Source: Candidatus Kaiserbacteria bacterium (GTDB lineage: Bacteria; Patescibacteriota; Minisyncoccia; Phycocordibacterales; UBA918). From it: a stretch of DNA of 43,482 nucleotides. Numbering within the stretch: position 1 is the first letter of the stretch; each line of letters opens with the position of its first letter. The notes beneath the pieces were generated by a model that was given only the letters and a program-made list of their open reading frames with translations, was not told the origin of the DNA and searched no databases. The stretch covers positions 1-43,482 of the forward strand of contig JAYVHQ010000017.1 of assembly GCA_043771035.1 (NCBI GenBank), given 5' to 3'. A program made the translations under genes and the position numbers. This document shows positions 1 through 43,482 of the stretch, one piece after another.

Positions 1-935
1 TATAGTTTGATTGCAAAACTAAACATCCACAACAAACTTATAATAACTAAAAGAGCAATTACTATCTGTTTAAGCGGGATTATCCAAAAAAATACCGTAC
101 TGGTTACAAAATTTTTTTCATTTTCTCCGAAGCCTAACGTAGCTACCGCTTTAAACCTGCCGATATCATACAATGACGATTCACCAGTCCAGCTGAAATT
201 GAACTTACGAATACTGTTTGGTAAAACATTACCAAAATGTGTTTGATAATTTATCGGAATGATTCCCCTCTGCGCACCCCACATGTTGGTGATAGTGATA
301 TCTCCTTGTGGCTGAAGATGTACATTGCCCGTATTTTGAAAACGAATCTCAAACTCTACTTCTGGCTTAGGTACAATAGAATCTACAGTGGTAAACTCAC
401 GAATATTACCCACTTCTACAATATCACCAGATATTCGAACAAACAGCAAAGAAGTGACAAATTGGGCTGTTTGCACCTGAGGACTAGTGGCCGAAGTTTG
501 CGGTGGTTTTGTGCCAATTAAAATAGCGGCGTAATGACCCCCGGGAGCAGCCGTAGCTGAAACAGTGACCGAAAAAGGGATGCTCACTGTTTGTCCAGGC
601 GGTATGACAAAAGCGCTACCAGAAAGTGCCACCCATTCAGCTAAAGTTTGCCCCTTTGTTTCATCTGAAAATATAGGAACCATGGCTCCTTGACCATTCT
701 CACCTGACGGAGCGAAATTTACGACTTGGGGATAGACAGTAATTTCGTAATCGTTTACGTTTATAACACGAACTTCACTTGACCAAGACTGACTTGGATT
801 GGCAGACATTTGAAAGAGAGTTGGCGACACGCTCAAAGTTTGAGCCTGCATATCTTGAGCTCTCACTACAAGACCGTGTGTAAAAAGTACACACAACAAT
901 ACAAAGAAATAACTATTTTTTAAGATTGATATCAT
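1..935 (-). CDS. Surface-complex anchor-like protein, paralog 1 (3' end cut by the window edge). It has a signal peptide, two beta-sandwich-like domains and a C-terminal TM helix, an architecture like CscA (DUF916/DUF3324-type).
   Basis: The minus-strand frame is open from ATG 935..933 to position 3, with no stop before the window edge, so it is absent from the supplied track. I checked the frame by hand at three places (935, ~569-513, 32-3). The translation starts MISILKNSYFFVLLCVLFTHGLVVRAQD (signal peptide). It continues ...GQTVSIPFSVTVSATAAPGGHYAAILIG... and ...EFEIRFQNTGNVHLQPQGDITITN.... It ends in the hydrophobic helix IVIALLVIISLLWMFSFAI at the edge. The start overlaps the upstream gene end by 23 nt. 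Confidence 0.6.
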   Translation of the reverse strand, partial: MISILKNSYFFVLLCVLFTHGLVVRAQDMQAQTLSVSPTLFQMSANPSQSWSSEVRVINVNDYEITVYPQVVNFAPSGENGQGAMVPIFSDETKGQTLAEWVALSGSAFVIPPGQTVSIPFSVTVSATAAPGGHYAAILIGTKPPQTSATSPQVQTAQFVTSLLFVRISGDIVEVGNIREFTTVDSIVPKPEVEFEIRFQNTGNVHLQPQGDITITNMWGAQRGIIPINYQTHFGNVLPNSIRKFNFSWTGESSLYDIGRFKAVATLGFGENEKNFVTSTVFFWIIPLKQIVIALLVIISLLWMFSFAIKL

Positions 936-1890
936 GATCTTTTTCAATGCCGACAATTCCACTACGAACATACATGGACACATCCCCCTGATCGACTACA
1001 AGCTTGTTTCTTTTTTTATTATAGTATAAAGCTAACATAATCGAACCTAAGAGCATTATTACAAATGAAAGCAATAAATAAACCAAAGGTACTACATTAA
1101 AATAGGCAGTATCATATAAATTAGCTCGCTGGGTTGTGCCGTACTCAATATTGAGCAATGCCTTATGCCGACCAATAATACCTAAATAAGGAATAGTCTG
1201 CTCAAATTTTTCATTACTGCCAGACTTTATTTCTTTTCTTTCCGGATTAACGGGAATAGATGTAACCTCTACTCCACGAGCGTCATAAAAAATAATCTCA
1301 CCCAAAGGGACTATAGGAAGACCGCCAATATTTTCTAATTGGTACGAGACAGTGGCTATACGATCACTCGTGATAAAGCGATTGATATTAAAGAGATTTA
1401 ATCTTAGATATTCATTTCTTTTTTCTACAATTGATAACCGCACGACTACCCCGGGAGCTTGGCCTGAAATCACCAAGGCATCGACCTCGTCACGCTTTGA
1501 ACCCTCGGCAAAGCCTACAAACGCATAGTACTCGCCCGCTTCAGCACTAGGATTTATAGCGAATGAAACTGGTATTTTGATAGTTTCGTTGGGATTTATT
1601 TCCACCCGACCGCGGGTTACTGATATCCAACTAGTGACACTGGTTGAGTTATCACTCATCGAGGCTGGTACAAAAGACCGGACTTCCCCTTCATCACCAA
1701 CCGTAATAGCATTTACTGTAGGGAAAATACGTATTTTTCTATTCGACGTATTGGTTATTTTGACAGTTTCTTCGAAGATATCTCGCGGTTCAACAGTATT
1801 TTCAATAAGTAACGGTGTCACGGCGTATTCAGCAGCCGAAGCTACCTGTGTCATAACGGCAAACAATAAAAGAAAAAAGAAATATTTCAT
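913..1890 (-). CDS. Surface-complex anchor-like protein, paralog 2. It has a signal peptide, two beta-sandwich-like domains, a C-terminal TM helix and a basic tail (CscA/DUF916-DUF3324-like architecture).
   Basis: Track ORF 913..2232 is trimmed to the internal ATG at 1890, which gives MKYFFFLLLFAVMTQVASA/AEY, a clean signal peptide. This start lies 7 nt after the stop of 1898..8059, and the 114 upstream codons only overlap that gene. The C-terminus is VVPLVYLLLSFVIMLLGSIMLALYY followed by NKKRNK. The motifs VSFAINPSAEAGEYYAFVGF and QLENIGGLPIVPLGEIIFYD parallel paralogs 1 and 3. Confidence 0.75.
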   Translation of the reverse strand: MKYFFFLLLFAVMTQVASAAEYAVTPLLIENTVEPRDIFEETVKITNTSNRKIRIFPTVNAITVGDEGEVRSFVPASMSDNSTSVTSWISVTRGRVEINPNETIKIPVSFAINPSAEAGEYYAFVGFAEGSKRDEVDALVISGQAPGVVVRLSIVEKRNEYLRLNLFNINRFITSDRIATVSYQLENIGGLPIVPLGEIIFYDARGVEVTSIPVNPERKEIKSGSNEKFEQTIPYLGIIGRHKALLNIEYGTTQRANLYDTAYFNVVPLVYLLLSFVIMLLGSIMLALYYNKKRNKLVVDQGDVSMYVRSGIVGIEKDHDINLKK

Positions 1891-1897
1891 ACAGTAA

Positions 1898-4800
1898 TTA
1901 ATAGGTTGGGACAGCCAGGTAAACAATTTCTGTTTCATATATACCGGCAGGTTGCAGCGAACTGACACTGACTCTATACAGGATATCATGAACATCACTC
2001 GCGGGAAGAGAGCTGTACATGACTTCTTGTGGCGTAGTCTGCAAGCCAGCATAGCTGTCAAGTGGCGCAAAGCGTGTGGAACCCAAGCCCAAAGTAGCGT
2101 CAGTAGTATGATAACCAATACAACCCGTCGAACTAGCCACACATCCGAGAGCCCAGCTCGATGGCGCAAGATTTGTAGCTGCAATTGAAGGAATTGCGGT
2201 ACCGTAACTATTAAGCAACTGCTGCCGAGCATAACTTAACACCCGATACCCTTCGGTCGCATTAGTGTTAATTTGTATTCTGTGCGCTGAATACCAAGGA
2301 GTATCAAGAGGGATGAAGCCAAAATTAATCGCAGCTGGTGTTGAGGTGGCTGTTGTAACCACTCCAGCAGTAGTCGTTCCTGATGGCAAACCGGTAATGG
2401 TGAGAGATAATTTTGCTGTTTCAGAAACTAAACTAGGATTAACACTGCCGACTTTGAGCGGTACCTGGACTTCATTTAAGGTATCATATAACCTAAAGTA
2501 ATAAACGACTCCTACCCTAGCGATACCCTGTTTCAGATAAAAGGCATACTCTCGATTAGCACTCGGCAGATGGGTATCGCCCAGCGCAAATGTTCCTGAG
2601 GTATTATGAGTACCACAGCCAATACCAGCACTACTGGCACAGCTATTAGCATCAGACAACACTTTTGTGGTGATAGTGGCATTATCAAGTCCGCCACCAA
2701 GCGCGTAACACCAGGTAGAAGTGGCGACACAACTTGAGGTGGACGTTACATCTCGGGGATTGGTGAAGTTTGGATTTTCATCAAACTGCACTTTAAATTT
2801 GACATTCTGTCCCCGTACATTTTTTGCTTCACCGACCGTTACACGCAATGCCAGATTATTACCGTTTTGTATTTCTACTGGCGCATTGTTTTCTACAGCT
2901 AGTGGCCCGCTGGGTGTTTCGCTGGCAGAATCATCATACCAACGCCAATTTTGTGTTTGCGGAGTAAAACCAGCCGTTCTGATTTGCGGATAATTAAAGT
3001 AGCCATCAAGCGTAGTCCCGTCGGCTCTCACCATTTTAAAACAATAGACACTGCGCTCAAGGGCGCCGTTGTGTTCAAGTTGCCAGTCGAATTCAATTTC
3101 TTCGGTGGGATTGGCACCATAGGGGTTAGCGGGGGCGGGATTTTCTTCTACATAACTTCCCGCTCTGTCTGACACAGACAGTAACAAGTCCCCAAAAACC
3201 GGCGGGTTGGTTGAGAGAGGTACGCCGTTTGTTGTACCGGTAGCATTATAGCCGCGCCAAACTGCTGCTCCGCCAGCAGCACCGACGTCGGTCCACGGCG
3301 AGACCGCGGTACAGGAAGTAACGCGTAGACCATACTGTAATTTAAAATCATACAACCCAGCCGGCAGGTTGGCATTTGTTACTCTCAGTGACATGCGCAG
3401 ACGCACCCGGTCGGCTTCGCCGAGCGGCTGATCGGTAATTGATAAAGGCGTATTTTCACCTAGATTACTTACTCCTGGCGGCCAGGGATCAGTTGGTAAG
3501 AGAGAATTATTATCAGCGTATATTCGATAATAATTTTGTCGGACAGCTAAACCGTTAATTGGCCACTCGACAATTTCTGTGCGGTACGTGAGCAAAGCAG
3601 TTGATGCTTCACTCCTCCATACAACATAGGACGAAGTAGATGTGATACTCAGTCCGGTCATCGCTAACGGAAAGTTGGAGTTTGCACCAACAACTCGTGC
3701 TGTCCCCCAAATTGAGGCATTGGTGACGGTTTCCAGTGGCGAGAAAATCGGTACGGCCAAGACGACTGGTTCAGTGCCGTCAGTGGTATTTCCATTACTT
3801 CTTTGCACCTTCATTGCGCCAGCACTGGTTTGCTGATTCTCAATCACCCAAGCTACTGAAGTGTGTGAAGCCGGAGTAGTTGCGGCATCTTCTAATTTAA
3901 ACGACAACGACCCGATACTCGAGAGCCAGACTTCGTGTCCAAAGTTATTGACGTTACCAAGGGCATTGATTCTTTTTTGGGTATGAATAAAGGTTCGCGC
4001 CAAACTGTTTACGGGTGAAATAGATTCTGTTTCAATGACGGTACTTGAGGAATAGGTATGTTCTACCCGCTCTATGTTCCAGTTGATCCCGGTGTACTCT
4101 ACCACTGCGTAACTAACATCGATTATCGCTCCACCAGCACCGCGCTCTAAAAATGGGCGACTGGTAGAACTAATCCACTGCGAAGTGACTGCTCCAGCAT
4201 AGTAAAAGTTACGACCGGCATCTCGATTAGCTATTCCGGTAATAAACACTACTACATCAGCATTATCTGAGACTCCAGGCACGATAAACCCGGTCGAAGA
4301 AGTCGCGATGCTCGCCAAAGAAGTAGTAGCCACTGACAGAACCTTCATCTCATTGTCAGTCCCCGCTTCGGCGATAAACTCAATAATTTCCCAGTAAACT
4401 TGCGTGTTGTTAATAGGTGATGGTGGTCGAGCAATAGTAAAGCTCGTTGCTAAATTGCCAGGATTAGAAATATAAGCAGTCACATCTTTAGCATTTTGTG
4501 CCCCGCCAAGGGTATTTTTACCAGCCCCAGTTATTTGCGTATTCGTAATACGGACAAAGGCGCGCGTCGAGGATGCAGGAGCTACATAGTCTACTCCGGC
4601 AGTGAGTGTCAAGCCGGTCCCTGTGACATTTGACGTACCCCGTTGTATTTTAAAATCACGTTTTGGAGCAGTTTTTATTTCTGCATAATTATCATACTGA
4701 CCAAGTTCAGTACTGGCGTCAGTTACCCGGAAACAATAAATAGTATTGTTGGCAGTAATCCCCGTGGAAGTGATACTGTACTCCAACTCAGTAAAACCCG

Positions 4801-7800
4801 TCTGTGATAATGTGATGCTGCTAGTTAGATCAGACGTGTCTTTAATTCCAGCATTGGCTGACAAAAATGTAACATTGCCATCGATCACTCCACCACTACT
4901 GGTGGCAATATTTGTCGTATTATTTCCGTCGGTGAGATTGGCTGTATTAAACATATTCCAGTCATCATTTGCAGCACCAACGCTCGTCCACACACTAACC
5001 GCACTACAAGAAGTAATTTTTGGCCCATACTCGAGTTGATACTGTACAGCCGATGAAGTGGCTGAGCCTTCATTACTAATACCAATCCGTAACCTGATTG
5101 TGGAGCCGGCTCCATGTTCAGTGAGAAGCGTATTGACACTTCCGCCGGTAGCAGAAGAGGCTGTTGTTTCACTGCCGTTATCAGTCCGCCAATGATAACC
5201 AGTTTGGGCCAAAATTGCGCCTGATAACGTAGTCGTACCTGAAAGCAACACTGGTGTAGTCGGACCAACTGCGCCACTAGAAATAGTGACGTCATTACCT
5301 CCGTTACTAATTTCGATTTCGATTGTTTCGCCATTAGTAGCACCGCTCACGATATCAAACACTACATACACACACATCGCTTGAGTGGTAGTTATCGCTA
5401 CAGAACCAGAAAACGTCGAGCTTCCATTAATATCAGAAAAGCCATCGGTATCTGTTGCCCCAAATTGAAGTTCTGATCCAGCATATGATTCACTGACACA
5501 GTTGTAAGGTGCAGTGGTATCGAGGTCATACCGTAGTTTTATATTATCCAAACTACTCGTGGCATTAACCGTACCAGTTTCGGTGACGGTAATAGCTGTC
5601 ACGTTTCGGGAGCTAACATTTTCTGTGAACGAAAAAGATCCACCGATCATCAGATTTGTTGAGGGAATAACGGCCGAAGAAACTTGCGTCCCCGTTGTAC
5701 CAAGTGTTACATCTGCTGAGACCGTCACCGCTGCATATTGACTATATACAGGCAGAGGTGTGCCAGCGTTTGTTACTCTAAAACAATAGGTGGTTCCCTG
5801 TGAAGCTGATGATGAGGCTACGATAGAGTATTCGATTTCAGTAAAGTTTGTTGTAGCTAAAATCAGTCCTCCAGTCTGTGAAGTGGTATCCAATTGTCCA
5901 CCATTTGGCGTTAAAAAAGTTGTATTTTCATTTACCATTCCCCCGCTTCCCACCGTAATATCAGTTGTATTAGTGCCATTTATGACAAAACTTGAATCAG
6001 ACATACCCCACGCGTCATTCACGGCATTTACATCGGTCCAGCCAGTAGCTACTTCACATGTAGGCGCAGCTTCTGCATATTCCAACCTAAATTGCGTAAC
6101 TGGACTTGAAAGCGTTCCTTCGTTTGAAACTTGTACTCTTAAACGACGGGGTGTGTTTTGGAGTAACGCTGGTAATGGGGTGTCAGCGGTACCGAGGGTG
6201 GCTGAGGTAGCAGCCGTTTCGTTGCCGTTATCATTGCGCCAATGGTAGTGAGTCTGGGTTAAGGTATCGTTATTAATCACTGTCCCAGAGAGAAATGCTA
6301 CGGCAGTTGCAGGAGTAACTACTCCCCCACCTGAAACCAAAATGTCGACTGCGGGATTATTAACATACATTCGTAATGTAGAAGAACTTAAAGCTGAGTC
6401 TAATACATCAACCACGGTATACACACACATTGCCCGAACTGGACTAATATTTACCAAGCCATTGAAAGAAGAAACTCCATCACTACCACTAAAACCATTT
6501 ATATCAGTTGAACCAAATTGAGCTTCTAAACCAGAGTAGGATTCACTGACACAGTCATACGGCGTAGTGGTATCAATATCATACAAAACTTTTATATTTT
6601 TTATGGCGTTACTGGCGTCCACTGTGCCATTTTCTGAAATAGTAATATCTGTCACGTTACGGCTAACCTGATTTTCTTTTAGTAATATTGTGCCTCCAGT
6701 ATAAACATTAGTGGAACTCGCCGACACAGACGCAGTTGGGGTACCTAAAGTAGAAGCTTTTGTAACCGGCGCAATATCGGCTACGGTATTTCCAAAAATT
6801 TCGTCAGGATTAGTCCCGGGGTCTTCCCATGACGCATAAATACGTTCGTCACTCATGATGTTCATATCAAGACCATACATATCGGCAGTCACGGTATTAA
6901 CCGGTCCTCTCTCGGCACTCCAGGCAGACATGGCGCTCGTTGAGGTAGCGTAATAGACATTACCAGTAGTAGCAGTAGCGGGGGTTGTACGCAAAACGTA
7001 CGCTACGTACACCTCGCCTAGATTTACATCTAGGGATATAGCAACTCCATGTAAGCCTCTGGTTGTATTTGTAAATACATTTGCTGTTGCTGACCATGAA
7101 CCACTCACGTATTTTGCCGTTCTCACATCGTGGTCAAGTACCGTATAGTTATCATTATCAGCCGCATAGGCTAAATAGATATCTCCCGTTATCTGATCTT
7201 GTGTCAAAGCCATACCAACATCATAGGTAGCGCTGTGAACAGCGTTACTATCAACCGCTAACCAGCTACCAGACCAAGCTGTTCCATTCCAGACTTTTGA
7301 TCGAATATCAAAAGCAGAAATATCACGATTTACCAAAAGCATGTCACCTCCTAAAAGCGGCATTAAGATACTCCAGTCATTGGCCGCCTCAGTGTATGGC
7401 GTCGTAATTTCACCCCAACCACCAGTTGTATTACAGCTACTACTACACCTGACTACAAATGAATCCGAGACGGCAGGCGAAGTCATATAAAGCACGCCGT
7501 CAGTACCTTTAGAGATTGACTGTTCATTTGTTCCCGCGACATACACAGGAACTTGGCCGGAATTTACGATAGTACTGATGGGTGCCGACCCCAGTAACCT
7601 GGTATCACTAGTTGTATCGAGCCTGTTATACCAAAGATCGTCATTACCAACATCCATAGTTGAGATGTGAATGTTGGTTCCAGAGTCCCCGGGCGTCCAA
7701 CCGTCATACCACACAGCAATGCTGGTACAGTCAGTTTGAGCATCAACAATAACGGCGGCACTCCACGCATTACCACCGTTGGTAGTTTTACTATAGGAAC

Positions 7801-8059
7801 ATTCTCCACCACCATCTACAAAAAATTTATACCCGACTTGATCAGATATAAACACTGTCTGTGAACCAGCAAATAAATGCTCAGTAGCAGTAGTACTAAC
7901 AGCTCCGTCAATAGTGACTACCGCAGCTTCGGCGACTTTTGGCACTAAGAATTCTAAAAAAGTTAATTGCGTTGCCACAATTACAAAAATAAGTCCGGCC
8001 GTAATAATACGCTGTCTAAAGTTACAACTAAAAAACGAAGGATACCTCCCCATGGTCAT
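1898..8059 (-). CDS. Giant (2,053 aa) secreted surface protein. It has an N-terminal signal anchor, a BNR/Asp-box-like beta-propeller, a 2 x 350-codon tandem repeat, a unique ~370-aa region, further YxW/YCFR-type beta-sandwich modules and a C-terminal pilin/WxL-like domain.
   Basis: The ORF is uninterrupted for 6.2 kb. The N-terminus IITAGLIFVIVATQLTFLEFLVPKVAEAA/VV looks like a signal peptide or anchor. The composition is Thr/Ser/Gly/Asn-rich and poor in charged residues, typical of extracellular beta-rich proteins. There is no LPXTG and no C-terminal TM. Confidence 0.9.
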   Translation of the reverse strand: MTMGRYPSFFSCNFRQRIITAGLIFVIVATQLTFLEFLVPKVAEAAVVTIDGAVSTTATEHLFAGSQTVFISDQVGYKFFVDGGGECSYSKTTNGGNAWSAAVIVDAQTDCTSIAVWYDGWTPGDSGTNIHISTMDVGNDDLWYNRLDTTSDTRLLGSAPISTIVNSGQVPVYVAGTNEQSISKGTDGVLYMTSPAVSDSFVVRCSSSCNTTGGWGEITTPYTEAANDWSILMPLLGGDMLLVNRDISAFDIRSKVWNGTAWSGSWLAVDSNAVHSATYDVGMALTQDQITGDIYLAYAADNDNYTVLDHDVRTAKYVSGSWSATANVFTNTTRGLHGVAISLDVNLGEVYVAYVLRTTPATATTGNVYYATSTSAMSAWSAERGPVNTVTADMYGLDMNIMSDERIYASWEDPGTNPDEIFGNTVADIAPVTKASTLGTPTASVSASSTNVYTGGTILLKENQVSRNVTDITISENGTVDASNAIKNIKVLYDIDTTTPYDCVSESYSGLEAQFGSTDINGFSGSDGVSSFNGLVNISPVRAMCVYTVVDVLDSALSSSTLRMYVNNPAVDILVSGGGVVTPATAVAFLSGTVINNDTLTQTHYHWRNDNGNETAATSATLGTADTPLPALLQNTPRRLRVQVSNEGTLSSPVTQFRLEYAEAAPTCEVATGWTDVNAVNDAWGMSDSSFVINGTNTTDITVGSGGMVNENTTFLTPNGGQLDTTSQTGGLILATTNFTEIEYSIVASSSASQGTTYCFRVTNAGTPLPVYSQYAAVTVSADVTLGTTGTQVSSAVIPSTNLMIGGSFSFTENVSSRNVTAITVTETGTVNATSSLDNIKLRYDLDTTAPYNCVSESYAGSELQFGATDTDGFSDINGSSTFSGSVAITTTQAMCVYVVFDIVSGATNGETIEIEISNGGNDVTISSGAVGPTTPVLLSGTTTLSGAILAQTGYHWRTDNGSETTASSATGGSVNTLLTEHGAGSTIRLRIGISNEGSATSSAVQYQLEYGPKITSCSAVSVWTSVGAANDDWNMFNTANLTDGNNTTNIATSSGGVIDGNVTFLSANAGIKDTSDLTSSITLSQTGFTELEYSITSTGITANNTIYCFRVTDASTELGQYDNYAEIKTAPKRDFKIQRGTSNVTGTGLTLTAGVDYVAPASSTRAFVRITNTQITGAGKNTLGGAQNAKDVTAYISNPGNLATSFTIARPPSPINNTQVYWEIIEFIAEAGTDNEMKVLSVATTSLASIATSSTGFIVPGVSDNADVVVFITGIANRDAGRNFYYAGAVTSQWISSTSRPFLERGAGGAIIDVSYAVVEYTGINWNIERVEHTYSSSTVIETESISPVNSLARTFIHTQKRINALGNVNNFGHEVWLSSIGSLSFKLEDAATTPASHTSVAWVIENQQTSAGAMKVQRSNGNTTDGTEPVVLAVPIFSPLETVTNASIWGTARVVGANSNFPLAMTGLSITSTSSYVVWRSEASTALLTYRTEIVEWPINGLAVRQNYYRIYADNNSLLPTDPWPPGVSNLGENTPLSITDQPLGEADRVRLRMSLRVTNANLPAGLYDFKLQYGLRVTSCTAVSPWTDVGAAGGAAVWRGYNATGTTNGVPLSTNPPVFGDLLLSVSDRAGSYVEENPAPANPYGANPTEEIEFDWQLEHNGALERSVYCFKMVRADGTTLDGYFNYPQIRTAGFTPQTQNWRWYDDSASETPSGPLAVENNAPVEIQNGNNLALRVTVGEAKNVRGQNVKFKVQFDENPNFTNPRDVTSTSSCVATSTWCYALGGGLDNATITTKVLSDANSCASSAGIGCGTHNTSGTFALGDTHLPSANREYAFYLKQGIARVGVVYYFRLYDTLNEVQVPLKVGSVNPSLVSETAKLSLTITGLPSGTTTAGVVTTATSTPAAINFGFIPLDTPWYSAHRIQINTNATEGYRVLSYARQQLLNSYGTAIPSIAATNLAPSSWALGCVASSTGCIGYHTTDATLGLGSTRFAPLDSYAGLQTTPQEVMYSSLPASDVHDILYRVSVSSLQPAGIYETEIVYLAVPTY
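1901..2415 (-). other. C-terminal class-1 module (pilin/WxL-like beta-sandwich) of the 2,053-aa protein.
   Basis: The segment LSLTITGLPSGTT..AAINFGFIPLD..HRIQINTNATEGYRVLSYARQQL...LQPAGIYETEIVYLAVPTY aligns motif for motif with the C-terminus of the 383-aa protein (14106..14670): FTFTVAGLPGGTD..TAIPFGQLVAD..QRLSVSTNASYGFAVTVQVDQQL...LQEAGNDYTATLTYVATPVF. Confidence 0.5.
4660..6770 (-). repeat. Tandem duplication of a ~1.05-kb (350-codon) unit inside the 2,053-aa gene.
   Basis: Homologous landmarks HYHWRNDNG (Y codon at 6247) and GYHWRTDNG (Y codon at 5197) are exactly 1,050 nt apart. The flanking peptides are collinear: NVTDITISENGTVDASNAIKNIKVLYDIDTTTPYDCVSESYSG versus NVTAITVTETGTVNATSSLDNIKLRYDLDTTAPYNCVSESYAG. 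Both units end in YCFRVT. Confidence 0.85.
6770..7925 (-). other. BNR/sialidase-like beta-propeller region (N-terminal domain of the 2,053-aa protein).
   Basis: There is an Asp-box-like KTTNGGNAWS (compare S-x-D-x-G-x-T-W). Blade-like motifs recur: VWNGTAWSGSW, YVSGSWSATANV and AMSAWSAERG. Confidence 0.4.
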
Positions 8060-8142
8060 ATTTTCTCATGTTTATGTGTGGACTCAAACCACCCCCTGTA
8101 GAGAGTGAATATTACACCACAAGAAGATTTAGTTTGGCTCAA

Positions 8143-9651
8143 CTAAATACTAACGGCTTCTGATGCTGGAGCCACATATGGTGGTATCGATAGCGTTCCG
8201 GTATCTTCAGTCATAATTACAGGCGGATTTAAATCCAAAGTAAGCTCGTGAAGACTGCCTGAAGTTGAGGAAGCTACTACAGTACTACCAGCAGTAGCAT
8301 TAGAGGATGAAGCGATTACCAAATCGTTTGGTTGTGGACTAGGTGGGTTACTACCGACTGGCTCTTTAGGGGGAAGGATGTTCTCTGCAATATCAGTATC
8401 TTCCTTAGTAGGATTCTTCCCTTGTAGTAGTGCTCTAGTCTCACCGGTGGAGTCAGGTTCAGGTAAGTCCTCTGGCAAATCGGCCGCTTTACTAGCTAGG
8501 GGGGTAATTTCACCAGTATCTACATCATACCCTTTGGTTATGATGTCACCATTAGCAAACTCCGTTTCATAGACTAAAACCATCCGGGGGTTAGATAGTG
8601 CGCCGCCTTCTGTATCACTAATGGTGGTCAGTTCTTTGGTGACAATGTCATACAATTCAATAGTCTGGGTGTTGTCAGAATTTAAACGATTCCACATTAC
8701 TAAATCACCTTTTATTTTAGGAGCAATGTCATGTTGCTCACTCTGTGTAAGGTACATTGTTTCAACACCGTCATACAACACAACATCCCAGTTGTTATTA
8801 TTCCATCTTTGCCAAACAGTGAAGTCGCCCGCCCTACTGGGCTCCATATTGTTAACGGTATCAGCCGTTAATTGAACTTCGGTGTTGGATGTTAAATCAA
8901 AAGAAATTATTTGGTATCTTTCATTAATCTGTCTATGCCAGACTATGGTGTTTGATTTTGAATCAAAATAAGGGGCAGCATCATCAACTGTATTGAATGT
9001 AAGCTGTGTCAGTTCAGCATTTTTTTGTAAAAAAATCTCTAAGTCCCCATCAATATCTTGAAGGGAATACAGTCCATCAGTTGTAGTATCCGTCGCATCT
9101 TTTTTAACTTGGCAATAAAATGATCCGTCCTCGACTGTCACACAGTCACTCTTATCGAACTGCACTACTTGGTCACTGTAGACAGTAGAAATAGCTACGG
9201 GGATTTCGGTTGAAGATGCGGTGGTCGTGCTGGCTTCTGCTATATCATAAGCAGCAATCTCATCTTCATCATTGATAAGATCTTGGATTTCTTGATCAGA
9301 AAATATAGTAGTGGTCACCGTAGTACTAGCATTATCACTAGTAGCAAGCGAGGTTGAGGTTGAGGTTGTAGAGGTTGGGTCAGTGGTACTCACAGAAGGT
9401 ATGGTCACAGATTCAGTAGTGTCAGTAGTAGTGTTAGTTAAATTAGCATCAACAGCCAAGTTAATTATCTCAGGAACAGCTAGCTCAGCAAAGTCAGTTT
9501 GACTCGCATATAAACGAGACATTGGTTGTAGTAAAAAAGAAAGGCACAAACACAAAACCACCGCAGTAGATACACGGGAACAAAACACGTTACGGTAGAG
9601 AGTTACCTGACGTGGTCTTATATTTTTTTGAATTTGGTTGGCTTTGTTCAC
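8143..9651 (-). CDS. Membrane-anchored surface protein with a Thr/Ser-rich stalk, beta-propeller-type repeats and a Pro/Ser-rich C-terminal tail.
   Basis: The 502-codon ORF has a GTG start at 9651 (the codon reads gtg on the minus strand). There is a hydrophobic segment VSTAVVLCLCLSFLL. A low-complexity stretch TTDTTESVTIPSVSTTDPTSTTSTSTS follows. Repeats of the type IVWHRQINERYQIISFDLTSNTEVQLT, FTVWQRWNNNNWDVVLYDG and LVMWNRLNSDNTQTIELYDIVTKELTTIS resemble TolB-like or archaeal beta-propeller repeats. Confidence 0.75.
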   Translation of the reverse strand: MNKANQIQKNIRPRQVTLYRNVFCSRVSTAVVLCLCLSFLLQPMSRLYASQTDFAELAVPEIINLAVDANLTNTTTDTTESVTIPSVSTTDPTSTTSTSTSLATSDNASTTVTTTIFSDQEIQDLINDEDEIAAYDIAEASTTTASSTEIPVAISTVYSDQVVQFDKSDCVTVEDGSFYCQVKKDATDTTTDGLYSLQDIDGDLEIFLQKNAELTQLTFNTVDDAAPYFDSKSNTIVWHRQINERYQIISFDLTSNTEVQLTADTVNNMEPSRAGDFTVWQRWNNNNWDVVLYDGVETMYLTQSEQHDIAPKIKGDLVMWNRLNSDNTQTIELYDIVTKELTTISDTEGGALSNPRMVLVYETEFANGDIITKGYDVDTGEITPLASKAADLPEDLPEPDSTGETRALLQGKNPTKEDTDIAENILPPKEPVGSNPPSPQPNDLVIASSSNATAGSTVVASSTSGSLHELTLDLNPPVIMTEDTGTLSIPPYVAPASEAVSI

Positions 9652-9765
9652 TTTCTTTTCAGCCGATTTATTGGAGTGGATTCACGGTCCAATCCCAATT
9701 TCCCATCTAGTACATAATAGCAGTTACGTTGTAGCTAAAAACGTCTATTATCAACAGATACCTGC

Positions 9766-10524
9766 TTATTTTGTAAAGTAATCTGAAAGTAAAATAGAAA
9801 AATCCCGGAACGTCATTTGCCCATCATTATTAAAATCAAATTTTTGCTGGCGACTGGTCCAGTTGGCCATAAAAGAACTAATATCACGCAGTGATACCTC
9901 ACCATCGCCATCTATGTCCGTCACCACAGCAAAACCTACACTCCCCTCCAAAGTAGTGCCATCAGCTGGTTTTGCACCCAAAGCAAACACCTGAGTAGTA
10001 ATTTTCGCTCGCGATATATCGGCGTTGATAGCAGTACCTTTCCCATCTCCCGCTAAAAGCTTTACCTCACCGGCAAAAAATTGTGCGCTACCAGCTGTTT
10101 TAGCCTTAACATTAATCGTAGCAATTTTATGCTCACCCACAAATCCTCTTTTAAAAGTACCACCACGCAAAATAACTTTATCGTTACTCACAAAGGGCTC
10201 TTCTGTCCACAAGGTAATTACCGAATTACCTTTATCGATACCTAAAACTTCGACCTGACCTAAAGGATAGGCCAAACTGATGTCAACAGCGTTCACGGGA
10301 GCATCAGCAAAGACAAATACATCAAGTGAAAATGTCGAACCAATTTCAACATTAGTCTCACTAGACACTACTTTTATATAGGACCCCTTCGTACCAGAGA
10401 CGGCCGCAATGCTCGCAATCGCCGCAAAGACAAACAAAAAAGAAAAGGCATAGCGAACAGTCGGAGAGTTTTTTAAGCCCAGAGTTGGAAAAACTTTGAT
10501 TAAAGCTCTCCGTACTAAACTCAT
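9766..10524 (-). CDS. Secreted or anchored protein with a cohesin-like domain and a C-terminal type-I-dockerin-like module.
   Basis: The N-terminal hydrophobic segment is YAFSFLFVFAAIASIAAVSG. The cohesin-like core (about 10014..10389) reads VEIGSTFSLDVFVFADAPVNAVDISLAYPLGQVEVLGIDKGNSVITLW...KIATINVKAKTAGSAQFF..LLAGDGKGT. The dockerin-like duplicated Ca-loop (9769..9927) reads DIDGDGEVSLRDISSFMANW ... DFNNDGQMTFRDFSILLSDY. The ATGA start/stop overlap with 10521..11198 indicates translational coupling. Confidence 0.8.
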   Translation of the reverse strand: MSLVRRALIKVFPTLGLKNSPTVRYAFSFLFVFAAIASIAAVSGTKGSYIKVVSSETNVEIGSTFSLDVFVFADAPVNAVDISLAYPLGQVEVLGIDKGNSVITLWTEEPFVSNDKVILRGGTFKRGFVGEHKIATINVKAKTAGSAQFFAGEVKLLAGDGKGTAINADISRAKITTQVFALGAKPADGTTLEGSVGFAVVTDIDGDGEVSLRDISSFMANWTSRQQKFDFNNDGQMTFRDFSILLSDYFTK

Positions 10525-11198
10525 AGAGCTAAAGCCTCAGTTTTATTTACCTCAATCTGTTTACTTAAAACAACCATTTGACCTCTCACCTTGTTAACTT
10601 CACCAAGAGTGGCGACAATTTCCGGAGAAGCAGAACTCTTGCCTGTACGTAGTTCATTAATAATAGTCCCTTGCAGAGATACTAAACTATTAAAATATTC
10701 AGCCGTCTTTAGTTCGGCTTCAGCCAATGCCTGCCACGATTGAATTTTTTTGCTTTGATCTGACGGCATTTTTTGTAAAGATTCACGAAGGGTAATGTAG
10801 TCTGAAAATATTTGTACTTCACGAACAAGTCTCGTGGCCATGACAGATTTACGATCAGCGTAAAATCCTCCACATTTATAAAATAAAGTATCAAGCTCGG
10901 CTAATTCAACTGCGGTAATTGCCCCCGACAATGAATCAAGCAGCACATCAAATCTTTGTCTCTGTGTGGCTTTGCAGTCGACAATGATTCTTTCTGTTGG
11001 TGCATCTGCACCATTAACTCTCGTGATATCAGCTAGTTTAACAAGCAGGAGTTCTTGCGCGGATATCGCAGCATCAATTTGAGTAAGCGCTAGTTTACTT
11101 TGCCCATACAAGTACTGTTTTATTCCAAAAAAAGAAATTATAAACAAGGTAATAACGCCAGCAATAATCAGACTTATTCTTTTGGTGTTTGCTTTCAT
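10521..11198 (-). CDS. Single-pass membrane protein with a helical extracytoplasmic domain. Function unknown.
   Basis: The 225-aa ORF has an N-terminal TM (ISLIIAGVITLFIISFFGI), and the rest is helix-prone. It is packed tightly in the cohesin operon, 8 nt after the upstream stop, with a 4-nt overlap onto the downstream start. Confidence 0.65.
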   Translation of the reverse strand: MKANTKRISLIIAGVITLFIISFFGIKQYLYGQSKLALTQIDAAISAQELLLVKLADITRVNGADAPTERIIVDCKATQRQRFDVLLDSLSGAITAVELAELDTLFYKCGGFYADRKSVMATRLVREVQIFSDYITLRESLQKMPSDQSKKIQSWQALAEAELKTAEYFNSLVSLQGTIINELRTGKSSASPEIVATLGEVNKVRGQMVVLSKQIEVNKTEALAL

Positions 11199-11206
11199 AT
11201 CAGGAA

Positions 11207-12958
11207 TTATTTTTTAAAGACAGTAGTAACATCATGCACCTCTTTTCCTACTCGATTTTTTGCTTCAGCAATCACTGCTCTTAGCTCTGAGAATAATTCG
11301 GTTTCAAATTTACTCAATTTGTTAGTTTTATGTGAAGCCACACATTTTGCTTCTTGAGCTTTCAGGACCTGTTCCAGATGGTAAAACTCTGCCTCTAACA
11401 TCAGCTCAGCTTCATTAGATTCTACTATAACTCGTTTACGCAAGCGACCCATTTTTTGGATTGAATACAAAAGTGTCAACCATGTCAATACACACAAAGC
11501 AATCAAAGGAATAAGCACCGAGAGGAAACTAATGAGAAATGTACCAACCGCTACATAGCCTGGCTTTGATACAGTAATAGTTACGGTATCTGAAGGTTCA
11601 CTTTGGGCACCAAAGGTATCGGTAGCAGTGACACTCAAGGTATACCGTCCGACAACAAACGACTCAGCTGGTATTAATGAAAACGCACCACTGCCGTCAG
11701 CTGTTGCGCTCAGAGTCTGCTCTACTCCAGCTGGTGAAGTGAGTAAACCAACTACCGTAGCATTTGGTTTGGTGGTACCTAAAAAGGCAGGTATAACACC
11801 AACATTGAGAGTTGCTGGAAATTGTGTAATAAGTGGCTTTTCAAAAGAGGTAATGGTAAACGAGAGTGTGGCTATAAGTGAATTCATCGCCGCATCAAAC
11901 CCTTCAATCACCACTGTATGATAACCAGGAGCAAGCGAGGGCAAGATAAGGTTTGCTGGTGTATTAGTTGCGCTGTATTCATAAGGTACGGCTCCATCAA
12001 TCTGTACTTTAAAAAGCTTTACACTCGAGGTTTTATCTACAGTATTAAGAGAAACAGTTTGATTTGGATTTGAAAAGTCAGCATTATCTGCCAGTTTAAT
12101 TTCAAACGACTCAGGTTTTTGTGAATCAATGGCAATTTTATAATGTTTGATTTTACCCCAACCATCAGCATTTTTAAACTGAACATGGAGATAAGACACT
12201 CCCTCAGGCACATCTGAAATAGATAGTGTTTTAATTGGACTGTCGTAGACTTTGGTGGGAATGGCTATCGGACTGGTATCAAGACCGGTTCGTACGGCTA
12301 CTACACCAGCTGGCACCGTCCAGTTAAAGACCGCATTTTTTTCCTTTGACCACTTTGCTTCGTCAGGGTGGGAATTTGAGGTAATTTGTGGCGCTGCTGG
12401 TGTATTGGCTGGCGCAACGAATTCCACTATTACCTCAGGTGCTGGCTGGGATTCCACCACTGATAGAGTGTAGGTTCCGCCGCTCATATTTGTGAGAACA
12501 TTAGTCCCCTTTCCATCAGCAGCCAAAACAGAGGCCCCCGTTAGTGAAATCCGGGCAGCACCTGAAGTAAGTGATTTGAAGGTAACGGTAAACACAGCCC
12601 CCGCAGTACCGGTATAGCCAGTAGGAACTCCACCACTAAATGTCACCGTACCGGCTGAGTTTGAAAACGTTGGCTCGGTAGTCCATAAACTAAAAATAGA
12701 TGAGCTCCGAGAGGCGGCCACGACCGATAGTTCACGAGGATTAAACGACAGTGTTCCGTCAGCGGCATTAACAGGAACTCCAGAGGTGTTGACATACACG
12801 GTGACTGAAAAAGTCGCGCCTGTTTTATAGACTCCCGTACTCGGTGATACAAGCAACGTAGCCGCACTTGCAAAATAAGGCGTTACCAAAAAGAGCGCCC
12901 CAAACAGGATAGCTACGACTGTAGTATGTTTTAGTGTTCGCACTTTTGTTATTAGCAT
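11207..12958 (-). CDS. Membrane-anchored cohesin-like scaffold protein. It has a signal peptide, a cohesin-like domain, Ig-like domains, a TM helix and a cytoplasmic coiled-coil tail.
   Basis: The signal peptide is VVAILFGALFLVTPYFASA/ATL. The cohesin-like core (about 12463..12862) reads LLVSPSTGVYKTGATFSVTVYVNTSGVPVNAADGTLSFNPRELSVV...SIFSLWTTEP...GAVFTVTFKSLTSGAARISL..VLAADGKGT. The TM helix is VAVGTFLISFLSVLIPLIALCVLTWLTLLY. A charged helical tail follows. Confidence 0.8.
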   Translation of the reverse strand: MLITKVRTLKHTTVVAILFGALFLVTPYFASAATLLVSPSTGVYKTGATFSVTVYVNTSGVPVNAADGTLSFNPRELSVVAASRSSSIFSLWTTEPTFSNSAGTVTFSGGVPTGYTGTAGAVFTVTFKSLTSGAARISLTGASVLAADGKGTNVLTNMSGGTYTLSVVESQPAPEVIVEFVAPANTPAAPQITSNSHPDEAKWSKEKNAVFNWTVPAGVVAVRTGLDTSPIAIPTKVYDSPIKTLSISDVPEGVSYLHVQFKNADGWGKIKHYKIAIDSQKPESFEIKLADNADFSNPNQTVSLNTVDKTSSVKLFKVQIDGAVPYEYSATNTPANLILPSLAPGYHTVVIEGFDAAMNSLIATLSFTITSFEKPLITQFPATLNVGVIPAFLGTTKPNATVVGLLTSPAGVEQTLSATADGSGAFSLIPAESFVVGRYTLSVTATDTFGAQSEPSDTVTITVSKPGYVAVGTFLISFLSVLIPLIALCVLTWLTLLYSIQKMGRLRKRVIVESNEAELMLEAEFYHLEQVLKAQEAKCVASHKTNKLSKFETELFSELRAVIAEAKNRVGKEVHDVTTVFKK

Positions 12959-12967
12959 AGGAAATGA

Positions 12968-13972
12968 TTAAAGGACTATATCGTCACTGGCCGGTGAAAC
13001 AAACTTTTTTTGCGCTCGTCTTTTCCGCACTTGCCAAATCACCAATAGAACAACAATGAACAAAGTTGCACCCAGAGCCAGTAGCACCAATAGCTCGGTA
13101 CTGAGAACAAATTTTTGGTGAGCGGTATCGATAGGTAGGGTGACAATATATTCATTACCAGCTTTATCAATGGCACGCACCCGGACTACACTATTACGAC
13201 TTTGGTCTTTGAGTAAATGTGGGCTTTTAGTTTTTACCCAAGGTGCATTGGCTGCTCCAAAGTTAAATAATTTAGACTGTTTATAACTCTCTTCAATCAC
13301 TTCATAATGGCTAATGCCTGTCTGTTTATCAGTAGTGTTAAAGACTACGTACCATTGATTATTTATAGATTCTATGCTGGCACTAAAGTCCTCAGGTGGC
13401 AGTTCGTCAGACTGCACATCAGTACTCCACGGATCTAAAATTTCGGCTCCTACTGTATCAGCCAGAGTAAAATTAGCACCAAACTTTTGTAGATTTGCTT
13501 GCGTACCTTTACCGTCATTTAGATACGCTGTTGTGGCATCAGTAAATTGTACAGTGGCGGCGCTACGGGCCTCCCCACCACCCACCTGCATACCGGGTGC
13601 CCTAAAGAAAATTTCAACTAACGTATTAGTGAGATTGGGGTCACCTTGCACCCGTCCACAATAGCCATTAGGGATGCCTCCGGCGAAACTTATAGTCCGA
13701 TTTTCTTTATTAATAACGGGTGCCTCTACCCAAATTGGAAAGATAGATTTACCAACGGTAATGTCGACAGGAATAATACTCTCACTATAGGAAACAACCG
13801 CGTCCACGGCATTAATACACTCACCTGCTGCCTCATCAGTATCTAATCTAATCGAAATTTTAGTAGCGTCGCCACGATTTAGACTGGCTGTGTTTGGGTC
13901 CATGTACAAAGTGGCAGCCGAAACTGTCTGCACCGAAAATAGCAAAAAAAGAATCCCGAGAAAATACCTCAT
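12968..13972 (-). CDS. Membrane-anchored cohesin-like protein with a signal peptide, a cohesin-like domain, a second beta domain and a C-terminal TM plus basic tail.
   Basis: Track ORF 12968..14029 is trimmed to ATG 13972, giving MRYFLGILFLLFSVQTVSA/ATLYMDP. The 19 upstream codons overlap the terminator hairpin of the preceding gene. The cohesin-like core (about 13460..13915) reads ATKISIRLDTDEAAGECINAVDAVVSYSESIIPVDITVGKSIFPIW...LVEIFFRAPG...YLNDGKGT. The TM is LLVLLALGATLFIVVLLVIW followed by QVRKRRAQKK. Confidence 0.75.
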   Translation of the reverse strand: MRYFLGILFLLFSVQTVSAATLYMDPNTASLNRGDATKISIRLDTDEAAGECINAVDAVVSYSESIIPVDITVGKSIFPIWVEAPVINKENRTISFAGGIPNGYCGRVQGDPNLTNTLVEIFFRAPGMQVGGGEARSAATVQFTDATTAYLNDGKGTQANLQKFGANFTLADTVGAEILDPWSTDVQSDELPPEDFSASIESINNQWYVVFNTTDKQTGISHYEVIEESYKQSKLFNFGAANAPWVKTKSPHLLKDQSRNSVVRVRAIDKAGNEYIVTLPIDTAHQKFVLSTELLVLLALGATLFIVVLLVIWQVRKRRAQKKFVSPASDDIVL

Positions 13973-14020
13973 AGTGATTATAGTATAGCTCAAAGTAAAG
14001 TACCTAAGGCCAGCTTGTAC

Positions 14021-14059
14021 ACAAAGCAAAAACCCTACTCGTGGTGGGAGATAGGGTTT
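14021..14059 (-). terminator. Rho-independent terminator of the 383-aa gene.
   Basis: The minus strand reads AAACCCTATCTCC-CACCAC-GAGTAGGGTTT followed by TTGCTTTGT. The stem is 8+3 bp (30-37 pairing with 52-59, and 38-40 with 48-50) with a 1-nt bulge. It lies 44 nt after the stop at 14103. Confidence 0.6.
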
Positions 14060-14102
14060 ATTGCATTGTACTCCAAGCTTGGATCCACTATTCTAAATTA
14101 AT

Positions 14103-15254
14103 TTAGAATACTGGTGTTGCTACGTATGTCAGCGTAGCGGTGTAATCATTTCCTGCTTCTTGCAAAGCAGTTATTTCAACTTGATAGGCCACATCAGCAC
14201 GCCCAATATTTTGAGTCGTACCATCAGCTGGTCCACCGTGACGAAATACCTGTACTGGTGTCGTTGACGCTGAAACAAAACGGTCACCAGTTGAACTTGC
14301 GTTAAATGGGTCCAACAATCCGAACGTTGCGTCATTAGAGGTAATACCCCAGTGACCCCACGTATTTTCGTTTGAGATTGATGGTGATGGTGGCGCCCAA
14401 GACACAGGTGTTGATGTGTAGGCCCCATCAATGAAACCGTCAATATCCGCACCTGATGACGAAGTCAACTGCTGATCTACCTGCACTGTTACCGCAAAGC
14501 CATAACTAGCATTAGTAGATACACTTAACCTCTGTCCTGCTGATGAGGCAGTATCAGCAACGAGTTGCCCAAATGGAATCGCGGTTGCCGTTGATGATCC
14601 AGTTGTTATCAGACTGTTGACGTCAGTACCGCCTGGCAAACCAGCTACCGTAAAGGTAAAACTAGTATCCACAGCAGCGGTGACAACAACTGGTGCAATA
14701 ATGGCTACTCGAGTTGACCCAGTATCACTTGCTCCAGCCGTAATATCGATTTCATACGATCCTACAGTAGGGTTTCGTAACTGTCTGGTTCCTGTTACTC
14801 CAAAGTTGGCATGCTTACCAATTTTAATGGTAGTTGTGCCCGCTGGGTCGATTGATGCTCCGTCACCACTACAAAAAGTGAGCGTAATGAGGTTAGTACT
14901 GGTTGCAAATCCAATTTCATCGGTAGCGGCACAACTGGCAGCCACACTAAGGTTAGTGCTACCGTCAATTACGTCAACATCAGCAAAAGTGGTACTCCCG
15001 AGTAGAAACGGTCCATTAGCTAAACTTATAGTAATAGTTGAACCATTTGCAATACCAGTTGGTGTTACAAAGGTCAGCGTATGGTTTGATCCAACACTCG
15101 GTGCTGAATCAGAGAGGGTGTCGCTAAGCGACGTGACACTTGCAGCTTCGGCGAACCGAAGTGACGGCAAACCGATTGACCATAATAATATGGCAAAGGC
15201 TGCAATCGCTGCAATAGCTTGGAGTAGCCCGAACGTGGTATTCGTTCTACTCAT
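14103..15254 (-). CDS. Secreted 383-aa protein with a class-1 pilin/WxL-like C-terminal module. It is a candidate major surface or fibre subunit.
   Basis: The signal peptide is LLQAIAAIAAFAILLWSIGLPSLRFAEAA/S. This is the same AEAA motif as in the 2,053-aa protein. The protein is Thr/Ser/Gly-rich with no TM or LPXTG at the C-terminus. The gene is monocistronic, sitting between a 573-bp AT-rich upstream region and its own terminator. Confidence 0.85.
   Translation of the reverse strand: MSRTNTTFGLLQAIAAIAAFAILLWSIGLPSLRFAEAASVTSLSDTLSDSAPSVGSNHTLTFVTPTGIANGSTITISLANGPFLLGSTTFADVDVIDGSTNLSVAASCAATDEIGFATSTNLITLTFCSGDGASIDPAGTTTIKIGKHANFGVTGTRQLRNPTVGSYEIDITAGASDTGSTRVAIIAPVVVTAAVDTSFTFTVAGLPGGTDVNSLITTGSSTATAIPFGQLVADTASSAGQRLSVSTNASYGFAVTVQVDQQLTSSSGADIDGFIDGAYTSTPVSWAPPSPSISNENTWGHWGITSNDATFGLLDPFNASSTGDRFVSASTTPVQVFRHGGPADGTTQNIGRADVAYQVEITALQEAGNDYTATLTYVATPVF
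14106..14670 (-). other. C-terminal class-1 module of the 383-aa protein, homologous to 1901..2415.
   Basis: See the alignment under feature 1901..2415. The ending GNDYTATLTYVATPVF resembles the terminal G-x-Y-x-x-x-L-x-W-x-L-x-x-x-P motif of WxL domains, with W replaced by Y. Confidence 0.5.
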
Positions 15255-15750
15255 ATATTCTCTACGTTGTATTAGCCTACTATTGCAATCATATGCATGT
15301 ACAAAGACGCACTGACTACTAGATGATTACAATCAAAAACGGTAACTGGTCTCCACACCGATTACGTATATTGAATAATAAGCATACTTGCCTTAGAACG
15401 CCCGGCTGAAGGCCGTCTGGCTACACTGAGTAGCTCAAAGCACCATTATTGATACCCCCAAAACAAGTACCTAGTCATTGTAGCTTGATGAAAATTTTTT
15501 TAGAGATACTTATACACAAAAATTTTTAAAATACTAAAAAATCCATCATTCATTACCTGTAAAATTTTATAACGAACACATTATTACGAGATGTTACAAA
15601 ACCAACCTTAAATTGAATGGAAGCTTGAGCAGTTGAAACAAATAATTTGATACCAAACTGCTGGCTATTTGGTACGATGTCAGCAACACTATTTATATTT
15701 GCACTCGTTTCCAATAGGTGAACAGGTTGGTGTAGGAATTTTGTAAAATA

Positions 15751-15779
15751 TTGATTGTTAAACAATTTTATGTTTTAAT
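15751..15779 (+). promoter_or_regulatory. Candidate sigma70-type promoter for the plus-strand unit.
   Basis: The sequence is TTGATT (15751-15756), a 17-nt spacer, then TTTAAT (15774-15779), about 50 nt upstream of the ATG at 15828. This is pattern matching only. Confidence 0.3.
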
Positions 15780-15814
15780 CCCTAAGGTTACTTCCACTTT
15801 CAAGAAACAATCTC

Positions 15815-15820
15815 AAGGAG
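15815..15820 (+). promoter_or_regulatory. Shine-Dalgarno site.
   Basis: AAGGAG lies 7 nt upstream of ATG 15828. It is the strongest SD in the window. Most minus-strand genes have weak SDs or none. Confidence 0.55.
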
Positions 15821-15827
15821 TCAAAAA

Positions 15828-16400
15828 ATGGAAAGAGTTCCTACTGCAAAGGCAATGATCCTTAGTTTTATCGATAAGGGTATCGCTGAACCCACTTTTG
15901 CCCCAGTGTATTTGACCGCCAAACTCTCAGCAGTTGACGCAAAGAGCATACAAACTGATCTTTCACGCGCCGGCGAAAGTCTCTGGCACGGTCGAGCTTA
16001 TCATAGTAGGATGAAAGGAGATATTCACACTTACCCTACTATCGATCTTACCAAGTTCCCTTGGACGGGACGTGAAAGCGTCATGTTCGAATCAGTTCGC
16101 GACGGCACGCTTATGTCGGATATGCAGCAACAACTCGATGAAGCGCTCGCATCTCTACCTTTCCAAATACGACCGGTCAATGACAGTCGTGGGTTGTGGC
16201 TAGATTCCTTTAAAGATGAGGGGGATTTGAATCGGTACTTTTACTTTGAACTTTTCTGCAAATCCGAAATCCCTGAATGGATCACCGGCCTCGGCTCGAT
16301 GCGGATGAGTGGGTCATGGTATGTATTCCTCCCAAGCCCTTCACCAGACTGGATCTCATTCTTAAGATCAGTAAACTCAGCCGTACAAAAGCGGATTTAG
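15828..16400 (+). CDS. Hypothetical cytoplasmic protein (190 aa). It is the only convincing plus-strand gene.
   Basis: It has a good SD, no signal peptide and a mixed charged composition unlike the rest of the island. I recognise no family. Confidence 0.6.
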   Translation: MERVPTAKAMILSFIDKGIAEPTFAPVYLTAKLSAVDAKSIQTDLSRAGESLWHGRAYHSRMKGDIHTYPTIDLTKFPWTGRESVMFESVRDGTLMSDMQQQLDEALASLPFQIRPVNDSRGLWLDSFKDEGDLNRYFYFELFCKSEIPEWITGLGSMRMSGSWYVFLPSPSPDWISFLRSVNSAVQKRI

Positions 16401-16504
16401 AAAAACTGGCAAATGTTCCATCAGACGCAATCACTGTCAAGGGAATTGAAATCGCTAATCTTAAACAGCAGATTGAAGAAGCGCTTCGTCAAATTGCCGC
16501 TTGA
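16277..16504 (+). CDS. Overlapping -1-frame ORF (75 aa). It may be the true C-terminus of the previous gene after a frameshift, or a coupled small gene.
   Basis: It overlaps the last 124 nt of 15828..16400. There is no SD, and a TGA sits immediately before its ATG. The peptide ...KISKLSRTKADLEKLANVPSDAITVKGIEIANLKQQIEEALRQIAA looks protein-like. It ends 20 nt before the strong terminator. Confidence 0.35.
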   Translation: MDHRPRLDADEWVMVCIPPKPFTRLDLILKISKLSRTKADLEKLANVPSDAITVKGIEIANLKQQIEEALRQIAA

Positions 16505-16523
16505 TAGAAGTAATTCAGTTACA

Positions 16524-16557
16524 GGAGCCCCAGCACAGGGGCTCCTTTCTTTTGTTT
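16524..16557 (+). terminator. Rho-independent terminator of the plus-strand unit.
   Basis: GGAGCCCC-AGCACA-GGGGCTCC forms a perfect 8-bp GC-rich stem (16524-16545), followed by TTTCTTTTGTTT. Confidence 0.8.
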
Positions 16558-16593
16558 ATGGGCTATATTGTACGAAGTTAACGACACTCTATA

Positions 16594-16624
16594 AGCTTCG
16601 CCTAGGACTCTCCTAGGCGAAGCT
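16594..16624. repeat. Perfect 14-bp-arm palindrome AGCTTCGCCTAGGA-CTC-TCCTAGGCGAAGCT (copy A of the AGCTTCGCCTAGG repeat).
   Basis: Read directly from the sequence. The arms are exact reverse complements and each contains CCTAGG. Confidence 0.9.
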
Positions 16625-16801
16625 AGAAACCTACCGTGTTTTTTGTATGCTATACATCAGCAGAAGATTTGAGGTACTCTATGAACTGAACGTGGATTGC
16701 CACGCCTGCGGGCTCGCAAAGACGCTGGGAGCTTCGGAAAATAATACTTTACTGCTTAAAGTAAGCCAGCTCCGCTTAAGACTGACCTATGTAAATCTGT
16801 T

Positions 16802-16851
16802 AAAACTTTAGAAAATTAGTTTCATAAGCTTCGCCTAGGACTCTCCTAGGC
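16802..16851. repeat. Solo left end of the E-element (AAAACTTTAGAAAATTAGT) fused to a truncated copy B of the palindrome (AGCTTCGCCTAGGACTCTCCTAGGC).
   Basis: Positions 16802-16820 match 16976-16994 at 18 of 19 positions. Positions 16827-16851 are identical to the first 25 nt of copy A. Confidence 0.8.
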
Positions 16852-16917
16852 AGAATGGGCAAAATATGAACGTTGTTAGTTTCGCTTATCAATCGACATT
16901 TACTTAAGGACAGAATT

Positions 16918-16961
16918 AGCTTCGCCTAGGACATTTAGCTTCGCCTAGGACTCTCCTAGGG
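16918..16961. repeat. Copies C1 and C2 of the AGCTTCGCCTAGGAC repeat, 19 bp apart.
   Basis: Positions 16918-16932 read AGCTTCGCCTAGGAC. Positions 16937-16961 read AGCTTCGCCTAGGACTCTCCTAGGG. Confidence 0.85.
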
Positions 16962-16974
16962 AGTAGGCAGACAT

Positions 16975-17099
16975 TAAAACTTTATAAAATTAGTGCAATT
17001 CGAGGCAGGCAAGGAAAATCTTGCGAGCCGTACTTATTGTACGGTGAGTAAGATTTTACCGCAGCCTAACGAAGAAGTGTGCAATTTTATAAAGTTTTA
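16975..17099 (+). repeat. E-element copy E1, a 125-bp unit with 17-bp perfect terminal inverted repeats and a conserved internal hairpin. It is either MITE-like or a structured RNA.
   Basis: The ends read TAAAACTTTATAAAATT ... AATTTTATAAAGTTTTA. The internal part reads GCAAGGAAAATCTTGCGAGCCGTAC-TTATT-GTACGGTGAGTAAGATTTTACCGCAGC. The right end supplies part of the TAA stop (17097-17099) of the dockerin gene. Confidence 0.75.
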
Positions 17100-18212
17100 G
17101 CCGGTCCAGTTGAAAAGTAGGATAGAAAAGTCTTCAAGACTCACTCTTCCATTCGCATTGATATCAGCCGGTGGATTTGAGTCGCCGCCGGCACTTTGCC
17201 ACCAGAAGATGAGGATGGAGAAGTCGACGAGGTTTACTTTGCCGTCACGACTGAGGTCTGACGGTGAGGTGGTTTTGCCATCGACACCAACAAATAGCTG
17301 TACCGAGCTACTAAAACCACTCTGAGTTAAGAGAGGGGCGGTGCCAGAAACTGACCGGGCTTTAATAGTGTACTCGGCATTTCTTAGTCTGCTTGAATTA
17401 AAGTTTAGGGCGAATTTGCCGTCAGGTCCACTTTGAATCGACTCAACAATTTCACTATTATTAAAATGTACATCAACTTTGACTGACGGAATACTTTGGC
17501 CAGTAATGGCAATGATACTGCCGGGGATGACATTCGCGTTGGCCACAATCATGGTCGGTGGCAAGATAAGCCCGCTAACGTTCGTTACGGCCCCCTGGGT
17601 GACATCAAAGGTGTTATTGAGTGTAATGGAGCGTTTACCAGCGGAATCAAGCGCCCAGACGCCAAGCGTGGCCGCGCCTGGTGAAGCATTGGCTGCAAAT
17701 TCAAACCGGCCAGTACTATTGGCGCGGACAGAACCGATAGATTTAGTATCGAGTAAAAAATTTATTGTTTGATTAGGGTAACCAAGCCCGGTAACACTGA
17801 CTTGAGTGGCTCCTAATTCTTTGACACCTCCCCCACTACTACCGCCACCGCCAGAGGAACCGCCACCACCACTACCGGCTGGTTCGATCTTACACAAAGC
17901 CGAACAAAAGTCTAAACTGGTATTATTTCCGTCATCACACTCCTCCGTAAATTGTGTCTGTAAAACCCCGTCACCACAGTAAGGCCCATAGTTACAACTG
18001 ACCGTACACTGCCTGCCCGTAATGGTTGTACTGTAGACACCGGTCTCACCAGGAGCGTCACATTGTTCTGAGGCATCTACCAAACTATTACCACAAATAC
18101 TTAGGGTAATTGTTGTAGTCGCAACACCGACTGTTTCAGCGAACACAAATGGCGTACATGTAAAAATAATGACTACGAGCTGTAGTAATGAAAAAAGGGC
18201 AGGTAGTTTCAT
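17097..18212 (-). CDS. Secreted protein with Cys-rich repeats (Myxococcus-type CxxCDDGN repeats), a Gly/Ser linker, Ig-like domains and a C-terminal dockerin-like module.
   Basis: The signal peptide is MKLPALFSLLQLVVIIFTCTPFVFA/ETV. The Cys-rich repeats (about 17888..18095) read CGNSLVDASEQCDAPGE...C and YCGDGVLQTQFTEECDDGNNTSLDFCSALC. The linker is GSGGGGSSGGGGSSGGG. The dockerin-like module (17100..17261) reads DLSRDGKVNLVDFSILIFWW ... DINANGRVSLEDFSILLFNW. The gene starts 1 nt after the upstream stop. Confidence 0.8.
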   Translation of the reverse strand: MKLPALFSLLQLVVIIFTCTPFVFAETVGVATTTITLSICGNSLVDASEQCDAPGETGVYSTTITGRQCTVSCNYGPYCGDGVLQTQFTEECDDGNNTSLDFCSALCKIEPAGSGGGGSSGGGGSSGGGVKELGATQVSVTGLGYPNQTINFLLDTKSIGSVRANSTGRFEFAANASPGAATLGVWALDSAGKRSITLNNTFDVTQGAVTNVSGLILPPTMIVANANVIPGSIIAITGQSIPSVKVDVHFNNSEIVESIQSGPDGKFALNFNSSRLRNAEYTIKARSVSGTAPLLTQSGFSSSVQLFVGVDGKTTSPSDLSRDGKVNLVDFSILIFWWQSAGGDSNPPADINANGRVSLEDFSILLFNWTG

Positions 18213-18213
18213 A

Positions 18214-19179
18214 TTAGCTAATCAGCGAATCATCCTTACGTCCTTGACGTCTGTAGTAAATGAAATACAAAACAGCGATTATAAAGGCAAATAATGGCAG
18301 TAACACCGAAATCTTATGCGGGATTGAAAGACCACCAAAACCGTACCCGGCAGTTTGTAGAGTGCCATACGCCAAGATACTGAGATTAAGTTCTCCTTCT
18401 TGTTTCACCTCATCATTATTAAAAATTGTATAACGTGCCATATAACTACCTGCTGGTAGTTTAGTTGGTAAGTACGCAGTAATTTCTTCGGTTGCATACG
18501 GTGCAATCTTTTTTAGCCTACCGCTATGTTTTGTCTCTTCGAGTAAAACTGCTCCCGTTCTATCATAAATTCTAAATTGAACTTTCGAAGGTGCGATATC
18601 TACGTTACCGGTATTTTCGAGCGACATCTTGAAATTGATTTTTCCAGGGAAAAATAACCAGCCGAGTTTATGTCCCGCATCAAGATCAAGAACATCAATT
18701 TTTCGCACTCTAAAATCCTCGATTACACGATCAATCACATTGAGATTAATATCAACTTGGGCTCCAAGAGAAATACTGACAACTCCTTCAGCTACCTGAT
18801 CATCGGTCGGTTGTGTCCTGATACGAATCTTTCCTTCATATTCACGGTACGCGGCATCAGCTGGAACTTTAACTCGTACAGTCATGGCGACTTTTTGTTC
18901 ACCACGCGGCATAAGTATAGTTGTCCCTTCAACAATTTCTATCCAGTCTTGAATTTCTGGAGCATCAACCATAATCTGAGCATTCAGTGGTGCGTTAGGG
19001 TCACCACGTACGAGCAGTATCTGCTGCTCGTACGTTGAGTTACGGGTAAGACTGGTATTACGAACATACGGTGGAGTGATACCAAAACTGGCGCTCGCAA
19101 CCAATGTGCCAAACGCAAAATAAAGTATGACAACGAGCGAGCTCAATTGAAATAATGATGTGCAGGTGAGTGACTTCAT
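18214..19179 (-). CDS. Surface-complex anchor-like protein, paralog 3. It has a signal peptide, two beta-sandwich-like domains, a C-terminal TM helix and a basic tail.
   Basis: The signal peptide is LSSLVVILYFAFGTLVASA/SFG. Domain 1 ends in ...AYREYEGKIRIRTQP. Domain 2 contains KMSLENTGNVDIAPSKVQFRIYD...LPAGSYMARYTIFN. The TM is ISVLLPLFAFIIAVLYFIYY followed by RRQGRKDD. The layout matches paralogs 1 and 2. Confidence 0.8.
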   Translation of the reverse strand: MKSLTCTSLFQLSSLVVILYFAFGTLVASASFGITPPYVRNTSLTRNSTYEQQILLVRGDPNAPLNAQIMVDAPEIQDWIEIVEGTTILMPRGEQKVAMTVRVKVPADAAYREYEGKIRIRTQPTDDQVAEGVVSISLGAQVDINLNVIDRVIEDFRVRKIDVLDLDAGHKLGWLFFPGKINFKMSLENTGNVDIAPSKVQFRIYDRTGAVLLEETKHSGRLKKIAPYATEEITAYLPTKLPAGSYMARYTIFNNDEVKQEGELNLSILAYGTLQTAGYGFGGLSIPHKISVLLPLFAFIIAVLYFIYYRRQGRKDDSLIS

Positions 19180-19207
19180 GCGAATGATACTATTATCAAA
19201 AATATTT

Positions 19208-19253
19208 CAATAAAAAGCAATAACCACCGGTCTAATAGCGGTGGTTATTGCTT
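19208..19253 (-). terminator. Strong rho-independent terminator after the 631-aa gene.
   Basis: A perfect 15-bp stem pairs AAGCAATAACCACCG (19215-19229) with CGGTGGTTATTGCTT (19239-19253) around a 9-nt loop. On the minus strand it is followed by TTTTATTG. Confidence 0.8.
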
Positions 19254-19271
19254 CAATTTGAAATGTTTATT

Positions 19272-21167
19272 CTACCAACTCAAAGGTGCAGAGACTGCTC
19301 CAGTGAAAGTGTTTTGCCCCGTGTACGACCCAGCAAGAGTAATTGCTGCTGGTACAGCGATACCCCAGAAGGTCTGGCCAGTTGACGGTGTAGAGGTACT
19401 TATTGGTTTTGGAATTTGATTAAGTAGTGTTAGTGGCGAAGACGTTGGCGCTAACGATACTCCTGCACCATACGCTACAGCTGATGTAGCGTATTTTTGC
19501 TCACTCTGAGGGATGGTTGAGGTAGCAGACACGCGACACGGGTTGGCTACAGAATACGTACCACACATTGAATCCCCTCCGAGTAACTGGTTTAGTCCTG
19601 TATTACCGAGTACTCGTAATGTTGTTGAGGCACTAAGGGTTGGCATATTTGTACCAGGCTCGAGCTGCGTGTAAGCAATGAGGTTTGTGAGCAAGCCAAT
19701 AGCGACCAAACCATTTAACTCCACAGGACTGGTTGAAGTGGACATAGATCCAGTGGCTGAGTTGTTATCAACTCCAGATACTCCAGCTGCCCAGGTTTGA
19801 GCAAAGAATGGAGTGTCCGTTGATGTGCCGTTTGTTGGGTCAGCAATAAACCAAAGTGGAAACGTACAGTTATAAATAATTGTGTCATCTGCTCCACCGG
19901 CTGTACAGCTAGTAGTTGAAGCTGTACAGGCCAGGTTCCAAGTTGAGGTGGCGACACCGCTTGGGTAACAGTTGTTAGGATTATAACTACCAGCTGAACC
20001 GTTACATGAAGAGGTACCCACTCCTGAACGGAATACTGAGGCAACATAACCGGTAATCTCGTCCGCATTTCCGCCACCGACCGCATCACAACTATTGGCA
20101 TCAGCTACAACGTACGACATTGTAAAGCCAGTTGTTTGACCACCAGGGTTTGATAACGTGATGTTCGTCCCGCCGTTAAGACTCAAAGTAGCACCGGCAA
20201 CTGTTGGCGCAACATTACTAACAGTATACTGAACGTTTACACCCTGAGCTCCACCAGTCGCACTATGCCCGTGCTGATCAAAAATATAAGGGAAAGCATT
20301 GTATGTACTTGCATCTTGCATAATGGCTGCTAACACTCTAGAAGTTGTTGCGTTTGTGAGCGAACCTGGTACAGAGGAAGAGGCGACTGTATCACCAGCT
20401 CCACACAAGTTAGTGGTGGTACTGTATGAAGCTGAACCGCAAACTACTAGGAAAATTGTGTCTTCTGCATCAACGATGTCGGGGTCAGTAGAGGTAGAGA
20501 GAAATTGTACTGTTCCGCCAGGAGCTGTTGCTCCACCGTTAGCAAAGGTTGTAAAGACGGGCCTTCGGTTTACGTTAAAAGGTGAACTATTTGTAGCGGT
20601 GGTTCCTTGAGACGAAGTAGTGCTGCAGCGTGGATTCACTGGATCATCGTCACATACCCATCCGTACCAGATGTTAGACTCAGAGAAAGGGGCCACCTCG
20701 GTAGTGGTAGTAGCTGCTCGAGCTTGGTTACCACTGATAGTAGAAGTTGAGACTGCCCAACGCGTACCCGCAGCACAGACTGGCGGCGCAGTACCAAGCG
20801 TTGAGGTTGACATCATAGGTGTTGGGGTAGCTGAGGTGCTACATAAAATCAAGAAATATGGTGCTCCGTTAGCATCCGTTGCTGTACCAATCCATGAGAC
20901 AGTGTTGCCTGAATTGGAGGGGGTCGTCGTTGAAGACTCAATCTGTTCACGGGCCTCCTGCCCCACTACCCACACTGGTGGGGTGTTAAGTACTGTCAAA
21001 GTAGTGGTGGCCGTACCTGACTGTGCTGATGCGATTTGTAACTCTGTTTTACCAATATTTAAGATAAAAACAAAGGCAAAGATTAATACTCCTGATAAGG
21101 CTGTTAATATGGTTATTTTTCCAGCAGTCTCTACATACTGCGGCAGTTCTTGTTTGTTGTACGTCAT
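19272..21167 (-). CDS. 631-aa Thr/Ser/Cys-rich secreted protein with an N-terminal signal anchor and a class-2 C-terminal module shared with the giant ORF.
   Basis: The N-terminal TM is ITILTALSGVLIFAFVFILNI. There are many paired Cys residues. There is no C-terminal anchor, and the protein ends ...FWGIAVPAAITLAGSYTGQNTFTGAVSAPLSW. Confidence 0.85.
   Translation of the reverse strand: MTYNKQELPQYVETAGKITILTALSGVLIFAFVFILNIGKTELQIASAQSGTATTTLTVLNTPPVWVVGQEAREQIESSTTTPSNSGNTVSWIGTATDANGAPYFLILCSTSATPTPMMSTSTLGTAPPVCAAGTRWAVSTSTISGNQARAATTTTEVAPFSESNIWYGWVCDDDPVNPRCSTTSSQGTTATNSSPFNVNRRPVFTTFANGGATAPGGTVQFLSTSTDPDIVDAEDTIFLVVCGSASYSTTTNLCGAGDTVASSSVPGSLTNATTSRVLAAIMQDASTYNAFPYIFDQHGHSATGGAQGVNVQYTVSNVAPTVAGATLSLNGGTNITLSNPGGQTTGFTMSYVVADANSCDAVGGGNADEITGYVASVFRSGVGTSSCNGSAGSYNPNNCYPSGVATSTWNLACTASTTSCTAGGADDTIIYNCTFPLWFIADPTNGTSTDTPFFAQTWAAGVSGVDNNSATGSMSTSTSPVELNGLVAIGLLTNLIAYTQLEPGTNMPTLSASTTLRVLGNTGLNQLLGGDSMCGTYSVANPCRVSATSTIPQSEQKYATSAVAYGAGVSLAPTSSPLTLLNQIPKPISTSTPSTGQTFWGIAVPAAITLAGSYTGQNTFTGAVSAPLSW
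19275..20215 (-). other. Class-2 C-terminal module of the 631-aa protein, homologous to 26210..27025.
   Basis: Several segments align between the two proteins. LSLNGGTNITLSNPGGQTT pairs with VTLNGGLDINLTPGTTT. NNCYPSG pairs with NNCYKGD. IAYTQLEPGTN..ASTTLRVLGN pairs with INYGSLALGGN..ASTTVTNVGN. IPQSEQKYATS pairs with IPANEQRFATS. IPKP....FWGIAVPA pairs with LAKP....YWGVAVPA. Confidence 0.55.
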
Positions 21168-21267
21168 AATAATTTACCTATTCATTTTAGCTGATATTCA
21201 CCCGACTATACCCAAGTTATACACACACTTACTCACTCGTTATCAAAATAATTTATACTTAATTGAG

Positions 21268-21436
21268 CAAACTTTCAGAAATGAGTGCAGTGCTAGGAGC
21301 GCAAGGACATTTTCTGTAGGCGTACTGATTGTACGACGAAAGAAAATGTACCGCAGCGGCGGTCCAGCGATTTTCCTGAGGATGAAAAATCGGGACAGAA
21401 ATTCAGAATAGTCGCTATCGCTCGTTTCTTCATTCC
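21268..21436 (+). repeat. E-element copy E2 (~170 bp) in the permease/631-aa gene gap.
   Basis: The left end reads CAAACTTTCAGAAATGAGTGCAGTGCTAGGAGCGCAAGGA. The hairpin is ACATTTTCTGTAGGCGTAC-TGATT-GTACGACGAAAGAAAATGT. Next comes ACCGCAGCGGCGGTCCAGCGATTTTCCTGAGGATGAAAAATCGGGACAGAAATTC. The right end CGCTCGTTTCTTCATTCC pairs with GAAATGAGTG at the left end. Confidence 0.75.
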
Positions 21437-21467
21437 ACAACTAATGTGCGATTTATGGAAGTTTGAT

Positions 21468-22676
21468 TTATTCATAGCGAATGGCGTCGAGGGGATTCAA
21501 AGACGATGCACGGCGAGCGGGAAAAATTCCGGTCAAGTAACCCACAATGGCCGAGAAGACAATAATGAATGCGAGAAATCCAAGCGGAAATGCGAACAGT
21601 GTTACCGACTGACCTCCAAATTGACCGGCAACAAGATTGAGAAACAAATTTATAGTCATCCCTAATGTCACTCCCATCAACACACCAGTTAACCCTCCCA
21701 TAAAACCGACCACCACTGACTCAGATACGAAAAGATATTTCACATCGTTTGGTGACGCACCAATAGTACGCATAATTCCAATTTCTTTGGTTCGTTCGAG
21801 CAAGGTTACCGTCATCGTATTAAACATGCCGATAGCTGACACCAAAAGCGCAATACCCCCAAAAGTTGCTAACACCGCTTGTACCCCTTGGAAAATCTTT
21901 GAAGCTTGCTCGACAGTTTTAGACAAGGCGGTTACGCGGTACCCTTCTTCAATAAGCTGTTTTTCAATAATTGGTAAATTTTCATTACTGTCTACGCGAA
22001 CTTGGATACGTTCATATTCCTCGACACCAACATAATTACGCAGCTCAGGTAACATCATCATGGCATTGAGCACGCCTTCTTCTTTGGTAATACCACGGAC
22101 GGTATATTCTTTATCGATTACTACTTCAGTATTAGTATCTGAGCCATCCTCTGCTGGTATAAGCAATCTGAAACTTACCTTTTGCCCGATGAACGCCTTA
22201 GGATCTTCTATGCCGAACAATTTTAATACTGCCGGCGACAGCATCACCGAATTTACATCAGCAGCATCAGCGTCAGTAAAAACTACTCCTTCAGTAGCGG
22301 TTACTCCAGCATATCGCAAGTAAGGCGGCTCAACCCCTTGAATAAATACATTGCCCGTCAAACCTTTAAACGTAACCAGGGCAGGAAATTTAGCGAGCGG
22401 GGCAGCGTCGAGTACCTCAGGTTTTTTTTCAAAGGCGGCGACAGTTTCCGAAGTAAGTTTTAGGTTTTGGGCACCAGTAGCTGACACTCCGAGGGAAAGC
22501 AGGGTTTCGCCGAACACAATTTGCTCCAAAATAATCTGCTGCAGGCCAAAACCTAAACCCACAAGAATAACCACTGCCCCCGTCCCCACACCCATACCCA
22601 AAATCGTCAACCACGTTCGCAGTGGATTAGTCTTAAACATACGCGTCGAGAGCTGAGCGAGATCTTGAATTCTCAT
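21468..22676 (-). CDS. ABC transporter permease, FtsX/MacB family, with four TM helices and a large extracytoplasmic domain between TM1 and TM2.
   Basis: The N-terminus MRIQDLAQLSTRMFKTNPLRTWLTILGMGVGTGAVVILVGLGFG is typical of MacB/FtsX permeases. A soluble insert of ~215 aa follows. The C-terminal FtsX-type three-TM bundle ends ...GIFPARRASSLNPLDAIRYE, the family-typical tail. Confidence 0.85.
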   Translation of the reverse strand: MRIQDLAQLSTRMFKTNPLRTWLTILGMGVGTGAVVILVGLGFGLQQIILEQIVFGETLLSLGVSATGAQNLKLTSETVAAFEKKPEVLDAAPLAKFPALVTFKGLTGNVFIQGVEPPYLRYAGVTATEGVVFTDADAADVNSVMLSPAVLKLFGIEDPKAFIGQKVSFRLLIPAEDGSDTNTEVVIDKEYTVRGITKEEGVLNAMMMLPELRNYVGVEEYERIQVRVDSNENLPIIEKQLIEEGYRVTALSKTVEQASKIFQGVQAVLATFGGIALLVSAIGMFNTMTVTLLERTKEIGIMRTIGASPNDVKYLFVSESVVVGFMGGLTGVLMGVTLGMTINLFLNLVAGQFGGQSVTLFAFPLGFLAFIIVFSAIVGYLTGIFPARRASSLNPLDAIRYE

Positions 22677-22747
22677 TTGTTACATTATGACACGTACACA
22701 ACACGTAACTAAGGACAACTCACAGTTTAATTGAAAAGGTAAGTGAT

Positions 22748-22902
22748 ATTGAAAACGAGTGTAGTTGGTGGTGAGAGGAGTTACTAAATGTCACGCAACC
22801 TTGCGGACAGCGACTTGAGTCAGACACTCCGGTTGAGCTAGCTCACTCTTAGAGCGAACGTTCCATCGATTGGCTCTAGGAAAGAGCAAATCGGGAACAA
22901 AG
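22748..22902 (+). repeat. Degenerate E-element-like copy (E3) in the ATPase/permease spacer.
   Basis: ATTGAAAACGAGTGTAG (22748-22764) resembles the E left-end motif CAGAAACGAGTG. CTCTAGGAAAGAGCAAATCGGGAACAAAG (22874-22902) resembles CCTAGGGAAGAAAAAATCGGGACAGAAAT of E4b. The similarity is weaker than for the other copies. Confidence 0.35.
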
Positions 22903-22936
22903 CATAAACATACAACCTTGCGGTTGTTGTTATGCT
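22901..22936 (-). terminator. Hairpin with a GCAA tetraloop overlapping the ATPase stop codon. It may be an intra-operon attenuator or stabiliser.
   Basis: The minus strand reads AGCATAA-CA-ACAACC-GCAA-GGTTGT-ATGT-TTATGCT, followed by TTGTTCCCGATTTGC. That is two 6-bp helices with an internal loop. The U-tract is weak. Confidence 0.3.
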
Positions 22937-24252
22937 TTATAGCTGACGTCTACCCCTTGGGCAATCAACTTCTCAAAATACCTTGTCAGCTCATCGGCTT
23001 CACTTTCTGATAGTGCCAACCCCCGTTGTCTAATACCCGCCATGAGACGCGTATTAAACTCCAGTTCTTCTATCACACCGGTCACTCTATCAGCAATCAG
23101 CTCAACTAAATTCGTGTCTTGTTCTTTGGATAATTTAATCCTAAATATTTCCATTAAATGATCTTTGAGCCGCTCAGCCAACTTATGCTGACTAAAAAAT
23201 ATCCCGGGATTATCTTTTTTGGCCCGAAAGCGTCTAATATCATCTGATTGATGAATCATCAACTCAGATTTTTTTGCCATAGCCTTGGCAATTGCTTCTG
23301 GCATCTCTACCCCGCCCTGCTCACTCGGCAAGATTAGGGTTTTAATAAACGCGTCGTGATCTATTTTACCTTTAATAAAATGGCCGACCGCACGCTCTAG
23401 TTTATTAAGCTGATTAAAGGTGTAGTCTTGGGTCAGGTAATTAACCATACTTTTTACCCGTAGAGTATCTACTGAATCATACGGGAAAAGACGAGCCAGC
23501 TGTTCGAGCTCAGTCACGATTGTCTCCCCTTCTCGTACCGGTTTGATTTGTTTACGCTGCGGGTTTACTACTTCACGCACGATAAATCCATCTTTAAGAT
23601 AATACACCCGGTGCGCGTAACTCAGGTGCGCCGCATTGTGAGACACCATAATAATGGTTCGCCTATCAAAGGTATTGATCTCATCAATTTTGTCCATTAC
23701 CTGCTGTGTTGAAACCGAGTCGAGGTTACCTGTTGGTTCGTCTGCCAAAAGAATCTTAGGGTCATTTACCATTGATCTGGCTACTGACACACGTTGTTGC
23801 TGCCCTCCTGAGAGCATTGACGGGATTTTGTGCGACACGTGCCCTACTCCAAACCGATCAAGCAAAGACTGCGCCCGTCTGTCGCGGGTTGGTTTATCAA
23901 CGTCACAGAAAATTTGCGGTAGGGCGACGTTGTCGAGTACCGATAAAGAACCTATCAAGTTAAACGATTGAAAAATAATACCCATCACATACCGCTGAAA
24001 ATACACCCGCTCACTCGGTGGATAGGAGTAAATATCATCACCACGAATAAGGAGTGTCCCATCACCCGGTGGCAGTGAACCTTGGATAGAATACATCAGC
24101 GTTGATTTTCCTGACCCAGAGGCGCCGAAAAGAATAATGTACTCGCCTTCATAAATGTCAGTATTAACATTTTGCAGAGCTCGAAATTCGTTTTGTTTAC
24201 CTTTATTATAAATAATAGAAAGGTCTCGACAGGTGATAAAGGGCTTGGCCAT
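22930..24252 (-). CDS. ABC transporter ATP-binding protein (MacB/LolD/FtsE-like NBD) with an unusual ~210-aa helical C-terminal extension.
   Basis: Walker A is GASGSGKST. The Q-loop region is IFQSFNL. The signature is LSGGQQQRVSVARS. Walker B is ILLADEPTGNLD. The H-loop is MVSHN. After about residue 228 (22933..23571) a helical region with two similar halves has no NBD counterpart. Confidence 0.85.
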   Translation of the reverse strand: MAKPFITCRDLSIIYNKGKQNEFRALQNVNTDIYEGEYIILFGASGSGKSTLMYSIQGSLPPGDGTLLIRGDDIYSYPPSERVYFQRYVMGIIFQSFNLIGSLSVLDNVALPQIFCDVDKPTRDRRAQSLLDRFGVGHVSHKIPSMLSGGQQQRVSVARSMVNDPKILLADEPTGNLDSVSTQQVMDKIDEINTFDRRTIIMVSHNAAHLSYAHRVYYLKDGFIVREVVNPQRKQIKPVREGETIVTELEQLARLFPYDSVDTLRVKSMVNYLTQDYTFNQLNKLERAVGHFIKGKIDHDAFIKTLILPSEQGGVEMPEAIAKAMAKKSELMIHQSDDIRRFRAKKDNPGIFFSQHKLAERLKDHLMEIFRIKLSKEQDTNLVELIADRVTGVIEELEFNTRLMAGIRQRGLALSESEADELTRYFEKLIAQGVDVSYKA

Positions 24253-24360
24253 ATTTTTATATTATCGCACGCACGGCAACTGTTCTATCATGCAACCCCC
24301 AGTTTTAAGATATCAATACAAATTATTAAAATAAATAATTCAAAAGTGATCAAAGAGCTA

Positions 24361-24470
24361 AGACTTTCAGAAACGAGTGAAATTCGAGGCACGCAAGGAA
24401 ATTATTGTGAGCCGTACCCATCGTACGGTGAGCAATGATGACACGCTACGGCGCTTACGTGATTTAACTC
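24361..24470 (+). repeat. E-element copy E4a.
   Basis: AGACTTTCAGAAACGAGTGAAATTCGAGGCACGCAAGGAAATTATTGTGAGCCGTAC-CCATC-GTACGGTGAGCAATGATGA is nearly identical to E1 in the block ATTCGAGGCA(G/C)GCAAGGAAA and in GAGCCGTAC...GTACGGTGAG. Confidence 0.7.
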
Positions 24471-24486
24471 AAGTGAGTTAGTCATC

Positions 24487-24724
24487 TAAGACCTCAAAAA
24501 TTGAGTGCAGTGCTAGGAGTGAGAAAGCAAACTGCTTTGCTTTCGTAAGACTCATTGAGAGATTTTGCAAAAATACCCAATGAGTGGACAGCTTCTGTAA
24601 GAAGCAAGGAAATTACCGCAGCGGTCCAGCGATTTTTCCTAGGGAAGAAAAAATCGGGACAGAAATTCATCATCTTGAAAAGCAATCCCATTGCTTTTCA
24701 ACTACGCTCGTTTCTTCATTCACC
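24487..24724 (+). repeat. E-element copy E4b. The central hairpin is replaced by other perfect hairpins.
   Basis: It shares TGAGTGCAGTGCTAGGAG (18/18) with E2. It also shares GGTCCAGCGATTTT(T)CCT..GGA.GAAAAA(A)TCGGGACAGAAATTCA and the right end CGCTCGTTTCTTCATTC with E2. The core is collapsed to GCAAGGAAATTACCGCAGC. Extra hairpins are GAAAGCAAA-CTGC-TTTGCTTTC, ACTCATTG...CAATGAGT and GAAAAGCAAT-CCC-ATTGCTTTTC. Confidence 0.7.
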
Positions 24725-24737
24725 AATTTTGGTGGTC

Positions 24738-26180
24738 TTATTTACCGATGTTCTTCAACCAACCGAATGTACTCTGGAAGTTTTCCAAAATCAAATCGAT
24801 AATATTCTTTTCCTGAATTGGAGTGAACAGTACGAAGTTCTCTGACTGAATAGTGTTCTTGGCTTCGTCAGTACAATTGAGCCAAAATTGGTAGACAGTG
24901 GCGGGGGCGAAGTCAACAATTACCTCTACGTGGGTAGTTGAATACTGGACGTTTTCTTGTTCAATCGTGATGGGTTCTACGCCGCCGGCCACCCCTTCAC
25001 GATAGGTCATAAGACAACTGGCTGATTCATCAGTGTTCCACTCGACAATCGTCTGAATCCGGGATTCTCCACCGGGGAAAATAGTTGATTCGTTGGTCAC
25101 GTTTGTAATAATCGGCGGCGCGATATCACGGACGGTAATAAATTGAATTGGCTGGCTACGGACGCGATCTCCACCCGAGTTTTCTGCAATCACAAACGCC
25201 ACGTAGCGCGTACCCAGCGTCAGGTCCGCTAAGCGCATTTGGTGCGTTGTAGCTAAGGTCGGGCGACCAACTGAGTTTTGCACACCGGTGGTTAAGTCTT
25301 GAAATTCAATCAGGGCTTTGGCTGGCACAGTAGTATCCCACGCTAAAGTCGCGGCGTTTTCTTCTACTTTTACAATCCGCAGGTTACGTATATCGGGTAA
25401 AGATGCTTTGGTTCTAAAGGTGTAGTTGCGACTTTCACCGGTGATGCTGTACGTATCTTTAGACAGAACTTTAAAGGTATACTCCGTAAATGGCTCAAGT
25501 CCAATTAATCTAATTTCATGATCACTTGATGGCTCACCAGTTGATGACTGAGAAAATTCGTAGGTACCGTCAAAGCCCTGAGTTTTAGAAAATTGCACTT
25601 CTGAAGTAGCAGGTCTGTCGGTTACCCACTTCACCAGTGCAGTGTTTGTTTCTGGGATCACTGTTGGTGGCCCAACAATCGCTAAGACTTGGGAGATACC
25701 TTTGATGACCTTGATGGTTTCATCAATAATCTCTTGTAGTTTCGGGATACTGGTGATCTGCTTTATTTGTTCGATTATTTCTTTGGTTGGCTCAGAATCA
25801 CTCTTCCCCTCCCCGATAGCCGGTGTACCATCTGTTTGGATTTTGTAGTCAGCTGAAATGCCCTGGTTTCCTTCGAGGTCAGCTGATACGACACGGAAAT
25901 AGTAGGTTCGGCCGGGTTCGAGATTATTTAAGGTGACTGAGTGAGTGGTTCTGTCAGCTACTGGTACACGCACAATACCGTAGTCAGCTTGCAGGCCGTA
26001 GTTTACCGCCGAGTCAGCTTTTTCACTCGTTTCCCAGGTGAGCGTCACACTCTCCTTGGTCGTAGTACCAATTTTTACATTACTAATCTCCGGCGCTTTT
26101 GTGTCATTTGATTGAGCAATAACTGTCTGACTACTAAGAAGAGCCAGACACACCACTACAAATAAGAAGTACCCGCGCAT
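24738..26180 (-). CDS. Secreted protein with four FN3-like (purple-acid-phosphatase-N-like) domains and a helical linker.
   Basis: The signal peptide is MRGYFLFVVVCLALLSSQTVIA/QS. Repeats include VTLTWETSEKADSAVNYG...HSVTLNNLEPGRTYYFRVVS, ALVKWVTDRPATSEVQF...LEPFTEYTFKVLS, ATLAWDTTVPAKALIEF...LTLGTRYVAFVIA and a fourth copy. The gene starts 26 nt after the giant ORF stop. Confidence 0.8.
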   Translation of the reverse strand: MRGYFLFVVVCLALLSSQTVIAQSNDTKAPEISNVKIGTTTKESVTLTWETSEKADSAVNYGLQADYGIVRVPVADRTTHSVTLNNLEPGRTYYFRVVSADLEGNQGISADYKIQTDGTPAIGEGKSDSEPTKEIIEQIKQITSIPKLQEIIDETIKVIKGISQVLAIVGPPTVIPETNTALVKWVTDRPATSEVQFSKTQGFDGTYEFSQSSTGEPSSDHEIRLIGLEPFTEYTFKVLSKDTYSITGESRNYTFRTKASLPDIRNLRIVKVEENAATLAWDTTVPAKALIEFQDLTTGVQNSVGRPTLATTHQMRLADLTLGTRYVAFVIAENSGGDRVRSQPIQFITVRDIAPPIITNVTNESTIFPGGESRIQTIVEWNTDESASCLMTYREGVAGGVEPITIEQENVQYSTTHVEVIVDFAPATVYQFWLNCTDEAKNTIQSENFVLFTPIQEKNIIDLILENFQSTFGWLKNIGK

Positions 26181-26206
26181 AAATGTACATAAAGTATACC
26201 ACTAGA

Positions 26207-29200
26207 CTATATCGATACTGGCGTAAAGACGTTGATACCGGAGTGCGGCGCACTGTTGACTCCAGTCGCTGGTACTGCAACACCCCAATAGATTGGAACA
26301 ACTACCGGTGGTGTAGGTGCGGTTGGTTTTGCTAATCCGATTGCAAGATTAGTTGGTGTCGTGCTCGACATCACGCTACAAGCCGTACATCCGCTATACG
26401 TAAAGGTTGAGGTCGCAAACCTTTGTTCATTGGCAGGAATACGTGAGCTACCACCATCAGAGAGATCGGTACCAAGCACTTCAATATTAAAGGCAATATT
26501 TCCAACATTAGTCACCGTGGTACTCGCATTTGCGGCACCAGTATTTCCGCCAAGTGCTAGCGAGCCATAATTAATCGAGTTATTTACTGACGCTGCTCTT
26601 AAGGTAATAAGTTCCTGAGCAATCGCAGACTCAAAGTCATATGTACCACTCGAGTCACGCACTTCAAGATAGGCTGACCATTTTTCACCTTCATAGAGAT
26701 TAACCGCTGGTAAAATATACGCATCAGTTGCTTCAGCGTTAAAGTAAATATCAGCACGACATGAAAGCGTACAAGTATTGCCGGCACAATTAATAAACGA
26801 ACAACTTGAACTTGAAGTCGTATCTCCTTTGTAACAATTATTAGTATTGGCAGTACAGCTTGGACCCGCTCCAGTACGATAGATAGTTGAACTGCCGGCA
26901 ATAATATCGGCATAGCCGTTAAGGTCAGTTACCGTTCCAGTAGCAAAGACCGTTGTTGTCGTACCGGGAGTTAGATTAATATCAAGACCACCATTAAGAG
27001 TCACCGCGCCAAATACCGGATCAAACTGGAGATTCATTTCAGCCACTTTGTTGTAGAAATCAAGTGGAGTGCCGCCATTGGTAACGCGCAAACAGTATGA
27101 TGAAGTCGCATTGATAGTCGGCGTCAGAACATATTCAAGTTCAGTATATTTATTTTGATTAAGGTTAAGTGCGGTTGTGATATTTGACGGACTTTCAATT
27201 ACTTTACCTGCAGCGAATGCACCCGAAGTCGAAGCCAGGTGATCGGTACTAGCGTCACCGTCAGCTACAAACGTTGAAGTCTGCATACAGATTGGTGAAC
27301 TACCACAAGAAGCTTGATTTGGTACAGCGCTAAAGTTCCCTGTTGGCACAGCTTCACAACTAGGTGCCGCTCCCTTTGGTGCCGCTTCCAGTCTAAAGGT
27401 TTGATTTACGATATCGAGACCAGAATTTTCAATGGCAAAGCGCAGGCGTTTATTTACACCCGTCACACCGCTGCCGGCTACGTTCTGCAGCTTCTCCCAC
27501 GTTGCTCCTCCGTCCGTTTGCTCGGCGCCAAAATAAACTGTCGGTGCAATCATCGCTTTAGCCCGGGCGGTATAACTATCCCACGAACCATTTTGGAACC
27601 AGAAGGTAAAGCCGACGCCACCAGTAGTGTAACTACTATCGGTTGTAGAAGCGGTGGCAACAAGTGCGCCAGCGGCAGTCCGCAAGTAGGCAGTCATAGA
27701 GTTGTTAGTCCTCCAGTCAACTTCTACTTCATACCAACCTGTCGCGTAGGTAACAGTAGATGAAGCGAGAACCGTTCCTGAAGAATCGTTGTCATAAATA
27801 TTTTTAGCAATCACCATTCTATCAATACCGAACTGTTGTAGACAGATAGCGTAGTTGTTGTTGTTTACCCCTGGGCTCTGCACCCCAAACAACGTACAAG
27901 CATCGTCGCCTGAACCGGCTGTATCAATGTACTGCATCCATCTGATGATTTGTCCTTGCGATACCGTCATTGTTGTTCTAAAGATACCGTCGGTAGTACG
28001 ACCACTCTTGTTTTGTGCTTCAAGTGAGTAGGTTCCTCCGTAGACTGGCGCTGTGTCAGTTTGGAACAAACTAGTATCACCTGAATACTCAGTGATGTTG
28101 TTATCTTCAAAATCATCAAAGGCCGCGAACGTTGTCGCTCCTGAACTCGTGTTAGCAGCAGTTGAACTACCGTAGTACATAAATGTAGTCGCTGTTTCGC
28201 TCGCAGGCAAATTAGGCACCCTAATCCATACTACGGCGTCAGTACTAGCGGTATAACGCTCAATCCAGTACGGAATTTGGGTCAGTCCATCACTTGACGT
28301 AAACCGCAAATCATCAAAGTCTGCCTGCATGTTACTGTCATAGGCCACATTAATTTTGATAGCTGAACTGGCGTAGCTGCTAGTGTCGCTATTTATTACC
28401 CGGACTCGCTGTCTGTAATCAAAACTGGTATTAAACCATTCGGAGGCGGTCGCTCCTTCTCCTCCGTCGTCGTTACGCCACCGATAATGGGTTTGCTGGG
28501 TCAGCAAACACCCACTGTTATCAAAGCGAATTGATCCACAGGCAGTTACGCCATCGATATCAAACGCTTCCCCGCCAATATTTCCGAAGCTGCCATTAAA
28601 CCGCCACGCATTGCTGGTTGAACCTGTCAGATTAACGTTAAAACCAGTAATCGCTGACGAAGTAGCAAATCCTACATTAGTAAACACTTTTGAAGCGTTG
28701 GCATCAAGTACCGAAGCTGCTACAGAAATCAGTGAGCCCCCGGCGCTTGTCAGTATATAGGAACCGTTTGAGAGGTTCGTGATTGTTGGCGAGCCCGTTA
28801 GAGTGAGGCCACCCGCTCCCAAGTTCGTCATAGTGTAATACTGCGCGTTAAGAGTTCCGCCATTTACGGTAAGGCCGTACGAACCACCGAACAAAGCAGC
28901 GACCGTGGTTGAGGTGGCGGTCGTACCGAGAATCTGAAGCGACCCAGTAGTAACTGTTGTAGAAGCTCCAGCAGCCATTCGCACATTCACTTGGCGCAAA
29001 CTGGCGCCAGCAAGTACCGTACCATCAAAGTCATTTGCATAGTTCCAGTATTCGGTAGTGGTAGCAATAGTCACATTACCGTAAATAGTAAGCGACCCAT
29101 CAACTCCAGCGTGATCTTGGGAATAAAAAGATGCTGAGCCTAAGACAGTCGTAGTAGCGGCACTACTATTCCATGCACGGATAGCCAGTGGGCTGACAAT

Positions 29201-32200
29201 TTCAAGCGTACCATACACATCGCCTCCCAAAGTTTTGGTATTAATGGTGTAGTCGCTCACACCAGAGAGTTTGAGTGTCGAGGTGGCCCAGGTTGTGTTT
29301 GCTCCGCCGACAGTATTAGTGAATACTCCACCAACATTTAGTATCGTATTCGGTTCTTTGGTAAAGGTACTAGCGCCGGTAATTGAGAAATTATTTGTTG
29401 TAGTTGCGTTACCTACAAAGTTCCAGCCACCGGTGGCACTTCCAAACACGACACTATACAGATTATTTGTACCAAAGTTTACTGTCTTACCGACACTGGT
29501 GGCGTTAAAGAGGACAGTACCGCTTGCGTTATTAACGGTACCCGAAGCTATGAGGAAATCCCCGCCGACAGACAACGTGCCGGTAGCAAGGGTGAGTGTG
29601 CCAGTTGCCATTGTGAGCGAGTCAGCTAGGGTTAGATTTACATCACTCATAGTGAACGGACCGACACCTGTGAATCTCACGGCAAAGAGGTTTGAGCTAC
29701 TTGCTTTAAGGCTAGCTGTCGACGTTGCGCTCATAATAATATCTGCCGTATTGTGCACAATTGTACCAGTCAAGTTTTCAAAACTAGCACCAACACCAAG
29801 GTTCCCCGAAGGCAAAGTCACTGTTCCAGAAGCAATCCTGAAGTTACCGGTTGTTGTAGCATTGCTGTCCGCCATACTCCATGAGCCACCTATACCCTGG
29901 AAGCGAACACTCGGTACTACAGAATCATCAAACCGTACGATATTGCCCGTAGTAGTGCTCGTAAACAAGAGGGCCGTGCCACCCATAGTAAACGCCCCAG
30001 CCGTGGCATTAAACGACGCACCGATAGTAGTAGTGCCACTACCAAATGTGATCGCGCCATTTGATTGTACAAATGAACGGCTGGTGGTAAAGATGGCGTC
30101 GGTGATATCCCAAGAACCAGCTCCGGTAAATGCAATGTTATAGAAGGTGTTGCTGTTTACATCAATGGTACGACCCGCTCCAGTTGTTGTGAAGGTTGTA
30201 GTTGACTGTCCCGCTGTAAAGAGAGCCCCTGTGCCAAATATCATACTGCCGCCAATGGTATGAGACTCCGTGCCGAGAGCACGGAAGGTGGCGTTGGTTT
30301 GCGCTTCAAGCGTTCCGTCTTGTGCCGCCCCACCACCGCCACCTGCCACTGTCACATTACCAGCTGGTTCAAAGGTCTTGCCGCTCCAGATCAGAAGCTT
30401 TTGATCAGCCGGCAGTGACAAGGTATCGATTCCTGCATCAACGGCCGTAAAGAGAATATCGCCATCGTCAGAGCTGTCCCAAATTGCCATATCGGCAATA
30501 GACAGTGGACTCGTGTTTTCATGTCGAACAATCACCCGGTTTTCATACAGATTCATATTACTGATTGATGACACGGGGTCGGCGCTCACGGTCACCGCCT
30601 TGCGGATATTGTTATCAATATACACAGAGAGCGTGTCGGCCGGACTAAAGGCAACATTTGGAATACTGTACGCTCCCGTCCCCGCGTTACATGACGCGGT
30701 GTAGGTAGTCAGTCCAGCAACTCTAAGCAGAATATTTTGCGTCACACCGTTACAGACTGGTGATACAGTCACTCCTTCATCACTGTAAACATTTCCTGAG
30801 ACAGTAATCAGCGCCGCTGAGTCATCCCAGACGACATAGCCAGGGTCACCCGCTGGATCATTATCGTACGCTTCACCAGAAAGTAGTCCCGTGTGGTTGG
30901 TAAAGCGCCACGAACTAATTGAGGTACCAGTTGCCGTAACGTTAGTAGCACCAGTTACGCCAGAGGATGAAGCAAACACGTTATTTGTGAAGTTTTTGGC
31001 TTGGTTGGCATCAATGACTGTTCCGTTCACGGTAATACCTGTACCACCATTTACTCCAATTAAATGATCTGTTCGTGAGAAGTTAGCAACTAGTGGGGTC
31101 CCCGTAAATACCACACCAGAGGCATTCATGTTACGGACTAAAACAGTATCCCACGTTGTTGACGCTGTCCCCGACAAGGTCAAACCATACGTACCAGCGC
31201 CCTGATTGGTGATTGTGGTAGAAGCGGTACTGGTACCGATTACTTCAAGCGAGCCACCAGCATACGAAGCACTTGAGCCTGACGCCAGACTGACATCTAC
31301 CTTACGTGCGCCGCCTCCTAAAGCCACTCCATCAAAGTCTGTAGCATAACTCCAATAATCATTACCTGTCACTACCGTGTAGGTACCGTAAATATTGAGC
31401 GTACCATCAACCGCAGCGTGATCTTGTGAGTAAATACTACCAAGCGCAGCGTAAGTCGAGGCACTACTATTCCACATTTTTACGTTGGTACTCGAAGCGA
31501 CAAACAAAGTGGCGTATACATCACCCACTGTTTTGGCATTTATATTTTTTGTTCCGCCGCCAAAGAAACTGAGCGTACTGCTAGCAAACGTAGTAGCCGC
31601 CCCACCGAGAGTATTTGTAAATGCTCCACCGATTGCCATAGTTGTACCCGAAGCCTGCGTGAAGTTTGTGTGATTCAGGAGCGTCAGCGCCACAGTCGTC
31701 GTCGCATTTTGCGACATGGTGAAGTTACCTGCCCCGTTATTTATAAGCAATGATCCAAAGCTTCCGTTCCCGGCGGCCACTGTATTTGAACCTGCTCCGA
31801 CCATCGCTACCAAGCCCCCGTTACTGATGAATGTACCAAAGTTAGTCCAGTTACTACCTACAGAAGTAGTTGCAATGTTGCTAGCTGAAAATGTTCCGTT
31901 ACTGCGAATTGATACACTGCCTCCTACGAGTAAAGCTGGATCACTGCTGTTTACATCAAAAGTAGTCGCTGCTGTGCCGCCAATAGTGAGATTATTTGTC
32001 ACCGCAATACCGACACCAGTTGGGGTATAGGTCGGAGTACCCGCGCCCGCATTAATATCGAGGTTATAGTAGGTGGTTGAAAGAACCTGCGCGCCGGCAC
32101 CACTGTATCTAAAGGTACTAGTATCCTCTTGCAAAGTACCACCTTCGACAAACACCGTGCCCGCACCTGCTAGATCCCAGTTACTATTACCAGCGACGAG

Positions 32201-35200
32201 GAAGTGGGCTGGGCTAATGGTTAGCCTGCCGAGTATAGTAGTGGTAGCTACACTGGCCCTGGTTGTTGTACCAGCAACTAATCCACTACCAAGAACGAGA
32301 TTATTAAATGTCCAAGCCCGAGTACCACCAAGGGTATTGGTGCGATTGATAGTCGTAGTTCCACTACCAAATGAGAGAGTTCCTTCGCCTGAGAGCGAGC
32401 CGTTAGTGAGCGTCACATTGCTTGTACCGGTGACAGTTCCGGTCGCCACATCCATATTGCCATTTACAATCAGTGGCGCGGTAATATTCCACCCACCACC
32501 TACACCTGTAAATTGCACAGCATTAAAGGTAACGGTATTCGGACTCGTAATACTTTTGCCAGTCGTTGAGGCATTAAAGATAAAGGTCGATGACGCTGAG
32601 GTGAGGACTGATGTGGTAGCAAGCAACAGTCTTCCAGCTAAAGTATGGGTCTCGGTACCAGAGGCGGTAAAGGTAGCAGCGGTACCCAATTGGAGAGTTC
32701 CTTCAATAGCTGATGTGCTGGCGTTACCATGAAGCGTGACATTTCCACCCGGCGCAAACGTAGTGGTCGCAAATACAAACAGGCTATTTGGAGCCAGCAC
32801 TCTGAGTGCAGTTACCCCCGTAGTAGTGGCAACAAACTGAATATCCGAATCATCATCATTATCAAATGACGTCATGTCAGCGATTGTGAGTGGAGCTATA
32901 TCCTGATGACGAGTGATTACCCGACCAGCATAGATATTCATGTTGGTAATATTGCCTGACGGAGTTTTCGTCACGACTGAACCGTTCACGCCACCATTGG
33001 TATTAAGGTACACAGTAATTTTTGGATCACCGATGTAATTTACACCCGCAAGAGTGTAAGTGCCGGTGCCAGCAGCGCAAGTAGTGGACGCCGTAAACGT
33101 ACCATTATTTACTACCACACGCACATTTGGTGTAGTGCCGTCGCAAGTTGGTGACGAGAGCGGTGTTATTCCATCATCAGCATATACCACACCGGAAATC
33201 GTAATTGAGTTGGAACTATCATCCCACCGGACTGAACCAGGATTAGCGTCACCTCCATCGTAGGCTTCACCATACAAGTTTCCTGTACCAAGTCGGAACC
33301 AGACAAATGATGAGGTAGTACCAGTTAAGGTGACGTTAGTACCCCCACCTACTGATGAAGTAGCAAATCCAATACCAAAATATTGGGCTGATGGGTTCTG
33401 GGCTACGGTAGTGCTACTGATAGTAATACCAGTATGGCCAGGTACAACGTTGAAGAATCCGTCTTGGAATATTGCTAATGTCGTTGAAGCATTAAGCCTA
33501 AGACCACTAGCGTCGATACCAGTCACGGTAAAGTTTTGTGCAGTAATGGTAGAGGTAGTAGCACTCAGGGTAAAGGTACCCGAGATAGCATCAATGGTAG
33601 TTGAAGCACTTGCTCCACCAACCAGATTGAGTGAGGCGCTGGTAAGGCCAACTTTAGAACTAGAAGCTATACGCACGTCCACTTGTCTACTTGTAGTGCC
33701 CGTGAGAGCAGCCCCATCAAAGTCAGTTGCAAAACTCCAATACTCAGTACCCGTGGTCCTAACATAATCGCCGTAAATATTTAAATCACCGTCAACTGCA
33801 GCATGATCAGCTGAGTAAATTGATGAGGTGCTGGCGGTGCTGTAGGTCGTTGCTGTACTATTCCACATTGTCATATCAGTATCACCGTTTGTCAGAATAG
33901 TGGCGTAAGCGTCTCCACTATGTGATTTTAGATTGATAGCAGCGTCTACTCCCGATAGACTGAGAGTTGAACCAGTCCAGGTGGTACTCGAAGCGGTCGC
34001 GGCATTTGAAAACGTACCCAAAGCTGCAAGTGTCAGTCCGCTTTGTAAGGTAAATGCAGAAGCACTCGTGAGGTTTATGGCAACCGTGGCAGTGGCATTT
34101 TGCGTGACCGTAAAAATACCTGAAGCGCTATTAAATTCAAGCGTCGCAAAGGTTGAGCTACCGACAGCGATTGTCTCGGCTCCTCCAGTTGAGTTAAAAC
34201 GCACAGTACCATTATTTGCGCCGAAGCTGGCGACGTTAGTAAATGAACCAGCTACTCCCAGAACACCAGTTGGAAATGTAGCGTCTCCACCAAGTTCAGA
34301 CACGTAATTACCCAATATAGTTGTGTTAGTGTCAGTAAAGACTCGCACCGTTCTAGATTGCGCTGCGCCGACACTGTAGAAAGCAGTAGAACTTGACTGG
34401 TTATTTTCTTCGGTAGCAATCCAACCAAAGGTTCGCGCCACTGAAGCCAGCCTAAACTCATCAACTCGTCCATCATGGAAGCCACCTCCACCACCTGAAC
34501 CGGCGGCTCCAATTGCAAAACCAGTAATCACAGCCGGGTCGTCTGAGGCTGCCCCGGTAGTTATTTGCGCTCCATCAAGGTAAATACCCATAAACGCGCC
34601 CGCCCCGCCAGCTGACACCAGACCGACATGAGTCCATTTATCTCGATATGCCGTGTAGCCAGCAGTAATACGACCAGTAGCTCCACAACAATTTCCATAA
34701 TCCCAATAGAGGGTATTGTCACTGTATGGAGCGTGGGCAGCAAAACGATCGTCACCAGCGCCCGCATTAAAACCAAACATACTGGCTACTTTAACTTCAG
34801 AAACAGCTACGTTACTCCAAGCGGTGACAGTGACCGGCGTAGACGTCCACGAATACGTACCATTTGTTAGCGTGTCATTTACACCATCAAAATCAATACT
34901 GTTTCCAATGATACCCGCCACACTATTGCCCGCTCCCATACCACCGGCAGAAGTGAGGTTGCGACCATTAACGGTACTGTCTACAAGTACACTGGTTGGA
35001 TTAGTGCCTAGGTGATACACCGCCTCAAAGCCGTTAGTCCAAACATTGTTTCGACCAAAGGTTGACGTAGCGCTGTAAGCGCTCGCTGTCCCATTACCAT
35101 AATAAATATAGAACGTTGTGTTGGTACTTGAACTCACGGTCGGTGCTTTAAAGTGCAGCTCGCCCGTTTTAGCGACTGTATCAATAGCCACTAGTTCGTA

Positions 35201-38200
35201 TGGCACTTCAGTTAGACCATCACTCGTCGTAACTCTGATATCGGTACCACTCGCGTTAACTGAGCTAAAAAAAGTAGTCGGTAAGTTAGCGAGATTTACA
35301 TACACAGGGAAGTCAGTCACGGTGGTTGGTACCTGTGCACTATTTATCACTATTGGTTGTCTGGCAGACCAGCTATCGTTGTACCAAGAACTGGCGGCCA
35401 GCCCACGAATACGTAGGTTGTTAATAGCCGAACCATTCGCTCGTAAGCTGTTGGTGTTTTGCACAAGCAGCACTAGTTCACCACTATTGTGATTAAACGC
35501 CCCTGCACCTGTGACCGTGAAGTCACCACCGACGGTCAGTGTACTCGAAGCTAAAGTGACAGTACCACTTTGAATATTGAGATTACGAGTAGTTGTCGCT
35601 GCACTTTCGGCAAAGCTCCAGGCACCGCTACCGGCAAACACTAAATCATAGAAGGCATTGAGGAAGGCTGAGCCCTTTTGGATAATGGTTTTACCAGTAG
35701 CAGCACTCGTCATTCTCACTTCCCCATTGTTGTGCAGGAACGTACCGCCAACATTTGCAAAGTTACCACCAATAGTAGTTGTGCCGGTTGGTAGTGTGAC
35801 CGTCCCCATGGCGATAGTGAAGTTGTTATTTACAGCCAACGTTGCTGTTGTGAATGACCAATTCGCGCCAATACCACTAAAGGTGACGTTGTTGAAAGCT
35901 GAAGTACCACGGGCGATAGTGCCCGTACTGGTACCTACAAATGTCACCGTGCCTGACTGGGGGATAAACGAGTTGTTATTTGTCCAAGTTTTGTAGACAT
36001 TAATATTAAATCCAGAACCAGAAGCATTGAGGGTATCATCCGCACCAATTGTGACCGACTCGGCAGCCACATTACCACCGAGAGTAATGGTTTTGGCCGC
36101 ACCGTCAATGACAGCAAACCCAATGTTTGTAGAGGAGGCAGAGTTGTCAGTCCAAATATGAGTTCCTGATCCATCAAACGTGGTTGTACCTAGACCAGTG
36201 AGGAAACCGCCTGTACCGATGCGCAGGTTTTGCTCCAAATTAATAGTTGTTGTTCCCCGCGCAAACGTTCCAAAGTCTACAACCAGCGTACCAGTAATAT
36301 CAAGAGGCTTGTTAGCTGACCAGGTGGCACTGCCAGCAGTCTCGCCAAAAGTGACATTATGGAAAAACGTGCTTGTAGCTGAAGAAGTAGAGGTTATCGT
36401 CTCGCTCGAGGTTGTCGCTGAAAATATCACCGTCGATAGTGAAGGGATAAAGGTGCCAGTATTTAACCACGAACCACTTACCCTGACCGTGTTTGTTTCA
36501 GGTAAAAAACGTCCTTGATTCACGATATCGTGCACACTAATATTTGCCCCTGGCATATAGACCGCGGTAGTTTTAATTTTGAGTTTTGCGTCAGCACAAG
36601 CGGCTTCAACGCAGAGTGCCAAAGTTGAGCTACCGCTGACAGTAAAGAAGACATCCTCATCATCGCTACTATCAAATGCTCCAAACAAAGCATTTGATGA
36701 GGTCGCATTATCTGTCGAGCCAAACGTCAGGTGACGTTTATTTAATTCCATCTGAGTCACATCACCCACCCCATCATAGGTCGTGACACCAACTGCCTCA
36801 TCACTATCATTTACACCATCGATAAAAACGGTGATGGCATCACCTACAAATGCCGTCACATTAGGAATCGTCCAGGTGCCAGCTCCACTAATAACTGCTG
36901 TCTTGCCTGATTGCAAAATTCCATTTACCGCCACCGCTACTGTACCGGTAGCTACGGTAGTCGAAGCGTCGTATTCATAGGCAGTACCTGACACGTTAAT
37001 ACCTTGCGACCATTCCAGTGACCAGTCCTGCACAGTTGGACAAGTACCACTATTACAAAGAAGCTCAGCCTCAAGTTTAAGGACGGAGTAAACTGTTCGA
37101 TCAAGTGCCGCAATACTGACAGGACTACTCGTAAAGCCGGTGGAATTACCCGCCAGAGCTACGTCAGGCACCAAGACAAATACGCCCGGCGTTGTTTGAT
37201 AATACAATCGATAGCGCACATCACTAGCTGCTGGTGTAGAATCGTTCCAAGAAATTCGCTCCCAGCGGGGACCTGAACCATCAGCAAAATCAATTGGCGT
37301 TGAACGAATCGTACCATTAGTGAAGTTGGGATAAATTTGAGCAGCTGCTGTAATTGATCCATTGTAAGGCTGGGCAGTAATTGACGGGCTAGTACTAAAG
37401 TTAAACAGAGTTGACCAGGCATTGCCGTTCCATTGACTAGTACTGTACCGATCAGGAGCTGAACCATCATCAAAAGCAAACGTGTGTATAGTGCCGTCTC
37501 CACCACGAACAGTTTGCAAACTCCAACTGTCATTAACAGTATCAAGACTAAATTCTCCAGAGAAGGTACCGGTGGCAGTGGTGTACTGCTGATAGCGAGC
37601 GACTATTGTATCTGAATACGGAATAATCACGTCACCATCTACCCCTTTTAGAGTCTGGTACTCACAATCAACTGGCTGGCCTAATTTACTATTTCCGTCG
37701 ATAGTCATTAGTGTACTCGCACTCCAAGCACTACCGTTCCAGGTCTTGACACCAATATCAATTACGTCATCAATGTAGCAGAATATGAGATTGTCGGTTC
37801 CAACATCACGCTTTAATGAACCCCATTCAAAGTCATTTGAAATAGCTGAAGATGTTGGAGTAGTCCAACTCGAACCGTTCCACGAAGAAAAGATGAAGCT
37901 GGCTAGAGTATCGTTTGAAACTACCGCCAACGCTTGTCCGCCAGAGGCTTCATAGTTTAGAGCGATTCCTTCATTGCTATTTTCGTTAATGTTACCAAAA
38001 GTGAGTGAATTACTGAAGCTTGAACCATTCCACACTAGCGCTTCGTAGTCCGTAGCGCCAGTATTAGTATGACGAAACACGGCAATAATTTCATCTGATA
38101 CAGGATCAGCTGCCAGCTCAACCCACTCACAGTTATTGACGTTGCTAAGTGGAAGCGAAGTTGACGCAGACCAAACGGTACCATTCCAGATGCTGAACCG

Positions 38201-41200
38201 GGCTTCTGTACCCTCACACGCTACGGCAAGCAAATCACCTGAAGTAGTCTCGTACTCAATATCAAACCGGCGTTTGATAGCGTCTGTCGCTTCTGTATAA
38301 ATTTCATACATGTTGTTCCATGACTCAGACACACCATCATAAATTTGAATGTTGATATCAAGATCTGTCCCCAAGGTCGCCAGCGCATACTCAGGTCTCG
38401 TAGGCGAAGCATCTAGTCTAGTCCAGCGTATTTGCGCTCCTACAGTATCAGCAGAAGCAGCATTGTTCCAACTAGTACCATTCCACAAACGAAATTGTGG
38501 CGCCTGTCCTGTTCCCTCACCGTAAGCTGCCATCACCCCACTGACTACCGAAGTAATTTGCGCTCCGCCGAGAGTTGTTTCAATATCCTGATTAGTGTTA
38601 GTTAAAAACTGTTCACCCGTTGTCTGATGCCAAACGGAAACTAAAATACTAGTATCGACCGTAATACTTTCTGGTTGAGAATATTGTGACCAAGCGTTTG
38701 TTCCGAGCGGATCACGGGCCCGAACACGCCACCAGTAGGTACTACCGTTTGTCAGCGATGAGTTTAAAGTGTAACGTACGACATTACCAGAAACAAACGG
38801 TGTGATATCCGAACTAGAGGCTGTGTTTACAAATCCAGCATTGCTACCAGAATTGAATGTCGACGATGACACAAAGTCAGCCGTGCTTGAATATTGAAAT
38901 TCATATTCCAAACTATCACTCTGTGGGTCAGTGGTTGAAAATGTAAAAGCTGGTGTGGTCGTTGCCACTTTAGCGTTATCAAAAGGCGTTACATGAATCG
39001 GTATCTCAATAGTTTGACCCCAAATCAATGTCATCGACAAGAGACGTGGTAAGGTCGGTGTCCCAGAGAATACTGAGGTGATTCGCAACTCGTTATAAAG
39101 AGTTGTATCAAGCGTGCCAAGAGCAACTGGTGAAGCAGTTAGACCAGTACTGTTTCCAGCAATTAAACTATCTGGCACTAAAGCAAAGTTCTCACCACTA
39201 ACCCGATATTCCACATAATGTCGAATAGTTCCTGAAGTGACATTTTGCGCAAACGACAACTCACCCCAGGCGTTTCCAACATCTCGGTCATCGTAATCAA
39301 TAACTGTAGTGGTAGTTGTACCAGCGGTAAACCCGGTGTTAATTCCTACATCATTGGAGCTGGTACCAGCCGTTACATCGAGTAGGTTCCCCGTTGTGAA
39401 TTGCTCACCCGTTGTCTGGAACCAGGTAGTAATCAAAGTACCAGAAGCTATCGTAAAGCTACTAGGGACTGACCAATCACTATATGTACCAGAGCCGTTA
39501 TCATCTTTTGCCCGCACTCGCCACCAATACGTATTTCCCGTTGTCAGAGCGCTACTCGGAATAAACCGGATAGTTTGTCCAGTAGTATAGAGACCACGCT
39601 CAGACGGTGACGCTAAGTTAGTAAAGAGCGCAAAGTTTGCATTTGACTCATTTGTTAAGTCAGGTGAACCAAAAGCGTAATCCGTGTCAACCATGATTTC
39701 ATAAGACACTTCATCACTCACTTCATCTTGGGCTGCAAATTCAAACCAGGGTGTCGTTGAAGAAAATTGTTCGTTGTCAAAGGGGGCTGACAATACAGGG
39801 ACCAGTGGTGGTGAATTAGTAATTAAACGAGGAAATTGCTGGTAGTCACTTAACGTTGAACCATCGGTGTATACCATGCGGAAGCAGTAATTAGTATTTG
39901 GCAAAGCAGCATTATTTTGAATAGTAAAATCCCATTCAGCTGCATTGCCGACCGGCAGTGCTTTGCGGTTACTATTTGTAGGATTACCTTCTTCATAGGT
40001 TTCTGCATTATCTGAACCAGTAAGTACCGTGCTAGGTAAGGCTGCCCCATCACCAACAAACTCTTCCGCCGACAATGCATAGAAACCAGTTGGATTAGAC
40101 TGATTGGTCCGTTCAGTTGAAATGAACCCCGCCGCCCGAGCCACTGACGCAATTCTGAATTCGTCAATTCGCCCCCGATGGAAAGCACCACCAGCTGGAT
40201 CGGTACTACCGATGGCTAAACCTGTTAATGTTGGAGGATTATCTGAGTTAGTGATACTCGTAATAAGGGCGCCATCGAGATAAATACCCATAAAAGCTCC
40301 AGCTCCTCCAGCTGACACTAATCCAATATGCGTCCACTTATCACGGTAGGCGGTATAGTTGGCACTAATACGACCAGGTACCGCACAACAGGTACCGTAA
40401 TCCCAATAAATTGTGTTATCGCTCCACGGCGCATGAGTCGCCAGACGCTCAGATCCTGCAGCCGTAAATCCAAACAAGTTAGAATTCTGTACTTCGCTAG
40501 TATTTACTCTAGACCACGCGGTCACAGTGACGGGTGCCGAGCTCCAGGCAAAGGCTGCGTTAGTAAAGCGATCATTTACTCCATCAAAAGTAACACCTTT
40601 ACCGACTGGACTGCTGGTACTATTACCAGCCGTCATTCCGCCGACTGATGTCAAATTTCGCCCATTAACGGTGCTATCAGTCATGGTGGCACTTGGATCA
40701 GTACCTAAGTGATACACCGCTTGATAGCCGTTGGTCCAAACATTATTTCGACCGTAGGTAGCAGTCGGGCCGTAGCCACTCGCGCCCGAGTTACCATAGT
40801 AGATAAAGAAATCTGTGTCAGTAGTAGAAGCGAGCGTCGCTTTAAAATGAAGCTCACCGATTTTAGCTATCGTATCAATTGATACAAGTTCAAATGGAAC
40901 TTCAGTTAACCCATTGCTAGTAGTAATTCTAATATCGTCACCATCAGACTGGACACTAGCAAAGAAACTGTCAGGTAAATCGTCGAGGTTAACGTACACA
41001 GGGAAATCGGTTTGGGCACCATTAACCAGCGTACCTTTGATAGTAATTTTTGATCGACGTAACCAGGAAGCACTCAACCAATCTGCTCCCACAATTGCGT
41101 TTGCGTAGCCTCGCCACAAGGCGGTAGAGCTACCGACTGCCCCAATATCAGTCCACTCTGTAATGGCACTACAAGAGAGACCGTCGGCGTACTGAAGTTT

Positions 41201-43482
41201 AAAAGCCGCGGTTGATGTAGGGAGAGTCACATTAGCGCCTTCGAGCGATAATCTAAGGCGAATAACATCATTAATGTTGACAGATTCTGATGAACTAAGT
41301 GGTGTATTCTCAGCAATATCAGTCACTCCAAGGGGCCACGGGTCAATTGGTGTAAGGAAACTGCCATTGTCATACCAGCGGTACGTACTTTGAATTAGCT
41401 TTGGCTTTCTGAGCCATGAAACTGACCAATCATCCAAACTAGCACTCGCTGAACCAAGTGTGGTTAAGGTTGCCTCAAGACAGATTTGGCTATAGGTAGT
41501 CGTTGACAGGCCCGTTAATACTAACGGCATTGACCCGGTTCCGAAACCAGCACTGTTTCCCAGTAGCGCTCCATCGGGTACGTACGAATCGCATGTACTA
41601 GTACTCGTGTATCTAAGTCGGATTAGTACATCAGTCCCAAAAGGTTCTGTTGAAGCAAAACTTAAATCTCCCCAGGTAGGCTGATTAGGCACAGCTGAGA
41701 AGTTTATCGGTGTACTCCTTACGACACCTTGCGTAAACTGAAAACGTTTGGCAGCCATCTCAAAAGTTTCAAAAGGTATACCAATGATAGATGAGGGGTT
41801 CGGTGCAATTGTTTGTTTTATTGCCCAACTCGTCCCGTTCCAGTAGGAAGATTCGAGCTCGTCACCAGCAGCCACATCATCATGCCACATTGAAACAATA
41901 GTGCCGTCCCCTGCTCGCTCAGTTTGACCCCAAAATAAACCAGCTGTACCAATCCCCGTGATTGACTGTTCAGCTGACCAGGATGAACTGGCGTAATTAA
42001 ATACTGAATAGCGTGCTCCTACCGTATCCGAATACGACATTAATATATTACCTGTCCGTCCAGCGGTAGTTTCAAATTCACAGTCAATCGGCCGAGCTGC
42101 TTCGGAGTTACCAGCAATATCTTGTTCAAAAAATGTGCTCCAAATACCGCCGTTCCACCTCACCACCCCGATATCAGCATCAGCATCTATGTAACAAAGT
42201 GCCATGTTATCAGAATTAGGATCAGCTGCCAGGTTACCGAACTCAAAATCATCACCGAGCGCTTGCGTTGCATTCACTGTAAAGCTTGTACCATTCCAGG
42301 TGGTATAAATAAGATTGTTGGCAGCACCATTGGTCACGGCAATAATTGCTTGATCACCAGAAGATTCATATTTTAAACCAATCCCCGCCCGACCTTCTTG
42401 CCCCACCTGTCCAGCACCAATCACTCGGTTTGCTATCCAAGCATTTCCATTCCACACTAACGCTTCGTACTGCAAAGTAGCGCCACCATCTCGTACCACC
42501 AAGATTAGCTCGTCCGAAGCTGGGTCAGACGCAATTTCTAAATAGTTACACACACTAACTGAACTTACTGTAATAGATGTCGTAGCGCTCCATGAACTTC
42601 CATTCCAGATACGGTACACCGGACCAGCCCCGTTACTACAAGAGACCGCCATTGCATCACCAGACATACTTTCGTACCCCACAGCCAGACCTCGTCTAGT
42701 AACGTTGGAAACTGTACTACTAAGCAACGTTCGATTGCCCCACGAACTACTACTTGCGCTGTAGACTTGGGCGTAGGCCGCACTGGATTGATCAATCGTA
42801 AGCATCATGTACTCATTACGACTTACACTGGCTGCCGTTCTAACCCAGTTTATAGTACCACCGACAGCCACTGCGCTTTGCTCAGCGTCCCAGCTTATCC
42901 CATTCCATAAACGGTATTTAGGAGTAGCACTGGTACCGTCACCGTAGCCGACAATAATTTCCGTACTTACTGCCGCATCAACGGTTACACTATTATTTAC
43001 TCCAGGAGAAACTGCACCAATGAGGGTATTGCTTTTAAACTGTCCATTAAGGTTTTGATACCAATTCGGAACAATATCACTAAGGTTAACGGTCAGACTC
43101 TGGGTGGTGGAGTAATCACCAAATTCTCCCGAACCATTTACATCTTTCGCCCGCACTCGCCAGTAGTAAGTGGTAAGGTCTAGCAGTACGTCAGCTGGTT
43201 GCAATTGAAAGCGAACTTTATTGGCTTCAATAAACGGTGAAGTGTCAGTTGAAGAAGCGGTGTTTGAAAATCCAGCATTAGCACCTGACACACGCACAGT
43301 AGCAGTTGCAAAATCAGAAGTGGTTGAAATAGAAAATTCATACTGGATATCAGATGTACCATCAGGATCATTACTCTGGAAATCAAAGTATGGTGTAGTA
43401 GAAGCAAATCTTATGTTATCAAAAGGTACACTAAACATCGACGGTGCTGGTGCTCTGAAGTTGAGACTGGCTTTTTTCCACA
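26207..43482 (-). CDS. Giant surface (adhesin-like) protein, 5'-truncated by the window edge. At least 5,757 codons lie inside the window.
   Basis: Track ORF 26207..43438 starts at an internal Met. The same frame stays open for the remaining 14 codons to the window end (WKKASLNFRAPAPS-MFSVPFDN). The first residues lack a signal peptide and sit in the middle of a repeated linker+PFDN module. The protein is a mosaic of recognisable extracellular modules, listed as sub-features. Confidence 0.9.
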   Translation of the reverse strand, partial: WKKASLNFRAPAPSMFSVPFDNIRFASTTPYFDFQSNDPDGTSDIQYEFSISTTSDFATATVRVSGANAGFSNTASSTDTSPFIEANKVRFQLQPADVLLDLTTYYWRVRAKDVNGSGEFGDYSTTQSLTVNLSDIVPNWYQNLNGQFKSNTLIGAVSPGVNNSVTVDAAVSTEIIVGYGDGTSATPKYRLWNGISWDAEQSAVAVGGTINWVRTAASVSRNEYMMLTIDQSSAAYAQVYSASSSSWGNRTLLSSTVSNVTRRGLAVGYESMSGDAMAVSCSNGAGPVYRIWNGSSWSATTSITVSSVSVCNYLEIASDPASDELILVVRDGGATLQYEALVWNGNAWIANRVIGAGQVGQEGRAGIGLKYESSGDQAIIAVTNGAANNLIYTTWNGTSFTVNATQALGDDFEFGNLAADPNSDNMALCYIDADADIGVVRWNGGIWSTFFEQDIAGNSEAARPIDCEFETTAGRTGNILMSYSDTVGARYSVFNYASSSWSAEQSITGIGTAGLFWGQTERAGDGTIVSMWHDDVAAGDELESSYWNGTSWAIKQTIAPNPSSIIGIPFETFEMAAKRFQFTQGVVRSTPINFSAVPNQPTWGDLSFASTEPFGTDVLIRLRYTSTSTCDSYVPDGALLGNSAGFGTGSMPLVLTGLSTTTYSQICLEATLTTLGSASASLDDWSVSWLRKPKLIQSTYRWYDNGSFLTPIDPWPLGVTDIAENTPLSSSESVNINDVIRLRLSLEGANVTLPTSTAAFKLQYADGLSCSAITEWTDIGAVGSSTALWRGYANAIVGADWLSASWLRRSKITIKGTLVNGAQTDFPVYVNLDDLPDSFFASVQSDGDDIRITTSNGLTEVPFELVSIDTIAKIGELHFKATLASTTDTDFFIYYGNSGASGYGPTATYGRNNVWTNGYQAVYHLGTDPSATMTDSTVNGRNLTSVGGMTAGNSTSSPVGKGVTFDGVNDRFTNAAFAWSSAPVTVTAWSRVNTSEVQNSNLFGFTAAGSERLATHAPWSDNTIYWDYGTCCAVPGRISANYTAYRDKWTHIGLVSAGGAGAFMGIYLDGALITSITNSDNPPTLTGLAIGSTDPAGGAFHRGRIDEFRIASVARAAGFISTERTNQSNPTGFYALSAEEFVGDGAALPSTVLTGSDNAETYEEGNPTNSNRKALPVGNAAEWDFTIQNNAALPNTNYCFRMVYTDGSTLSDYQQFPRLITNSPPLVPVLSAPFDNEQFSSTTPWFEFAAQDEVSDEVSYEIMVDTDYAFGSPDLTNESNANFALFTNLASPSERGLYTTGQTIRFIPSSALTTGNTYWWRVRAKDDNGSGTYSDWSVPSSFTIASGTLITTWFQTTGEQFTTGNLLDVTAGTSSNDVGINTGFTAGTTTTTVIDYDDRDVGNAWGELSFAQNVTSGTIRHYVEYRVSGENFALVPDSLIAGNSTGLTASPVALGTLDTTLYNELRITSVFSGTPTLPRLLSMTLIWGQTIEIPIHVTPFDNAKVATTTPAFTFSTTDPQSDSLEYEFQYSSTADFVSSSTFNSGSNAGFVNTASSSDITPFVSGNVVRYTLNSSLTNGSTYWWRVRARDPLGTNAWSQYSQPESITVDTSILVSVWHQTTGEQFLTNTNQDIETTLGGAQITSVVSGVMAAYGEGTGQAPQFRLWNGTSWNNAASADTVGAQIRWTRLDASPTRPEYALATLGTDLDINIQIYDGVSESWNNMYEIYTEATDAIKRRFDIEYETTSGDLLAVACEGTEARFSIWNGTVWSASTSLPLSNVNNCEWVELAADPVSDEIIAVFRHTNTGATDYEALVWNGSSFSNSLTFGNINENSNEGIALNYEASGGQALAVVSNDTLASFIFSSWNGSSWTTPTSSAISNDFEWGSLKRDVGTDNLIFCYIDDVIDIGVKTWNGSAWSASTLMTIDGNSKLGQPVDCEYQTLKGVDGDVIIPYSDTIVARYQQYTTATGTFSGEFSLDTVNDSWSLQTVRGGDGTIHTFAFDDGSAPDRYSTSQWNGNAWSTLFNFSTSPSITAQPYNGSITAAAQIYPNFTNGTIRSTPIDFADGSGPRWERISWNDSTPAASDVRYRLYYQTTPGVFVLVPDVALAGNSTGFTSSPVSIAALDRTVYSVLKLEAELLCNSGTCPTVQDWSLEWSQGINVSGTAYEYDASTTVATGTVAVAVNGILQSGKTAVISGAGTWTIPNVTAFVGDAITVFIDGVNDSDEAVGVTTYDGVGDVTQMELNKRHLTFGSTDNATSSNALFGAFDSSDDEDVFFTVSGSSTLALCVEAACADAKLKIKTTAVYMPGANISVHDIVNQGRFLPETNTVRVSGSWLNTGTFIPSLSTVIFSATTSSETITSTSSATSTFFHNVTFGETAGSATWSANKPLDITGTLVVDFGTFARGTTTINLEQNLRIGTGGFLTGLGTTTFDGSGTHIWTDNSASSTNIGFAVIDGAAKTITLGGNVAAESVTIGADDTLNASGSGFNINVYKTWTNNNSFIPQSGTVTFVGTSTGTIARGTSAFNNVTFSGIGANWSFTTATLAVNNNFTIAMGTVTLPTGTTTIGGNFANVGGTFLHNNGEVRMTSAATGKTIIQKGSAFLNAFYDLVFAGSGAWSFAESAATTTRNLNIQSGTVTLASSTLTVGGDFTVTGAGAFNHNSGELVLLVQNTNSLRANGSAINNLRIRGLAASSWYNDSWSARQPIVINSAQVPTTVTDFPVYVNLANLPTTFFSSVNASGTDIRVTTSDGLTEVPYELVAIDTVAKTGELHFKAPTVSSSTNTTFYIYYGNGTASAYSATSTFGRNNVWTNGFEAVYHLGTNPTSVLVDSTVNGRNLTSAGGMGAGNSVAGIIGNSIDFDGVNDTLTNGTYSWTSTPVTVTAWSNVAVSEVKVASMFGFNAGAGDDRFAAHAPYSDNTLYWDYGNCCGATGRITAGYTAYRDKWTHVGLVSAGGAGAFMGIYLDGAQITTGAASDDPAVITGFAIGAAGSGGGGGFHDGRVDEFRLASVARTFGWIATEENNQSSSTAFYSVGAAQSRTVRVFTDTNTTILGNYVSELGGDATFPTGVLGVAGSFTNVASFGANNGTVRFNSTGGAETIAVGSSTFATLEFNSASGIFTVTQNATATVAINLTSASAFTLQSGLTLAALGTFSNAATASSTTWTGSTLSLSGVDAAINLKSHSGDAYATILTNGDTDMTMWNSTATTYSTASTSSIYSADHAAVDGDLNIYGDYVRTTGTEYWSFATDFDGAALTGTTSRQVDVRIASSSKVGLTSASLNLVGGASASTTIDAISGTFTLSATTSTITAQNFTVTGIDASGLRLNASTTLAIFQDGFFNVVPGHTGITISSTTVAQNPSAQYFGIGFATSSVGGGTNVTLTGTTSSFVWFRLGTGNLYGEAYDGGDANPGSVRWDDSSNSITISGVVYADDGITPLSSPTCDGTTPNVRVVVNNGTFTASTTCAAGTGTYTLAGVNYIGDPKITVYLNTNGGVNGSVVTKTPSGNITNMNIYAGRVITRHQDIAPLTIADMTSFDNDDDSDIQFVATTTGVTALRVLAPNSLFVFATTTFAPGGNVTLHGNASTSAIEGTLQLGTAATFTASGTETHTLAGRLLLATTSVLTSASSTFIFNASTTGKSITSPNTVTFNAVQFTGVGGGWNITAPLIVNGNMDVATGTVTGTSNVTLTNGSLSGEGTLSFGSGTTTINRTNTLGGTRAWTFNNLVLGSGLVAGTTTRASVATTTILGRLTISPAHFLVAGNSNWDLAGAGTVFVEGGTLQEDTSTFRYSGAGAQVLSTTYYNLDINAGAGTPTYTPTGVGIAVTNNLTIGGTAATTFDVNSSDPALLVGGSVSIRSNGTFSASNIATTSVGSNWTNFGTFISNGGLVAMVGAGSNTVAAGNGSFGSLLINNGAGNFTMSQNATTTVALTLLNHTNFTQASGTTMAIGGAFTNTLGGAATTFASSTLSFFGGGTKNINAKTVGDVYATLFVASSTNVKMWNSSASTYAALGSIYSQDHAAVDGTLNIYGTYTVVTGNDYWSYATDFDGVALGGGARKVDVSLASGSSASYAGGSLEVIGTSTASTTITNQGAGTYGLTLSGTASTTWDTVLVRNMNASGVVFTGTPLVANFSRTDHLIGVNGGTGITVNGTVIDANQAKNFTNNVFASSSGVTGATNVTATGTSISSWRFTNHTGLLSGEAYDNDPAGDPGYVVWDDSAALITVSGNVYSDEGVTVSPVCNGVTQNILLRVAGLTTYTASCNAGTGAYSIPNVAFSPADTLSVYIDNNIRKAVTVSADPVSSISNMNLYENRVIVRHENTSPLSIADMAIWDSSDDGDILFTAVDAGIDTLSLPADQKLLIWSGKTFEPAGNVTVAGGGGGAAQDGTLEAQTNATFRALGTESHTIGGSMIFGTGALFTAGQSTTTFTTTGAGRTIDVNSNTFYNIAFTGAGSWDITDAIFTTSRSFVQSNGAITFGSGTTTIGASFNATAGAFTMGGTALLFTSTTTGNIVRFDDSVVPSVRFQGIGGSWSMADSNATTTGNFRIASGTVTLPSGNLGVGASFENLTGTIVHNTADIIMSATSTASLKASSSNLFAVRFTGVGPFTMSDVNLTLADSLTMATGTLTLATGTLSVGGDFLIASGTVNNASGTVLFNATSVGKTVNFGTNNLYSVVFGSATGGWNFVGNATTTNNFSITGASTFTKEPNTILNVGGVFTNTVGGANTTWATSTLKLSGVSDYTINTKTLGGDVYGTLEIVSPLAIRAWNSSAATTTVLGSASFYSQDHAGVDGSLTIYGNVTIATTTEYWNYANDFDGTVLAGASLRQVNVRMAAGASTTVTTGSLQILGTTATSTTVAALFGGSYGLTVNGGTLNAQYYTMTNLGAGGLTLTGSPTITNLSNGSYILTSAGGSLISVAASVLDANASKVFTNVGFATSSAITGFNVNLTGSTSNAWRFNGSFGNIGGEAFDIDGVTACGSIRFDNSGCLLTQQTHYRWRNDDGGEGATASEWFNTSFDYRQRVRVINSDTSSYASSAIKINVAYDSNMQADFDDLRFTSSDGLTQIPYWIERYTASTDAVVWIRVPNLPASETATTFMYYGSSTAANTSSGATTFAAFDDFEDNNITEYSGDTSLFQTDTAPVYGGTYSLEAQNKSGRTTDGIFRTTMTVSQGQIIRWMQYIDTAGSGDDACTLFGVQSPGVNNNNYAICLQQFGIDRMVIAKNIYDNDSSGTVLASSTVTYATGWYEVEVDWRTNNSMTAYLRTAAGALVATASTTDSSYTTGGVGFTFWFQNGSWDSYTARAKAMIAPTVYFGAEQTDGGATWEKLQNVAGSGVTGVNKRLRFAIENSGLDIVNQTFRLEAAPKGAAPSCEAVPTGNFSAVPNQASCGSSPICMQTSTFVADGDASTDHLASTSGAFAAGKVIESPSNITTALNLNQNKYTELEYVLTPTINATSSYCLRVTNGGTPLDFYNKVAEMNLQFDPVFGAVTLNGGLDINLTPGTTTTVFATGTVTDLNGYADIIAGSSTIYRTGAGPSCTANTNNCYKGDTTSSSSCSFINCAGNTCTLSCRADIYFNAEATDAYILPAVNLYEGEKWSAYLEVRDSSGTYDFESAIAQELITLRAASVNNSINYGSLALGGNTGAANASTTVTNVGNIAFNIEVLGTDLSDGGSSRIPANEQRFATSTFTYSGCTACSVMSSTTPTNLAIGLAKPTAPTPPVVVPIYWGVAVPATGVNSAPHSGINVFTPVSI
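26210..27025 (-). other. Class-2 C-terminal module of the giant ORF, homologous to 19275..20215.
   Basis: See the alignment under 19275..20215. The protein ends ...PIYWGVAVPATGVNSAPHSGINVFTPVSI, with no TM and no LPXTG. Confidence 0.55.
27560..28430 (-). other. DUF2341-like + ConA/LamG-like jelly-roll cassette 3.
   Basis: The DUF2341-type part reads FDYRQRVRVINSDTSSYASSAIKINVAYDSNMQADFDDLRFTSSDGLTQIPYWIERYTASTDAVVWIRVPNLPASETATTFMYYGS. The lectin-like part follows: ...GTYSLEAQNKSG...GWYEVEVDWRTNNSMTAYL. Confidence 0.6.
28500..34370 (-). repeat. Three tandem super-repeats of 2.3-2.4 kb. Each has parallel beta-helix-like T/S/G/N-rich repeats plus an Ig/carboxypeptidase-regulatory-like insert. 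The third is truncated.
   Basis: The landmark IYS(A/Q)DHA(A/G)VDG has Y codons at 33817, 31432 and 29125, giving periods of 2,385 and 2,307 nt. Motifs are collinear in each unit: EYWS(F/Y)ATDFDG, GEAYD..D..PG.V.WDDS, ISG.VY.D.G and I(T/V)RH....PL(T/S)IADM. Confidence 0.85.
34370..35380 (-). other. DUF2341-like + LamG (Laminin_G_3-like) cassette 2.
   Basis: The DUF2341-like part reads WSARQPIVINSAQVPTTVTDFPVYVNLANLPTTFFSSVNASGTDIRVTTSDGLTEVPYELVAIDTVAKTGELHFKA. The LamG-like part reads NNVWTNGFEAVYHLG...VDSTVNGRNLTS...IDFDGVNDTL...YRDKWTHVGLVSAGGAGAFMGIYLDGA...GRVDEFRLASVART. Confidence 0.65.
35400..37030 (-). other. Partial zeroth super-repeat (second half only) plus beta-helix repeats.
   Basis: INVSGTAYEYDAS...TWTIPNVTAFVGDAITVFIDG...MELNKRHLTFGS parallels ITISGVVYADDG...TYTLAGVNYIGDPKITVYLN...MNIYAGRVITRH of the full units. 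Repeats of the type NVTF.G.G..WS follow. Confidence 0.5.
37380..38540 (-). other. WNGxxW beta-propeller 2.
   Basis: About seven blades recur: FRLWNGTSWNNA, FSIWNGTVWSAS, ALVWNGSSFSNS, FSSWNGSSWTTP, VKTWNGSAWSAS and SQWNGNAWSTL, spaced ~50-60 aa apart. Confidence 0.5.
38648..38995 (-). other. FN3-like PFDN module 3.
   Basis: TPFDNAKVATTTPAFTFSTTDPQSDSLEYEFQYSSTADF...STYWWRVRARDPLGTNAWSQYS. Confidence 0.5.
39441..39795 (-). other. FN3-like PFDN module 2.
   Basis: APFDNEQFSSTTPWFEFAAQDEVSDEVSYEIMVDTDYAF...NTYWWRVRAKDDNGSGTYSDWS. Confidence 0.5.
40100..41070 (-). other. DUF2341-like + LamG cassette 1, nested inside a YRW/YCFR module.
   Basis: The DUF2341-like part reads WLRRSKITIKGTLVNGAQTDFPVYVNLDDLPDSFFASVQSDGDDIRITTSNGLTEVPFELVSIDTIAKIGELHFKA. 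The LamG-like part reads NNVWTNGYQAVYHLG...TDSTVNGRNLTS...VTFDGVNDRF...YRDKWTHIGLVSAGGAGAFMGIYLDGA...GRIDEFRIASVARA. Confidence 0.65.
41800..42990 (-). other. WNGxxW beta-propeller 1.
   Basis: Blades recur: YRLWNGISWDAE, YRIWNGSSWSAT, ALVWNGNAWIAN, YTTWNGTSFTVN, VVRWNGGIWSTF, FNYASSSWSAE and SSYWNGTSWAIK. Confidence 0.5.
43085..43438 (-). other. FN3-like PFDN module 1.
   Basis: VPFDNIRFASTTPYFDFQSNDPDGTSDIQYEFSISTTSDF...TTYYWRVRAKDVNGSGEFGDYS. Confidence 0.5.

What the first reader, a model, noticed from the sequence alone, without database searches (positions are those of the whole stretch)
1..43482. The whole window reads as one dedicated cell-surface assembly island whose component logic matches no single described system
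Seen in the sequence: 16 co-oriented genes, most tightly packed (gaps of 1-26 nt or overlaps). The components are these.
- (i) Four secreted proteins (383 aa, 631 aa, 2,053 aa and at least 5,757 aa) lack a TM or LPXTG anchor. Each ends in one of two related beta-rich C-terminal modules.
- (ii) Three paralogous proteins combine a signal peptide, two beta-sandwich-like domains, a C-terminal TM helix and a basic tail. They sit directly 3' of two of the large proteins.
- (iii) There are three cohesin-like domains, two of them on TM-anchored proteins, and two dockerin-like modules.
- (iv) A MacB/FtsX-type ABC pair has an ATPase with an extra ~210-aa domain.
- (v) I see no glycoside hydrolase, sortase, secretin, pilus ATPase or other enzyme.

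Established knowledge: Csc/WxL clusters of Lactobacillales pair WxL-domain proteins with DUF916/DUF3324 TM anchors. Cellulosomes use cohesin-dockerin pairs. MacB/FtsEX/LolCDE ABCs work by mechanotransmission to extracytoplasmic partners rather than by transmembrane transport.

Inference: this island may encode a hybrid scaffold. Giant adhesin-like proteins would be held non-covalently on TM anchors or cohesin scaffolds and possibly be loaded or remodelled by the ABC motor. That would suit an episymbiotic, CPR-like lifestyle.
Basis: partly seen in the sequence, partly recalled or inferred. Interest (0 to 1): 0.85.

Follow-up and report, generated by a model that had tools for sequence, protein, structure and literature searches.

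The report
Pam/WxL-like surface fibre locus of Paceibacteria
The window holds most of a gene cluster kept in the same order across many ultra-small Paceibacteria (CPR) genomes, and it most likely builds and anchors surface fibres or adhesin complexes tipped by giant proteins, using a distant relative of the recently described CPR "Pam" pilus and the Gram-positive WxL/WxLIP systems.

Summary
There are 16 co-oriented genes on the minus strand. Four secreted proteins end in one of two C-terminal module (CTD) types. Three membrane-anchored proteins with tandem Ig-like domains are paralogs. There are three cohesin-like and two dockerin-like modules, and a MacB-type ABC pair.

The cluster is no accident. 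The gene order giant-g02-...-g14 recurs in nearly all of 80 related loci, from species-representative Paceibacteria genomes that are long enough to show it.

The claim that it "matches no described system" is only partly right. The 383-aa protein and the CTD of the 2,053-aa protein are sub-threshold but consistent relatives of the CPR Pam pilin C-terminal domain (NCBIfam NF058581). The anchors fold like E. faecium WxLIP and PapD/FimC chaperones, and their family matches Pfam WxLIP_PGBD (formerly DUF916).

Best reading: an usher-less chaperone/anchor system that works by beta-strand complementation. Giant adhesins would carry acceptor domains, a conserved small subunit would be the likely fibre former, and cohesin-dockerin proteins would link it to the membrane.

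Not shown: polymerisation, any relation between the two CTD types, the fold of either CTD, and the role of the ABC pair.

Verdict: a new variant of a known kind, extending Pam-like systems to Paceibacteria and linking them to WxL clusters. Interest is moderate to high.

The parts
26207..43482 (-). g01, a giant secreted protein of at least 5,757 aa, cut at its N-terminus by the window end. It has two DUF2341 domains and an Ig_Rha78A_N-like domain, and is rich in Thr, Ser, Gly and Ala. It ends in a type-1 CTD (about nt 26210-27130). Proposed role: distal adhesin.
   Evidence: Orthologous giants are 5,842 aa (L087) and 5,638 aa (L088).
24738..26180 (-). g02, 480 aa. It has a signal peptide and repeated fn3-type domains, and no TM helix after the signal peptide.
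   Evidence: Pfam fn3 and Pur_ac_phosph_N; syntenic in 64 of 80 loci.
22930..24252 (-). g03, an ABC ATPase of the MacB/LolD/FtsE type, with a conserved C-terminal extension of about 215 aa that has no known family.
   Evidence: 72-95% identity in relatives.
21468..22676 (-). g04, a MacB-type permease with MacB_PCD and FtsX domains.
   Evidence: present in 74 of 80 loci.
19272..21167 (-). g05, a 631-aa secreted protein. Its type-1 CTD (nt 19275-20207) is shared with the giant.
   Evidence: No Pfam, NCBIfam or PDB sequence match for this CTD.
18214..19179 (-). g06, 321 aa. It has a signal peptide, two beta-sandwich domains, a C-terminal TM helix and a basic tail. It is a WxLIP/PapD-like anchor or chaperone.
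   Evidence: AF2 pLDDT 78. Foldseek hits: WxLIP 9i25_C at E 1.6e-8, plus FimC, CupB2, Caf1M, SafB and RbmA. More than 1,245 homologs.
17097..18212 (-). g07, 371 aa. It has a signal peptide, a conserved N-terminal strand, a DUF4215 Cys-rich repeat, a Gly linker, two Ig domains and a dockerin.
   Evidence: Its C-terminal half is 33-36% identical to 'pilin-NTD...dockerin' proteins of related loci.
14103..15254 (-). g08, 383 aa. It has a signal peptide, a beta-sandwich NTD (about 40-185), a linker of alternating hydrophobic residues (183-201) and a type-2 CTD. It is Pam-pilin-like and the proposed fibre subunit.
12968..13972 (-). g09, 334 aa from M20. It has a signal peptide, a cohesin-like domain, a second domain, a TM helix and a basic tail.
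11207..12958 (-). g10, 583 aa. It has a signal peptide, a cohesin-like domain, Big_13 Ig domains, a TM helix (473-491) and a helical cytoplasmic tail.
10521..11198 (-). g11, 225 aa. It has an N-terminal TM helix and, judged by eye from the sequence, a largely helical remainder. No family was found.
   Evidence: syntenic in 46 of 80 loci.
9766..10524 (-). g12, 252 aa, with a cohesin-like domain and a dockerin-like C-terminus. Possible adaptor.
8143..9651 (-). g13, a 502-aa secreted protein with an acidic, Thr-rich linker and beta-propeller (TolB-like) repeats.
1898..8059 (-). g14, a 2,053-aa secreted protein with a type-2 CTD (nt 1901-2482) homologous to the CTD of g08. Proposed adhesin of the g08 fibre.
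   Evidence: (A2 HMM E 7e-15).
913..1890 (-). g15, 325 aa (start M115 of the listed ORF). It is a WxLIP-like anchor or chaperone and a paralog of g06.
1..935 (-). g16, at least 311 aa, cut by the window start. It is the third WxLIP-like paralog. Its 550-aa ortholog continues with TM1, a cytoplasmic loop, TM2 and a LytR_C domain placed outside the cell by topology.

Best explanation
The window is most of a locus conserved across Paceibacteria that builds non-covalent surface fibres or adhesin complexes by beta-strand complementation. It has no usher, sortase or pilus ATPase.

Sec-secreted subunits end in an acceptor CTD. Type 1 is carried by the giant g01 and by g05. Type 2 is carried by g14 and g08. 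Membrane-tethered tandem-Ig proteins of the WxLIP/PapD kind would capture and hold these CTDs: g06 for type 1, and g15 and g16 for type 2.

The strongly conserved two-domain subunit g08 would polymerise by donating its alternating-hydrophobic linker strand to the CTD of the preceding subunit, as PamA and PamB do. The large proteins would sit distally as adhesins. Proteins bearing cohesin or dockerin domains (g07, g09, g10, g12) would tie the base to the membrane. The MacB-type ABC pair would be an accessory whose role is unresolved.

Shown: the family relationships, the domain architectures, the paralogy and the synteny.

Inferred: strand complementation, polymerisation, subunit order, the anchoring route and any role for the ABC pair.
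For: (1) Synteny. 163 stretches of species-representative genomes encode a g06 relative. In the 80 loci kept, the order giant CTD-g02-g03-g04-g05-g06-g07-g08-g09-g10-g11-g12-g13-g14 holds on one strand wherever the contig reaches. g15 follows in two relatives by locus-tag order, and L086 shows g10-g16.

(2) Pilin link. All 26 g08-family members, and 27 of 32 distant members, hit NCBIfam NF058581 CPR_Pam_pilin_C. The best E-value is 1.5e-10, and some matches cover the whole model, positions 2-148 of 148. g08 has the PamA/B layout. AF2 gives a confident beta-sandwich NTD and a low-confidence CTD. The linker has invariant alternating residues V183, I185, V189, V191, A193, V195, T197 and F201. Conservation peaks at the linker and the CTD strands, as the Pam paper reports for PamA and PamB.

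(3) Chaperone/anchor link. The g06 model (pLDDT 78) hits WxLIP (9i25_C, 9i1y) first, then FimC, CupB2, Caf1M, SafB, DraB and RbmA. g15-family sequences hit Pfam WxLIP_PGBD in 23 of 29 members, and the family profile hits EfmWxLIP1 first among 177,635 PDB sequences. PamC and PamD are described as PapD/FimC-like with a C-terminal TM helix. WxLIP is predicted to insert a beta-hairpin strand into WxL (PMC10599100).

(4) Fusion evidence in relatives. P0450 fuses a WxLIP-like protein to a full pilin. A 703-aa protein joins a pilin NTD and linker to a cohesin and a TM helix (L085). 620- and 625-aa proteins join a pilin NTD and linker to Ig domains and a dockerin, and they sit next to cohesin-TM proteins (L089, L090).

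(5) Pairing of a small and a large protein sharing one CTD with an adjacent anchor occurs twice in the window. This is the WxL-cluster and Pam-operon logic.
Against: - The window's g08 scores only 19.9 bits against NF058581, whose cut-off is 55. The alignment shown covers profile positions 3-44, and a second matched stretch was counted but not displayed. No scanned family member reaches the cut-off.
- No Pfam WxL hit was found.
- AF2 does not predict the CTD of g08 confidently, and Foldseek gives only generic Ig adhesins. The acceptor fold is therefore not shown.
- The type-1 CTD has no detectable relative and no significant similarity to type 2. Extending the model to the giant, g05 and g06 rests on architecture alone.
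- Foldseek TM-scores for g06 are low (0.28-0.41), although the probability is 1.0.
- I found no PamR-like terminator (two FnIII domains plus a TM helix) among the window proteins as characterised by Pfam, NCBIfam and hydropathy scans.
- The Pam system as described needs no ABC transporter.
- No multimer prediction could be run.
Confidence: 0.55

Rival explanations
1. Static WxL-type display, essentially the first reader's model. The small and large CTD proteins are not polymerised. Each is held as a stable non-covalent complex on a TM-anchored WxLIP-like protein, and/or on cohesin scaffolds, as proposed for the Csc/WxL clusters of Lactobacillales.
For: Foldseek's top hit for g06 is WxLIP bound to the long WxL protein, which is a stable complex. 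WxLIP_PGBD hits are and EfmWxLIP1 hits. The triad of small protein, large protein and TM-anchored WxLIP-like protein matches the WxL cluster definition. The anchors are permanently membrane-bound. The g16 ortholog carries a LytR_C domain placed outside the cell by topology, which might fit a fixed anchor.
Against: The CTD family matches the Pam pilin model, not Pfam WxL. g08 is a two-domain protein with a conserved linker like PamA and PamB, whereas small WxL proteins are a bare WxL domain. In relatives, proteins with a pilin NTD and linker but no CTD are fused to a dockerin or to a cohesin plus TM helix. That fits fibre terminators better than 1:1 complexes.
Confidence: 0.27
2. A co-inherited set of unrelated surface proteins plus a housekeeping MacB/Lol/FtsEX-like ABC pair. 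The genes are neighbours and co-regulated but do not form one machine.
For: Several members (g02, g11, g13) have no inferred link to the others. Intergenic gaps of 253-485 nt flank the ABC genes. One related genome lacks g02-g04 yet keeps the rest. The g07-g08 gap is variable and can take in foreign genes.
Against: The order is conserved across Kaiserbacteria, Nomurabacteria and other Paceibacteria. The pairing of shared CTDs with adjacent paralogous anchors is repeated. Domain fusions in relatives link pilin, anchor, cohesin and dockerin.
Confidence: 0.1
3. A cellulosome-like enzyme scaffold built on cohesin-dockerin pairs.
For: Cohesin-like and dockerin-like modules are present.
Against: No glycoside hydrolase, carbohydrate esterase or other catalytic domain appears in any of the 16 proteins. 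The dockerins sit on Ig-type or pilin-like proteins.
Confidence: 0.02

Closest known systems
Pam pilus system of CPR bacteria (PamA/B pilins and PamC/D chaperones; Ca. Mycosynbacter amalyticus; bioRxiv 10.64898/2026.03.03.709456)
   Same: Sec-secreted subunits with a beta-sandwich NTD, a linker and a C-terminal acceptor domain. PapD/FimC-like two-domain proteins with a C-terminal TM helix are encoded next to them. There is no usher or pilus ATPase. The system is CPR-specific. The g08 family hits the curated Pam pilin C-domain model.
   Different: Scores stay below the model's cut-off, so this is a separate subfamily. [quoted passage not shown] Differences in content: adhesins of 2,053 and at least 5,757 aa carry the CTDs; there is a second, unrelated-looking CTD type; cohesin-dockerin proteins replace a PamR-like terminator; and a conserved MacB-type ABC pair sits inside the locus.
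WxL/WxLIP (Csc) clusters of Lactobacillales (PMC10599100; PDB 9i25, 9i1y)
   Same: A small and a large secreted protein share a C-terminal domain and lie next to a protein with a signal peptide, two Ig-like domains and a TM helix. The anchors match WxLIP by fold and weakly by sequence.
   Different: There is no Pfam WxL match and no W-x-L motif pair. The corresponding positions read TYV or WGI. The small protein has an extra NTD. The organisms are CPR, not Firmicutes. Peptidoglycan binding is untested.
Chaperone-usher pili (Pap, Fim, Caf, Saf)
   Same: The anchors have a tandem-Ig chaperone fold (FimC, Caf1M and SafB hits). Adhesins have an N-terminal binding part and a C-terminal pilin-type domain. 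The proposed mechanism is donor-strand complementation.
   Different: There is no usher and no sign of outer-membrane machinery. The chaperone-like proteins are membrane-tethered. No sequence similarity was detected.
Cellulosomal cohesin-dockerin assemblies
   Same: Cohesin-like and dockerin-like modules are present, some on TM-anchored scaffold-like proteins.
   Different: There are no enzymes. The modules are fused to pilin-like or Ig parts. The window's own domains sit at or below Pfam thresholds.
Type VII (MacB, LolCDE, FtsEX) mechanotransmission ABC transporters
   Same: g04 has MacB_PCD plus FtsX. g03 aligns with the ATPases DarD, LolD, MacB and FtsE.
   Different: The ATPase has a conserved extra domain of about 215 aa with no relatives. 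No partner or substrate is known. No link to pili or adhesins has been described for this class.
Other donor-strand fibres of monoderms and archaea (TasA, archaeal bundling pili, Tafi; PMC12337348)
   Same: Fibres assembled by strand donation without an usher. One g08-superfamily member carries a TafC-like N-terminal domain.
   Different: The core subunits show no detectable homology. Those systems are proposed to need no chaperone.

Membership tests
CPR Pam pilus system | The pilin C-terminal domain matches the curated model NF058581 (cut-off 55 bits). | tested here: not met
   g08 scores 19.9 bits, E 6e-4. 26 of 26 and 27 of 32 family members hit the model, best E 1.5e-10, but none was shown to reach 55 bits. 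This supports homology at superfamily level, not membership by the curated cut-off.
CPR Pam pilus system | Pilin architecture: signal peptide, roughly nine-strand beta-sandwich NTD, linker strand, truncated Ig-like CTD. | tested here: inconclusive
   AF2 gives a confident NTD with about 10 strands (pLDDT about 85) and leaves the linker and CTD at pLDDT 25-55. Foldseek matches are generic. The alternating-hydrophobic linker is conserved.
CPR Pam pilus system | PapD/FimC-like two-domain chaperones with a C-terminal TM helix, encoded in the same operon as the pilins. | tested here: met
   The g06 model and its Foldseek hits. g15 and g16 are paralogs. Adjacency to the CTD proteins.
CPR Pam pilus system | Filament assembly by donor-strand exchange. 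| not testable with these tools
   No multimer prediction or experiment was available.
CPR Pam pilus system | A PamR-like terminator: an N-terminal strand, two FnIII domains and a C-terminal TM helix. | tested here: not met
   g02 has fn3 domains but no TM helix after its signal peptide. The TM-anchored candidates g09 and g10 carry cohesin-like domains instead.
WxL/WxLIP (Csc) cluster | A WxL domain at the C-terminus of at least two proteins. | tested here: not met
   No WxL family hit in the window proteins at E<=0.01. None in 32 type-2 family members or 30 type-1 sequences at E<=1.
WxL/WxLIP (Csc) cluster | WxLIP: DUF916 (PF06030, WxLIP_PGBD), DUF3324 and a TM helix. | tested here: inconclusive
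   PF06030 is hit by 23 of 29 g15-family members, best E 1.1e-5. The window's g15 scores 15.8 bits against a cut-off of 27.3. No DUF3324 hit was found. The fold and the TM helix match the WxLIP structures.
WxL/WxLIP (Csc) cluster | Cluster logic: one WxLIP plus a small and a large protein that share the C-terminal domain. | tested here: met
   By analogy, twice: g01 and g05 with g06; g08 and g14 with g15 and g16.
Chaperone-usher pili | An outer-membrane usher. | tested here: not met
   No usher or secretin family in any protein.
Cellulosome | Dockerin-bearing enzymes assembled on cohesin scaffoldins. | tested here: not met
   Cohesin and dockerin are present at family level, but there is no catalytic domain.
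MacB-type (type VII) ABC transporter | An ABC_tran ATPase plus a permease with MacB_PCD between TM1 and TM2 and a C-terminal FtsX domain. | tested here: met
   Pfam: ABC_tran 110.9 bits, MacB_PCD 68.5 bits, FtsX 61.3 bits. NCBIfam alignments to MacB and LolC/E.

The most novel reading that the evidence does not exclude
WxL clusters of Firmicutes, Pam pili of Saccharimonadia and this Paceibacteria island would all be branches of one ancient monoderm 'tethered-chaperone' donor-strand superfamily. In Paceibacteria it would have grown into a locus of about 55-60 kb with three modules. That locus would build fibres tipped by adhesins of 2,000 to nearly 6,000 aa and fix them to the membrane through cohesin-dockerin joints. 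A dedicated MacB-type ABC motor would drive or edit assembly, making it an energy-coupled, usher-free pilus pathway.
Probability: 0.25. Interest if true: 0.85.

Novelty: new variant of a known kind. Interest (0 to 1): 0.62.

Why it matters
Paceibacteria (the Parcubacteria group) are among the largest CPR lineages, and few are cultured. How they attach to hosts is essentially unknown. This locus is widespread: 163 stretches of species-representative genomes encode a g06 relative, the g08 family has 2,098 clusters at 50% identity, and gene order is strongly conserved. That makes it a prime candidate for their host-contact apparatus.

If the model holds, three things follow:
- The newly found Pam pilus principle extends beyond the classes where the Pam paper found it most prevalent, Saccharimonadia and Microgenomatia.
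- It would tie to the long-enigmatic WxL/WxLIP clusters of Gram-positive bacteria, suggesting that both work by strand complementation on a membrane-tethered chaperone.
- Giant adhesins, cohesin-dockerin joints and a MacB-type ABC would be new parts of such systems.

It also gives concrete, testable protein pairs for structure prediction, and targets for cryo-ET and proteomics of enrichments.

Tried and rejected
- Pfam and NCBIfam on all window proteins gave no WxL, DUF3324, Laminin_G_3 or BNR hit.
- Single-sequence and profile searches of PDB sequences with g08, g06, A1, A2, A3 and A7 gave nothing useful. PamA and PamB (25PZ, 25QA) did not appear, so they are absent from the copy or too distant.
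- Foldseek with the g08 model returned only generic Ig adhesins, because the CTD is low-confidence.
- hhalign of the type-1 against the type-2 CTD gave a probability of 1-2%. Only a short shared I-x-(Y/F)-G-x-L motif and a collinear motif order emerged, so relatedness is unproven.
- I considered that g13's mature N-terminus (AVPEIINLAVDANL) might be a donor strand. I rejected this because the segment is not conserved in homologs.
- Promoter and terminator scans were no better than shuffles and did not define operon limits.
- The window has no tRNA and no Rfam family.
- The search for related loci with single proteins (g15, and the giant's N-terminus) found no relatives. I used alignments, homolog look-ups and stepping along a relative's giant gene instead.
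- The g03 C-terminal extension has no PDB sequence relative.
- The cellulosome reading is rejected for lack of enzymes.
Full report
**What is in the window.** All substantial ORFs lie on the minus strand. The largest is open to the window end and encodes at least 5,757 aa. I name the genes g01 to g16 in transcription order.
- g01: the giant, 26207-43482.
- g02: 480 aa.
- g03: 440 aa.
- g04: 402 aa.
- g05: 631 aa.
- g06: 321 aa.
- g07: 371 aa.
- g08: 383 aa.
- g09: 334 aa from M20.
- g10: 583 aa.
- g11: 225 aa.
- g12: 252 aa.
- g13: 502 aa.
- g14: 2,053 aa.
- g15: 325 aa. Its true start is M115 of the listed 439-aa ORF, 7 nt after the stop of g14.
- g16: a gene that the ORF listing cannot list because it runs off the window start. 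It begins at ATG 935 and encodes at least 311 aa.

The intergenic gaps are 26, 485, 253, 300, 92, 1, 1842, 130, 9, 8, -4, 114, 83, 7 and -23 nt, so about half the junctions are tight. The 1.8-kb g07-g08 gap holds a plus-strand ORF (15828-16400) with no family match and no counterpart in 80 related loci. The window has no tRNA or Rfam family.

**Domain content.** Pfam and NCBIfam give the following.
- g01: two DUF2341 domains and an Ig_Rha78A_N-like domain.
- g02: fn3-type domains.
- g03: ABC_tran, aligning with DarD, LolD, MacB and FtsE over residues about 6-241 of 440.
- g04: MacB_PCD plus FtsX.
- g07: a DUF4215 Cys-rich repeat, Big_6 and Dockerin_1 (24.1 bits, cut-off 22.9).
- g10: Big_13.
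- g12: Dockerin_1 at 22.1 bits.
- g13: weak beta-propeller (TolB-like) repeats.

No WxL, DUF3324, Cohesin, Laminin_G_3, BNR, sortase, secretin, glycoside hydrolase or pilus ATPase family appeared at E<=0.01. A hydropathy scan and a motif search show that the four large or small secreted proteins have N-terminal signal-like segments, no C-terminal TM helix and no terminal LPXTG.

**Paralogy.** All-against-all BLASTP links these pairs and groups:
- The giant's C-terminus (5493-5753) with g05 (328-622), 30% identity. I call this the type-1 CTD.
- g08 (182-383) with g14 (1869-2053), 31.5% identity. I call this the type-2 CTD.
- The N-terminal domains of g09, g10 and g12.
- The dockerins of g07 and g12.

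The g15 and g06 family profiles align over 262 columns at hhalign probability 98%, E 1.6e-13. g16 matches the g15-family HMM at E 1.2e-42. The three 'anchors' are therefore true paralogs. They sit after g05 (g06) and after g14 (g15, g16).

The two CTD types could not be related to each other. hhalign gave a probability of 1-2% and only a short shared motif. The type-1 CTD has no match in Pfam, NCBIfam or PDB sequences.

**Not chance: conservation.**
- g08 has more than 1,845 homologous 90% clusters. The top 120 are 62-100% identical and mostly 380-385 aa long.
- g06 has more than 1,245 clusters, the listed ones at 65-100% identity.
- An exhaustive profile search finds 2,098 clusters at 50% identity for the g08/g14-CTD superfamily.
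- A scan of species-representative genomes found 163 stretches encoding a g06 relative.
- In the 80 loci kept (titles: Kaiserbacteria, Nomurabacteria, Paceibacteria, Parcubacteria), tblastn shows the same order and strand, from the giant CTD through g02-g13 to the N-terminus of g14, wherever the contig extends.
- The ABC genes are the most conserved, mostly at 72-95% identity.
- g15 lies at the expected position in two relatives by locus-tag order.
- L086 shows g10 through g16 followed by housekeeping genes, which marks the 3' boundary.

The closest relatives (85-89% identity for g06) are labelled Patescibacteria group and Kaiserbacteria (lineage).

**Link to known systems: the subunits.** NCBIfam NF058581, 'CPR_Pam_pilin_C', hits g08 weakly (E 6e-4, 19.9 bits, cut-off 55). 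The hit is systematic. All 26 aligned family members match (best E 6.4e-7). So do 27 of 32 distant superfamily members (best E 1.5e-10), some over the whole model, positions 2-148 of 148.

The model comes from the Pam pilus of Ca. Mycosynbacter amalyticus (bioRxiv 10.64898/2026.03.03.709456). Its pilins have a beta-sandwich NTD, a linker strand donated to the next subunit, and a truncated Ig-like CTD. They are assembled by PamC and PamD, which are PapD/FimC-like chaperones that carry a C-terminal TM helix. There is no usher.

g08 fits this layout:
- AF2 predicts a confident NTD (residues about 40-185, pLDDT about 85).
- It leaves the linker and CTD at pLDDT 25-55. That is compatible with, but does not prove, a fold that needs a partner strand.
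- The linker has invariant alternating residues V183, I185, V189, V191, A193, V195, T197 and F201.
- Conservation peaks at the mature N-terminus, the linker and the CTD strands. This resembles the pattern the Pam authors report.

Foldseek with this model was uninformative for the CTD.

**Link to known systems: the anchors.** The AF2 model of g06 (pLDDT 78) shows a signal helix, two beta-sandwich domains and a long C-terminal TM helix. Foldseek against the PDB ranks 'WxLIP from E. faecium locus A bound to long WxL' (9i25_C, E 1.6e-8) first. It also returns 9i1y, FimC, CupB2, Caf1M, SafB, DraB and RbmA. Global TM-scores are low (0.28-0.41), probably because of inter-domain angles and the TM helix.

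Two independent results agree. First, 23 of 29 g15-family members hit Pfam PF06030 WxLIP_PGBD, the former DUF916 (best E 1.1e-5; the window's g15 scores 0.015). Second, the g15-family profile's best hits among 177,635 PDB sequences are EfmWxLIP1 (E 0.03).

The WxL literature defines a cluster as a small WxL protein, a large WxL protein and a WxLIP with a TM helix. It predicts that a WxLIP beta-hairpin strand inserts into WxL (PMC10599100). The window repeats that triad twice. The Pam preprint does not mention WxL, Paceibacteria, ABC transporters or adhesins.

**Cohesin-dockerin parts and evidence from relatives.** The shared N-terminal domain of g09, g10 and g12 is cohesin-like at family level. 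17 of 29 members hit Pfam Cohesin (best E 3.9e-10), and the eight best of nine PDB profile hits are cohesins.

Related loci contain informative fusions.
- In L085, from a distant lineage, a 703-aa protein joins a signal peptide, a pilin NTD, a linker, a cohesin and a TM helix. P0450 joins a WxLIP-like protein to a complete pilin. A 996-aa protein carries the type-2 CTD. A separate WxLIP-like TM protein and a 392-aa pilin lie nearby.
- Upstream of the giant gene in L089 and L090 lies a third module. L090 has a 378-aa pilin paralog. Both have a WxLIP-like protein, split over two reading frames in L089. Both have a 620- or 625-aa protein made of a pilin NTD, a linker, a Gly-rich spacer, two Ig domains and a dockerin; its C-terminal half is 33-36% identical to g07. 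Both have a g10-like cohesin-TM protein.

These fusions suggest that cohesin-dockerin joints tie the base of the fibre to the membrane. They also show that the island extends beyond the window. The orthologous giants are 5,842 and 5,638 aa, so the window's copy is probably nearly complete. The g16 ortholog (550 aa) continues past the TM helix into a second TM helix and a LytR_C domain placed outside the cell by topology.

**Mechanism proposed.**

Shown: the family relations, architectures, paralogy, synteny and fusions.

Inferred:
- The secreted subunits are captured at the membrane by the tethered tandem-Ig proteins through strand complementation.
- g08 polymerises through linker-to-CTD donor-strand exchange.
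- g14, and by analogy the giant with g05 and g06, are distal adhesins that carry an acceptor domain, like FimH or PapG, or PamT with a large passenger.
- Subunits that bear a dockerin, or are fused to a cohesin, terminate the fibre and anchor it.

The ABC pair is the least understood part. It is of the MacB type and carries a conserved unknown ATPase extension of about 215 aa. It is syntenic in 70-74 of 80 loci. It is largely deleted in one genome that keeps the rest (L068), and it is not seen in L085.

**Rivals.** A static WxL-like display without polymerisation remains plausible (0.27). Mere co-location of unrelated surface genes is unlikely given the synteny and fusions (0.10). A cellulosome is excluded for lack of enzymes (0.02).

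**Novelty and limits.** The core principle is known from Pam and from WxL/WxLIP. This looks like a distinct, sub-threshold subfamily in another CPR class, with giant adhesins, a second CTD type, cohesin-dockerin links and an ABC pair. I call it a new variant of a known kind.

Main gaps:
- No multimer modelling was possible.
- Neither CTD has a confident structure.
- The type-1 module is assigned by analogy only.

Noticed in passing
window 15828-16400 (+), with a hairpin at 16523-16546 (+): A plus-strand ORF of 190 aa lies in the 1.8-kb g07-g08 gap, followed by a GC-rich terminator-like hairpin. It has no Pfam or NCBIfam match and no homolog in 80 related loci. An ENA gene call on an overlapping contig (L001, 8320-8997) gives 225 aa, which suggests a frame difference. 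The g07-g08 gap ranges from 107 to 3,873 nt among relatives, so it looks like an insertion hot spot between two transcription units.
   Followed up: partly
L085 10001-12001 (protein P0450): A single 666-aa ORF joins a WxLIP-like anchor (residues 30-315) to a complete g08-like pilin (313-666). The TM helix of the anchor coincides with the signal peptide of the pilin. It is either a natural fusion or a lost stop codon. Either way it links the two families.
   Followed up: partly
L085 3491-5602: A 703-aa protein has a signal peptide, a pilin-like NTD and linker, a cohesin-like domain (A5 HMM E 3e-23) and a C-terminal TM helix. That is the architecture expected of a fibre terminator or membrane anchor. 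Type IV pilin-like genes and a two-component system lie just upstream.
   Followed up: partly
L089 1-7750 and L090 1218-7953, upstream of the giant gene: A third module precedes the giant in two relatives. L090 has a g08-like pilin. Both have a WxLIP-like protein, which appears split over two reading frames in L089. Both have a 620- or 625-aa protein made of a pilin NTD, Ig domains and a dockerin, and a g10-like cohesin-TM protein. L089 also has an FGE-sulfatase-like ORF and an Hsp20-like ORF, identified by eye only. The island therefore probably extends upstream of the window.
   Followed up: partly
L068 7668-8063: In Paceibacterota MAG-855, g02, g03 and most of g04 are missing. Only the last 80 codons of g04 remain between the giant and g05, and the rest of the locus is intact. 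This is a natural variant without the ABC pair, or an assembly artefact.
   Followed up: partly
L086 10956-12608, the ortholog of window g16 (1-935): The full-length g16 ortholog is 550 aa. Its WxLIP-like ectodomain is followed by TM1, a basic cytoplasmic loop, TM2 and a LytR_C (PF13399) domain placed outside the cell by topology. The window cuts the gene at TM1.
   Followed up: yes
proteins P0406, P0429, P0440 and others of alignment A7: Members of the g08 superfamily carry varied N-terminal passenger domains ahead of the pilin module. P0429 and P0440 have a choice-of-anchor B domain. P0406 has a region similar to the haloarchaeal Tafi tip protein TafC (E 4e-11). Pfam also reports LVIVD, Laminin_G_3, Flg_new, Y_Y_Y and WxLIP_PGBD in one to two members each.
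   Followed up: partly
window 9400-9651 (g13 N-terminus) and its homologs in L006-L046: g13 homologs share a conserved motif ahead of and within the signal anchor: LYRxVF...SFxLQPxxRxYA(S/N)E. The mature N-terminal region is acidic, low in complexity and variable. I do not know the meaning of the conserved pre-signal motif.
   Followed up: no
window 17097-18212 (g07): The first residues of mature g07 (GVATTTLTLSIC) are about 80% conserved across 75 homologs, and they precede a Cys-rich DUF4215 repeat. This could be an N-terminal donor strand analogous to the PamR N-terminal strand. Untested.
   Followed up: partly
record titles of loci L009, L011, L015, L016 and others: Many TPA-assembled MAGs that carry this locus are titled 'uncultured Candidatus Saccharibacteria'. 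Their loci group by similarity with Kaiserbacteria, Nomurabacteria and Paceibacteria records. The labels may be generic, and I did not check them.
   Followed up: no

Follow-up and report, generated by a model that had tools for sequence, protein, structure and literature searches.

The locus listed in Table 1 raises the question of what three membrane-anchored paralogous proteins (A, B and C), encoded beside large secreted proteins, do on the surface of a CPR bacterium. CPR bacteria are attached to other microbes, and the mode of this contact is, to our knowledge, largely unknown. The original prediction likened the three proteins, by their architecture, to anchors of the DUF916+DUF3324 (CscA) kind that belong to Firmicute WxL loci, and the WxL systems of enterococci, listeriae and lactobacilli are themselves poorly understood.

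All three paralog ORFs are present on the minus strand of the window (the whole stretch of 43,482 nucleotides analysed here), and the motifs attributed to them were all found, each in its own paralog, namely, GGHYAAILIG and FQNTGNVHLQPQG in A, GEYYAFVGF and LENIGGLPIVPLG in B, and YEGKIRIRT and LENTGNVDIAPSK in C. The predicted junctions are exact as well: the stop codon of the 2,053-aa gene (1898-1900) is followed after 7 nt by the ATG of paralog B at 1890, and B and A overlap by 23 nt. We placed the start of B at 1890 rather than at 2232, where a longer ORF begins, since 95 homologs of about 325 aa share the same beginning. Paralog C does lie directly downstream of the 631-aa gene, its start being 92 nt past it. 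The large neighbours are anchorless in the sense that they have neither a C-terminal TM helix nor an LPXTG motif; their signal peptides are long N-terminal hydrophobic segments judged by eye only.

Table 1. Positions of the genes and C-terminal modules discussed in the text
Feature	Position	Strand	Remark
Paralog A	1..935 (frame 3..935)	-	311 aa visible, 3' end cut by the window edge
Paralog B	913..1890	-	325 aa
2,053-aa secreted protein	1898..8059	-	without C-terminal membrane anchor
Type-1 C-terminal module of the 2,053-aa protein	1901..2335	-	residues ~1909-2053; ends ...GIYETEIVYLAVPTY
383-aa Pam-pilin-like protein	14103..15254	-	type-1 C-terminal module at ~14106..14588
371-aa protein	17097..18212	-	1 nt downstream of C
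Paralog C	18214..19179	-	321 aa
631-aa secreted protein	19272..21167	-	directly upstream of C; type-2 module at ~19275..19865
MacB/FtsX-type permease	21468..22676	-	conserved immediately upstream of the 631-aa gene
ABC ATPase	22930..24252	-	with the permease, conserved immediately upstream of the 631-aa gene
Giant protein, at least 5,743 aa	26207..43482	-	frame open to the window edge; type-2 module at ~26210..26761

In paralog B, a signal peptide and two beta-sandwich domains precede a TM helix (residues 269-294) and a cytoplasmic tail with the conserved end KDHDINLK; the AlphaFold2 model of B (mean pLDDT 82.6) likewise has two beta-sandwich domains followed by the helix 269-294. In paralog C, two Ig-like domains follow the signal peptide, and a TM helix leads into the basic tail RRQGRKDD; the visible part of A runs from a signal peptide through two Ig-like domains to a first TM helix. 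A single C-terminal TM helix with a basic tail had been proposed for all three; this is demonstrated for B and C only, since the window edge truncates A. The orthologs of A (59% and 45% identical, 544-546 aa) extend beyond the first TM helix, where a basic loop leads to a second TM helix and a LytR_C domain.

A, B and C are paralogs, and their similarity extends beyond the signal peptide and TM helix, as had been proposed. A and B match each other across 297 aa (BLASTP, 2e-20), and C matches A at only 1e-5 and B at only 2e-4. When profiles of the ectodomains only were compared with hhalign, the C family aligned collinearly with the A/B family (Prob 96-98%, E 5.6e-9 to 2.3e-13), domain by domain: domain 1 with domain 1 at E 7.5e-7 and domain 2 with domain 2 at E 1.6e-9, versus 0.16-0.24 for the cross-domain pairs. 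Moreover, an ectodomain HMM of the A/B family built without C matched exactly three ORFs in the window, C among them at E 7.6e-16. This chaperone-like family comprises 10,344 clusters at 50% identity, and the homologs and loci of the paralogs all belong to Patescibacteria.

As to what the two domains are, single-sequence searches of the three paralogs against Pfam and PDB returned nothing beyond sub-threshold PF06030 (DUF916) matches in A (E 0.0013) and B (E 0.015), and C alone gave no WxLIP signal with Pfam PF06030 or hhalign. Because the bit scores (15.8-19.1) lie below the gathering score of 27.3, and C has no match, the window proteins are not PF06030 members by the Pfam rule. Nevertheless, PF06030 is the commonest Pfam match among family members (30 of 37 at E<=1; 17 of 91 at E<=0.01, where the next family has 4 of 91), and a CPR paralog 32% identical to A (L061:13131-14198) reaches 37.4 bits, above the gathering score. 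The family profile matched only EfmWxLIP1 among 177,635 PDB sequences (E 0.0065), a match that was lost with the broader profile A4. In hhalign comparisons with nine Firmicute WxLIPs (taken, like the WxL sequences, from plasmid records, as a protein-database search with an EfmWxLIP1 fragment gave six fragments only), domain 1 aligned with the PGBD at Prob 89-94% and E 1e-7 to 2e-6, with scores of 41-46, where unrelated beta domains give a background of 10-23. The E-value of 6e-12 obtained with full-length profiles was discounted, its score being inflated by the signal peptide, the TM helix and the basic tail; the ectodomains alone gave about 1e-5. On this profile evidence, domain 1 is a distant homolog of DUF916/WxLIP_PGBD. 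Domain 2 is another matter: PF11797 (DUF3324/WxLIP_HBD) has no Pfam match in 37 + 91 family members, and the hhalign score of domain 2 against the HBD (18-23) equals background. The conserved hallmark NQIDKxxxYFDLK near the N-terminus of the WxLIP PGBD (PMC10599100) falls opposite an 11-residue gap of the CPR proteins in the hhalign alignment. Thus, the architecture agrees with the CscA assignment and its DUF916 half is supported as distant homology, by hhalign and sub-threshold Pfam matches; for the DUF3324 half and the hallmark motif we find no support.

The structure comparison agrees with a resemblance to CscA-type proteins: WxLIP structures rank second to fourth among the Foldseek matches of the paralog B model. 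Its top matches are WxLIP, RbmA, CfaA and CupB2 (E 5e-11 to 1e-7), with RbmA 4kkp at E 1e-9, CfaA 4ncd at 1.9e-9 and CupB2 3q48 at 1.2e-7, at low TM-scores (0.22-0.44). Tandem Ig-like folds are common.

Two kinds of C-terminal modules occur in the neighbouring secreted proteins. The type-1 modules of the 2,053-aa and 383-aa proteins are 31.6% identical (E 1e-15), and the NCBI family NF058581 (CPR_Pam_pilin_C) matches both (E 4.1e-6 over profile positions 4-148 of 148, and E 5e-6, respectively) as well as 24 of 24 type-1 modules from diverse genomes, with a best E of 4.7e-11. In the window the two modules reach 26.7 and 27.0 bits, and orthologs go up to 43 bits, with the profile covered along its full length; since all scores are under the curated cut-off of 55, these modules are distant relatives, not members, of the NCBI family. 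Judged from these sequence matches, the type-1 module and the Pam pilin C-terminal domain (CTD) are related. The type-2 module, common to the 631-aa and giant proteins and next to C, has no match to Pam (NF058581), and its similarity to type 1 is marginal (hhalign E 0.016). The giant and 2,053-aa proteins also have internal repeats in common, and the 371-aa protein combines a dockerin-like C-terminus with Cys-rich repeats and Ig-like domains.

The 383-aa protein is highly conserved across Paceibacteria (>1,845 homologs). It is laid out like a Pam pilin, as a confidently modelled multi-strand N-terminal sandwich with an invariant pair C108/C128, followed by a conserved linker with the alternating hydrophobic pattern V-x-V-x-A-x-V (VAIIAPVVVTAAV) and the CTD. 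In the AlphaFold2 model of the 383-aa protein by itself, the pLDDT of the CTD is 25-54, as a fold missing one strand would be expected to give, and a Foldseek search with this model is therefore informative for the N-terminal domain only, which resembles BslA, pilins and adhesins.

We also considered the modules as WxL domains. PF13731 (WxL) has no Pfam match in any neighbour or C-terminal module, either in single sequences or in 24 members; HMM searches of WxL against the CPR modules, and the reverse, were non-significant (E>0.1); and hhalign of type 1 against WxL was marginal (E 0.005, Prob 7-9%). The latter comparison exceeded column-shuffle controls, a control that is too lenient since unrelated beta domains score about 23. 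With Pfam, the PDB profile, reciprocal HMM and hhalign all non-significant or marginal, these modules show no detectable WxL domain. WxLIP/CscA genes are by definition clustered with those of at least two WxL-domain (PF13731) proteins, and none was detected here. As the module of the neighbours is related to the Pam pilin CTD, the locus is therefore better called a Pam-type pilus locus than a WxL/Csc locus.

Searches for related loci with alignment A1 and with B alone returned nothing, and the gene context was taken instead from contigs encoding homologs, in a sample of 50 species-level genomes, counting those whose retrieved stretch reaches the genes concerned. In 47 of 47 such genomes C comes after the 631-aa gene, and in 48 of 48 it is itself succeeded by the 371-aa gene. 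In L060 to L063 and L065, a B-like gene comes after a giant CTD-bearing gene and an A-like gene after that; L061 and L063 to L066 have pilin-like genes beside further paralogs, at identities of only 27-48%. The adjacency between a paralog and a CTD-bearing neighbour is thus conserved. Furthermore, the type of paralog tracks the client module, A/B going with type 1 and C with type 2. Typical compact loci encode two CTD-bearing proteins and three TM-anchored paralogs, the latter number being that of PamC, PamD and PamR together.

Pam pili are built in CPR bacteria from donor-strand-exchange pilins, according to a 2026 preprint (bioRxiv 10.64898/2026.03.03.709456), and have been described for Saccharimonadia and Microgenomatia only (Troman et al., the same preprint). 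The operon encodes the chaperones PamC and PamD, which are PapD-like, and the RbmA-like anchor PamR, all three with a TM helix at the C-terminus (bioRxiv 10.64898/2026.03.03.709456); the fimbrial chaperones PapD/FimC are likened there to PamC/D and RbmA to PamR, and these roles are AlphaFold-based proposals. In Ca. Mycosynbacter amalyticus the three proteins are WP_260763277.1 (PamC), WP_260763284.1 (PamD) and WP_260763282.1 (PamR). An NCBIfam search of A, B and C gave no Pam-chaperone match, and the PamA/B structures PDB 25PZ and 25QA were not among the matches of our PDB sequence and fold searches. Taking the evidence together, we think it probable, with room for serious doubt, that this locus of the class Paceibacteria encodes a Pam-type donor-strand-exchange fibre system, in which the paralogs would be the counterparts of PamC/PamD and/or PamR.

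Under this reading, the 383-aa protein would be the major pilin, with its N-terminal sandwich, a linker serving as the donor strand and a CTD of truncated Ig-like fold; the 2,053-aa protein, which has a pilin CTD at its end, would most likely be a giant adhesin within or capping the fibre, and the 631-aa and at least 5,743-aa proteins would carry the second kind of C-terminal module. A, B and C would act as PamC/PamD-like, membrane-held PapD-like chaperones and/or as PamR-like (RbmA-like) anchors. As to strand insertion, the pairing of paralogs with clients and the chaperone versus anchor role, we infer the following scheme. After Sec export, a strand of the anchored two-domain protein would slot into the groove left open in the client's C-terminal module. 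In a chaperone role the inserted strand would be swapped for the linker strand of the next subunit; in an anchor role it would stay in place and so hold the fibre at the membrane. Type-1 clients would fall to B and A and type-2 clients to C, and A, with its predicted extra TM helix and LytR_C domain, would be the best candidate for a wall-linked anchor.

WxLIP is the best sequence relative of domain 1, an observation that counts against the Pam reading. WxLIP is described as a stable anchor, not a chaperone. Alternatively, the paralogs might be CPR WxLIPs of the static CscA type, permanently holding anchorless surface proteins by their C-terminal modules in a surface-display complex that does not polymerise. 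The homology of domain 1 to WxLIP_PGBD, the rank of WxLIP (second to fourth) in Foldseek and the identical order of domains, TM helix and basic tail all speak for this, as does a WxLIP in complex with a long WxL protein in PDB 9i25. In addition, the best cross-family hhalign match of the type-1 module is Firmicute WxL (26 versus 10-19 for other domains, though marginal), in register over the FG...G-aromatic-x-aliphatic region, and the C-terminal motifs are alike (LTYVATPVF versus LTWNLVAGP, and LTYSIVTGP in B. cereus). However, PF13731 and PF11797 signals are found nowhere, the reciprocal WxL/CPR-module HMM searches are non-significant, NQIDKxxxYFDLK is missing, the clients match the pilin CTD model instead, and the pilin-with-linker layout of the 383-aa protein speaks for polymerisation, so that we regard static anchoring as unlikely.

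More improbable still, in our estimation, is that the paralogs are generic membrane-anchored Ig-like surface proteins (COG1470/NEW3/CARDB-like), whose adjacency to the large genes would reflect envelope co-expression with no direct binding. Weak matches of family members to fn3_5, NPCBM_assoc, OCRL_ASH, DUF4832 and CARDB, the loss of WxLIP from the PDB search with profile A4, and the annotation of one homolog merely as 'uncharacterized membrane protein' agree with such a view. Against it speak the tight adjacency to CTD-bearing genes (7-nt gap, 23-nt overlap), kept down to about 27% identity, and the co-variation of paralog type with client module type; moreover, PF06030 stands clearly above other Ig families in both match frequency and profile score.

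Returning to the Pam-type fibre system, our results suggest that it is a conserved core feature of Paceibacteria, and it appears to carry giant proteins ending in a pilin domain, which are obvious candidates for host-recognition adhesins. The link between WxLIP and Pam chaperones appears to be unreported. We offer more tentatively, as a possibility that we would not bet on, that the Firmicute WxLIP-WxL and CPR Pam chaperone-pilin systems are two branches of one ancient monoderm machinery, in which a membrane-anchored two-Ig-domain protein would complete the strand-deficient C-terminal domain of a secreted client. DUF916 proteins would then be anchored donor-strand chaperones or anchors, WxL domains would be relatives of pilin CTDs, and Paceibacteria would use the machinery to mount adhesins of several thousand residues on a fibre contacting host cells. 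For WxL systems, the DUF916/WxLIP sequence link provides the hypothesis of strand complementation rather than plain peptidoglycan binding.

Compared with known systems, the locus has features of three. The WxLIP/CscA/DufA proteins of Firmicute WxL loci (DUF916 + DUF3324 + TM helix; PMC10599100; PDB 9i1y, 9i25) share with the paralogs a layout of about 320-380 aa (B and C) in which a signal peptide precedes two Ig-like domains and the C-terminal TM helix is followed by a basic tail, a gene adjoining that of an anchorless surface protein, and a predicted beta-strand insertion that would engage the C-terminal domain of the neighbour. They differ in that our proteins, from another phylum, have no DUF3324 signal and no NQIDKxxxYFDLK, and in that their partners are pilin-like, with neither a WxL-domain partner nor an LPXTG protein. 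The PapD/FimC/CfaA chaperones have the same two-Ig-domain fold (Foldseek E 1e-9 to 1e-7), and the complementation of a truncated Ig pilin domain by a donor strand, as proposed here, would be common to both; FimH/PapG of chaperone-usher pili parallel the putative adhesin with its C-terminal pilin domain. However, those chaperones are soluble, whereas the paralogs, which have no detectable sequence similarity to them, are membrane-anchored, and here there is no usher and no outer membrane.

From the Pam system the locus differs in its host class (Paceibacteria versus Saccharimonadia and Microgenomatia), in pilin-CTD matches under the NCBIfam cut-off, in a CTD that terminates a 2,053-aa protein, in a second client module (type 2, in the 631-aa and at least 5,743-aa proteins) without a Pam match, in the extra TM helix and LytR_C domain of paralog A (seen in orthologs), and in having MacB/ABC and cohesin/dockerin-like genes nearby instead of ATP synthase genes. 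On the other hand, PamC, PamD and PamR as described resemble the paralogs in their CPR host, signal peptide, two beta-sandwich domains and C-terminal TM helix, in having fimbrial chaperones (PapD/FimC there; CfaA and CupB2 here) and RbmA as structural neighbours, in being encoded beside proteins with a Pam-pilin-type truncated Ig C-terminal domain, and in forming a set of three membrane-anchored proteins per locus.

The window belongs to a contig of Patescibacteria (CPR), class Paceibacteria, that carries nearly all its genes on the minus strand, and all homologs and related loci bear Patescibacteria-type names (Kaiserbacteria, Parcubacteria and similar). The ORFs of the three membrane-anchored two-domain proteins, hereafter A, B and C, were found as originally predicted, as were their motifs, the 7 nt between the 2,053-aa gene and B and the 23-nt overlap between B and A; 92 nt separate the 631-aa gene from the start of C. 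For B, a start at 1890 is confirmed by 95 homologs with lengths of about 325 aa. Modelled with AlphaFold2 (pLDDT 82.6), the protein folds into two beta-sandwich (Ig-like) domains, domain 1 and domain 2, and has a helix at residues 269-294. The common layout proposed for all three does not hold for A, which, judging from its orthologs (59% and 45% identical; 544-546 aa in length), is cut short by the window edge: past the first TM helix the orthologs have a basic loop that leads to a second TM helix and then to LytR_C (PF13399, E 3e-9 to 8e-6). At the end of its cytoplasmic tail B has a near-invariant KDHDINLK (H319, D320, I321, L323), and the wider-family consensus shows a similar ending, H-V/I-x-x-L, which suggests that the tail makes a conserved contact in the cytoplasm and is more than a basic stop-transfer signal.

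Coordinates of the genes and sites discussed in the window
Feature	Position	Strand	Remark
Paralog A	3..935	-	ORF running past window edge
Paralog B	913..1890	-	325 aa
B cytoplasmic tail	913..1010	-	
502-aa protein	8143..9651	-	Thr/Ser-rich N-terminal region, weak TolB-like beta-propeller repeat matches
252-aa protein	9766..10524	-	N-terminal module in common with the 583- and 353-aa proteins
583-aa protein	11207..12958	-	same N-terminal module
353-aa protein	12968..14029	-	same N-terminal module
383-aa protein	14103..15254	-	type 1 module, NF058581 match
190-aa ORF	15828..16400	+	only sizeable plus-strand ORF; in variable gap between 371-aa and 383-aa genes
371-aa protein	17097..18212	-	dockerin/EF-hand-like C-terminus
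Paralog C	18214..19179	-	321 aa
Hairpin and T-rich run	19223..19242	-	within 631-aa gene/C gap
MacB/FtsX-type permease and ABC ATPase	21468..24252	-	directly upstream of 631-aa gene
Giant ORF	26207..43482	-	open to window edge (43480), N-terminus outside window

A and B are readily aligned by BLASTP (2e-20 across 297 residues), and C matches them only weakly in pairwise comparison (1e-5 and 2e-4). When a family alignment of C (47 orthologs) was compared with the A/B family by hhalign, after removal of signal peptides and TM helices, the ectodomains matched with Prob 96-98% and E 5.6e-9 to 2.3e-13. The match respects domain order (7.5e-7 for domain 1 against 1 and 1.6e-9 for domain 2 against 2), while cross-domain pairs gave no good score (0.16-0.24). 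An A/B ectodomain HMM found exactly three matches among the window ORFs, C at 7.6e-16. The paralogy of the three proteins beyond signal peptide and TM helix is thus borne out, together with their fold class. The A/B family is very large, forming 10,344 clusters at 50% identity (E<=1e-3).

The proposed kinship with the CscA-type anchors of Firmicutes was sustained in part. Such WxLIP proteins are defined by a PGBD (DUF916, PF06030), an HBD (DUF3324, PF11797) and a TM helix and by two or more WxL proteins encoded in the same cluster; the insertion of a DUF916 strand into WxL is an AlphaFold prediction (PMC10599100). A and B match PF06030 below threshold (E 0.0013 and 0.015), this being the most frequent Pfam match in the family (30 of 37 members at E<=1; at E<=0.01, 17 of 91 against 4 of 91 for the next Pfam family), and a 355-aa CPR paralog from the distant locus L061, 32% identical to A, clears its gathering score with 37.4 bits. 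The sole match of the family profile among 177,635 PDB sequences is EfmWxLIP1 (9i25_C, 9i1y_A; E 0.0065). Nine WxLIPs and thirteen WxL domains of Firmicutes were drawn from plasmid records and from a genome locus of Enterococcus lactis. Over their full length the WxLIPs aligned with the family at E 6e-12 in hhalign, a value inflated by signal peptide and TM helix; restricting the comparison to ectodomains gave E of about 1e-5 (Prob 82-83%) across 210-218 collinear columns. Domain 1 against PGBD reached Prob 89-94% (E 1e-7 to 2e-6) and a score of 46, compared with 10-23 for unrelated beta domains, and profile comparison thereby shows domain 1 to be homologous to PGBD. DUF3324, by contrast, was never matched: PF11797 hit no member in the sets of 37 and 91, and domain 2 scored no higher than background against HBD. 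The conserved WxLIP motif NQIDKxxxYFDLK falls opposite a gap in the alignment with WxLIPs, so it is absent from the CPR proteins; C alone gave no WxLIP signal by Pfam or hhalign, and no WxL domain was detected in any neighbour of A, B and C. WxLIP structures rank 2nd to 4th in the Foldseek search with B (E about 5e-11), with low TM-scores and many other tandem-Ig proteins close behind. The sequence data suggest a common ancestry of WxLIPs and the A/B/C proteins, which we take as chaperone-like.

All-against-all BLAST of the neighbours revealed two kinds of C-terminal module, type 1 in the 2,053-aa (residues 1869-2053) and 383-aa proteins (E 1e-15), and type 2 in the 631-aa protein and a giant of at least 5,743 aa (E 4e-13). 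The giant is longer than 5,743 aa, because its ORF is still open at the window edge; it has several internal repeat modules in common with the 2,053-aa protein, with up to 41% identity. By eye, type 1 resembles WxL (FG, then TNA-x-x-G-aromatic-x-V, ending in ...DYTATLTYVATPVF), but each statistical test of a WxL assignment was marginal or negative, and we rejected it. Type 1 instead matches NCBIfam NF058581, 'CPR_Pam_pilin_C', every score lying below the curated cut-off of 55 bits: the isolated module of the 383-aa protein at E 5e-6, that of the 2,053-aa protein at 4.1e-6 (profile positions 4-148 of 148), and 24 of 24 type 1 modules from diverse genomes at best at 4.7e-11. Type 2 modules gave no match to this profile. 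By profile similarity, type 1 is thus shown to be related to the C-terminal domain (CTD) of pilins of Pam, a CPR pilus system. The 383-aa protein has a confident N-terminal sandwich, an invariant cysteine pair, a conserved alternating-hydrophobic linker and a C-terminal domain with no confident fold on its own, an arrangement that fits the Pam pilin layout; the model of its N-terminal domain is similar to BslA/YweA and to pilin domains of Gram-positive bacteria. The protein is exceptionally conserved, with more than 1,845 homologs in the database, the best 120 being 62-100% identical, N-terminal signal region included (MSRTNTTFGLLQA...), and is probably a very abundant surface protein.

Gene order around C was scored in 50 species-level genomes as far as the retrieved stretches reach, and runs ABC ATPase, MacB permease, 631-aa gene, C, 371-aa gene, variable gap, 383-aa pilin-like gene, cohesin-like genes. 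Where covered, C is always preceded by the 631-aa gene (47 of 47 loci) and followed by the 371-aa gene (48 of 48). Seven divergent loci (L060 to L066) obtained through B homologs (27-48% identity) show a recurring order of type-1-ended giant, B-like, A-like, type 1 pilin-like gene and third paralog. The giant, B-like, A-like run is seen in L060 to L063 and L065; L064 has no giant gene upstream of its paralogs, and two paralog copies in L066 are fused with LytR_C. The adjacency of paralogs and large secreted neighbours (clients) is conserved, compact loci combine three anchored paralogs with two CTD-bearing proteins, and the kind of paralog tracks the module of its client: A/B go with type 1, C with type 2. 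The L066 fusion, from another CPR lineage, is an 802-aa protein (5835..8243) of two chaperone-like ectodomains and LytR_C, and the L061 paralog above the WxLIP_PGBD threshold (13131..14198) directly follows a pilin-like gene.

We consider it rather probable that A, B and C are membrane-anchored chaperones, and/or the anchor, of a Pam-type fibre whose assembly proceeds by donor-strand exchange. Following export through Sec, the two-domain protein would lend a strand to complete the open C-terminal module of its client, and the linker strand of the 383-aa pilin would drive polymerisation. Like FimH and PapG, the 2,053-aa protein has a pilin domain at its end, and it would serve as a giant adhesin carried on the fibre. 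Pairing would be specific, C serving the putative type 2 clients, and of the chaperone and anchor roles that of wall-linked anchor would best suit A, given its LytR_C domain. The homology of domain 1 to PGBD would also suit a WxLIP-like static anchor without polymerisation, which departs from the Pam-type fibre in mechanism rather than ancestry; with type 1 modules related to a pilin CTD, we regard this as unlikely. Many tandem-Ig proteins stand close to B in Foldseek, and the adjacency of paralogs and clients is conserved; that A, B and C are generic Ig-like membrane proteins whose neighbours are not directly bound seems to us more improbable still.

Several other genes of the cluster may contribute to a cohesin-dockerin-type surface assembly. 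An N-terminal module of some 170 aa is common to the 252-, 583- and 353-aa proteins (BLASTP 1e-4 to 4e-11). A C-terminal TM helix is present in each of the latter two, dockerin/EF-hand-like motifs close the 252- and 371-aa proteins, and a neighbouring gene in the related locus L063 is annotated as PF00963 Cohesin. The permease and ABC ATPase, the latter with a C-terminal extension of about 220 aa without Pfam coverage, lie directly upstream of the 631-aa gene in almost every one of the 50 related genomes. Related loci retain a counterpart of the 502-aa gene (486-571 aa) upstream of the 2,053-aa gene, and the 190-aa plus-strand ORF gave no family match and no tblastn match in the 50 loci. The hairpin before C could, by analogy with those after major pilin genes, attenuate read-through; in a scan around it such sites were no commoner than in shuffled sequence.

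The Pam system has already been described, in a preprint only and from other CPR classes, through cryo-EM structures of thin filaments of Ca. Mycosynbacter amalyticus (2026 preprint, 10.64898/2026.03.03.709456). There, the pilins PamA/PamB begin with a sandwich of nine strands, donate a linker strand to the subunit next to them and end in a truncated Ig-like domain; PamC/PamD are PapD/FimC-like two-domain chaperones, unusual in keeping a C-terminal TM helix; and PamR, RbmA-like with tandem domains, also has a TM helix at its C-terminus and is proposed as pilus terminator and anchor, the operon roles being AlphaFold-based proposals (10.64898/2026.03.03.709456). The Foldseek matches of B (WxLIP, RbmA and the chaperones CfaA and CupB2) cover the structural classes cited for Pam proteins, PapD/FimC-type chaperones and RbmA. 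The preprint mentions none of WxL, DUF916, Paceibacteria or adhesins, and in the literature consulted no report was found that connects DUF916/WxLIP by sequence with anchored chaperones of the Pam type. The Paceibacteria host, the giant CTD-bearing proteins, the second client module and the LytR_C-bearing paralog all differ from the described system and would thus make this locus a new variant of it, whose most interesting lead is the DUF916/WxLIP link to the Pam chaperones.

What the first reader, a model, noticed from the sequence alone, without database searches (positions are those of the whole stretch)
1901..2415. Class-1 C-terminal module shared by the 2,053-aa giant and the 383-aa protein, with a WxL/pilin-like motif pattern
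The last ~170-190 aa of both proteins (1901..2415 and 14106..14670) align motif by motif:
- (L/F)T(I/V)(T/A)GLP(S/G)GT
- AI(N/P)FG
- (H/Q)R(I/L)x(I/V)xTNAxxG(Y/F)xV
- QQL
- LQxAGxY...(I/L)xYxAxP(T/V)(Y/F)-end

The order is the order of conserved features in WxL cell-wall-binding domains, with Trp replaced by Tyr/Phe. That order is an FG strand, then a V-x-T/D-N/R-x-x-G-aromatic-x-V/L strand, then a terminal G-x-Y-x-x-x-L-x-aromatic...P strand. SCPU-type pilin folds show a similar pattern, so the assignment is ambiguous. Both proteins also share the signal-peptide end AEAA.
Basis: partly seen in the sequence, partly recalled or inferred. Interest (0 to 1): 0.7.

Follow-up and report, generated by a model that had tools for sequence, protein, structure and literature searches.

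The report
Pilin-type C-terminal domain, CPR pilus
The ~185-residue tail shared by a 2,053-aa giant and a 383-aa secreted protein is real, and is most likely the subunit-joining domain of a recently described type of pilus in ultrasmall (CPR) bacteria, with the small protein as shaft and the giant as tip adhesin.

Summary
The two C-termini align over about 185-200 residues (32% identity, BLASTP E 3e-17, Smith-Waterman z = 23 against shuffles), and every listed motif is present.

The module is not a detectable WxL or SCPU family member. Neither copy hits any Pfam model even at E<=10, while genuine WxL proteins score 1e-42 to 1e-71.

The only consistent family match is NCBIfam NF058581, "CPR_Pam_pilin_C". 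The match is below the curated cut-off but covers the whole profile. It recurs in 74 of 112 diverse relatives.

AlphaFold models give a nine-strand N-domain, a conserved hydrophobic linker and a beta C-domain. The nearest PDB folds to the C-domain are chaperone-usher pilin domains.

Seven bases downstream of the giant lies a 325-aa protein with a signal peptide, two beta domains and a transmembrane helix. It is homologous to Firmicute WxL-interacting proteins (HHalign 87-97%). It also has the build of the membrane-anchored Pam chaperones.

Gene order is conserved in dozens of Parcubacteria-group genomes.

Best reading: a divergent Pam-type donor-strand pilus, with the 383-aa protein as shaft pilin and the giant as tip adhesin. 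The WxL idea survives only as a possible distant relationship between the two systems.

The parts
1901..2410 (-). C-terminal domain (CTD) core of the giant, residues 1884-2053. Pam-pilin-type truncated-Ig-like domain that ends at the protein's last residue (...VPTY).
   Evidence: BLASTP to the small protein. NF058581 E 4e-6 over profile 4-148/148. AlphaFold pLDDT 89, pTM 0.78. Foldseek hits to chaperone-usher pilin domains.
2411..2455 (-). Linker-like segment of the giant, residues 1869-1883 (KVGSVNPSLVSETAK). It aligns with the pilin linker. It is conserved as P-S-L-V-x-E in giant-type proteins and is less hydrophobic than the small-type linker.
   Evidence: Alignments A1 and A3. Per-type consensus and hydropathy, 0.55 against 1.20.
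1898..8059 (-). Giant 2053-aa secreted protein: signal peptide (residues 1-46, ending AEAA), about 1,820 residues of repeated beta-rich modules, then linker and CTD. Proposed tip adhesin.
   Evidence: Translation. Orthologues of 2034-2035 aa with the same C-terminus in other genomes. Giants of 1000-2470 aa with a terminal CTD.
14106..14660 (-). CTD of the 383-aa protein, residues 199-383.
   Evidence: Conservation is higher than in the N-domain.
14661..14699 (-). Linker of the 383-aa protein, residues 186-198 (APVVVTAAVDTSF region). It carries alternating conserved hydrophobic residues V189, V191, A193 and V195. Proposed donor strand.
   Evidence: Most conserved stretch together with the CTD: mean top-residue frequency 0.62 against 0.37 for the N-domain. 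Lower pLDDT and no strand in the monomer model. The Pam paper describes the linker as the donated strand.
14700..15083 (-). N-terminal beta-sandwich domain of the 383-aa protein, residues 58-185. Nine strands in the model, and an invariant Cys108/Cys128 pair.
   Evidence: AlphaFold/DSSP. Invariant columns. Pam pilins have a nine-strand N-domain.
14103..15254 (-). The 383-aa secreted protein as a whole. Proposed major (shaft) pilin.
   Evidence: 1845 homologues, 62-87% identical among the best 120, of near-constant length. All named ones are Patescibacteria. 165 matches in species-representative genomes.
913..1890 (-). 325-aa protein with a signal peptide, two beta domains, a C-terminal TM helix (residues ~261-291) and a short cytoplasmic tail. 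Its start codon lies 7 nt after the giant's stop. Proposed membrane-anchored chaperone or assembly factor (WxLIP-like, with the PamC/D build).
   Evidence: Translation and hydropathy. Profile against PDB: best hit EfmWxLIP1, E 0.017. Pfam WxLIP_PGBD in 26 of 40 relatives. HHalign against WxLIPs: 97.2% for the full alignments, 87.2% after trimming, reversed control 0.1%. Adjacency to genes that carry the CTD in other loci.
14026..14064 (-). Hairpin followed by a U-run directly after the 383-aa gene. Possible intrinsic terminator or attenuator.
   Evidence: MFE -16.7 kcal/mol, z -3.35. Sequence. The pattern scan missed it; I attribute that to its internal bulge and mismatch.

Best explanation
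The shared module is the C-terminal, truncated-Ig-like 'acceptor' domain of a Pam-type pilus subunit. The Pam pilus is the donor-strand-exchange pilus described in 2026 for the CPR bacterium Ca. Mycosynbacter amalyticus.

Proposed roles:
- The 383-aa protein is the polymerising shaft pilin. It has a Sec signal peptide, a nine-strand N-domain, a conserved hydrophobic linker and the C-domain. The linker of one subunit is proposed to insert as the missing strand into the open C-domain of the neighbouring subunit.
- The 2,053-aa giant carries the same acceptor domain at its very C-terminus, behind about 1,820 residues of adhesin-like modules. It would therefore sit at the distal end as a tip adhesin, accepting the linker of the first shaft subunit. 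This is analogous to FimH/PapG (adhesin domain plus pilin domain) and to the CTD-only tip subunit PamT.
- The 325-aa membrane-anchored two-domain protein encoded 7 nt downstream of the giant would hold and prime the C-domains at the membrane until strand exchange, as proposed for PamC/PamD.

Shown here: the homology of the two modules; the terminal position in nearly all of the 150 best relatives; the remote but reproducible match to the Pam pilin CTD model; the pilin-like fold; the domain architecture; the conservation pattern; and conserved gene linkage with the WxLIP-like protein.

Inferred, not shown: polymerisation, the polarity of the filament, the tip role of the giant, and chaperone function.
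For: 1. Module homology.

2. NF058581 (CPR_Pam_pilin_C) is the only NCBIfam or Pfam family that matches consistently. Giant CTD: 27 bits, E 4e-6, full profile length. Small protein: E 6e-4. 74 of 112 diverse relatives match, best 1.5e-10. The giant CTD and both pilins of the paralogous locus L058 match as well.

3. The small-protein model (pLDDT 83.4) has nine N-domain strands, an unstructured linker and a beta C-domain. This is the published PamA/PamB architecture.

4. The giant CTD model (pLDDT 89) retrieves FimA/F/G, the PapGII pilin domain (2wmp_B, 3me0_B), CsuA/B, the CupB6 tip adhesin, CS20, Caf1 and TasA. Foldseek probabilities are 0.9-0.99 for the top-ranked hits and fall to about 0.45-0.75 lower in the list.

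5. The linker and C-domain are the most conserved parts, with alternating conserved hydrophobic residues in the linker. The Pam paper reports the same pattern.

6. In nearly all of the 150 best relatives the module ends at the last residue or within one of it, in small (~345-400 aa) and giant (1000-2470 aa) proteins.

7. The 325-aa protein has the PamC/D build: signal peptide, two beta domains and a C-terminal TM helix.

8. Gene linkage:
- Giant followed by the 325-aa homologue with a 5-7 nt gap, here and in two other genomes.
- A pilin paralogue immediately followed by a homologue of the 325-aa protein in about 14 paralogous loci.
- Giant(CTD)-chaperone-chaperone-pilin-pilin in L058 and L059.
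- The whole cluster order is conserved in dozens of species-level genomes.

9. All named homologues are Patescibacteria.
Against: - Both window proteins score far below the curated NF058581 cut-off (27 and 19.9 bits against 55). For the small protein only the first ~45 profile positions align in the best stretch.
- Foldseek E-values are weak (2e-3 to 5e-2) and TM-scores modest (0.3-0.5).
- No PamA-D sequence or structure was available for direct comparison. The PDB copy contains no matching chain.
- The 325-aa protein gives no sequence match to PapD/FimC families. Its only detectable relatives are WxLIPs, whose published role is anchoring or stabilising, not polymerisation.
- The giant also has a conserved linker-like segment, so a purely terminal role is not proven.
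- The major-pilin gene and the chaperone gene are separated by six genes. This is unlike the compact operon in L058.
Confidence: 0.65

Rival explanations
1. WxL-type surface anchoring without polymerisation. The module is a very divergent WxL-like domain. Each protein, small and giant, is displayed singly on the cell surface. It is held by strand insertion from the membrane-anchored WxLIP-like 325-aa protein, by binding to the cell wall, or by both, as proposed for Firmicute WxL clusters.
For: - The cluster logic is the same as in WxL clusters: a small protein, a large protein with the shared C-terminal domain, and a two-Ig-domain TM protein.
- The 325-aa family is homologous to WxLIP: HHalign 97.2% and 87.2%, WxLIP_PGBD in 26 of 40 relatives, best PDB hit EfmWxLIP1.
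- Co-linear motif similarity to WxL domains: HHalign P 0.0075, above all seven controls. An ad hoc WxL HMM gives E 1e-4 to 1e-3 for five of these C-terminal domains, against 4.8 bits for reversed sequences.
Against: - No Pfam WxL hit at E<=10 for either module, with strong positive controls.
- WxL is not among the 25 families listed for 112 relatives.
- Both Trp residues of the WxL motifs are absent.
- HHalign probability is only 5%.
- WxL proteins do not hit the Pam model, whereas this family does.
- The small protein has an extra conserved N-domain and a conserved hydrophobic linker. A simple anchor would not need them.
- Peptidoglycan binding of WxL-type domains has not been tested for CPR walls.
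Confidence: 0.2
2. The 383-aa protein is a surface-layer or sheath protein. The shared C-domain is a lattice-insertion or anchoring domain that also plugs the giant adhesin into the layer.
For: - The small protein is very strongly conserved and of constant length in many genomes, as expected for an abundant structural protein.
- It lies in a large conserved cluster of surface proteins that includes cohesin/dockerin proteins.
Against: - The specific match is to the Pam pilin CTD model, and the fold is CU-pilin-like.
- The two-domain-plus-linker architecture is identical to that of filament-forming PamA/B.
- There is no similarity to known S-layer families.
Confidence: 0.08
3. The module is a C-terminal secretion or sorting signal domain. 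It would be recognised by a dedicated exporter, for example the MacB/FtsX-type ABC pair in the cluster, and removed or used for attachment.
For: - Position at or within one residue of the C-terminus in nearly all of the 150 best relatives.
- A conserved ABC/FtsX pair in the same cluster.
Against: - Both proteins have ordinary Sec signal peptides.
- The domain is large (~185 aa) and pilin-like.
- The compact paralogous loci contain pilins and the 325-aa homologue without the ABC pair next to them.
Confidence: 0.04

Closest known systems
Pam pili of Candidatus Mycosynbacter amalyticus (PamA/PamB shaft pilins, PamT tip, PamC/PamD membrane-anchored chaperones); Troman et al., bioRxiv 10.64898/2026.03.03.709456; NCBIfam NF058581
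   Same: - CPR-restricted and Sec-secreted.
- Pilin built from a nine-strand N-domain, a conserved linker and a truncated-Ig-like C-domain.
- The C-domain matches the family model over its full length.
- The tip-type subunit carries the acceptor domain.
- Two-beta-domain proteins with a C-terminal TM helix are encoded alongside.
- The linker and C-domain are the most conserved parts.
   Different: - Scores are below the curated cut-off, so this is a divergent branch.
- The host lineage is the Parcubacteria group (Kaiser-/Nomurabacteria by record titles), not Saccharimonadia or Microgenomatia.
- The acceptor domain is fused to a 2,053-aa giant instead of being a single-domain PamT.
- The shaft-pilin gene and the chaperone gene are six genes apart, within a 43-kb conserved cluster.
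- No direct comparison with PamA-D sequences or structures was possible.
WxL clusters of Firmicutes (small WxL protein, large protein with a C-terminal WxL domain, WxLIP = DUF916 + DUF3324 + TM helix); Hassan et al. 2023, PMC10599100
   Same: - Same three-part logic.
- The 325-aa protein is a remote homologue of WxLIP.
- Co-linear FG / (T/D)N..G-aromatic-x-(L/V) / Y..TLT-aromatic motifs.
- AlphaFold predicts that a WxLIP strand inserts into the WxL domain, which is a strand-complementation principle.
   Different: - No Pfam WxL match.
- The Trp of both motifs is replaced.
- The small protein here has an additional N-domain and a hydrophobic linker.
- There is no small LPXTG protein and no sortase in the window.
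- WxL domains are described as peptidoglycan binders, not as pilus subunits.
Chaperone-usher pili (FimA/FimH, PapA/PapG, and archaic Csu pili of the SCPU family)
   Same: - The incomplete Ig-like pilin fold is the best structural match.
- Two-domain tip adhesins carry a C-terminal pilin domain.
- There is an aromatic residue at the extreme C-terminus.
   Different: - No usher, no outer membrane and no soluble periplasmic PapD-type chaperone.
- The donor strand is an internal linker rather than an N-terminal extension.
- No sequence-level family match to PapD_N, Fimbrial or SCPU.
TasA fibres and archaeal bundling pili or threads (chaperone-free donor-strand filaments)
   Same: Donor-strand-based beta-sandwich filaments of organisms that lack an outer membrane. 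TasA (8aur) appears among the fold hits.
   Different: No sequence match. Those systems have no dedicated two-domain membrane-anchored partner.

Membership tests
Pam pilus pilin (NCBIfam NF058581 CPR_Pam_pilin_C; Troman et al. 2026) | Score at or above the curated cut-off of the family model (55 bits) | tested here: not met
   27 bits (giant CTD) and 19.9 bits (small protein). The E-values of 4e-6 and 6e-4 are significant but below threshold. 74 of 112 relatives hit at E<=0.01, best 1.5e-10.
Pam pilus pilin (NCBIfam NF058581 CPR_Pam_pilin_C; Troman et al. 2026) | [quoted passage not shown] | tested here: met
   The AlphaFold model of the 383-aa protein (pLDDT 83.4) has nine strands in residues 58-185, a linker at 186-198 and a beta C-domain at 199-381. 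Compared with the description.
Pam pilus pilin (NCBIfam NF058581 CPR_Pam_pilin_C; Troman et al. 2026) | C-domain fold resembling chaperone-usher pilin domains | tested here: met
   Foldseek against the PDB: the top hits are FimA/F/G, the PapGII pilin domain, CsuA/B, CupB6 and Caf1. Probabilities are 0.9-0.99 for the top-ranked hits and lower further down, and TM-scores are modest (0.3-0.5).
Pam pilus pilin (NCBIfam NF058581 CPR_Pam_pilin_C; Troman et al. 2026) | Encoded with PapD/FimC-like chaperones that carry a C-terminal TM helix | tested here: inconclusive
   A 325-aa protein with signal peptide, two beta domains and a TM helix lies 7 nt downstream of the giant and is syntenic with genes that carry the CTD. 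It is homologous to WxLIP.
Pam pilus pilin (NCBIfam NF058581 CPR_Pam_pilin_C; Troman et al. 2026) | Polymerisation by donor-strand exchange into a filament | not testable with these tools
   Only indirect support: a conserved linker with alternating hydrophobic residues.
Pam pilus pilin (NCBIfam NF058581 CPR_Pam_pilin_C; Troman et al. 2026) | Restricted to CPR/Patescibacteria | tested here: met
   Nearly all source names and record titles of homologues are Patescibacteria-group taxa. The exceptions are unclassified labels and L081 (Candidatus Azotimanducaceae).
WxL domain (Pfam PF13731) | Match to the Pfam WxL model | tested here: not met
   No Pfam hit for either module at E<=10. Genuine WxL proteins score 2e-71 and 1e-42 in the same call. 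WxL is not among the 25 families listed for 112 relatives.
WxL domain (Pfam PF13731) | Two Trp-x-Leu motifs | tested here: not met
   The corresponding positions read G-F-A-V / G-Y-R-V and T-Y-V-A / V-Y-L-A. The motifs are present in the Firmicute controls.
WxL domain (Pfam PF13731) | Profile-profile similarity to WxL domains | tested here: inconclusive
   HHalign probability 5%, P 0.0075, score 22.9 against 11.9-18.7 for seven controls. The motifs align co-linearly. The ad hoc WxL HMM gives a best score of 16 bits (E 1e-4 among 141 sequences), against 4.8 bits for reversed sequences.
WxL domain (Pfam PF13731) | Cluster containing a WxLIP (DUF916-DUF3324-TM) protein and at least two proteins with the domain | tested here: met
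   Met at the level of remote homology only.
WxL domain (Pfam PF13731) | Non-covalent peptidoglycan binding | not testable with these tools
   Needs a binding assay.
SCPU / archaic chaperone-usher pilin (Pfam PF05229) | Match to the Pfam model | tested here: not met
SCPU / archaic chaperone-usher pilin (Pfam PF05229) | Usher and soluble periplasmic chaperone in the operon | tested here: not met
   The Pfam and NCBIfam scans gave no usher or PapD family hit. The Pfam scans covered all window ORFs of 190 aa or more except the 5,743-aa giant, of which only the C-terminal 499 residues were scanned, against NCBIfam.
SCPU / archaic chaperone-usher pilin (Pfam PF05229) | Fold similarity to CsuA/B | tested here: inconclusive
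   7zl4_B: E 4e-3, probability 0.97, TM 0.34/0.42. This is no better than the hits to classical CU pilins.

The most novel reading that the evidence does not exclude
Firmicute WxL clusters and CPR Pam-type pili may be two branches of one ancient chaperone-assisted strand-complementation system of bacteria that lack an outer membrane. In this reading the WxL domain and the Pam pilin C-domain descend from the same acceptor domain. WxLIP (DUF916-DUF3324-TM) and the membrane-anchored Pam chaperones would be the same assembly or anchor factor.

This Parcubacteria-group locus would be an intermediate form. It has a Pam-like C-domain with the WxL motif order, a WxLIP-like partner, and a giant adhesin as tip subunit. 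Part of what is annotated as 'WxL cell-wall binding' might then really be strand-exchange assembly.
Probability: 0.3. Interest if true: 0.75.

Novelty: new variant of a known kind. Interest (0 to 1): 0.6.

Why it matters
The Parcubacteria group is one of the largest blocks of uncultivated bacteria, and how its members attach to hosts is largely unknown. This locus would extend the newly described Pam pilus beyond Saccharimonadia and Microgenomatia. The extension is a large family: 1100 clusters at 50% identity, all of which fall below the curated annotation threshold and would be left as 'hypothetical protein'.

It would also assign a role to one class of the enigmatic giant CPR surface proteins, as tip adhesins plugged into a pilus through a pilin domain. 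That gives concrete targets (C-domain, linker, 325-aa partner) for structure prediction, cryo-EM and host-range studies.

The homology of the partner protein to WxLIP additionally suggests a testable evolutionary link to the WxL adhesion clusters of enterococci, listeriae and lactobacilli.

Tried and rejected
- Chance or compositional similarity: rejected (z = 23).
- Sequence searches of both modules and of a 112-member profile against PDB chains: nothing.
- Foldseek with the whole small-protein model: only generic two-Ig-domain adhesins with TM about 0.2, because of domain orientation.
- Pfam family assignment: none for WxL or SCPU. The sporadic hits (BslA, DUF7490) occur in at most 3 of 112 members.
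- WxL proteins against the Pam model: no hit.
- Literature searches for 'Pam pilus' as a phrase failed. The paper was found through 'PamA/PamB'.
- No paper in the library links WxL to donor-strand pili or Parcubacteria to chaperone-usher pili.
- The consensus terminator scan missed the hairpin after the pilin gene. Folding found it.
- The ORF finder's 439-aa ORF 913..2232 overlapping the giant was rejected in favour of the start at 1890 (signal peptide MKYFFF...).
Full report
**1. The observation**

The window carries a run of minus-strand genes for secreted proteins. The giant is 1898..8059 (2053 aa) and the small protein is 14103..15254 (383 aa).

BLASTP aligns giant residues 1869-2053 with small-protein residues 182-383 at 32% identity, E 3e-17. 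The Smith-Waterman score is 208, against 39.8 +/- 7.3 for 1000 shuffles (z = 23). The score is at most 50 against other equally long pieces of the same giant. Composition therefore cannot explain the match.

No other protein of the window has the module.

**2. The family**

The 383-aa protein has 1845 homologues. The best 120 are 62-87% identical and 380-385 aa long for the most part. All named ones come from Patescibacteria / Parcubacteria / Paceibacteria.

A profile of the two modules, searched against 1.84 billion representative proteins, finds 1100 clusters at E<=1e-3. In nearly all of the 150 best the match runs to the last residue or to within one of it. Most of those proteins are about 345-400 aa, and giants of 1000-2470 aa form a smaller class. 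The giant's own C-terminus retrieves mostly contig-end fragments of orthologous giants.

**3. What the module is**

Pfam gives nothing for either protein. It gives nothing even at E<=10 for the isolated modules, although genuine WxL proteins fetched as controls score 2e-71 and 1e-42 in the same call. Among 112 diverse relatives no Pfam family is hit by more than three members, and neither WxL nor SCPU is among the 25 families listed.

NCBIfam gives one hit, NF058581 'CPR_Pam_pilin_C, Pam pilus system pilin subunit':
- Giant CTD: 27 bits, E 4e-6, over profile positions 4-148 of 148.
- Small protein: 19.9 bits, E 6e-4.
- Both are below the 55-bit cut-off.
- The same model is hit by 74 of 112 relatives (best 1.5e-10), and by no other family consistently.
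- It is also hit by the giant CTD and two pilins of a paralogous locus.

The model derives from Troman et al. 2026 (bioRxiv 10.64898/2026.03.03.709456, found and read). That work reports:
- Cryo-EM structures of PamA/PamB filaments of Ca. Mycosynbacter amalyticus.
- Pilins made of a nine-strand N-domain, a single linker strand and an open, truncated-Ig-like C-domain that accepts the linker of the neighbouring subunit.
- A CTD-only tip subunit, PamT.
- PapD/FimC-like chaperones PamC and PamD that carry a C-terminal TM helix.
- No usher.

**4. Structure**

The AlphaFold model of the 383-aa protein has pLDDT 83.4. It shows nine strands in residues 58-185, a lower-confidence unstructured linker at 186-198, and a beta C-domain at 199-381. 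This is the published Pam pilin architecture.

The whole-protein Foldseek search gave only generic two-Ig-domain adhesins with low TM-scores.

The model of the giant's last 200 residues has pLDDT 89 and pTM 0.78. It retrieves mainly chaperone-usher pilin domains: FimA/F/G, the PapGII pilin domain (2wmp_B, 3me0_B), archaic CsuA/B (7zl4), the CupB6 tip adhesin, CS20 and Caf1. It also retrieves the TasA fibre. Unrelated glycoside hydrolases account for about a fifth of the 50 rows. Foldseek probabilities are 0.9-0.99 for the top-ranked hits and lower further down. E-values are weak (2e-3 to 5e-2) and TM-scores are 0.3-0.5. The fold-level statement 'pilin-like' is supported; membership of a CU family is not.

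Across 112 relatives, the linker and the C-domain are more conserved than the N-domain (mean top-residue frequency 0.62 and 0.56 against 0.37). V189, V191, A193 and V195 are conserved in alternation, as expected for a buried strand face. The Pam paper reports the same pattern.

The giant's equivalent segment is conserved as P-S-L-V-x-E and is less hydrophobic (0.55 against 1.20). This fits a terminal, non-donating subunit but does not prove it.

**5. The partner protein**

The ORF finder lists a 439-aa ORF, 913..2232, that overlaps the giant. The real gene starts at 1890 (MKYFFF..., a signal peptide), 7 nt after the giant's stop. It encodes 325 aa: a signal peptide, two beta domains, a TM helix and a short tail. 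This is the build described for PamC/PamD.

Evidence that it is related to WxL-interacting protein (WxLIP):
- The best PDB hit of its family profile is EfmWxLIP1 (9i25_C, 9i1y_A; E 0.017).
- Pfam WxLIP_PGBD (DUF916) is hit by 26 of 40 relatives, best 1.1e-5, all below the cut-off.
- I fetched six Firmicute WxL loci from plasmids and ran HHalign locally. The 325-aa family against the WxLIPs gives 97.2% probability (E 4e-11, 250 columns).
- After removing the signal peptide and the TM helix plus tail, it gives 87.2% (E 3.9e-6, 219 columns across both domains).
- The reversed control gives 0.1%.

WxLIP is the conserved partner of WxL proteins. Hassan et al. 2023 (PMC10599100) describe clusters of a small WxL protein, a large protein with a C-terminal WxL domain, and a WxLIP. 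AlphaFold predicts that a WxLIP strand inserts into the WxL domain. The cluster logic here is the same.

**6. Direct WxL test**

HHalign of 141 C-domains against an alignment of 14 WxL domains gives 5% probability, P 0.0075 and a score of 22.9. Seven negative controls (reversed alignments, N-domain, WxLIP, chaperone) score 11.9-18.7.

With a lower alignment threshold the alignment becomes co-linear:
- i.FG with dFG
- L.VtTNA..Gf.Vtv with v.v.D.Rgt..gWtl.v
- DYt.tLtY..TP with sY..titW.L

An ad hoc WxL HMM scores five of these C-terminal domains at E 1e-4 to 1e-3 among 141 sequences, again with co-linear alignments. Reversed sequences reach 4.8 bits at most. WxL proteins do not hit NF058581.

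My reading: the module is not a WxL family member by any accepted threshold, and both tryptophans are missing. Together with the WxLIP-like partner, it makes a distant relationship between the two systems plausible.

**7. Genomic context**

Exact copies of the small protein lie on metagenome contigs with the same gene order.

In 80 species-representative genomes the order of the whole cluster is conserved in most loci. Most record titles name Kaiserbacteria, Nomurabacteria, Parcubacteria or Paceibacteria(ota). One TPA series is labelled 'uncultured Candidatus Saccharibacteria'. A few titles are unclassified or odd (for example L081, Candidatus Azotimanducaceae). These titles are submitter labels. 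The order is:
giant-2 C-terminus, FN3 protein, ABC, FtsX, 631-aa, 321-aa, 371-aa, PILIN, 353-aa, 583-aa, 225-aa, 252-aa, 502-aa, giant.

Additional linkage:
- In two genomes where the region downstream of the giant was fetched, the 2035/2034-aa giant is followed after 5-6 nt by the 325/328-aa protein.
- The giants keep the ...VP(T/V)(Y/F) end and are 47-91% identical along their whole length.
- A second, compact type of locus occurs, in several cases in a genome that also carries the main cluster. In it a pilin paralogue is directly followed by a homologue of the 325-aa protein.
- L058 and L059 read giant(CTD)-chaperone-chaperone-pilin-pilin.

The linkage between proteins that carry the C-domain and the WxLIP-like protein therefore holds in two different gene arrangements.

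NCBI taxonomy places Kaiserbacteria in the Parcubacteria group and M. amalyticus in Saccharimonadota. The Pam paper reports its pilins mainly in Saccharimonadia and Microgenomatia.

A stable hairpin with a U-run follows the pilin gene (-16.7 kcal/mol, z -3.35). This is compatible with a highly expressed major subunit, but it is weak evidence.

**8. Mechanism proposed**

- Both proteins are exported by Sec.
- The membrane-anchored 325-aa protein caps the open C-domain.
- The giant (adhesin modules plus acceptor domain) starts the fibre.
- The linker of a 383-aa subunit displaces the chaperone strand and completes the giant's C-domain.
- Further 383-aa subunits add in the same way at the membrane-proximal end.

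Shown: module homology, terminal position, the Pam-model match, the fold, the architecture, the conservation pattern and synteny.

Inferred: strand exchange, polarity, the tip role and chaperone function.

Not identified: the membrane anchor (the PamR analogue). The TM-anchored 353-aa and 583-aa proteins that follow the pilin gene are candidates only.

**9. Rivals**

- A WxL-type, non-polymerising anchor held by the WxLIP-like protein (0.2).
- A surface-layer role (0.08).
- A C-terminal sorting domain (0.04).

The evidence for and against each is given in the corresponding fields.

**10. Novelty and score**

The kind of system has been known since 2026. This is a divergent branch in another CPR class, below the curated annotation threshold. 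Its acceptor domain is fused to a giant adhesin, and its partner is demonstrably WxLIP-like.

No paper in the searched library links WxL clusters with donor-strand pili or Parcubacteria with such pili.

I rate it a new variant of a known kind, interest 0.6.

Noticed in passing
window 19272..21167 (-), 26207..43438 (-), 18214..19179 (-): There is a second trio of the same design. The 631-aa protein and the 5,743-aa giant share a ~260-aa C-terminal module (29% identity, E 5e-14; ends ...FWGIAVPA.. / ..YWGVAVPA..). A 321-aa protein with signal peptide, two beta domains and a TM helix lies just downstream of the 631-aa gene. That protein is distantly similar to the 325-aa protein (E 2e-4). The class-2 module has no Pfam or NCBIfam match. 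It is possibly a second, unrecognised strand-exchange system.
   Followed up: partly
window 12968..14029, 11207..12958, 9766..10524, 17097..18212 (all -): By eye, the 353-, 583- and 252-aa proteins share an N-terminal domain right after the signal peptide. I took it for cohesin-like, but the similarity was not tested. The 583-aa orthologue in L091 has a Pfam Cohesin hit. The 252- and 371-aa proteins end in dockerin modules. The 353- and 583-aa proteins have C-terminal TM helices. These genes sit between the pilin and giant genes, and their order is conserved in dozens of genomes. They are candidate membrane anchors or scaffolds.
   Followed up: partly
window 15105..15125 (-), residues 44-50 of the 383-aa protein: The motif S-D-T-L-S-D-S, just after the signal-peptide cleavage site, is nearly invariant across the family. 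It lies in a segment that AlphaFold leaves disordered (pLDDT 39-52). Its role is unexplained. It could be a second donated strand, a processing site or a glycosylation site.
   Followed up: partly
window 14026..14064 (-): A hairpin (-16.7 kcal/mol, z -3.35) followed by UUUUU lies between the pilin gene and the next gene. It is a possible attenuating terminator. The consensus scan missed it.
   Followed up: yes
L058 36..11113 and L059 (same layout): Compact paralogous loci in other genomes read giant with CTD, then a 338-aa and a 561-aa chaperone-like protein, then two pilins of 379 and 383 aa. Further downstream, after a 404-aa ORF, come two ~275-aa proteins with weak matches to formylglycine-generating-enzyme-type domains.
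   Followed up: partly
L090 10956..12608, L091 10962..12602 (downstream of the 325-aa gene; beyond the window's start): In other genomes the gene after the 325-aa protein encodes a ~550-aa protein with a LytR_C domain. The window ends before that gene.
   Followed up: no
window 21468..24252 (-): A MacB/FtsX-type permease and an ABC ATPase with a 200-aa C-terminal extension are conserved inside the surface-protein cluster.
   Followed up: no
window ~4700..6700 (-), giant residues ~455-780 and ~795-1110: The giant contains a tandem duplication of a ~330-aa unit (for example ...ENQVSRNVTDITISENGTVDASNAIKNIKVLYDIDTTTPYDCVSESYSG... and ...ENVSSRNVTAITVTETGTVNATSSLDNIKLRYDLDTTAPYNCVSESYAG...). It also has several Y-H-W-R-x-D-N-G modules. 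No Pfam family matches.
   Followed up: no
PDB entries 9i25 and 9i1y (EfmWxLIP1): Solved structures of an Enterococcus faecium WxL-interacting protein exist in the PDB copy. No describing paper was found in the searched library. They would be the natural template for the 325-aa protein.
   Followed up: no

Follow-up and report, generated by a model that had tools for sequence, protein, structure and literature searches.

Three cohesin modules and two dockerins are encoded in a 43,482-nt stretch of Candidatus Kaiserbacteria DNA (JAYVHQ010000017.1, positions 1 to 43,482; assembly GCA_043771035.1), hereafter referred to as the window. We interpret them, with a probability of about 0.55, as a membrane-anchored, non-cellulosomal, and non-enzymatic cohesin-dockerin docking set at the core of an envelope or surface locus of Paceibacteria. 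The cohesins reside on proteins of 252, 353, and 583 aa and the dockerins on the 252-aa protein and a 371-aa protein. Searching the 43-kb window in six frames with family-specific HMMs yielded no additional copy of either module. Every gene of the set lies on the minus strand, and the ORFs and motifs match the description given in an earlier sequence-only reading of this DNA. The surrounding locus comprises 14 genes on a single strand, which encode, among others, a MacB-type ABC transporter, β-rich orphan proteins of the surface, and one protein of 2053 aa. The genes for the 353-, 583-, 225-, and 252-aa proteins form a tight operon structure, being separated by gaps of 9 and 8 nt and a 4-nt overlap of the 225-aa gene stop with the 252-aa gene start. 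The following features were assigned.

1898..8059, minus: 2053-aa orphan surface protein
8143..9651, minus: 502-aa secreted orphan protein, conserved downstream cluster member
9766..10524, minus: 252-aa protein with N-terminal hydrophobic helix, cohesin, and dockerin (ORF, AF2, fold matches)
9769..9927, minus: dockerin of the 252-aa protein, residues 200-252, loops 203-214 and 230-241 (Dockerin_1, EF-hand, hhalign)
9976..10389, minus: cohesin module of the 252-aa protein, residues 46-183 (Foldseek; profile homology to the other two)
10393..10449, minus: N-terminal TM helix or signal anchor of the 252-aa protein, residues 26-44 (hydropathy 2.13)
10521..11198, minus: 225-aa protein with N-terminal TM helix and helical domain (ORF, hydropathy)
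11207..12958, minus: 583-aa protein with signal peptide, cohesin, three Ig-like domains, TM helix, and cytoplasmic helices
11210..11473, minus: cytoplasmic helical tail of the 583-aa protein, 88 residues, 33% charged, with conserved residues
11474..11548, minus: C-terminal TM helix of the 583-aa protein, residues 471-495 (hydropathy 2.67)
11567..12334, minus: three Ig-like stalk domains of the 583-aa protein, residues 209-464, the last a Big_13 domain (AF2 strands)
12455..12862, minus: cohesin module of the 583-aa protein, residues 33-168 (PF00963 in orthologues; family HMM 166.7 bits)
12968..14029, minus: 353-aa protein with signal peptide, cohesin, Ig-like domain, TM helix, and short basic tail
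13031..13105, minus: C-terminal TM helix of the 353-aa protein (hydropathy 3.24)
13442..13918, minus: cohesin module of the 353-aa protein, residues 38-196 (hhalign; family HMM 151.2 bits)
14103..15254, minus: 383-aa orphan secreted β-protein
17097..18212, minus: 371-aa secreted protein (Pfam; orthologue comparison)
17100..17267, minus: dockerin of the 371-aa protein, residues 316-371 (Dockerin_1; orthologues; loop conservation)
18214..19179, minus: 321-aa protein with signal peptide, two Ig-like domains, and C-terminal TM helix
19272..21167, minus: 631-aa N-terminally anchored β-rich protein, conserved cluster member
21468..22676, minus: MacB-type ABC permease (MacB_PCD and FtsX, four TM helices), conserved position
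22930..24252, minus: ABC ATPase, 440 aa, with a C-terminal extension of ~215 aa
24738..26180, minus: 480-aa FN3-domain protein, upstream cluster member in many loci

Cohesin and dockerin modules

Cohesin-like domains had been placed by the sequence-only reading at 10014..10389, 12463..12862, and 13460..13915, corresponding to residues 46-170 of the 252-aa, 33-165 of the 583-aa, and 39-190 of the 353-aa protein, and both the coordinates and the modules were borne out. Transitive profile evidence together with the predicted fold identifies all three as cohesins and not generic Ig domains. The HMMER searches gave a divided answer. The window copies themselves failed, as none of the three proteins matched Pfam Cohesin (PF00963) at E<0.1; orthologues of the 583-aa protein and the family profiles gave support. 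Of 35 orthologues of the 583-aa protein, 24 matched PF00963 (best E 3.7e-10), and a Wolfebacteria orthologue exceeded the gathering score (24.9 versus 24.1 bits). The profile also matched 3 of 120 precomputed homologues of the 252-aa protein. For the 353-aa protein, no direct match was obtained among 26 orthologues. The Pfam failures of the window cohesins and of the 353-aa orthologues were counted against the docking-set reading.

Profile-profile alignment of the families with hhalign linked the modules of the 252- and 583-aa proteins (99.5%, E 1.8e-22), the 252- and 353-aa proteins (98.8%, E 5.8e-17), and the 583- and 353-aa proteins (99.9%, E 4.9e-34). When a combined cohesin profile was run against PDB sequences, 9 of 10 matches were cohesins (best E 0.0013). 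The AF2 model of the 252-aa protein, with a block-mean pLDDT of ~75-93 in the sandwich, agrees with the cohesin fold, a nine-stranded flattened β-sandwich (jelly-roll). A fold as a generic Ig domain was checked for with this model, which matched cohesins almost exclusively: they made up nearly all of the top 50 Foldseek matches in the PDB, among them 2xdh (E 6.3e-9, target TM-score 0.76), 2vo8, 1ohz, 1anu, 4ums, 4dh2, and 1g1k. Over ~140 residues, target TM-scores to cohesins were 0.65-0.78 and rmsd values 2.5-3.8 Å. The β-sandwich strands of the 583-aa cohesin (residues 33-166) were likewise modeled with high pLDDT; the fold search with the 583-aa model was swamped by Ig chains.

The dockerin that had been proposed to end the 371-aa protein was confirmed by a Dockerin_1 (PF00404) score of 24.1 bits, above the cut-off of 22.9, and by matches in 25 of 26 orthologues (best E 4.3e-8). 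The 252-aa protein scored 22.1 bits, just below the cut-off, and also matched EF-hand. The two dockerin families are homologous according to hhalign (97.7%, E 1.8e-12). Ca-loop motifs are DIDGDGEVSLRD at residue 203 and DFNNDGQMTFRD at residue 230 of the 252-aa protein, and DLSRDGKVNLVD at residue 319 and DINANGRVSLED at residue 350 of the 371-aa protein. In all four loops, ligand positions 1, 5, and 12 are 86-100% D or N across 59-65 sequences, and position 3 is N, D, or S. In the AF2 model of the 252-aa protein, one helix follows each loop (212-224 and 239-251). The classic duplicated dockerin Ca-loop ascribed to this protein held up on loop conservation and on the Dockerin_1 and EF-hand matches, and a check for loss of Ca coordination showed that both dockerins retain the coordinating residues. 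Positions 10-11 of the loops differ systematically between the 371- and 252-aa families (L[KR]/F[RK] against L[ITV]/LE). In type I dockerins these positions contact the cohesin, as established for the complexes 1ohz (C. thermocellum) and 2vn5 (C. cellulolyticum).

Membrane anchoring and domain architecture

The earlier description of the 583- and 353-aa proteins as ending in a TM helix and a cytoplasmic tail was confirmed by hydropathy and, for the 583-aa protein, by the AF2 model, and these helices support the proposed direct anchoring in the cytoplasmic membrane. In the 583-aa protein, for which at least 865 homologues were found, the AF2 model places the cohesin as the membrane-distal domain atop a high-confidence stalk of three β-domains. 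Big_13 was matched in the stalk with E 2.8e-8, and the stalk also resembles tandem Ig/FN3 folds. A continuous helix spans residues 471-542 of the model. The charged cytoplasmic tail of ~90 aa noted previously was supported as ~88 helical, conserved residues; that it couples outside to inside is speculation. Signal peptides are followed by the motif AATL where the cohesin begins. In line with gene calls, translation of the 353-aa ORF probably begins at the ATG at 13972, for a product of 334 aa.

The domain order of the 583-aa protein is that of TMEM132 and the choanoflagellate "coherin" (cohesin, three bacterial-type Ig domains, TM helix, and cytoplasmic tail), a family for which an adhesion role has been proposed (PMC6030884). 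The resemblance is architectural only, and Pfam TMEM132 families were absent from the matches of 35 orthologues of the 583-aa protein at E<=0.01. In animals, we know of no dockerin partner.

The 252-aa protein, with 945 homologues of ~250 aa, had been described as an adaptor. Its cohesin and dockerin were found as described; a conserved N-terminal hydrophobic helix at residues 26-44 had been missed, and the protein is probably membrane-tethered. In the AF2 model this helix comprises residues 21-43, with T22 and F27 invariant, and a low-confidence linker of ~20 residues joins the cohesin to the dockerin. The cohesin-then-dockerin order is also that of the ScaC-type adaptor scaffoldins of R. flavefaciens, and 5lxv and 4uyq were among the fold matches. 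In contrast to ScaC, the 252-aa protein carries the conserved hydrophobic anchor with almost no spacer before the cohesin; if the anchor is retained, the protein would be membrane-bound and not a soluble adaptor. The neighboring 225-aa protein, found in most extended loci, gave no informative Pfam match.

The 371-aa protein consists of Cys-rich DUF4215 repeats, a Gly-rich linker, Big_6, a CarboxypepD_reg-like domain, and the C-terminal dockerin. Within its family the head varies and the Ig-Ig-dockerin part is constant, as expected for a displayed ligand-binding tip. The Pfam domains of both dockerin bearers are non-enzymatic, in line with the earlier statement that they are not hydrolases.

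Conservation of the locus and alternative readings

Relatives of the 583-aa protein occur in at least 291 species-level genomes of Paceibacteria. Of 42 full-length comparison loci, 31 have the 14 genes in this order, a tally that tolerates truncation at the locus ends and a weakly conserved 225-aa gene below the tblastn cut-off. Distant lineages (Wolfebacteria, Colwellbacteria, and others) have a minimal triad of one dockerin gene followed by two TM-anchored cohesin genes. The 252-aa gene is absent from minimal loci and its product therefore represents an accessory layer. The 14-gene locus, the MacB-type transporter, the Paceibacteria-wide conservation, and the dockerin-cohesin-cohesin triad had all escaped the sequence-only reading. 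The transporter was assigned as MacB-type on ABC_tran (E 9.7e-32), MacB_PCD (E 1.3e-18), FtsX (E 1.2e-16), and four TM segments. In the most distant loci it does not adjoin the cohesin set. Synteny is the evidence for a possible functional link between the two, and this was counted against the docking-set reading. Between the dockerin of the 371-aa protein and the cohesin of the 353-aa protein, a covariation with partial r 0.22 (permutation p 0.002) was measured, which is small, is confounded by gene adjacency, and gives a weak hint of co-evolution.

A structural role is an alternative that we consider unlikely. The cohesin stalks would then be pillars that tie a sheath or surface layer, made from the 383- and 2053-aa proteins, to the membrane; the 371-aa protein would connect the two, and host binding would not be involved. 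The locus is near-universal within the clade, and the 383-aa protein (>1845 homologues; 62-87% identity among the homologues listed) is conserved more than the cohesin proteins. The C-terminal ~170 aa of the 383-aa protein are homologous to the C terminus of the 2053-aa protein, which follows the small-plus-large pair logic of wall-associated WxL clusters (PMC10599100), and among relatives of the 321-aa protein there are some with bacterial SH3 domains. However, lattices of the 383- and 2053-aa proteins are hypothetical, no S-layer or SLH domain was detected by Pfam in the window proteins or in the 383- or 2053-aa orthologues, and the variable Cys-rich head of the 371-aa protein is more in keeping with ligand binding than with a fixed structural joint.

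The WxL/Csc clusters of Firmicutes comprise small and large WxL proteins and a WxLIP (PMC10599100). The present locus shares with them a small and a large protein with a common C-terminal domain and an Ig-Ig-TM protein of ~300-350 aa; unlike this locus, those clusters have no cohesin or dockerin. Assignment as a WxL cluster, which calls for two or more WxL-domain (PF13731) proteins, was not supported: the domain was never detected, be it in 23 orthologues or 120 listed homologues of the 383-aa protein or in 19 orthologues of the 2053-aa protein. The 321-aa protein resembles WxLIP (PF06030, PF11797, and a C-terminal TM helix) in architecture. PF06030 (WxLIP_PGBD) was the top Pfam match of four positional analogues in distant loci (E 1.6e-4, 2.4e-3, 0.01, and 0.01; all below the gathering score), to which hhalign linked the 321-aa family (93.1%); within that family it matched 0 of 24 members and 0 of 62 members of a diverse set.

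Assignment as a cellulosome was not supported either: across the window and ±10 kb of 86 related loci (172 cohesin, 68 cohesin-dockerin, and 62 dockerin proteins), cohesins occur only on the three protein types and dockerins only on 371- and 252-like proteins, not on enzymes. In place of a multi-cohesin scaffoldin with CBM and SLH or sortase anchoring, there is one cohesin per protein and TM anchoring, and Pfam detected no CBM or SLH domain in the window proteins or in the 583- and 353-aa orthologues. A mini-cellulosome or predatory complex, in which the membrane cohesins mainly catch dockerin-bearing hydrolases encoded elsewhere and the 371- and 252-aa proteins are two of many clients, appears quite unlikely to us. 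Single-cohesin anchors of C. thermocellum do capture enzymes directly, OlpA (3ul4) and OlpC (4dh2) are among the top fold matches of the 252-aa model, and three cohesins for two local dockerins would leave spare capacity. Against this, the dockerin gene strictly adjoins the two cohesin genes even in minimal loci, which argues for a dedicated partner, no glycoside hydrolase or peptidase domain was found by Pfam in any cluster protein, and no other dockerin was present in the window or ±10 kb of the 86 loci. The claim of a set without cargo enzymes accordingly stands for exactly this range.

As in OlpA, OlpC, and SdbA, one cohesin per protein is predicted here to tether a dockerin-bearing partner at the surface, and the dockerins, like the type I and II partners in cellulosomes, are C-terminal modules with duplicated Ca-loop and helix. 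The set differs from these anchors in its C-terminal TM helix (plus the cytoplasmic tail of the 583-aa protein) instead of SLH or sortase anchoring, and from cellulosome anchors generally in its non-enzymatic clients, the lack of a multi-cohesin scaffoldin or CBM, and its non-cellulolytic, ultra-small Patescibacterium host.

The best structural matches were the non-cellulosomal cohesins of Archaeoglobus fulgidus (2xdh) and Clostridium perfringens (2vo8, 2jh2), organisms that have no cellulosome. In non-cellulosomal systems cohesin and dockerin may lie on the same or neighboring proteins, as they do here; the C. perfringens modules are borne by glycoside hydrolases and toxins, whereas those described here belong to a TM-anchored, syntenic, multi-gene envelope locus. 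Peer and colleagues are said to have noted in 2009 that most non-cellulosomal cohesins have no demonstrated partner. We judge it very unlikely that the cohesin folds here recognize glycans, one another, or the conserved C-terminal domain shared by the 383- and 2053-aa proteins instead of dockerins, with the dockerin-like segments being Ca-stabilized EF-hand pairs. The divergence of the window cohesins beyond Pfam recognition, the many 252-aa orthologues that score as EF-hand and not Dockerin, and the presence of CLIPPER (9ifr), a non-cohesin adhesin domain, among the fold matches of the 252-aa model would fit such a role, but cohesin and dockerin genes occur together in every locus, directly adjoining in the minimal triad, and both dockerins have the duplicated loop-helix arrangement at the extreme C terminus. 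Head-to-tail chains or lattices on the membrane surface, formed by the 252-aa dockerin binding the cohesin of another copy, are extremely improbable: both modules share one polypeptide, joined by the low-confidence linker of ~20 residues, and show the strongest covariation (partial r 0.29), but modules of the same protein are expected to covary, and the gene is missing from minimal loci.

Proposed assembly and significance

As a membrane-anchored docking set, the system could operate as follows. The two single-cohesin proteins would be exported by Sec and held in the cytoplasmic membrane by their C-terminal TM helices, with three Ig-like domains forming the stalk for the N-terminal cohesin of the 583-aa protein and one bearing the cohesin of the 353-aa protein. 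The secreted 371-aa protein, with its lineage-variable Cys-rich head, two Ig-like domains, and C-terminal Ca-loop dockerin, would dock non-covalently onto one of these two cohesins and so be displayed on the cell surface. In the extended locus, the 252-aa protein (N-terminal anchor, cohesin, dockerin) may provide a second docking layer, its dockerin recognition residues being unlike those of the 371-aa dockerin. The co-inherited 383- and 2053-aa pair, the Ig-Ig-TM protein, and the MacB-type transporter probably belong to the same surface assembly. For these episymbiotic cells, it would plausibly be a means of attachment to a host or substrate, or else part of the envelope architecture. With three cohesins and two dockerins, at least one cohesin is left without an assigned partner, which counts against the docking-set reading. 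A bolder proposal, which we regard as doubtful, is that the 14-gene locus is an unrecognized Patescibacteria-specific envelope machine: a host-attaching surface organelle held together non-covalently by cohesin-dockerin joints on stalks embedded in the membrane, built or remodeled by MacB-type mechanotransmission, and coupled to the interior through the conserved coiled-coil tail of the 583-aa protein.

Paceibacteria and their relatives account for a very large share of bacterial diversity, nearly all of it uncultured, and are presumed to live on the surface of other cells. With its mostly orphan surface proteins and a gene order shared by hundreds of species, the locus is a concrete candidate for an attachment or envelope apparatus. 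Cohesin-dockerin pairs are among the strongest known protein-protein joints, and because the modules are small, soluble, and easily assayed, the docking hypothesis is directly testable. If it is true, cohesin-dockerin pairs would have a role beyond enzyme recruitment, in structural or adhesive assemblies anchored in the membrane, and the locus may be a source of new orthogonal cohesin-dockerin pairs for protein engineering.

Cohesin and dockerin modules of the window

The four ORFs on which the sequence-only reading had placed three cohesin-like domains and two dockerins were present as described. The reported cohesin-like ranges and Ca-loop strings were located at the residues listed. All genes from ~900 to 43438 are on the minus strand.

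Cohesin and dockerin genes of the window
9766-10524, minus strand, 252-aa protein: cohesin-like range, residues 46-170; Ca-loops, residues 203 and 230
11207-12958, minus strand, 583-aa protein: cohesin-like range, residues 33-165
12968-14029, minus strand, 353-aa mechanical ORF with a TTG start: cohesin-like range, residues 39-190
17097-18212, minus strand, 371-aa protein: Ca-loops, residues 319 and 350

For the 353-aa ORF, gene calls on identical contigs start at the ATG of 13972 (MRYFLG...) and give a 334-aa protein, which retains a normal signal peptide and is probably the true product. The 353-, 583-, 225-, and 252-aa genes are separated by a 9-nt gap, an 8-nt gap, and a 4-nt overlap, respectively.

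The profile search proposed in the sequence-only reading succeeded for Dockerin_1, with 24.1 bits for the 371-aa protein (cut-off 22.9) and 22.1 bits, just below the cut-off, for the 252-aa protein; it failed for Cohesin on the window copies. The assignment of both dockerins was borne out by the orthologues of the 371-aa protein, 25 of 26 of which matched Dockerin_1 (best E 4.3e-8), and by the homology of the two dockerin families to one another (97.7%, E 1.8e-12). Asp or Asn is essentially invariant at loop positions 1, 3, 5, and 12, with Ser also occurring at position 3 (59-65 sequences per family), and a conserved amphipathic helix follows each loop. In the AlphaFold2 model of the 252-aa protein the dockerin helices span residues 212-224 and 239-251. 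When family-specific HMMs were run on all six frames of the whole window, exactly three cohesins and two dockerins were recovered, and neither module was found in the 2053-aa and 5743-aa giant proteins.

No match to Pfam Cohesin at E<0.1 was obtained when the three window proteins were scanned directly. Orthologues, profiles, and structure were required for an answer. PF00963 was matched by 24 of 35 orthologues of the 583-aa protein (best E 3.7e-10), one of which, from Wolfebacteria, exceeded the Pfam gathering score. The profiles of the three cohesin-module families were mutually homologous at 99.5% (E 1.8e-22), 98.8% (E 5.8e-17), and 99.9% (E 4.9e-34). A combined three-family profile searched against PDB sequences yielded cohesins in 9 of 10 matches (best E 0.0013), singly marginal but unanimous. 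The AlphaFold2 model of the 252-aa protein had block-mean pLDDT values of ~75-93 within the sandwich, and its 50 best PDB fold matches were nearly all cohesins. Among them were the non-cellulosomal cohesins 2xdh from Archaeoglobus fulgidus (E 6.3e-9, target TM-score 0.76) and 2vo8 from Clostridium perfringens, as well as the classical 1ohz, 1anu, and 1g1k. These four independent lines (Pfam on orthologues, mutual profiles, combined profile, and predicted fold) establish the three cohesin modules as real. Therefore, the modules are not generic Ig folds lacking the cohesin jelly-roll, the outcome named beforehand as counting against the claim; chance or a generic Ig fold is ruled out by profile homology, fold matches, the combined profile, and Ca-loop conservation.

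The 583-aa family is conserved over its full length, with >865 homologues at 50-72% identity. Neither phmmer with the 583-aa protein nor the full-length family profile returned a cohesin from PDB sequences, both giving Ig-like matches only. When the full 583-aa model was submitted to Foldseek, tandem Ig/FN3 chains dominated the matches, and the search was thus uninformative on the cohesin module. Because none of the 26 orthologues of the 353-aa protein matched PF00963 directly, the cohesin call in that family comes from profile homology only.

Predicted topology

The signal peptide of the 583-aa protein ends in ...ASA/ATL, which makes the cohesin the N-terminal, membrane-distal domain. It is followed by a conserved linker, three Ig-like domains (the last a Big_13, E 2.8e-8), a predicted TM helix at residues ~471-495, and a cytoplasmic tail of 88 residues that is all-helical, 33% charged, and contains conserved positions. 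Few parts of the protein are as strongly conserved as the linker between cohesin and first Ig domain (PEVIVEYVAPANTPAAPxITSxTHxDxxxW; residues 167-208, window 12334-12460, minus strand), yet model confidence there is low (pLDDT <50 at 170-178). The linker may serve in binding or span the wall. In the 353-aa protein, signal peptide and cohesin are followed by one more β-domain and a TM helix, and the tail is short and basic.

Absent from the earlier description was a conserved N-terminal hydrophobic helix of the 252-aa protein (residues 26-44), which follows a conserved 25-residue N-region and lies within about three residues of the cohesin. If this helix is retained, all three cohesins would be tethered to the membrane, each at a different height. 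In the 371-aa protein, predicted to be secreted, Cys-rich DUF4215 repeats are followed by a Gly-rich linker, by Big_6 and CarboxypepD_reg-like domains, and at the C terminus by the dockerin. The N-terminal head of this protein differs between lineages, and the Ig-Ig-dockerin part is constant.

A locus conserved across Paceibacteria

When each species was represented by a single genome, 291 of the genomes scanned contained relatives of the 583-aa protein. Nearly all are named as Patescibacteria/Paceibacteria (Kaiserbacteria, Nomurabacteria, Paceibacterota, Wolfebacteria, and Colwellbacteria), together with a few oddly labelled bins. Orthologue neighbourhoods showed the same gene order, given here by protein length: FN3 protein (480), ABC ATPase (440), MacB_PCD/FtsX permease (402), 631, 321, 371 (dockerin), 383, 353 (cohesin), 583 (cohesin), 225, 252 (cohesin and dockerin), 502, 2053, and ~340. 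The order is kept in 31 of 42 full-length comparison loci, a count that tolerates truncation at locus ends and a weakly conserved 225-aa gene below the tblastn cut-off.

A rival explanation for the cohesins is that they recruit enzymes encoded elsewhere in the genome. Within 86 loci, every cohesin was on a protein of the 252-, 353-, or 583-aa type, and every dockerin on one of the 371- or 252-aa type (172 cohesin, 68 cohesin-dockerin, and 62 dockerin proteins). The most distant loci (33-37% identity; Wolfebacteria, Colwellbacteria, and others) are without the 225- and 252-aa genes and keep a minimal triad, one dockerin protein directly followed by two TM-anchored cohesin proteins. The cohesin-fold modules could alternatively bind non-dockerin ligands; the minimal triad is the strongest indirect argument that the modules are cognate partners. 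In one Wolfebacteria locus (L081, 11771-13916) the 583-like gene has SecD and SecF as its immediate downstream neighbours, and no MacB-type transporter was seen among the ORFs examined around the triad.

Further features of the window
913-2232, minus strand, listed 439-aa ORF, conserved final member of the locus
1898-8059, minus strand, 2053-aa protein
14103-15254, minus strand, 383-aa protein
15828-16400, plus strand, 190-aa ORF
16523-16546, plus strand, strong terminator-like hairpin after the 190-aa ORF
18214-19179, minus strand, 321-aa protein
22930-24252, minus strand, 440-aa ABC ATPase
26207-43438, minus strand, 5743-aa giant ORF

The two ABC transporter genes are of MacB type, with matches to ABC_tran (E 9.7e-32), MacB_PCD (E 1.3e-18), and FtsX (E 1.2e-16). 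In the ATPase, ABC_tran covers residues 26-174, and no recognised domain was detected in the C-terminal extension of ~215 residues. The 383-aa family, with >1845 homologues, has no Pfam domain whatever. Homology to the C terminus of the 2053-aa protein covers the last ~170 residues of the 383-aa protein (99.7%, E 3.9e-26 by hhalign). The 2053-aa protein has no recognisable domain; 19 of its orthologues gave a single weak Pfam match, to BNR_2. In the 321-aa protein a signal peptide precedes a pair of Ig-like domains and a TM helix at the C-terminal end; the family to which it belongs is broad (837 clusters at 50% identity). Bacterial SH3 domains in 8 of 62 distant members hint at cell-wall association. 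Profiles of the 383-, 321-, and 2053-aa families found nothing among PDB sequences.

In the WxL/WxLIP surface clusters of Firmicutes, two proteins, one small and one large, have a C-terminal domain in common and are accompanied by an Ig-Ig-TM protein (PMC10599100); the 383/2053-aa pair and the 321-aa protein of the window resemble this set. WxLIP_PGBD was the top Pfam match in four positional analogues from distant loci, always sub-threshold, and matched 0 of 24 and 0 of 62 members of the 321-aa family, the latter set being diverse; the WxL domain was never found by Pfam in the 383-aa family or the orthologues of the 2053-aa protein. Membership in the WxL clusters was therefore rejected, and the resemblance is an analogy.

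The 439-aa ORF shares ~335 nt with the 3' end of the 2053-aa gene, and gene calls place its start just past the stop of that gene; it has three hydrophobic segments and no Pfam domain. The 190-aa ORF, on the opposite strand within the 1.8 kb that separate the 371-aa gene from the 383-aa gene, is gene-called as 225 aa in comparison locus L004. It has no Pfam match, is confined among the 86 loci to the strain of the window, and resembles an operon insertion specific to the lineage. The giant ORF immediately upstream of the locus contains two DUF2341 domains and one Ig_Rha78A_N domain; a simple hydropathy scan found no N-terminal TM segment. Scans of the window yielded no Rfam family and no promoter or terminator usefully above background.

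Pairing, proposed assembly, and novelty

Dockerin loop positions 10-11, the established cohesin contacts in type I complexes (1ohz, 2vn5), differ systematically between the two families, with L[KR]/F[RK] in the 252-aa and L[ITV]/LE in the 371-aa dockerin. This difference suggests that the dockerins have distinct specificities. Co-evolution was assessed by mirror trees over 45 loci with non-interface domains controlled for. The partial correlations were small, 0.22 (p 0.002) for the 371-aa dockerin with the 353-aa cohesin and 0.13 (p 0.04) for the 252-aa dockerin with the 583-aa cohesin; both are confounded by gene adjacency and give a hint only of pairing. Head-to-tail self-assembly of the 252-aa protein is a rival arrangement; the partial correlation of 0.29 between its own two modules, likewise confounded by adjacency, is trivially high because both lie on one polypeptide. 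The net charge of the modules was uninformative for pairing.

The reading that we favour, at slightly better than even odds (about 0.55), is one of membrane-anchored cohesin stalks displaying a docked 371-aa protein. The single-cohesin proteins would be exported by Sec and kept in the membrane, with each cohesin carried on an Ig stalk and the stalks unequal in length. The secreted 371-aa protein would dock through its Ca-loop dockerin and be displayed with its variable Cys-rich head outward, and the 252-aa protein would form a second docking layer near the membrane. Probable further components of this envelope or attachment assembly are the MacB-type transporter and the orphan surface proteins that are inherited along with the cohesin set. 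What the data show is which modules are present, how the proteins are predicted to be oriented, and that the genes are syntenic and conserved together; from this we infer binding, pairing, display, and a role that is adhesive rather than structural. A competing proposal makes the cohesin proteins structural pillars for a surface layer. The modules observed in the sequence-only reading were confirmed, and its interpretation of them is partly supported.

Peer et al. (2009, as cited in PMC6030884) are reported to have described non-cellulosomal cohesin and dockerin modules as widespread in all three domains of life, and JGI already labels some orthologues "Cohesin domain"; the modules themselves are therefore not new. 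In the library searched, no paper linking cohesins or dockerins with Patescibacteria, CPR, or Paceibacteria described this locus, and a giant-gene preprint concerned Omnitrophota dockerin-like repeats, not the system of the window. As far as the literature searched shows, the new features are these: single-cohesin proteins are anchored directly through TM helices, and the cytoplasmic coiled-coil tail of one of them is conserved; a proposed dedicated, non-enzymatic dockerin partner is encoded beside them; and the triad and the surrounding 14-gene locus with its MacB-type ABC transporter are conserved across Paceibacteria. To the same extent new is the likeness of the 583-aa protein to animal TMEM132 adhesion molecules, for which the order cohesin, three Ig, TM, and tail has been proposed (PMC6030884); the domain order is the same, but no sequence-family membership is detectable. 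The locus gives experiments a point of entry to the surface biology of a very large lineage that is uncultured.

Follow-up and report, generated by a model that had tools for sequence, protein, structure and literature searches.

The structured elements that lie between the genes of a Patescibacteria contig belong to an undescribed, Patescibacteria-wide family of small (~80- to 260-nt) folded mobile repeats, which is absent from Rfam and from the literature that was searched. As structured, non-autonomous bacterial repeats they are of a kind already known; the mechanism behind them is open and potentially much more novel. Rfam 15 returned no match to a known family at the gathering score over the whole window, and none of its matches at E values up to 10 between positions 16500 and 25000 (group II intron, HEARO/omega-RNA and ribozyme models included) overlapped any element. 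No relevant description was found in the literature on MITEs, repeats or structured RNAs of Patescibacteria, Saccharibacteria or Parcubacteria.

The window is the whole stretch of DNA analyzed here, 43,482 nt from a Candidatus Kaiserbacteria bacterium. All genes between positions 17097 and 43438 lie on its minus strand and encode, among others, a 5743-aa protein, an fn3/purple-acid-phosphatase-like protein, an ABC ATPase, a MacB/FtsX permease and three further proteins, one of which has Big_6, DUF4215 and dockerin domains. The intergenic gaps are 485, 253 and 300 nt long, with 1842 nt beyond the last gene. Six pieces of the family, all on the plus strand, were found in the window (Table 1). 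A sequence-only reading had listed these copies and their shared blocks, and all of them were present at or near the positions it gave. Its ends for E2, E3 and E4b fell short of those in Table 1; E2 and E4b were extended because a 3' strand pairs with the 5' end. E3, which it had called weak, proved to be a true member when scored by a model built from other genomes.

A repeat search of the window recovered a 77-nt repeat family at 16975, 21267 and 24359, as well as the blocks shared by E2 and E4b. The 20-mer AAAATCGGGACAGAAATTCA and the left-end motif each occurred twice in the window against 0.00 expected, which excludes chance. The same repeat search found the 17-bp perfect inverted ends that had been described for E1 (16975-16991 with 17083-17099), and the last 3 nt of E1 are the stop codon of the open reading frame (ORF) at 17097-18212. 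Likewise, the last 3 nt of E4b are the stop codon of ORF 24738-26180, and its ends form a closing helix, TAAGACC.../...GGTCTTA. The clean absence of the central hairpin from E4b was also borne out, the sequence reading GCAAGGAAATTACCGCAGC. In E2, the 3' end GGAAGTTTG is complementary to CAAACTTTC at 21268.

Table 1. Positions of the family members and their parts in the window
Feature	Position	Strand	Remarks
Solo 5'-end fragment (TTAAAACTTTAGAAAATTAGT)	16800..16820	+	95% identity to E1 left end
E1, hairpin-only: closing helix, central GA hairpin and ACCGCAGC block; 3' module absent	16975..17099	+	
E1 central hairpin	17015..17057	+	AAAATCTT GCGAG CCGTAC-TTATT-GTACGG TGAGT AAGATTTT; in the 38-copy alignment with covarying pairs
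Decayed copy of MacB-like gene 3' end, putative upstream copy of target duplication	21228..21244	+	Similarity moderate only
E2, complete composite element	21268..21466	+	
E2 closing helix, 5' strand	21268-21287	+	
E2 central hairpin	21307-21349	+	
E2 ACCGCAGC block	21350-21357	+	
E2 3' two-hairpin module (hp1 + hp2)	21359..21437	+	R1 86.8 bits, E=3.7e-21
E2 closing helix, 3' strand	21449-21466	+	
E3, diverged composite copy	22748..22939	+	R1 40.8 bits, E=7.4e-9; hp1 with compensatory changes
E3 3' module	22858-22939	+	Overlaps stop codon of ORF 22930-24252; stop 10 nt inside module end
E4a, left end and central hairpin, without 3' module and without matching 3' closing strand	24359..24486	+	81% identity to E1 over 77 nt; hairpin in the 38-copy alignment
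E4b, composite copy without central hairpin, with two other hairpin modules	24487..24740	+	R1 57.6 bits
E4b 3' module	24621-24721	+	Extra hairpin 24675-24701 within hp2 loop

The minimal unit of the family, about 80 nt long, is a deeply conserved module of two hairpins, hp1 and hp2, near the 3' end. Hairpin hp1 (GUCC-AG-CGAUUUUCYC-loop-GRGAAAAAAUCG-GGAC) has an outer stem of 4 to 5 bp, a conserved 5' AG bulge, an inner stem of at least 10 bp and a loop that ends in AGG or GG. Hairpin hp2 is AUAAAU-UC-NNNN-AUAGUCGCUACGCUC-nUU-N'N'N'N'-UC-AUUYA, and its loop AUAGUCGCUACGCUC, together with the AG bulge of hp1, is kept across metagenome-assembled genomes (MAGs) labelled as different classes. Long forms, including those of the window, add a 5' end (..ACTTTC AGAAAYGAGTGCA), optional hairpin modules such as the central hairpin between GCAAGGA and ACCGCAGC, and after hp2 a 3' strand complementary to the 5' end; the inverted ends of long copies are complementary over 17 to 22 bp. 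An extra hairpin in the hp2 loop, with compensatory changes, was found in E4b and at other loci (L009, L010, L025, L035, L055, L058 and L073). Hairpin-only copies of the E1 type are composites from which the hp1-hp2 unit is cleanly missing, and at one locus (L096) this unit is precisely present in one and absent from the other of two otherwise duplicated blocks.

The family extends far beyond the window. An exact-pattern scan for CAGCGATTTT-N6-20-AAAATCGGGAC, using one genome per species, gave 76 loci with 66 genuine copies, and the same pattern gave 65 loci in metagenomes and no match in viral contigs. A covariance model of the 3' module (R1), built from 44 distinct copies, gave 84 matches in the genome loci and 73 in the metagenome loci, in addition to the 3 in the window. 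Together, the pattern scan and R1 yielded about 160 copies of the 3' two-hairpin module over 131 loci, and among gene clusters related to that of the window R1 also found further subfamilies. The hosts are nearly all labelled Kaiserbacteria, Paceibacteria/Parcubacteria, Saccharibacteria or "Patescibacteria group", with 3 to 8 copies per MAG that match the pattern exactly. Exceptions are a few MAGs named Patiriisocius, Acidimicrobiales or Azotimanducaceae; since their loci have a GC content of 41 to 45%, these copies likely reflect mis-binning.

We then analyzed the pairing of the helices across distinct copies. In the 3' module (44 copies), standard pairs made up 96.2% against 88.9% in shuffled alignments and 26 to 56% when the partner was slid by 1 to 3 columns. 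Double changes were found in 62 cells (12.9 in shuffles; none of 500 shuffles reached 62), and seven of the nine hp2 pairs covaried, as did both pairs of the mini-helix in its loop. The central hairpin (38 copies) had 91.8% standard pairs, compared with 69.3% when shuffled and 35 to 51% when slid by 1 to 3 columns, and 139 double-change cells against 45, with compensatory changes in 13 of 17 pairs. The compensatory changes claimed for its outer stem, weak when only three copies are compared, are thus strong with 38. The terminal "inverted repeat" behaved as a closing helix: in 22 copies, 89% of the pairs were standard (73.9% shuffled, 33 to 54% slid) and 15 of 17 pairs showed compensatory change, the outer 8 to 12 bp differing between copies, as in TAAAACTTTC/GGAAGTTTTA, TGAAACTGCC/GGCAGTTTCA and AGAATCATC/GGTGATTCT.

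The lower stem of hp1 was fixed by the search pattern and was therefore uninformative in the pattern-selected set. Copies found only by the model did show compensatory changes there, namely, GATTCG/CGAATC, GAATTCG/CGAATTC, AACTTTTGC/GCAAAAGTT and GTCT/AGAC. The shuffle tests, by which covariation was significant in three helices, did not control for the relatedness of the copies. Nevertheless, the slid controls and the many distinct pair types make a chance origin of the covariation very unlikely.

The folded strand is the plus strand of the window, antisense to the local genes. The sequence-only reading had hinted at this from a plus-strand G-T bias in three copies, by themselves a weak signal. 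Across 38 copies, the central hairpin has 70 G-U or U-G cells and only 3 A-C cells on the plus strand, and one position is G-U in 29 of the 38. Adjacent appositions are G-A in 30 and A-G in all 38 copies, forming tandem sheared G-A pairs, whereas the other strand would have A-C and pyrimidine-pyrimidine mismatches at those positions. The G-U bias and the near-invariant tandem G-A identify the plus strand as the folded one. Folding energies agree: of 22 long copies, 17 fold more stably as the plus strand, the mean advantage being 4.7 kcal/mol, and for E2 the values are -64.7 kcal/mol (z -4.65) on the plus and -49.1 kcal/mol (z -2.46) on the minus strand. The 3' module alone is ambiguous (20 G-U versus 12 A-C, with one column pair A-C in 36 copies).

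In DNA hairpins, too, no mismatches are more stable than G-T and tandem G-A, and the strand bias therefore leaves undecided whether the folded molecule is RNA or single-stranded DNA. Since the hairpins are kept by compensation on one strand only, a single-stranded form, probably of RNA, would matter for the work or the spread of the element. We consider that these repeats may be non-autonomous mobile elements recognized through their single-strand fold, an explanation that we hold with about as much doubt as confidence. An unidentified trans-acting machinery would recognize the fold and not the primary sequence of the ends, and the elements would multiply through a stage with a single-stranded plus strand.

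No such machinery was found near the elements. The search was confined to 8-kb loci around the copies, about 1.15 Mb in all, and did not cover whole genomes. All-against-all clustering of ORFs, at 66 and then at 130 loci, revealed no protein family that recurs beside the 130 loci, only syntenic housekeeping genes, and Pfam assigned nine upstream same-strand ORFs to ThrRS, IleRS, ValRS, YceG and similar, i.e., housekeeping, proteins. The flanks of the 130 loci contained no tnpA, RAYT, tnpB, iscB or tas; a crude scan of the 1.15 Mb for reverse-transcriptase motifs gave nothing; and in these loci no inverted pair of left ends encloses any gene and no transposase has such ends. The window proteins include no transposase, integrase, reverse transcriptase or Nop-domain protein. 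With no partner in the flanks, the elements are non-autonomous. Scans of the elements for sigma-70 promoter and intrinsic terminator consensus sequences showed no signal above background and no conserved promoter.

Several observations indicate mobility. Modules of one MAG share 81 to 96%, and up to 100%, identity, whereas sequence at a distance of 150 to 700 nt does not rise above background. Relatives of the gene cluster in the window were traced by way of its ABC ATPase. Between the MacB gene and the next gene, the window has 300 nt that hold E2; the corresponding gaps of 58 nt (L085), 74 nt (L087) and 84 nt (L088) are empty, and that of L086 (259 nt) is occupied by a member of a different subfamily. 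Between the ABC and MacB genes, L088 has a single nucleotide and the other loci have 207 to 422 nt. Presence/absence polymorphism is thus seen between relatives. The target duplications are not of a fixed short length but vary from 10 to 46 nt. In other assemblies of the same strain, the gaps are identical, hence without polymorphism.

The uniform orientation relative to co-oriented genes, noted for all copies of the window, is a local pattern. Elsewhere both orientations relative to the flanking genes occur, in 22 (-,-), 11 (+,+), 7 convergent and 4 divergent arrangements. An odd minus-strand ORF at one locus (L080) is a call on a truncated contig. Many short forms take in the stop codon of a convergent gene, 1 to 12 nt inside the 3' end of the element. 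The reverse complement of this end (TAAATGA or TGAATGA) supplies stop codons in two frames, which probably explains why such insertions are tolerated.

The duplication search took the sequence that follows the 3' end and sought a copy within 330 nt upstream. Significant flanking duplications accompanied about 12 of the 62 copies from genomes and 8 of the 47 from metagenomes, with scores of 10 to 32 (shuffles, at most 12). In nearly all cases, the downstream copy starts at offset -5 to +1 of the model 3' end, a pattern seen in the two independent sets, and 5 to 170 nt of unrelated "filler" separates the upstream copy from hp1. Some duplications derive from gene 3' ends (33 nt at L059, ~40 nt at L003, and 15 nt at L088, where three copies surround two tandem elements), and one of 33 nt (L053) contains the first 11 codons of a yebC-like gene. 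Others come from the 5' end of tRNA-Ser (33 nt at L014; 46 nt at L151; an exact 23 nt at L095, L127, L094 and L109; 14 nt at L108; ~10 to 17 nt at L013 and L074) or of tRNA-Thr (12 nt at L052). The junction in the tRNA cases is always near tRNA nucleotide +10, and the tRNA-Ser 5' end is a recurrent target. To the left of E2, a decayed copy of the MacB 3' end is common to the window and two relatives (L092 and L113); it borders immediately on the sequence found after the stop codon in the empty sites. By this similarity, E2 would fit the duplication scheme of the other copies, with the caution that the match is only moderate.

These results bear on the proposal that the repeats are MITE-like. 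That they are structured, MITE-like and mobile was supported; the view of their terminal repeats as conserved, transposase-type ends was not, as the ends form a closing helix whose sequence changes while complementarity is kept. It remains conceivable that the family consists of cut-and-paste MITEs with terminal inverted repeats, moved to TA targets by an IS630/Tc1-mariner-like transposase, but we regard this as improbable. The long copies do have 17- to 22-bp inverted ends and presence/absence polymorphism exists, and TA...TA bounds most long copies (E1, E4, L070, L025, L029, L063, L057, L008, L018, L043 and L071). However, TA is self-complementary and cannot be told from an extension of the helix, and comparison of E2 with the empty sites does not show a simple TA insertion. 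The covariation of the ends between copies, the short forms that lack inverted ends yet are inserted with long duplications, and the 70:3 strand asymmetry, for which a mechanism working on double-stranded DNA leaves no room, speak against a classical DDE MITE, and no transposase was found in the ~1.15 Mb of flanks.

Alternatively, the repeats could be single-stranded-DNA elements moved by an HUH/Y1 enzyme, in the manner of REPIN-RAYT pairs or the PATEs of IS200/IS605. Strand-specific hairpins that tolerate G-T and G-A would be stable in DNA too, and the elements are non-autonomous, extragenic and multi-copy. Bertels and Rainey are said to have reported in 2011 that the hairpin arms of REPINs covary, as the arms do here. 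On the other hand, the elements have no conserved GTAG REP head, their flanks contain no tnpA, RAYT or tnpB, and their orientation is only weakly linked to the sign of the GC skew (56:37, p=0.06). IS200/IS605 elements make no target duplication and insert beside a fixed tetra- or pentanucleotide, and the long variable duplications and varied targets of the family argue against insertion of that type. Overall, we find movement by an HUH/Y1 enzyme quite unlikely.

In the explanation based on a recognized single-strand fold, the preferred route, although unproven, is reverse transcription of an RNA copy at staggered breaks, as in retroposons or SINEs, and not a single-stranded DNA intermediate. 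Target-primed reverse transcription yields insertions with a conserved structured 3' part, an exact 3' junction and a ragged 5' side, flanked by duplications that vary. The family shows the insertion signature of SINEs in the precise 3' end, the 5' extensions of 5 to 170 nt, which are mutually unrelated, and the duplications of 10 to 46 nt. In such a route, a reverse transcriptase encoded elsewhere in Patescibacteria genomes would copy a folded plus-strand RNA, defined by the closing helix and the hp1-hp2 3' module, into DNA at staggered breaks of the chromosome; the 3' junction would be precise, the 5' ends ragged and the target duplications 10 to 46 nt long. We consider a bacterial SINE-like retroposon unlikely at present, because we know of no such element in bacteria and no reverse transcriptase is tied to the family. 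Hairpin-only forms (E1, E4a and others) are multi-copy even without a 3' module, which speaks against recognition of the 3' end alone.

The duplicated coding segments have an additional feature: their two copies differ only synonymously. All differences fall at third codon positions in L059 (6 of 6) and L003 (5 of 5); those in L053 are Ser AGT versus TCA and His CAC versus CAT, and those in L088 are confined to third positions and the stop codon. Synonymous-only differences are not expected of a fresh duplication that then decays. A plain target duplication fits them only if recombination with relatives later overwrites the remnant. We infer that the remnant would stay contiguous with native DNA and that recombination with element-free relatives would periodically overwrite it; homology-facilitated illegitimate recombination or Campbell-type integration of excised circles may be alternatives. 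The template and variable repeats of a diversity-generating retroelement (DGR) were also considered for the duplicated segments and were rejected, as the differences are not adenine-specific.

A structured scaffold that adjoins a 10- to 46-nt copy of a nearby gene end or promoter region could also be a guide-RNA scaffold of the omega-RNA or tigRNA-like type, the adjacent "duplicated" segments acting as guides against nearby genes. CPR bacteria, the hosts of the family, are known to carry TIGR-Tas and TnpB-type systems (10.64898/2026.09.09.750476). However, the duplicated segment lies 60 to 300 nt from its twin, as insertion produces; there is no architecture of box C/D motifs with a spacer pair and no array; no tas (Nop) or tnpB/iscB gene was found in the window or beside the 130 loci; and the Rfam omega-RNA and HEARO models gave no match. 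A guide function is thus highly improbable.

A case for a benefit to the host comes from sites where elements persist in relatives with different internal modules (L019/L024, and the window with L092/L113), which could indicate a host function. The elements would then be a host-serving structured RNA, duplicated and dispersed, that acts either as a cis module between genes or as an antisense regulator of gene 3' ends. The roles envisaged for a cis module are mRNA processing and hairpins that stabilize or insulate. Persistence at orthologous sites despite sequence change, which extends to L035/L045 upstream of gyrB, makes this a real rival, and it would account for the structure-preserving evolution with G-U, tandem G-A and expansion hairpins of variable length and for the hp2 loop and AG bulge kept across classes. 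Nevertheless, there is no conserved promoter, the flanks are unrelated housekeeping genes, both orientations relative to them occur, and some of the closest relatives have empty sites and tightly coupled genes. The tandem or nested insertions and target duplications, in addition, are typical of selfish elements, and a host-serving RNA appears to us unlikely, though not dismissible. Independently of any such role, the complements of the elements would be present in read-through gene-strand mRNA of the window, folded into long and almost perfect hairpins. By analogy with Correia and ERIC elements, and in the absence of transcript data, it is plausible that these hairpins affect processing as a side effect.

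Several other identities were rejected. Integron attC sites are defined by R''/R' core sites (RYYYAAC ... GTTRRRY) and cassette arrays; the element ends (...AAACTTTC / GGAAGTTT... and ...CGCTCGTTTCTTCATTC) have no GTTRRRY, and the copies lie beside housekeeping genes. Intrinsic terminators were dismissed for want of a T run after hp1 or hp2 on either strand. The resemblance of GAGCCGUA / UACGG to group II intron domain V comes without the bulge, upper helix and GNRA loop and without an Rfam match. A small ORF, or a Shine-Dalgarno sequence with ATG, on the minus strand is ruled out by the hp1 loop, the length of which varies by 1 to 3 nt between copies.

The family shares features with several known systems. 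Like REPINs and REP-BIME elements, which are mobilized by RAYT, its members are short, non-autonomous, extragenic and multi-copy, with hairpins from inverted halves under selection and a mosaic modular build. They differ in that the module consensus sequences lack a GTAG-headed REP unit, the fold has multiple branches and is much larger, the two-hairpin module is invariant, the target duplications are long, the hosts are Patescibacteria, and no RAYT was found in the flanks. ERIC, Correia (NEMIS), RUP and BOX elements of enterobacteria, Neisseria and pneumococcus are likewise MITE-like intergenic repeats, their transcripts fold into long stem-loops that can alter mRNA processing, and BOX is modular (A/B/C), as is the new family. 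Their sequences, however, are unrelated, and the new family has covarying ends, a strong G-U asymmetry, a module kept across class-labelled MAGs, and duplications that are long and variable and not TA.

With SINEs and other non-LTR retroposons, the family shares its non-autonomous nature, a structured 3' part that is conserved and has an exact junction, a 5' side that varies or is truncated, and target duplications of variable length. Unlike SINEs, it has no internal promoter, no A-tail and no partner reverse transcriptase in the flanks, and some of its copies are hairpin-only without the 3' module. IS200/IS605 PATEs and TnpB omega-RNA resemble it in their strand-specific subterminal hairpins, in their non-autonomous derivatives and in a structured RNA at one end beside flanking sequence. 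PATEs, however, make no target duplication and use a fixed short target, in contrast to the long duplications and varied targets seen here, and the family has no nearby tnpA or tnpB, no Rfam match and only a weak replication-strand bias. The stem-loop tigRNAs of TIGR-Tas have CPR hosts, stem-closed units and sheared G-A pairs in common with it, whereas the family lacks box C/D motifs, a spacer pair, an array and tas, and its copies are dispersed beside housekeeping genes. Identity with a tigRNA was rejected, as the architecture is unlike that described (10.64898/2026.09.09.750476) and the window encodes no Nop-domain protein.

The presence of several copies per ~1-Mb genome, evolving like a structured RNA, in Kaiserbacteria, Paceibacteria and Saccharibacteria MAGs is unexpected in Patescibacteria. 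These bacteria have tiny, streamlined genomes with few known mobile elements. The repeats constitute a new family of structured nucleic acids that is missing from Rfam and has sufficient covariation to be modeled. The family breaks assemblies of Patescibacteria genomes, and it may mark hot spots of recombination or insertion at gene ends and tRNA-Ser 5' ends. Should the RNA route hold, bacteria would have in this family their first SINE-like retroposon; should the elements instead serve the host, they would be a widespread CPR regulatory RNA.

The 5' ends of tRNA-Ser genes were repeatedly targeted by the element family. We found that the tRNA-Ser gene was hit around nucleotide +10 in six loci outside the window (L013, L014, L074, L095, L108 and L151), and that the tRNA-Thr gene was hit at its 5' end in one more (L052). 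In L095 and L108, the tRNA 5' end itself was present in up to three stacked copies. ARAGORN assigned an odd 'act' anticodon to some of the targeted tRNA genes.

Element copies were themselves interrupted. In three loci, a sequence of about 65 nt containing GCACCCCAAGGGTATTTCCATTTTTATAATCGACTGTGGTC was placed exactly between hp1 and hp2, the two hairpins of the conserved 3' module, while a different sequence (GTGTAAATCACAGAGCGWAGCGAC...) was found within hp1 of L023 and L044. Judged from sequence, both appear to be nested insertions by other small elements.

Genuine copies were also present in MAGs named Patiriisocius (8 loci), Azotimanducaceae and Acidimicrobiales. Since the GC content of these loci was 41-45%, mis-binning or mislabelling is a more likely explanation than spread beyond Patescibacteria. 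In other assemblies of the window strain (L081-L084), four of the eight contigs with the identical ABC ATPase terminated inside or beside the gene gap holding E4a and E4b, which fits the idea that the element repeats break short-read assemblies.

In L073, an ORF of the Exo_endo_phos (AP-endonuclease-like) family sits on the same strand as an element, directly upstream of it. LINE-type retroposons use the same endonuclease fold; the ORF is probably an ordinary exonuclease III.

Within the window, the table shows a large gap whose counterparts in relatives are 474-978 nt long and differ in content. Because both length and content vary among relatives, the gap is best read as a variable insertion hot spot. 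Its two opposite-strand ORFs had no Pfam match. The inverted left-end-like fragment is oriented away from the solo end at 16800, and the two do not make up a transposon-like pair. A repeat search additionally found a second repeat type, unrelated to the element family: the palindrome AGCTTCGCCTAGGACTCTCCTAGGCGAAGCT, which occurs four times (at 16591, 16824, 16915 and 16934), all within this 1.8-kb gap.

Features and loci of the window and of other genomes
Feature	Location	Remarks
GCACCCCAAGGGTATTTCCATTTTTATAATCGACTGTGGTC-containing inserts	L003 3710-3775; L046 1153-1206; L054 3801-3851	between hp1 and hp2
Copies in non-Patescibacteria-labelled MAGs	L002, L003, L016, L020, L021, L046, L061, L072, L027, L074	
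Exo_endo_phos ORF	L073 6797-7573	258 aa
Variable gap	15255-17096	1842 nt
Left-end-like fragment, inverted	15700-15718	- strand; reads TGCACTCGTTTCCAATAGG on + strand
Opposite-strand ORF	15828-16400	190 aa; in variable gap
Opposite-strand ORF	16277-16504	in variable gap
Terminator-like hairpin	16523-16546	in variable gap
Palindrome region	16591-16961	
Inverted repeat	19200-19268	30-nt arms; flanked by ORFs 18214-19179 and 19272-21167
TGTCATAAT-like extended -10 box	22690-22700; 24260-24275	also in L085-L088 gene gaps

Putative transcription signals were found in the gene cluster. The inverted repeat looks like a bidirectional terminator, and its Rfam matches were weak and sub-threshold only (e.g., STnc240, 33 bits versus a cut-off of 55). 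Several start codons of the window cluster and its relatives are preceded, at a distance of 10-20 nt, by a TGTCATAAT-like extended -10 box. As far as sequence alone can indicate, the cluster genes may be driven by promoters of their own, with leaders that are very short.
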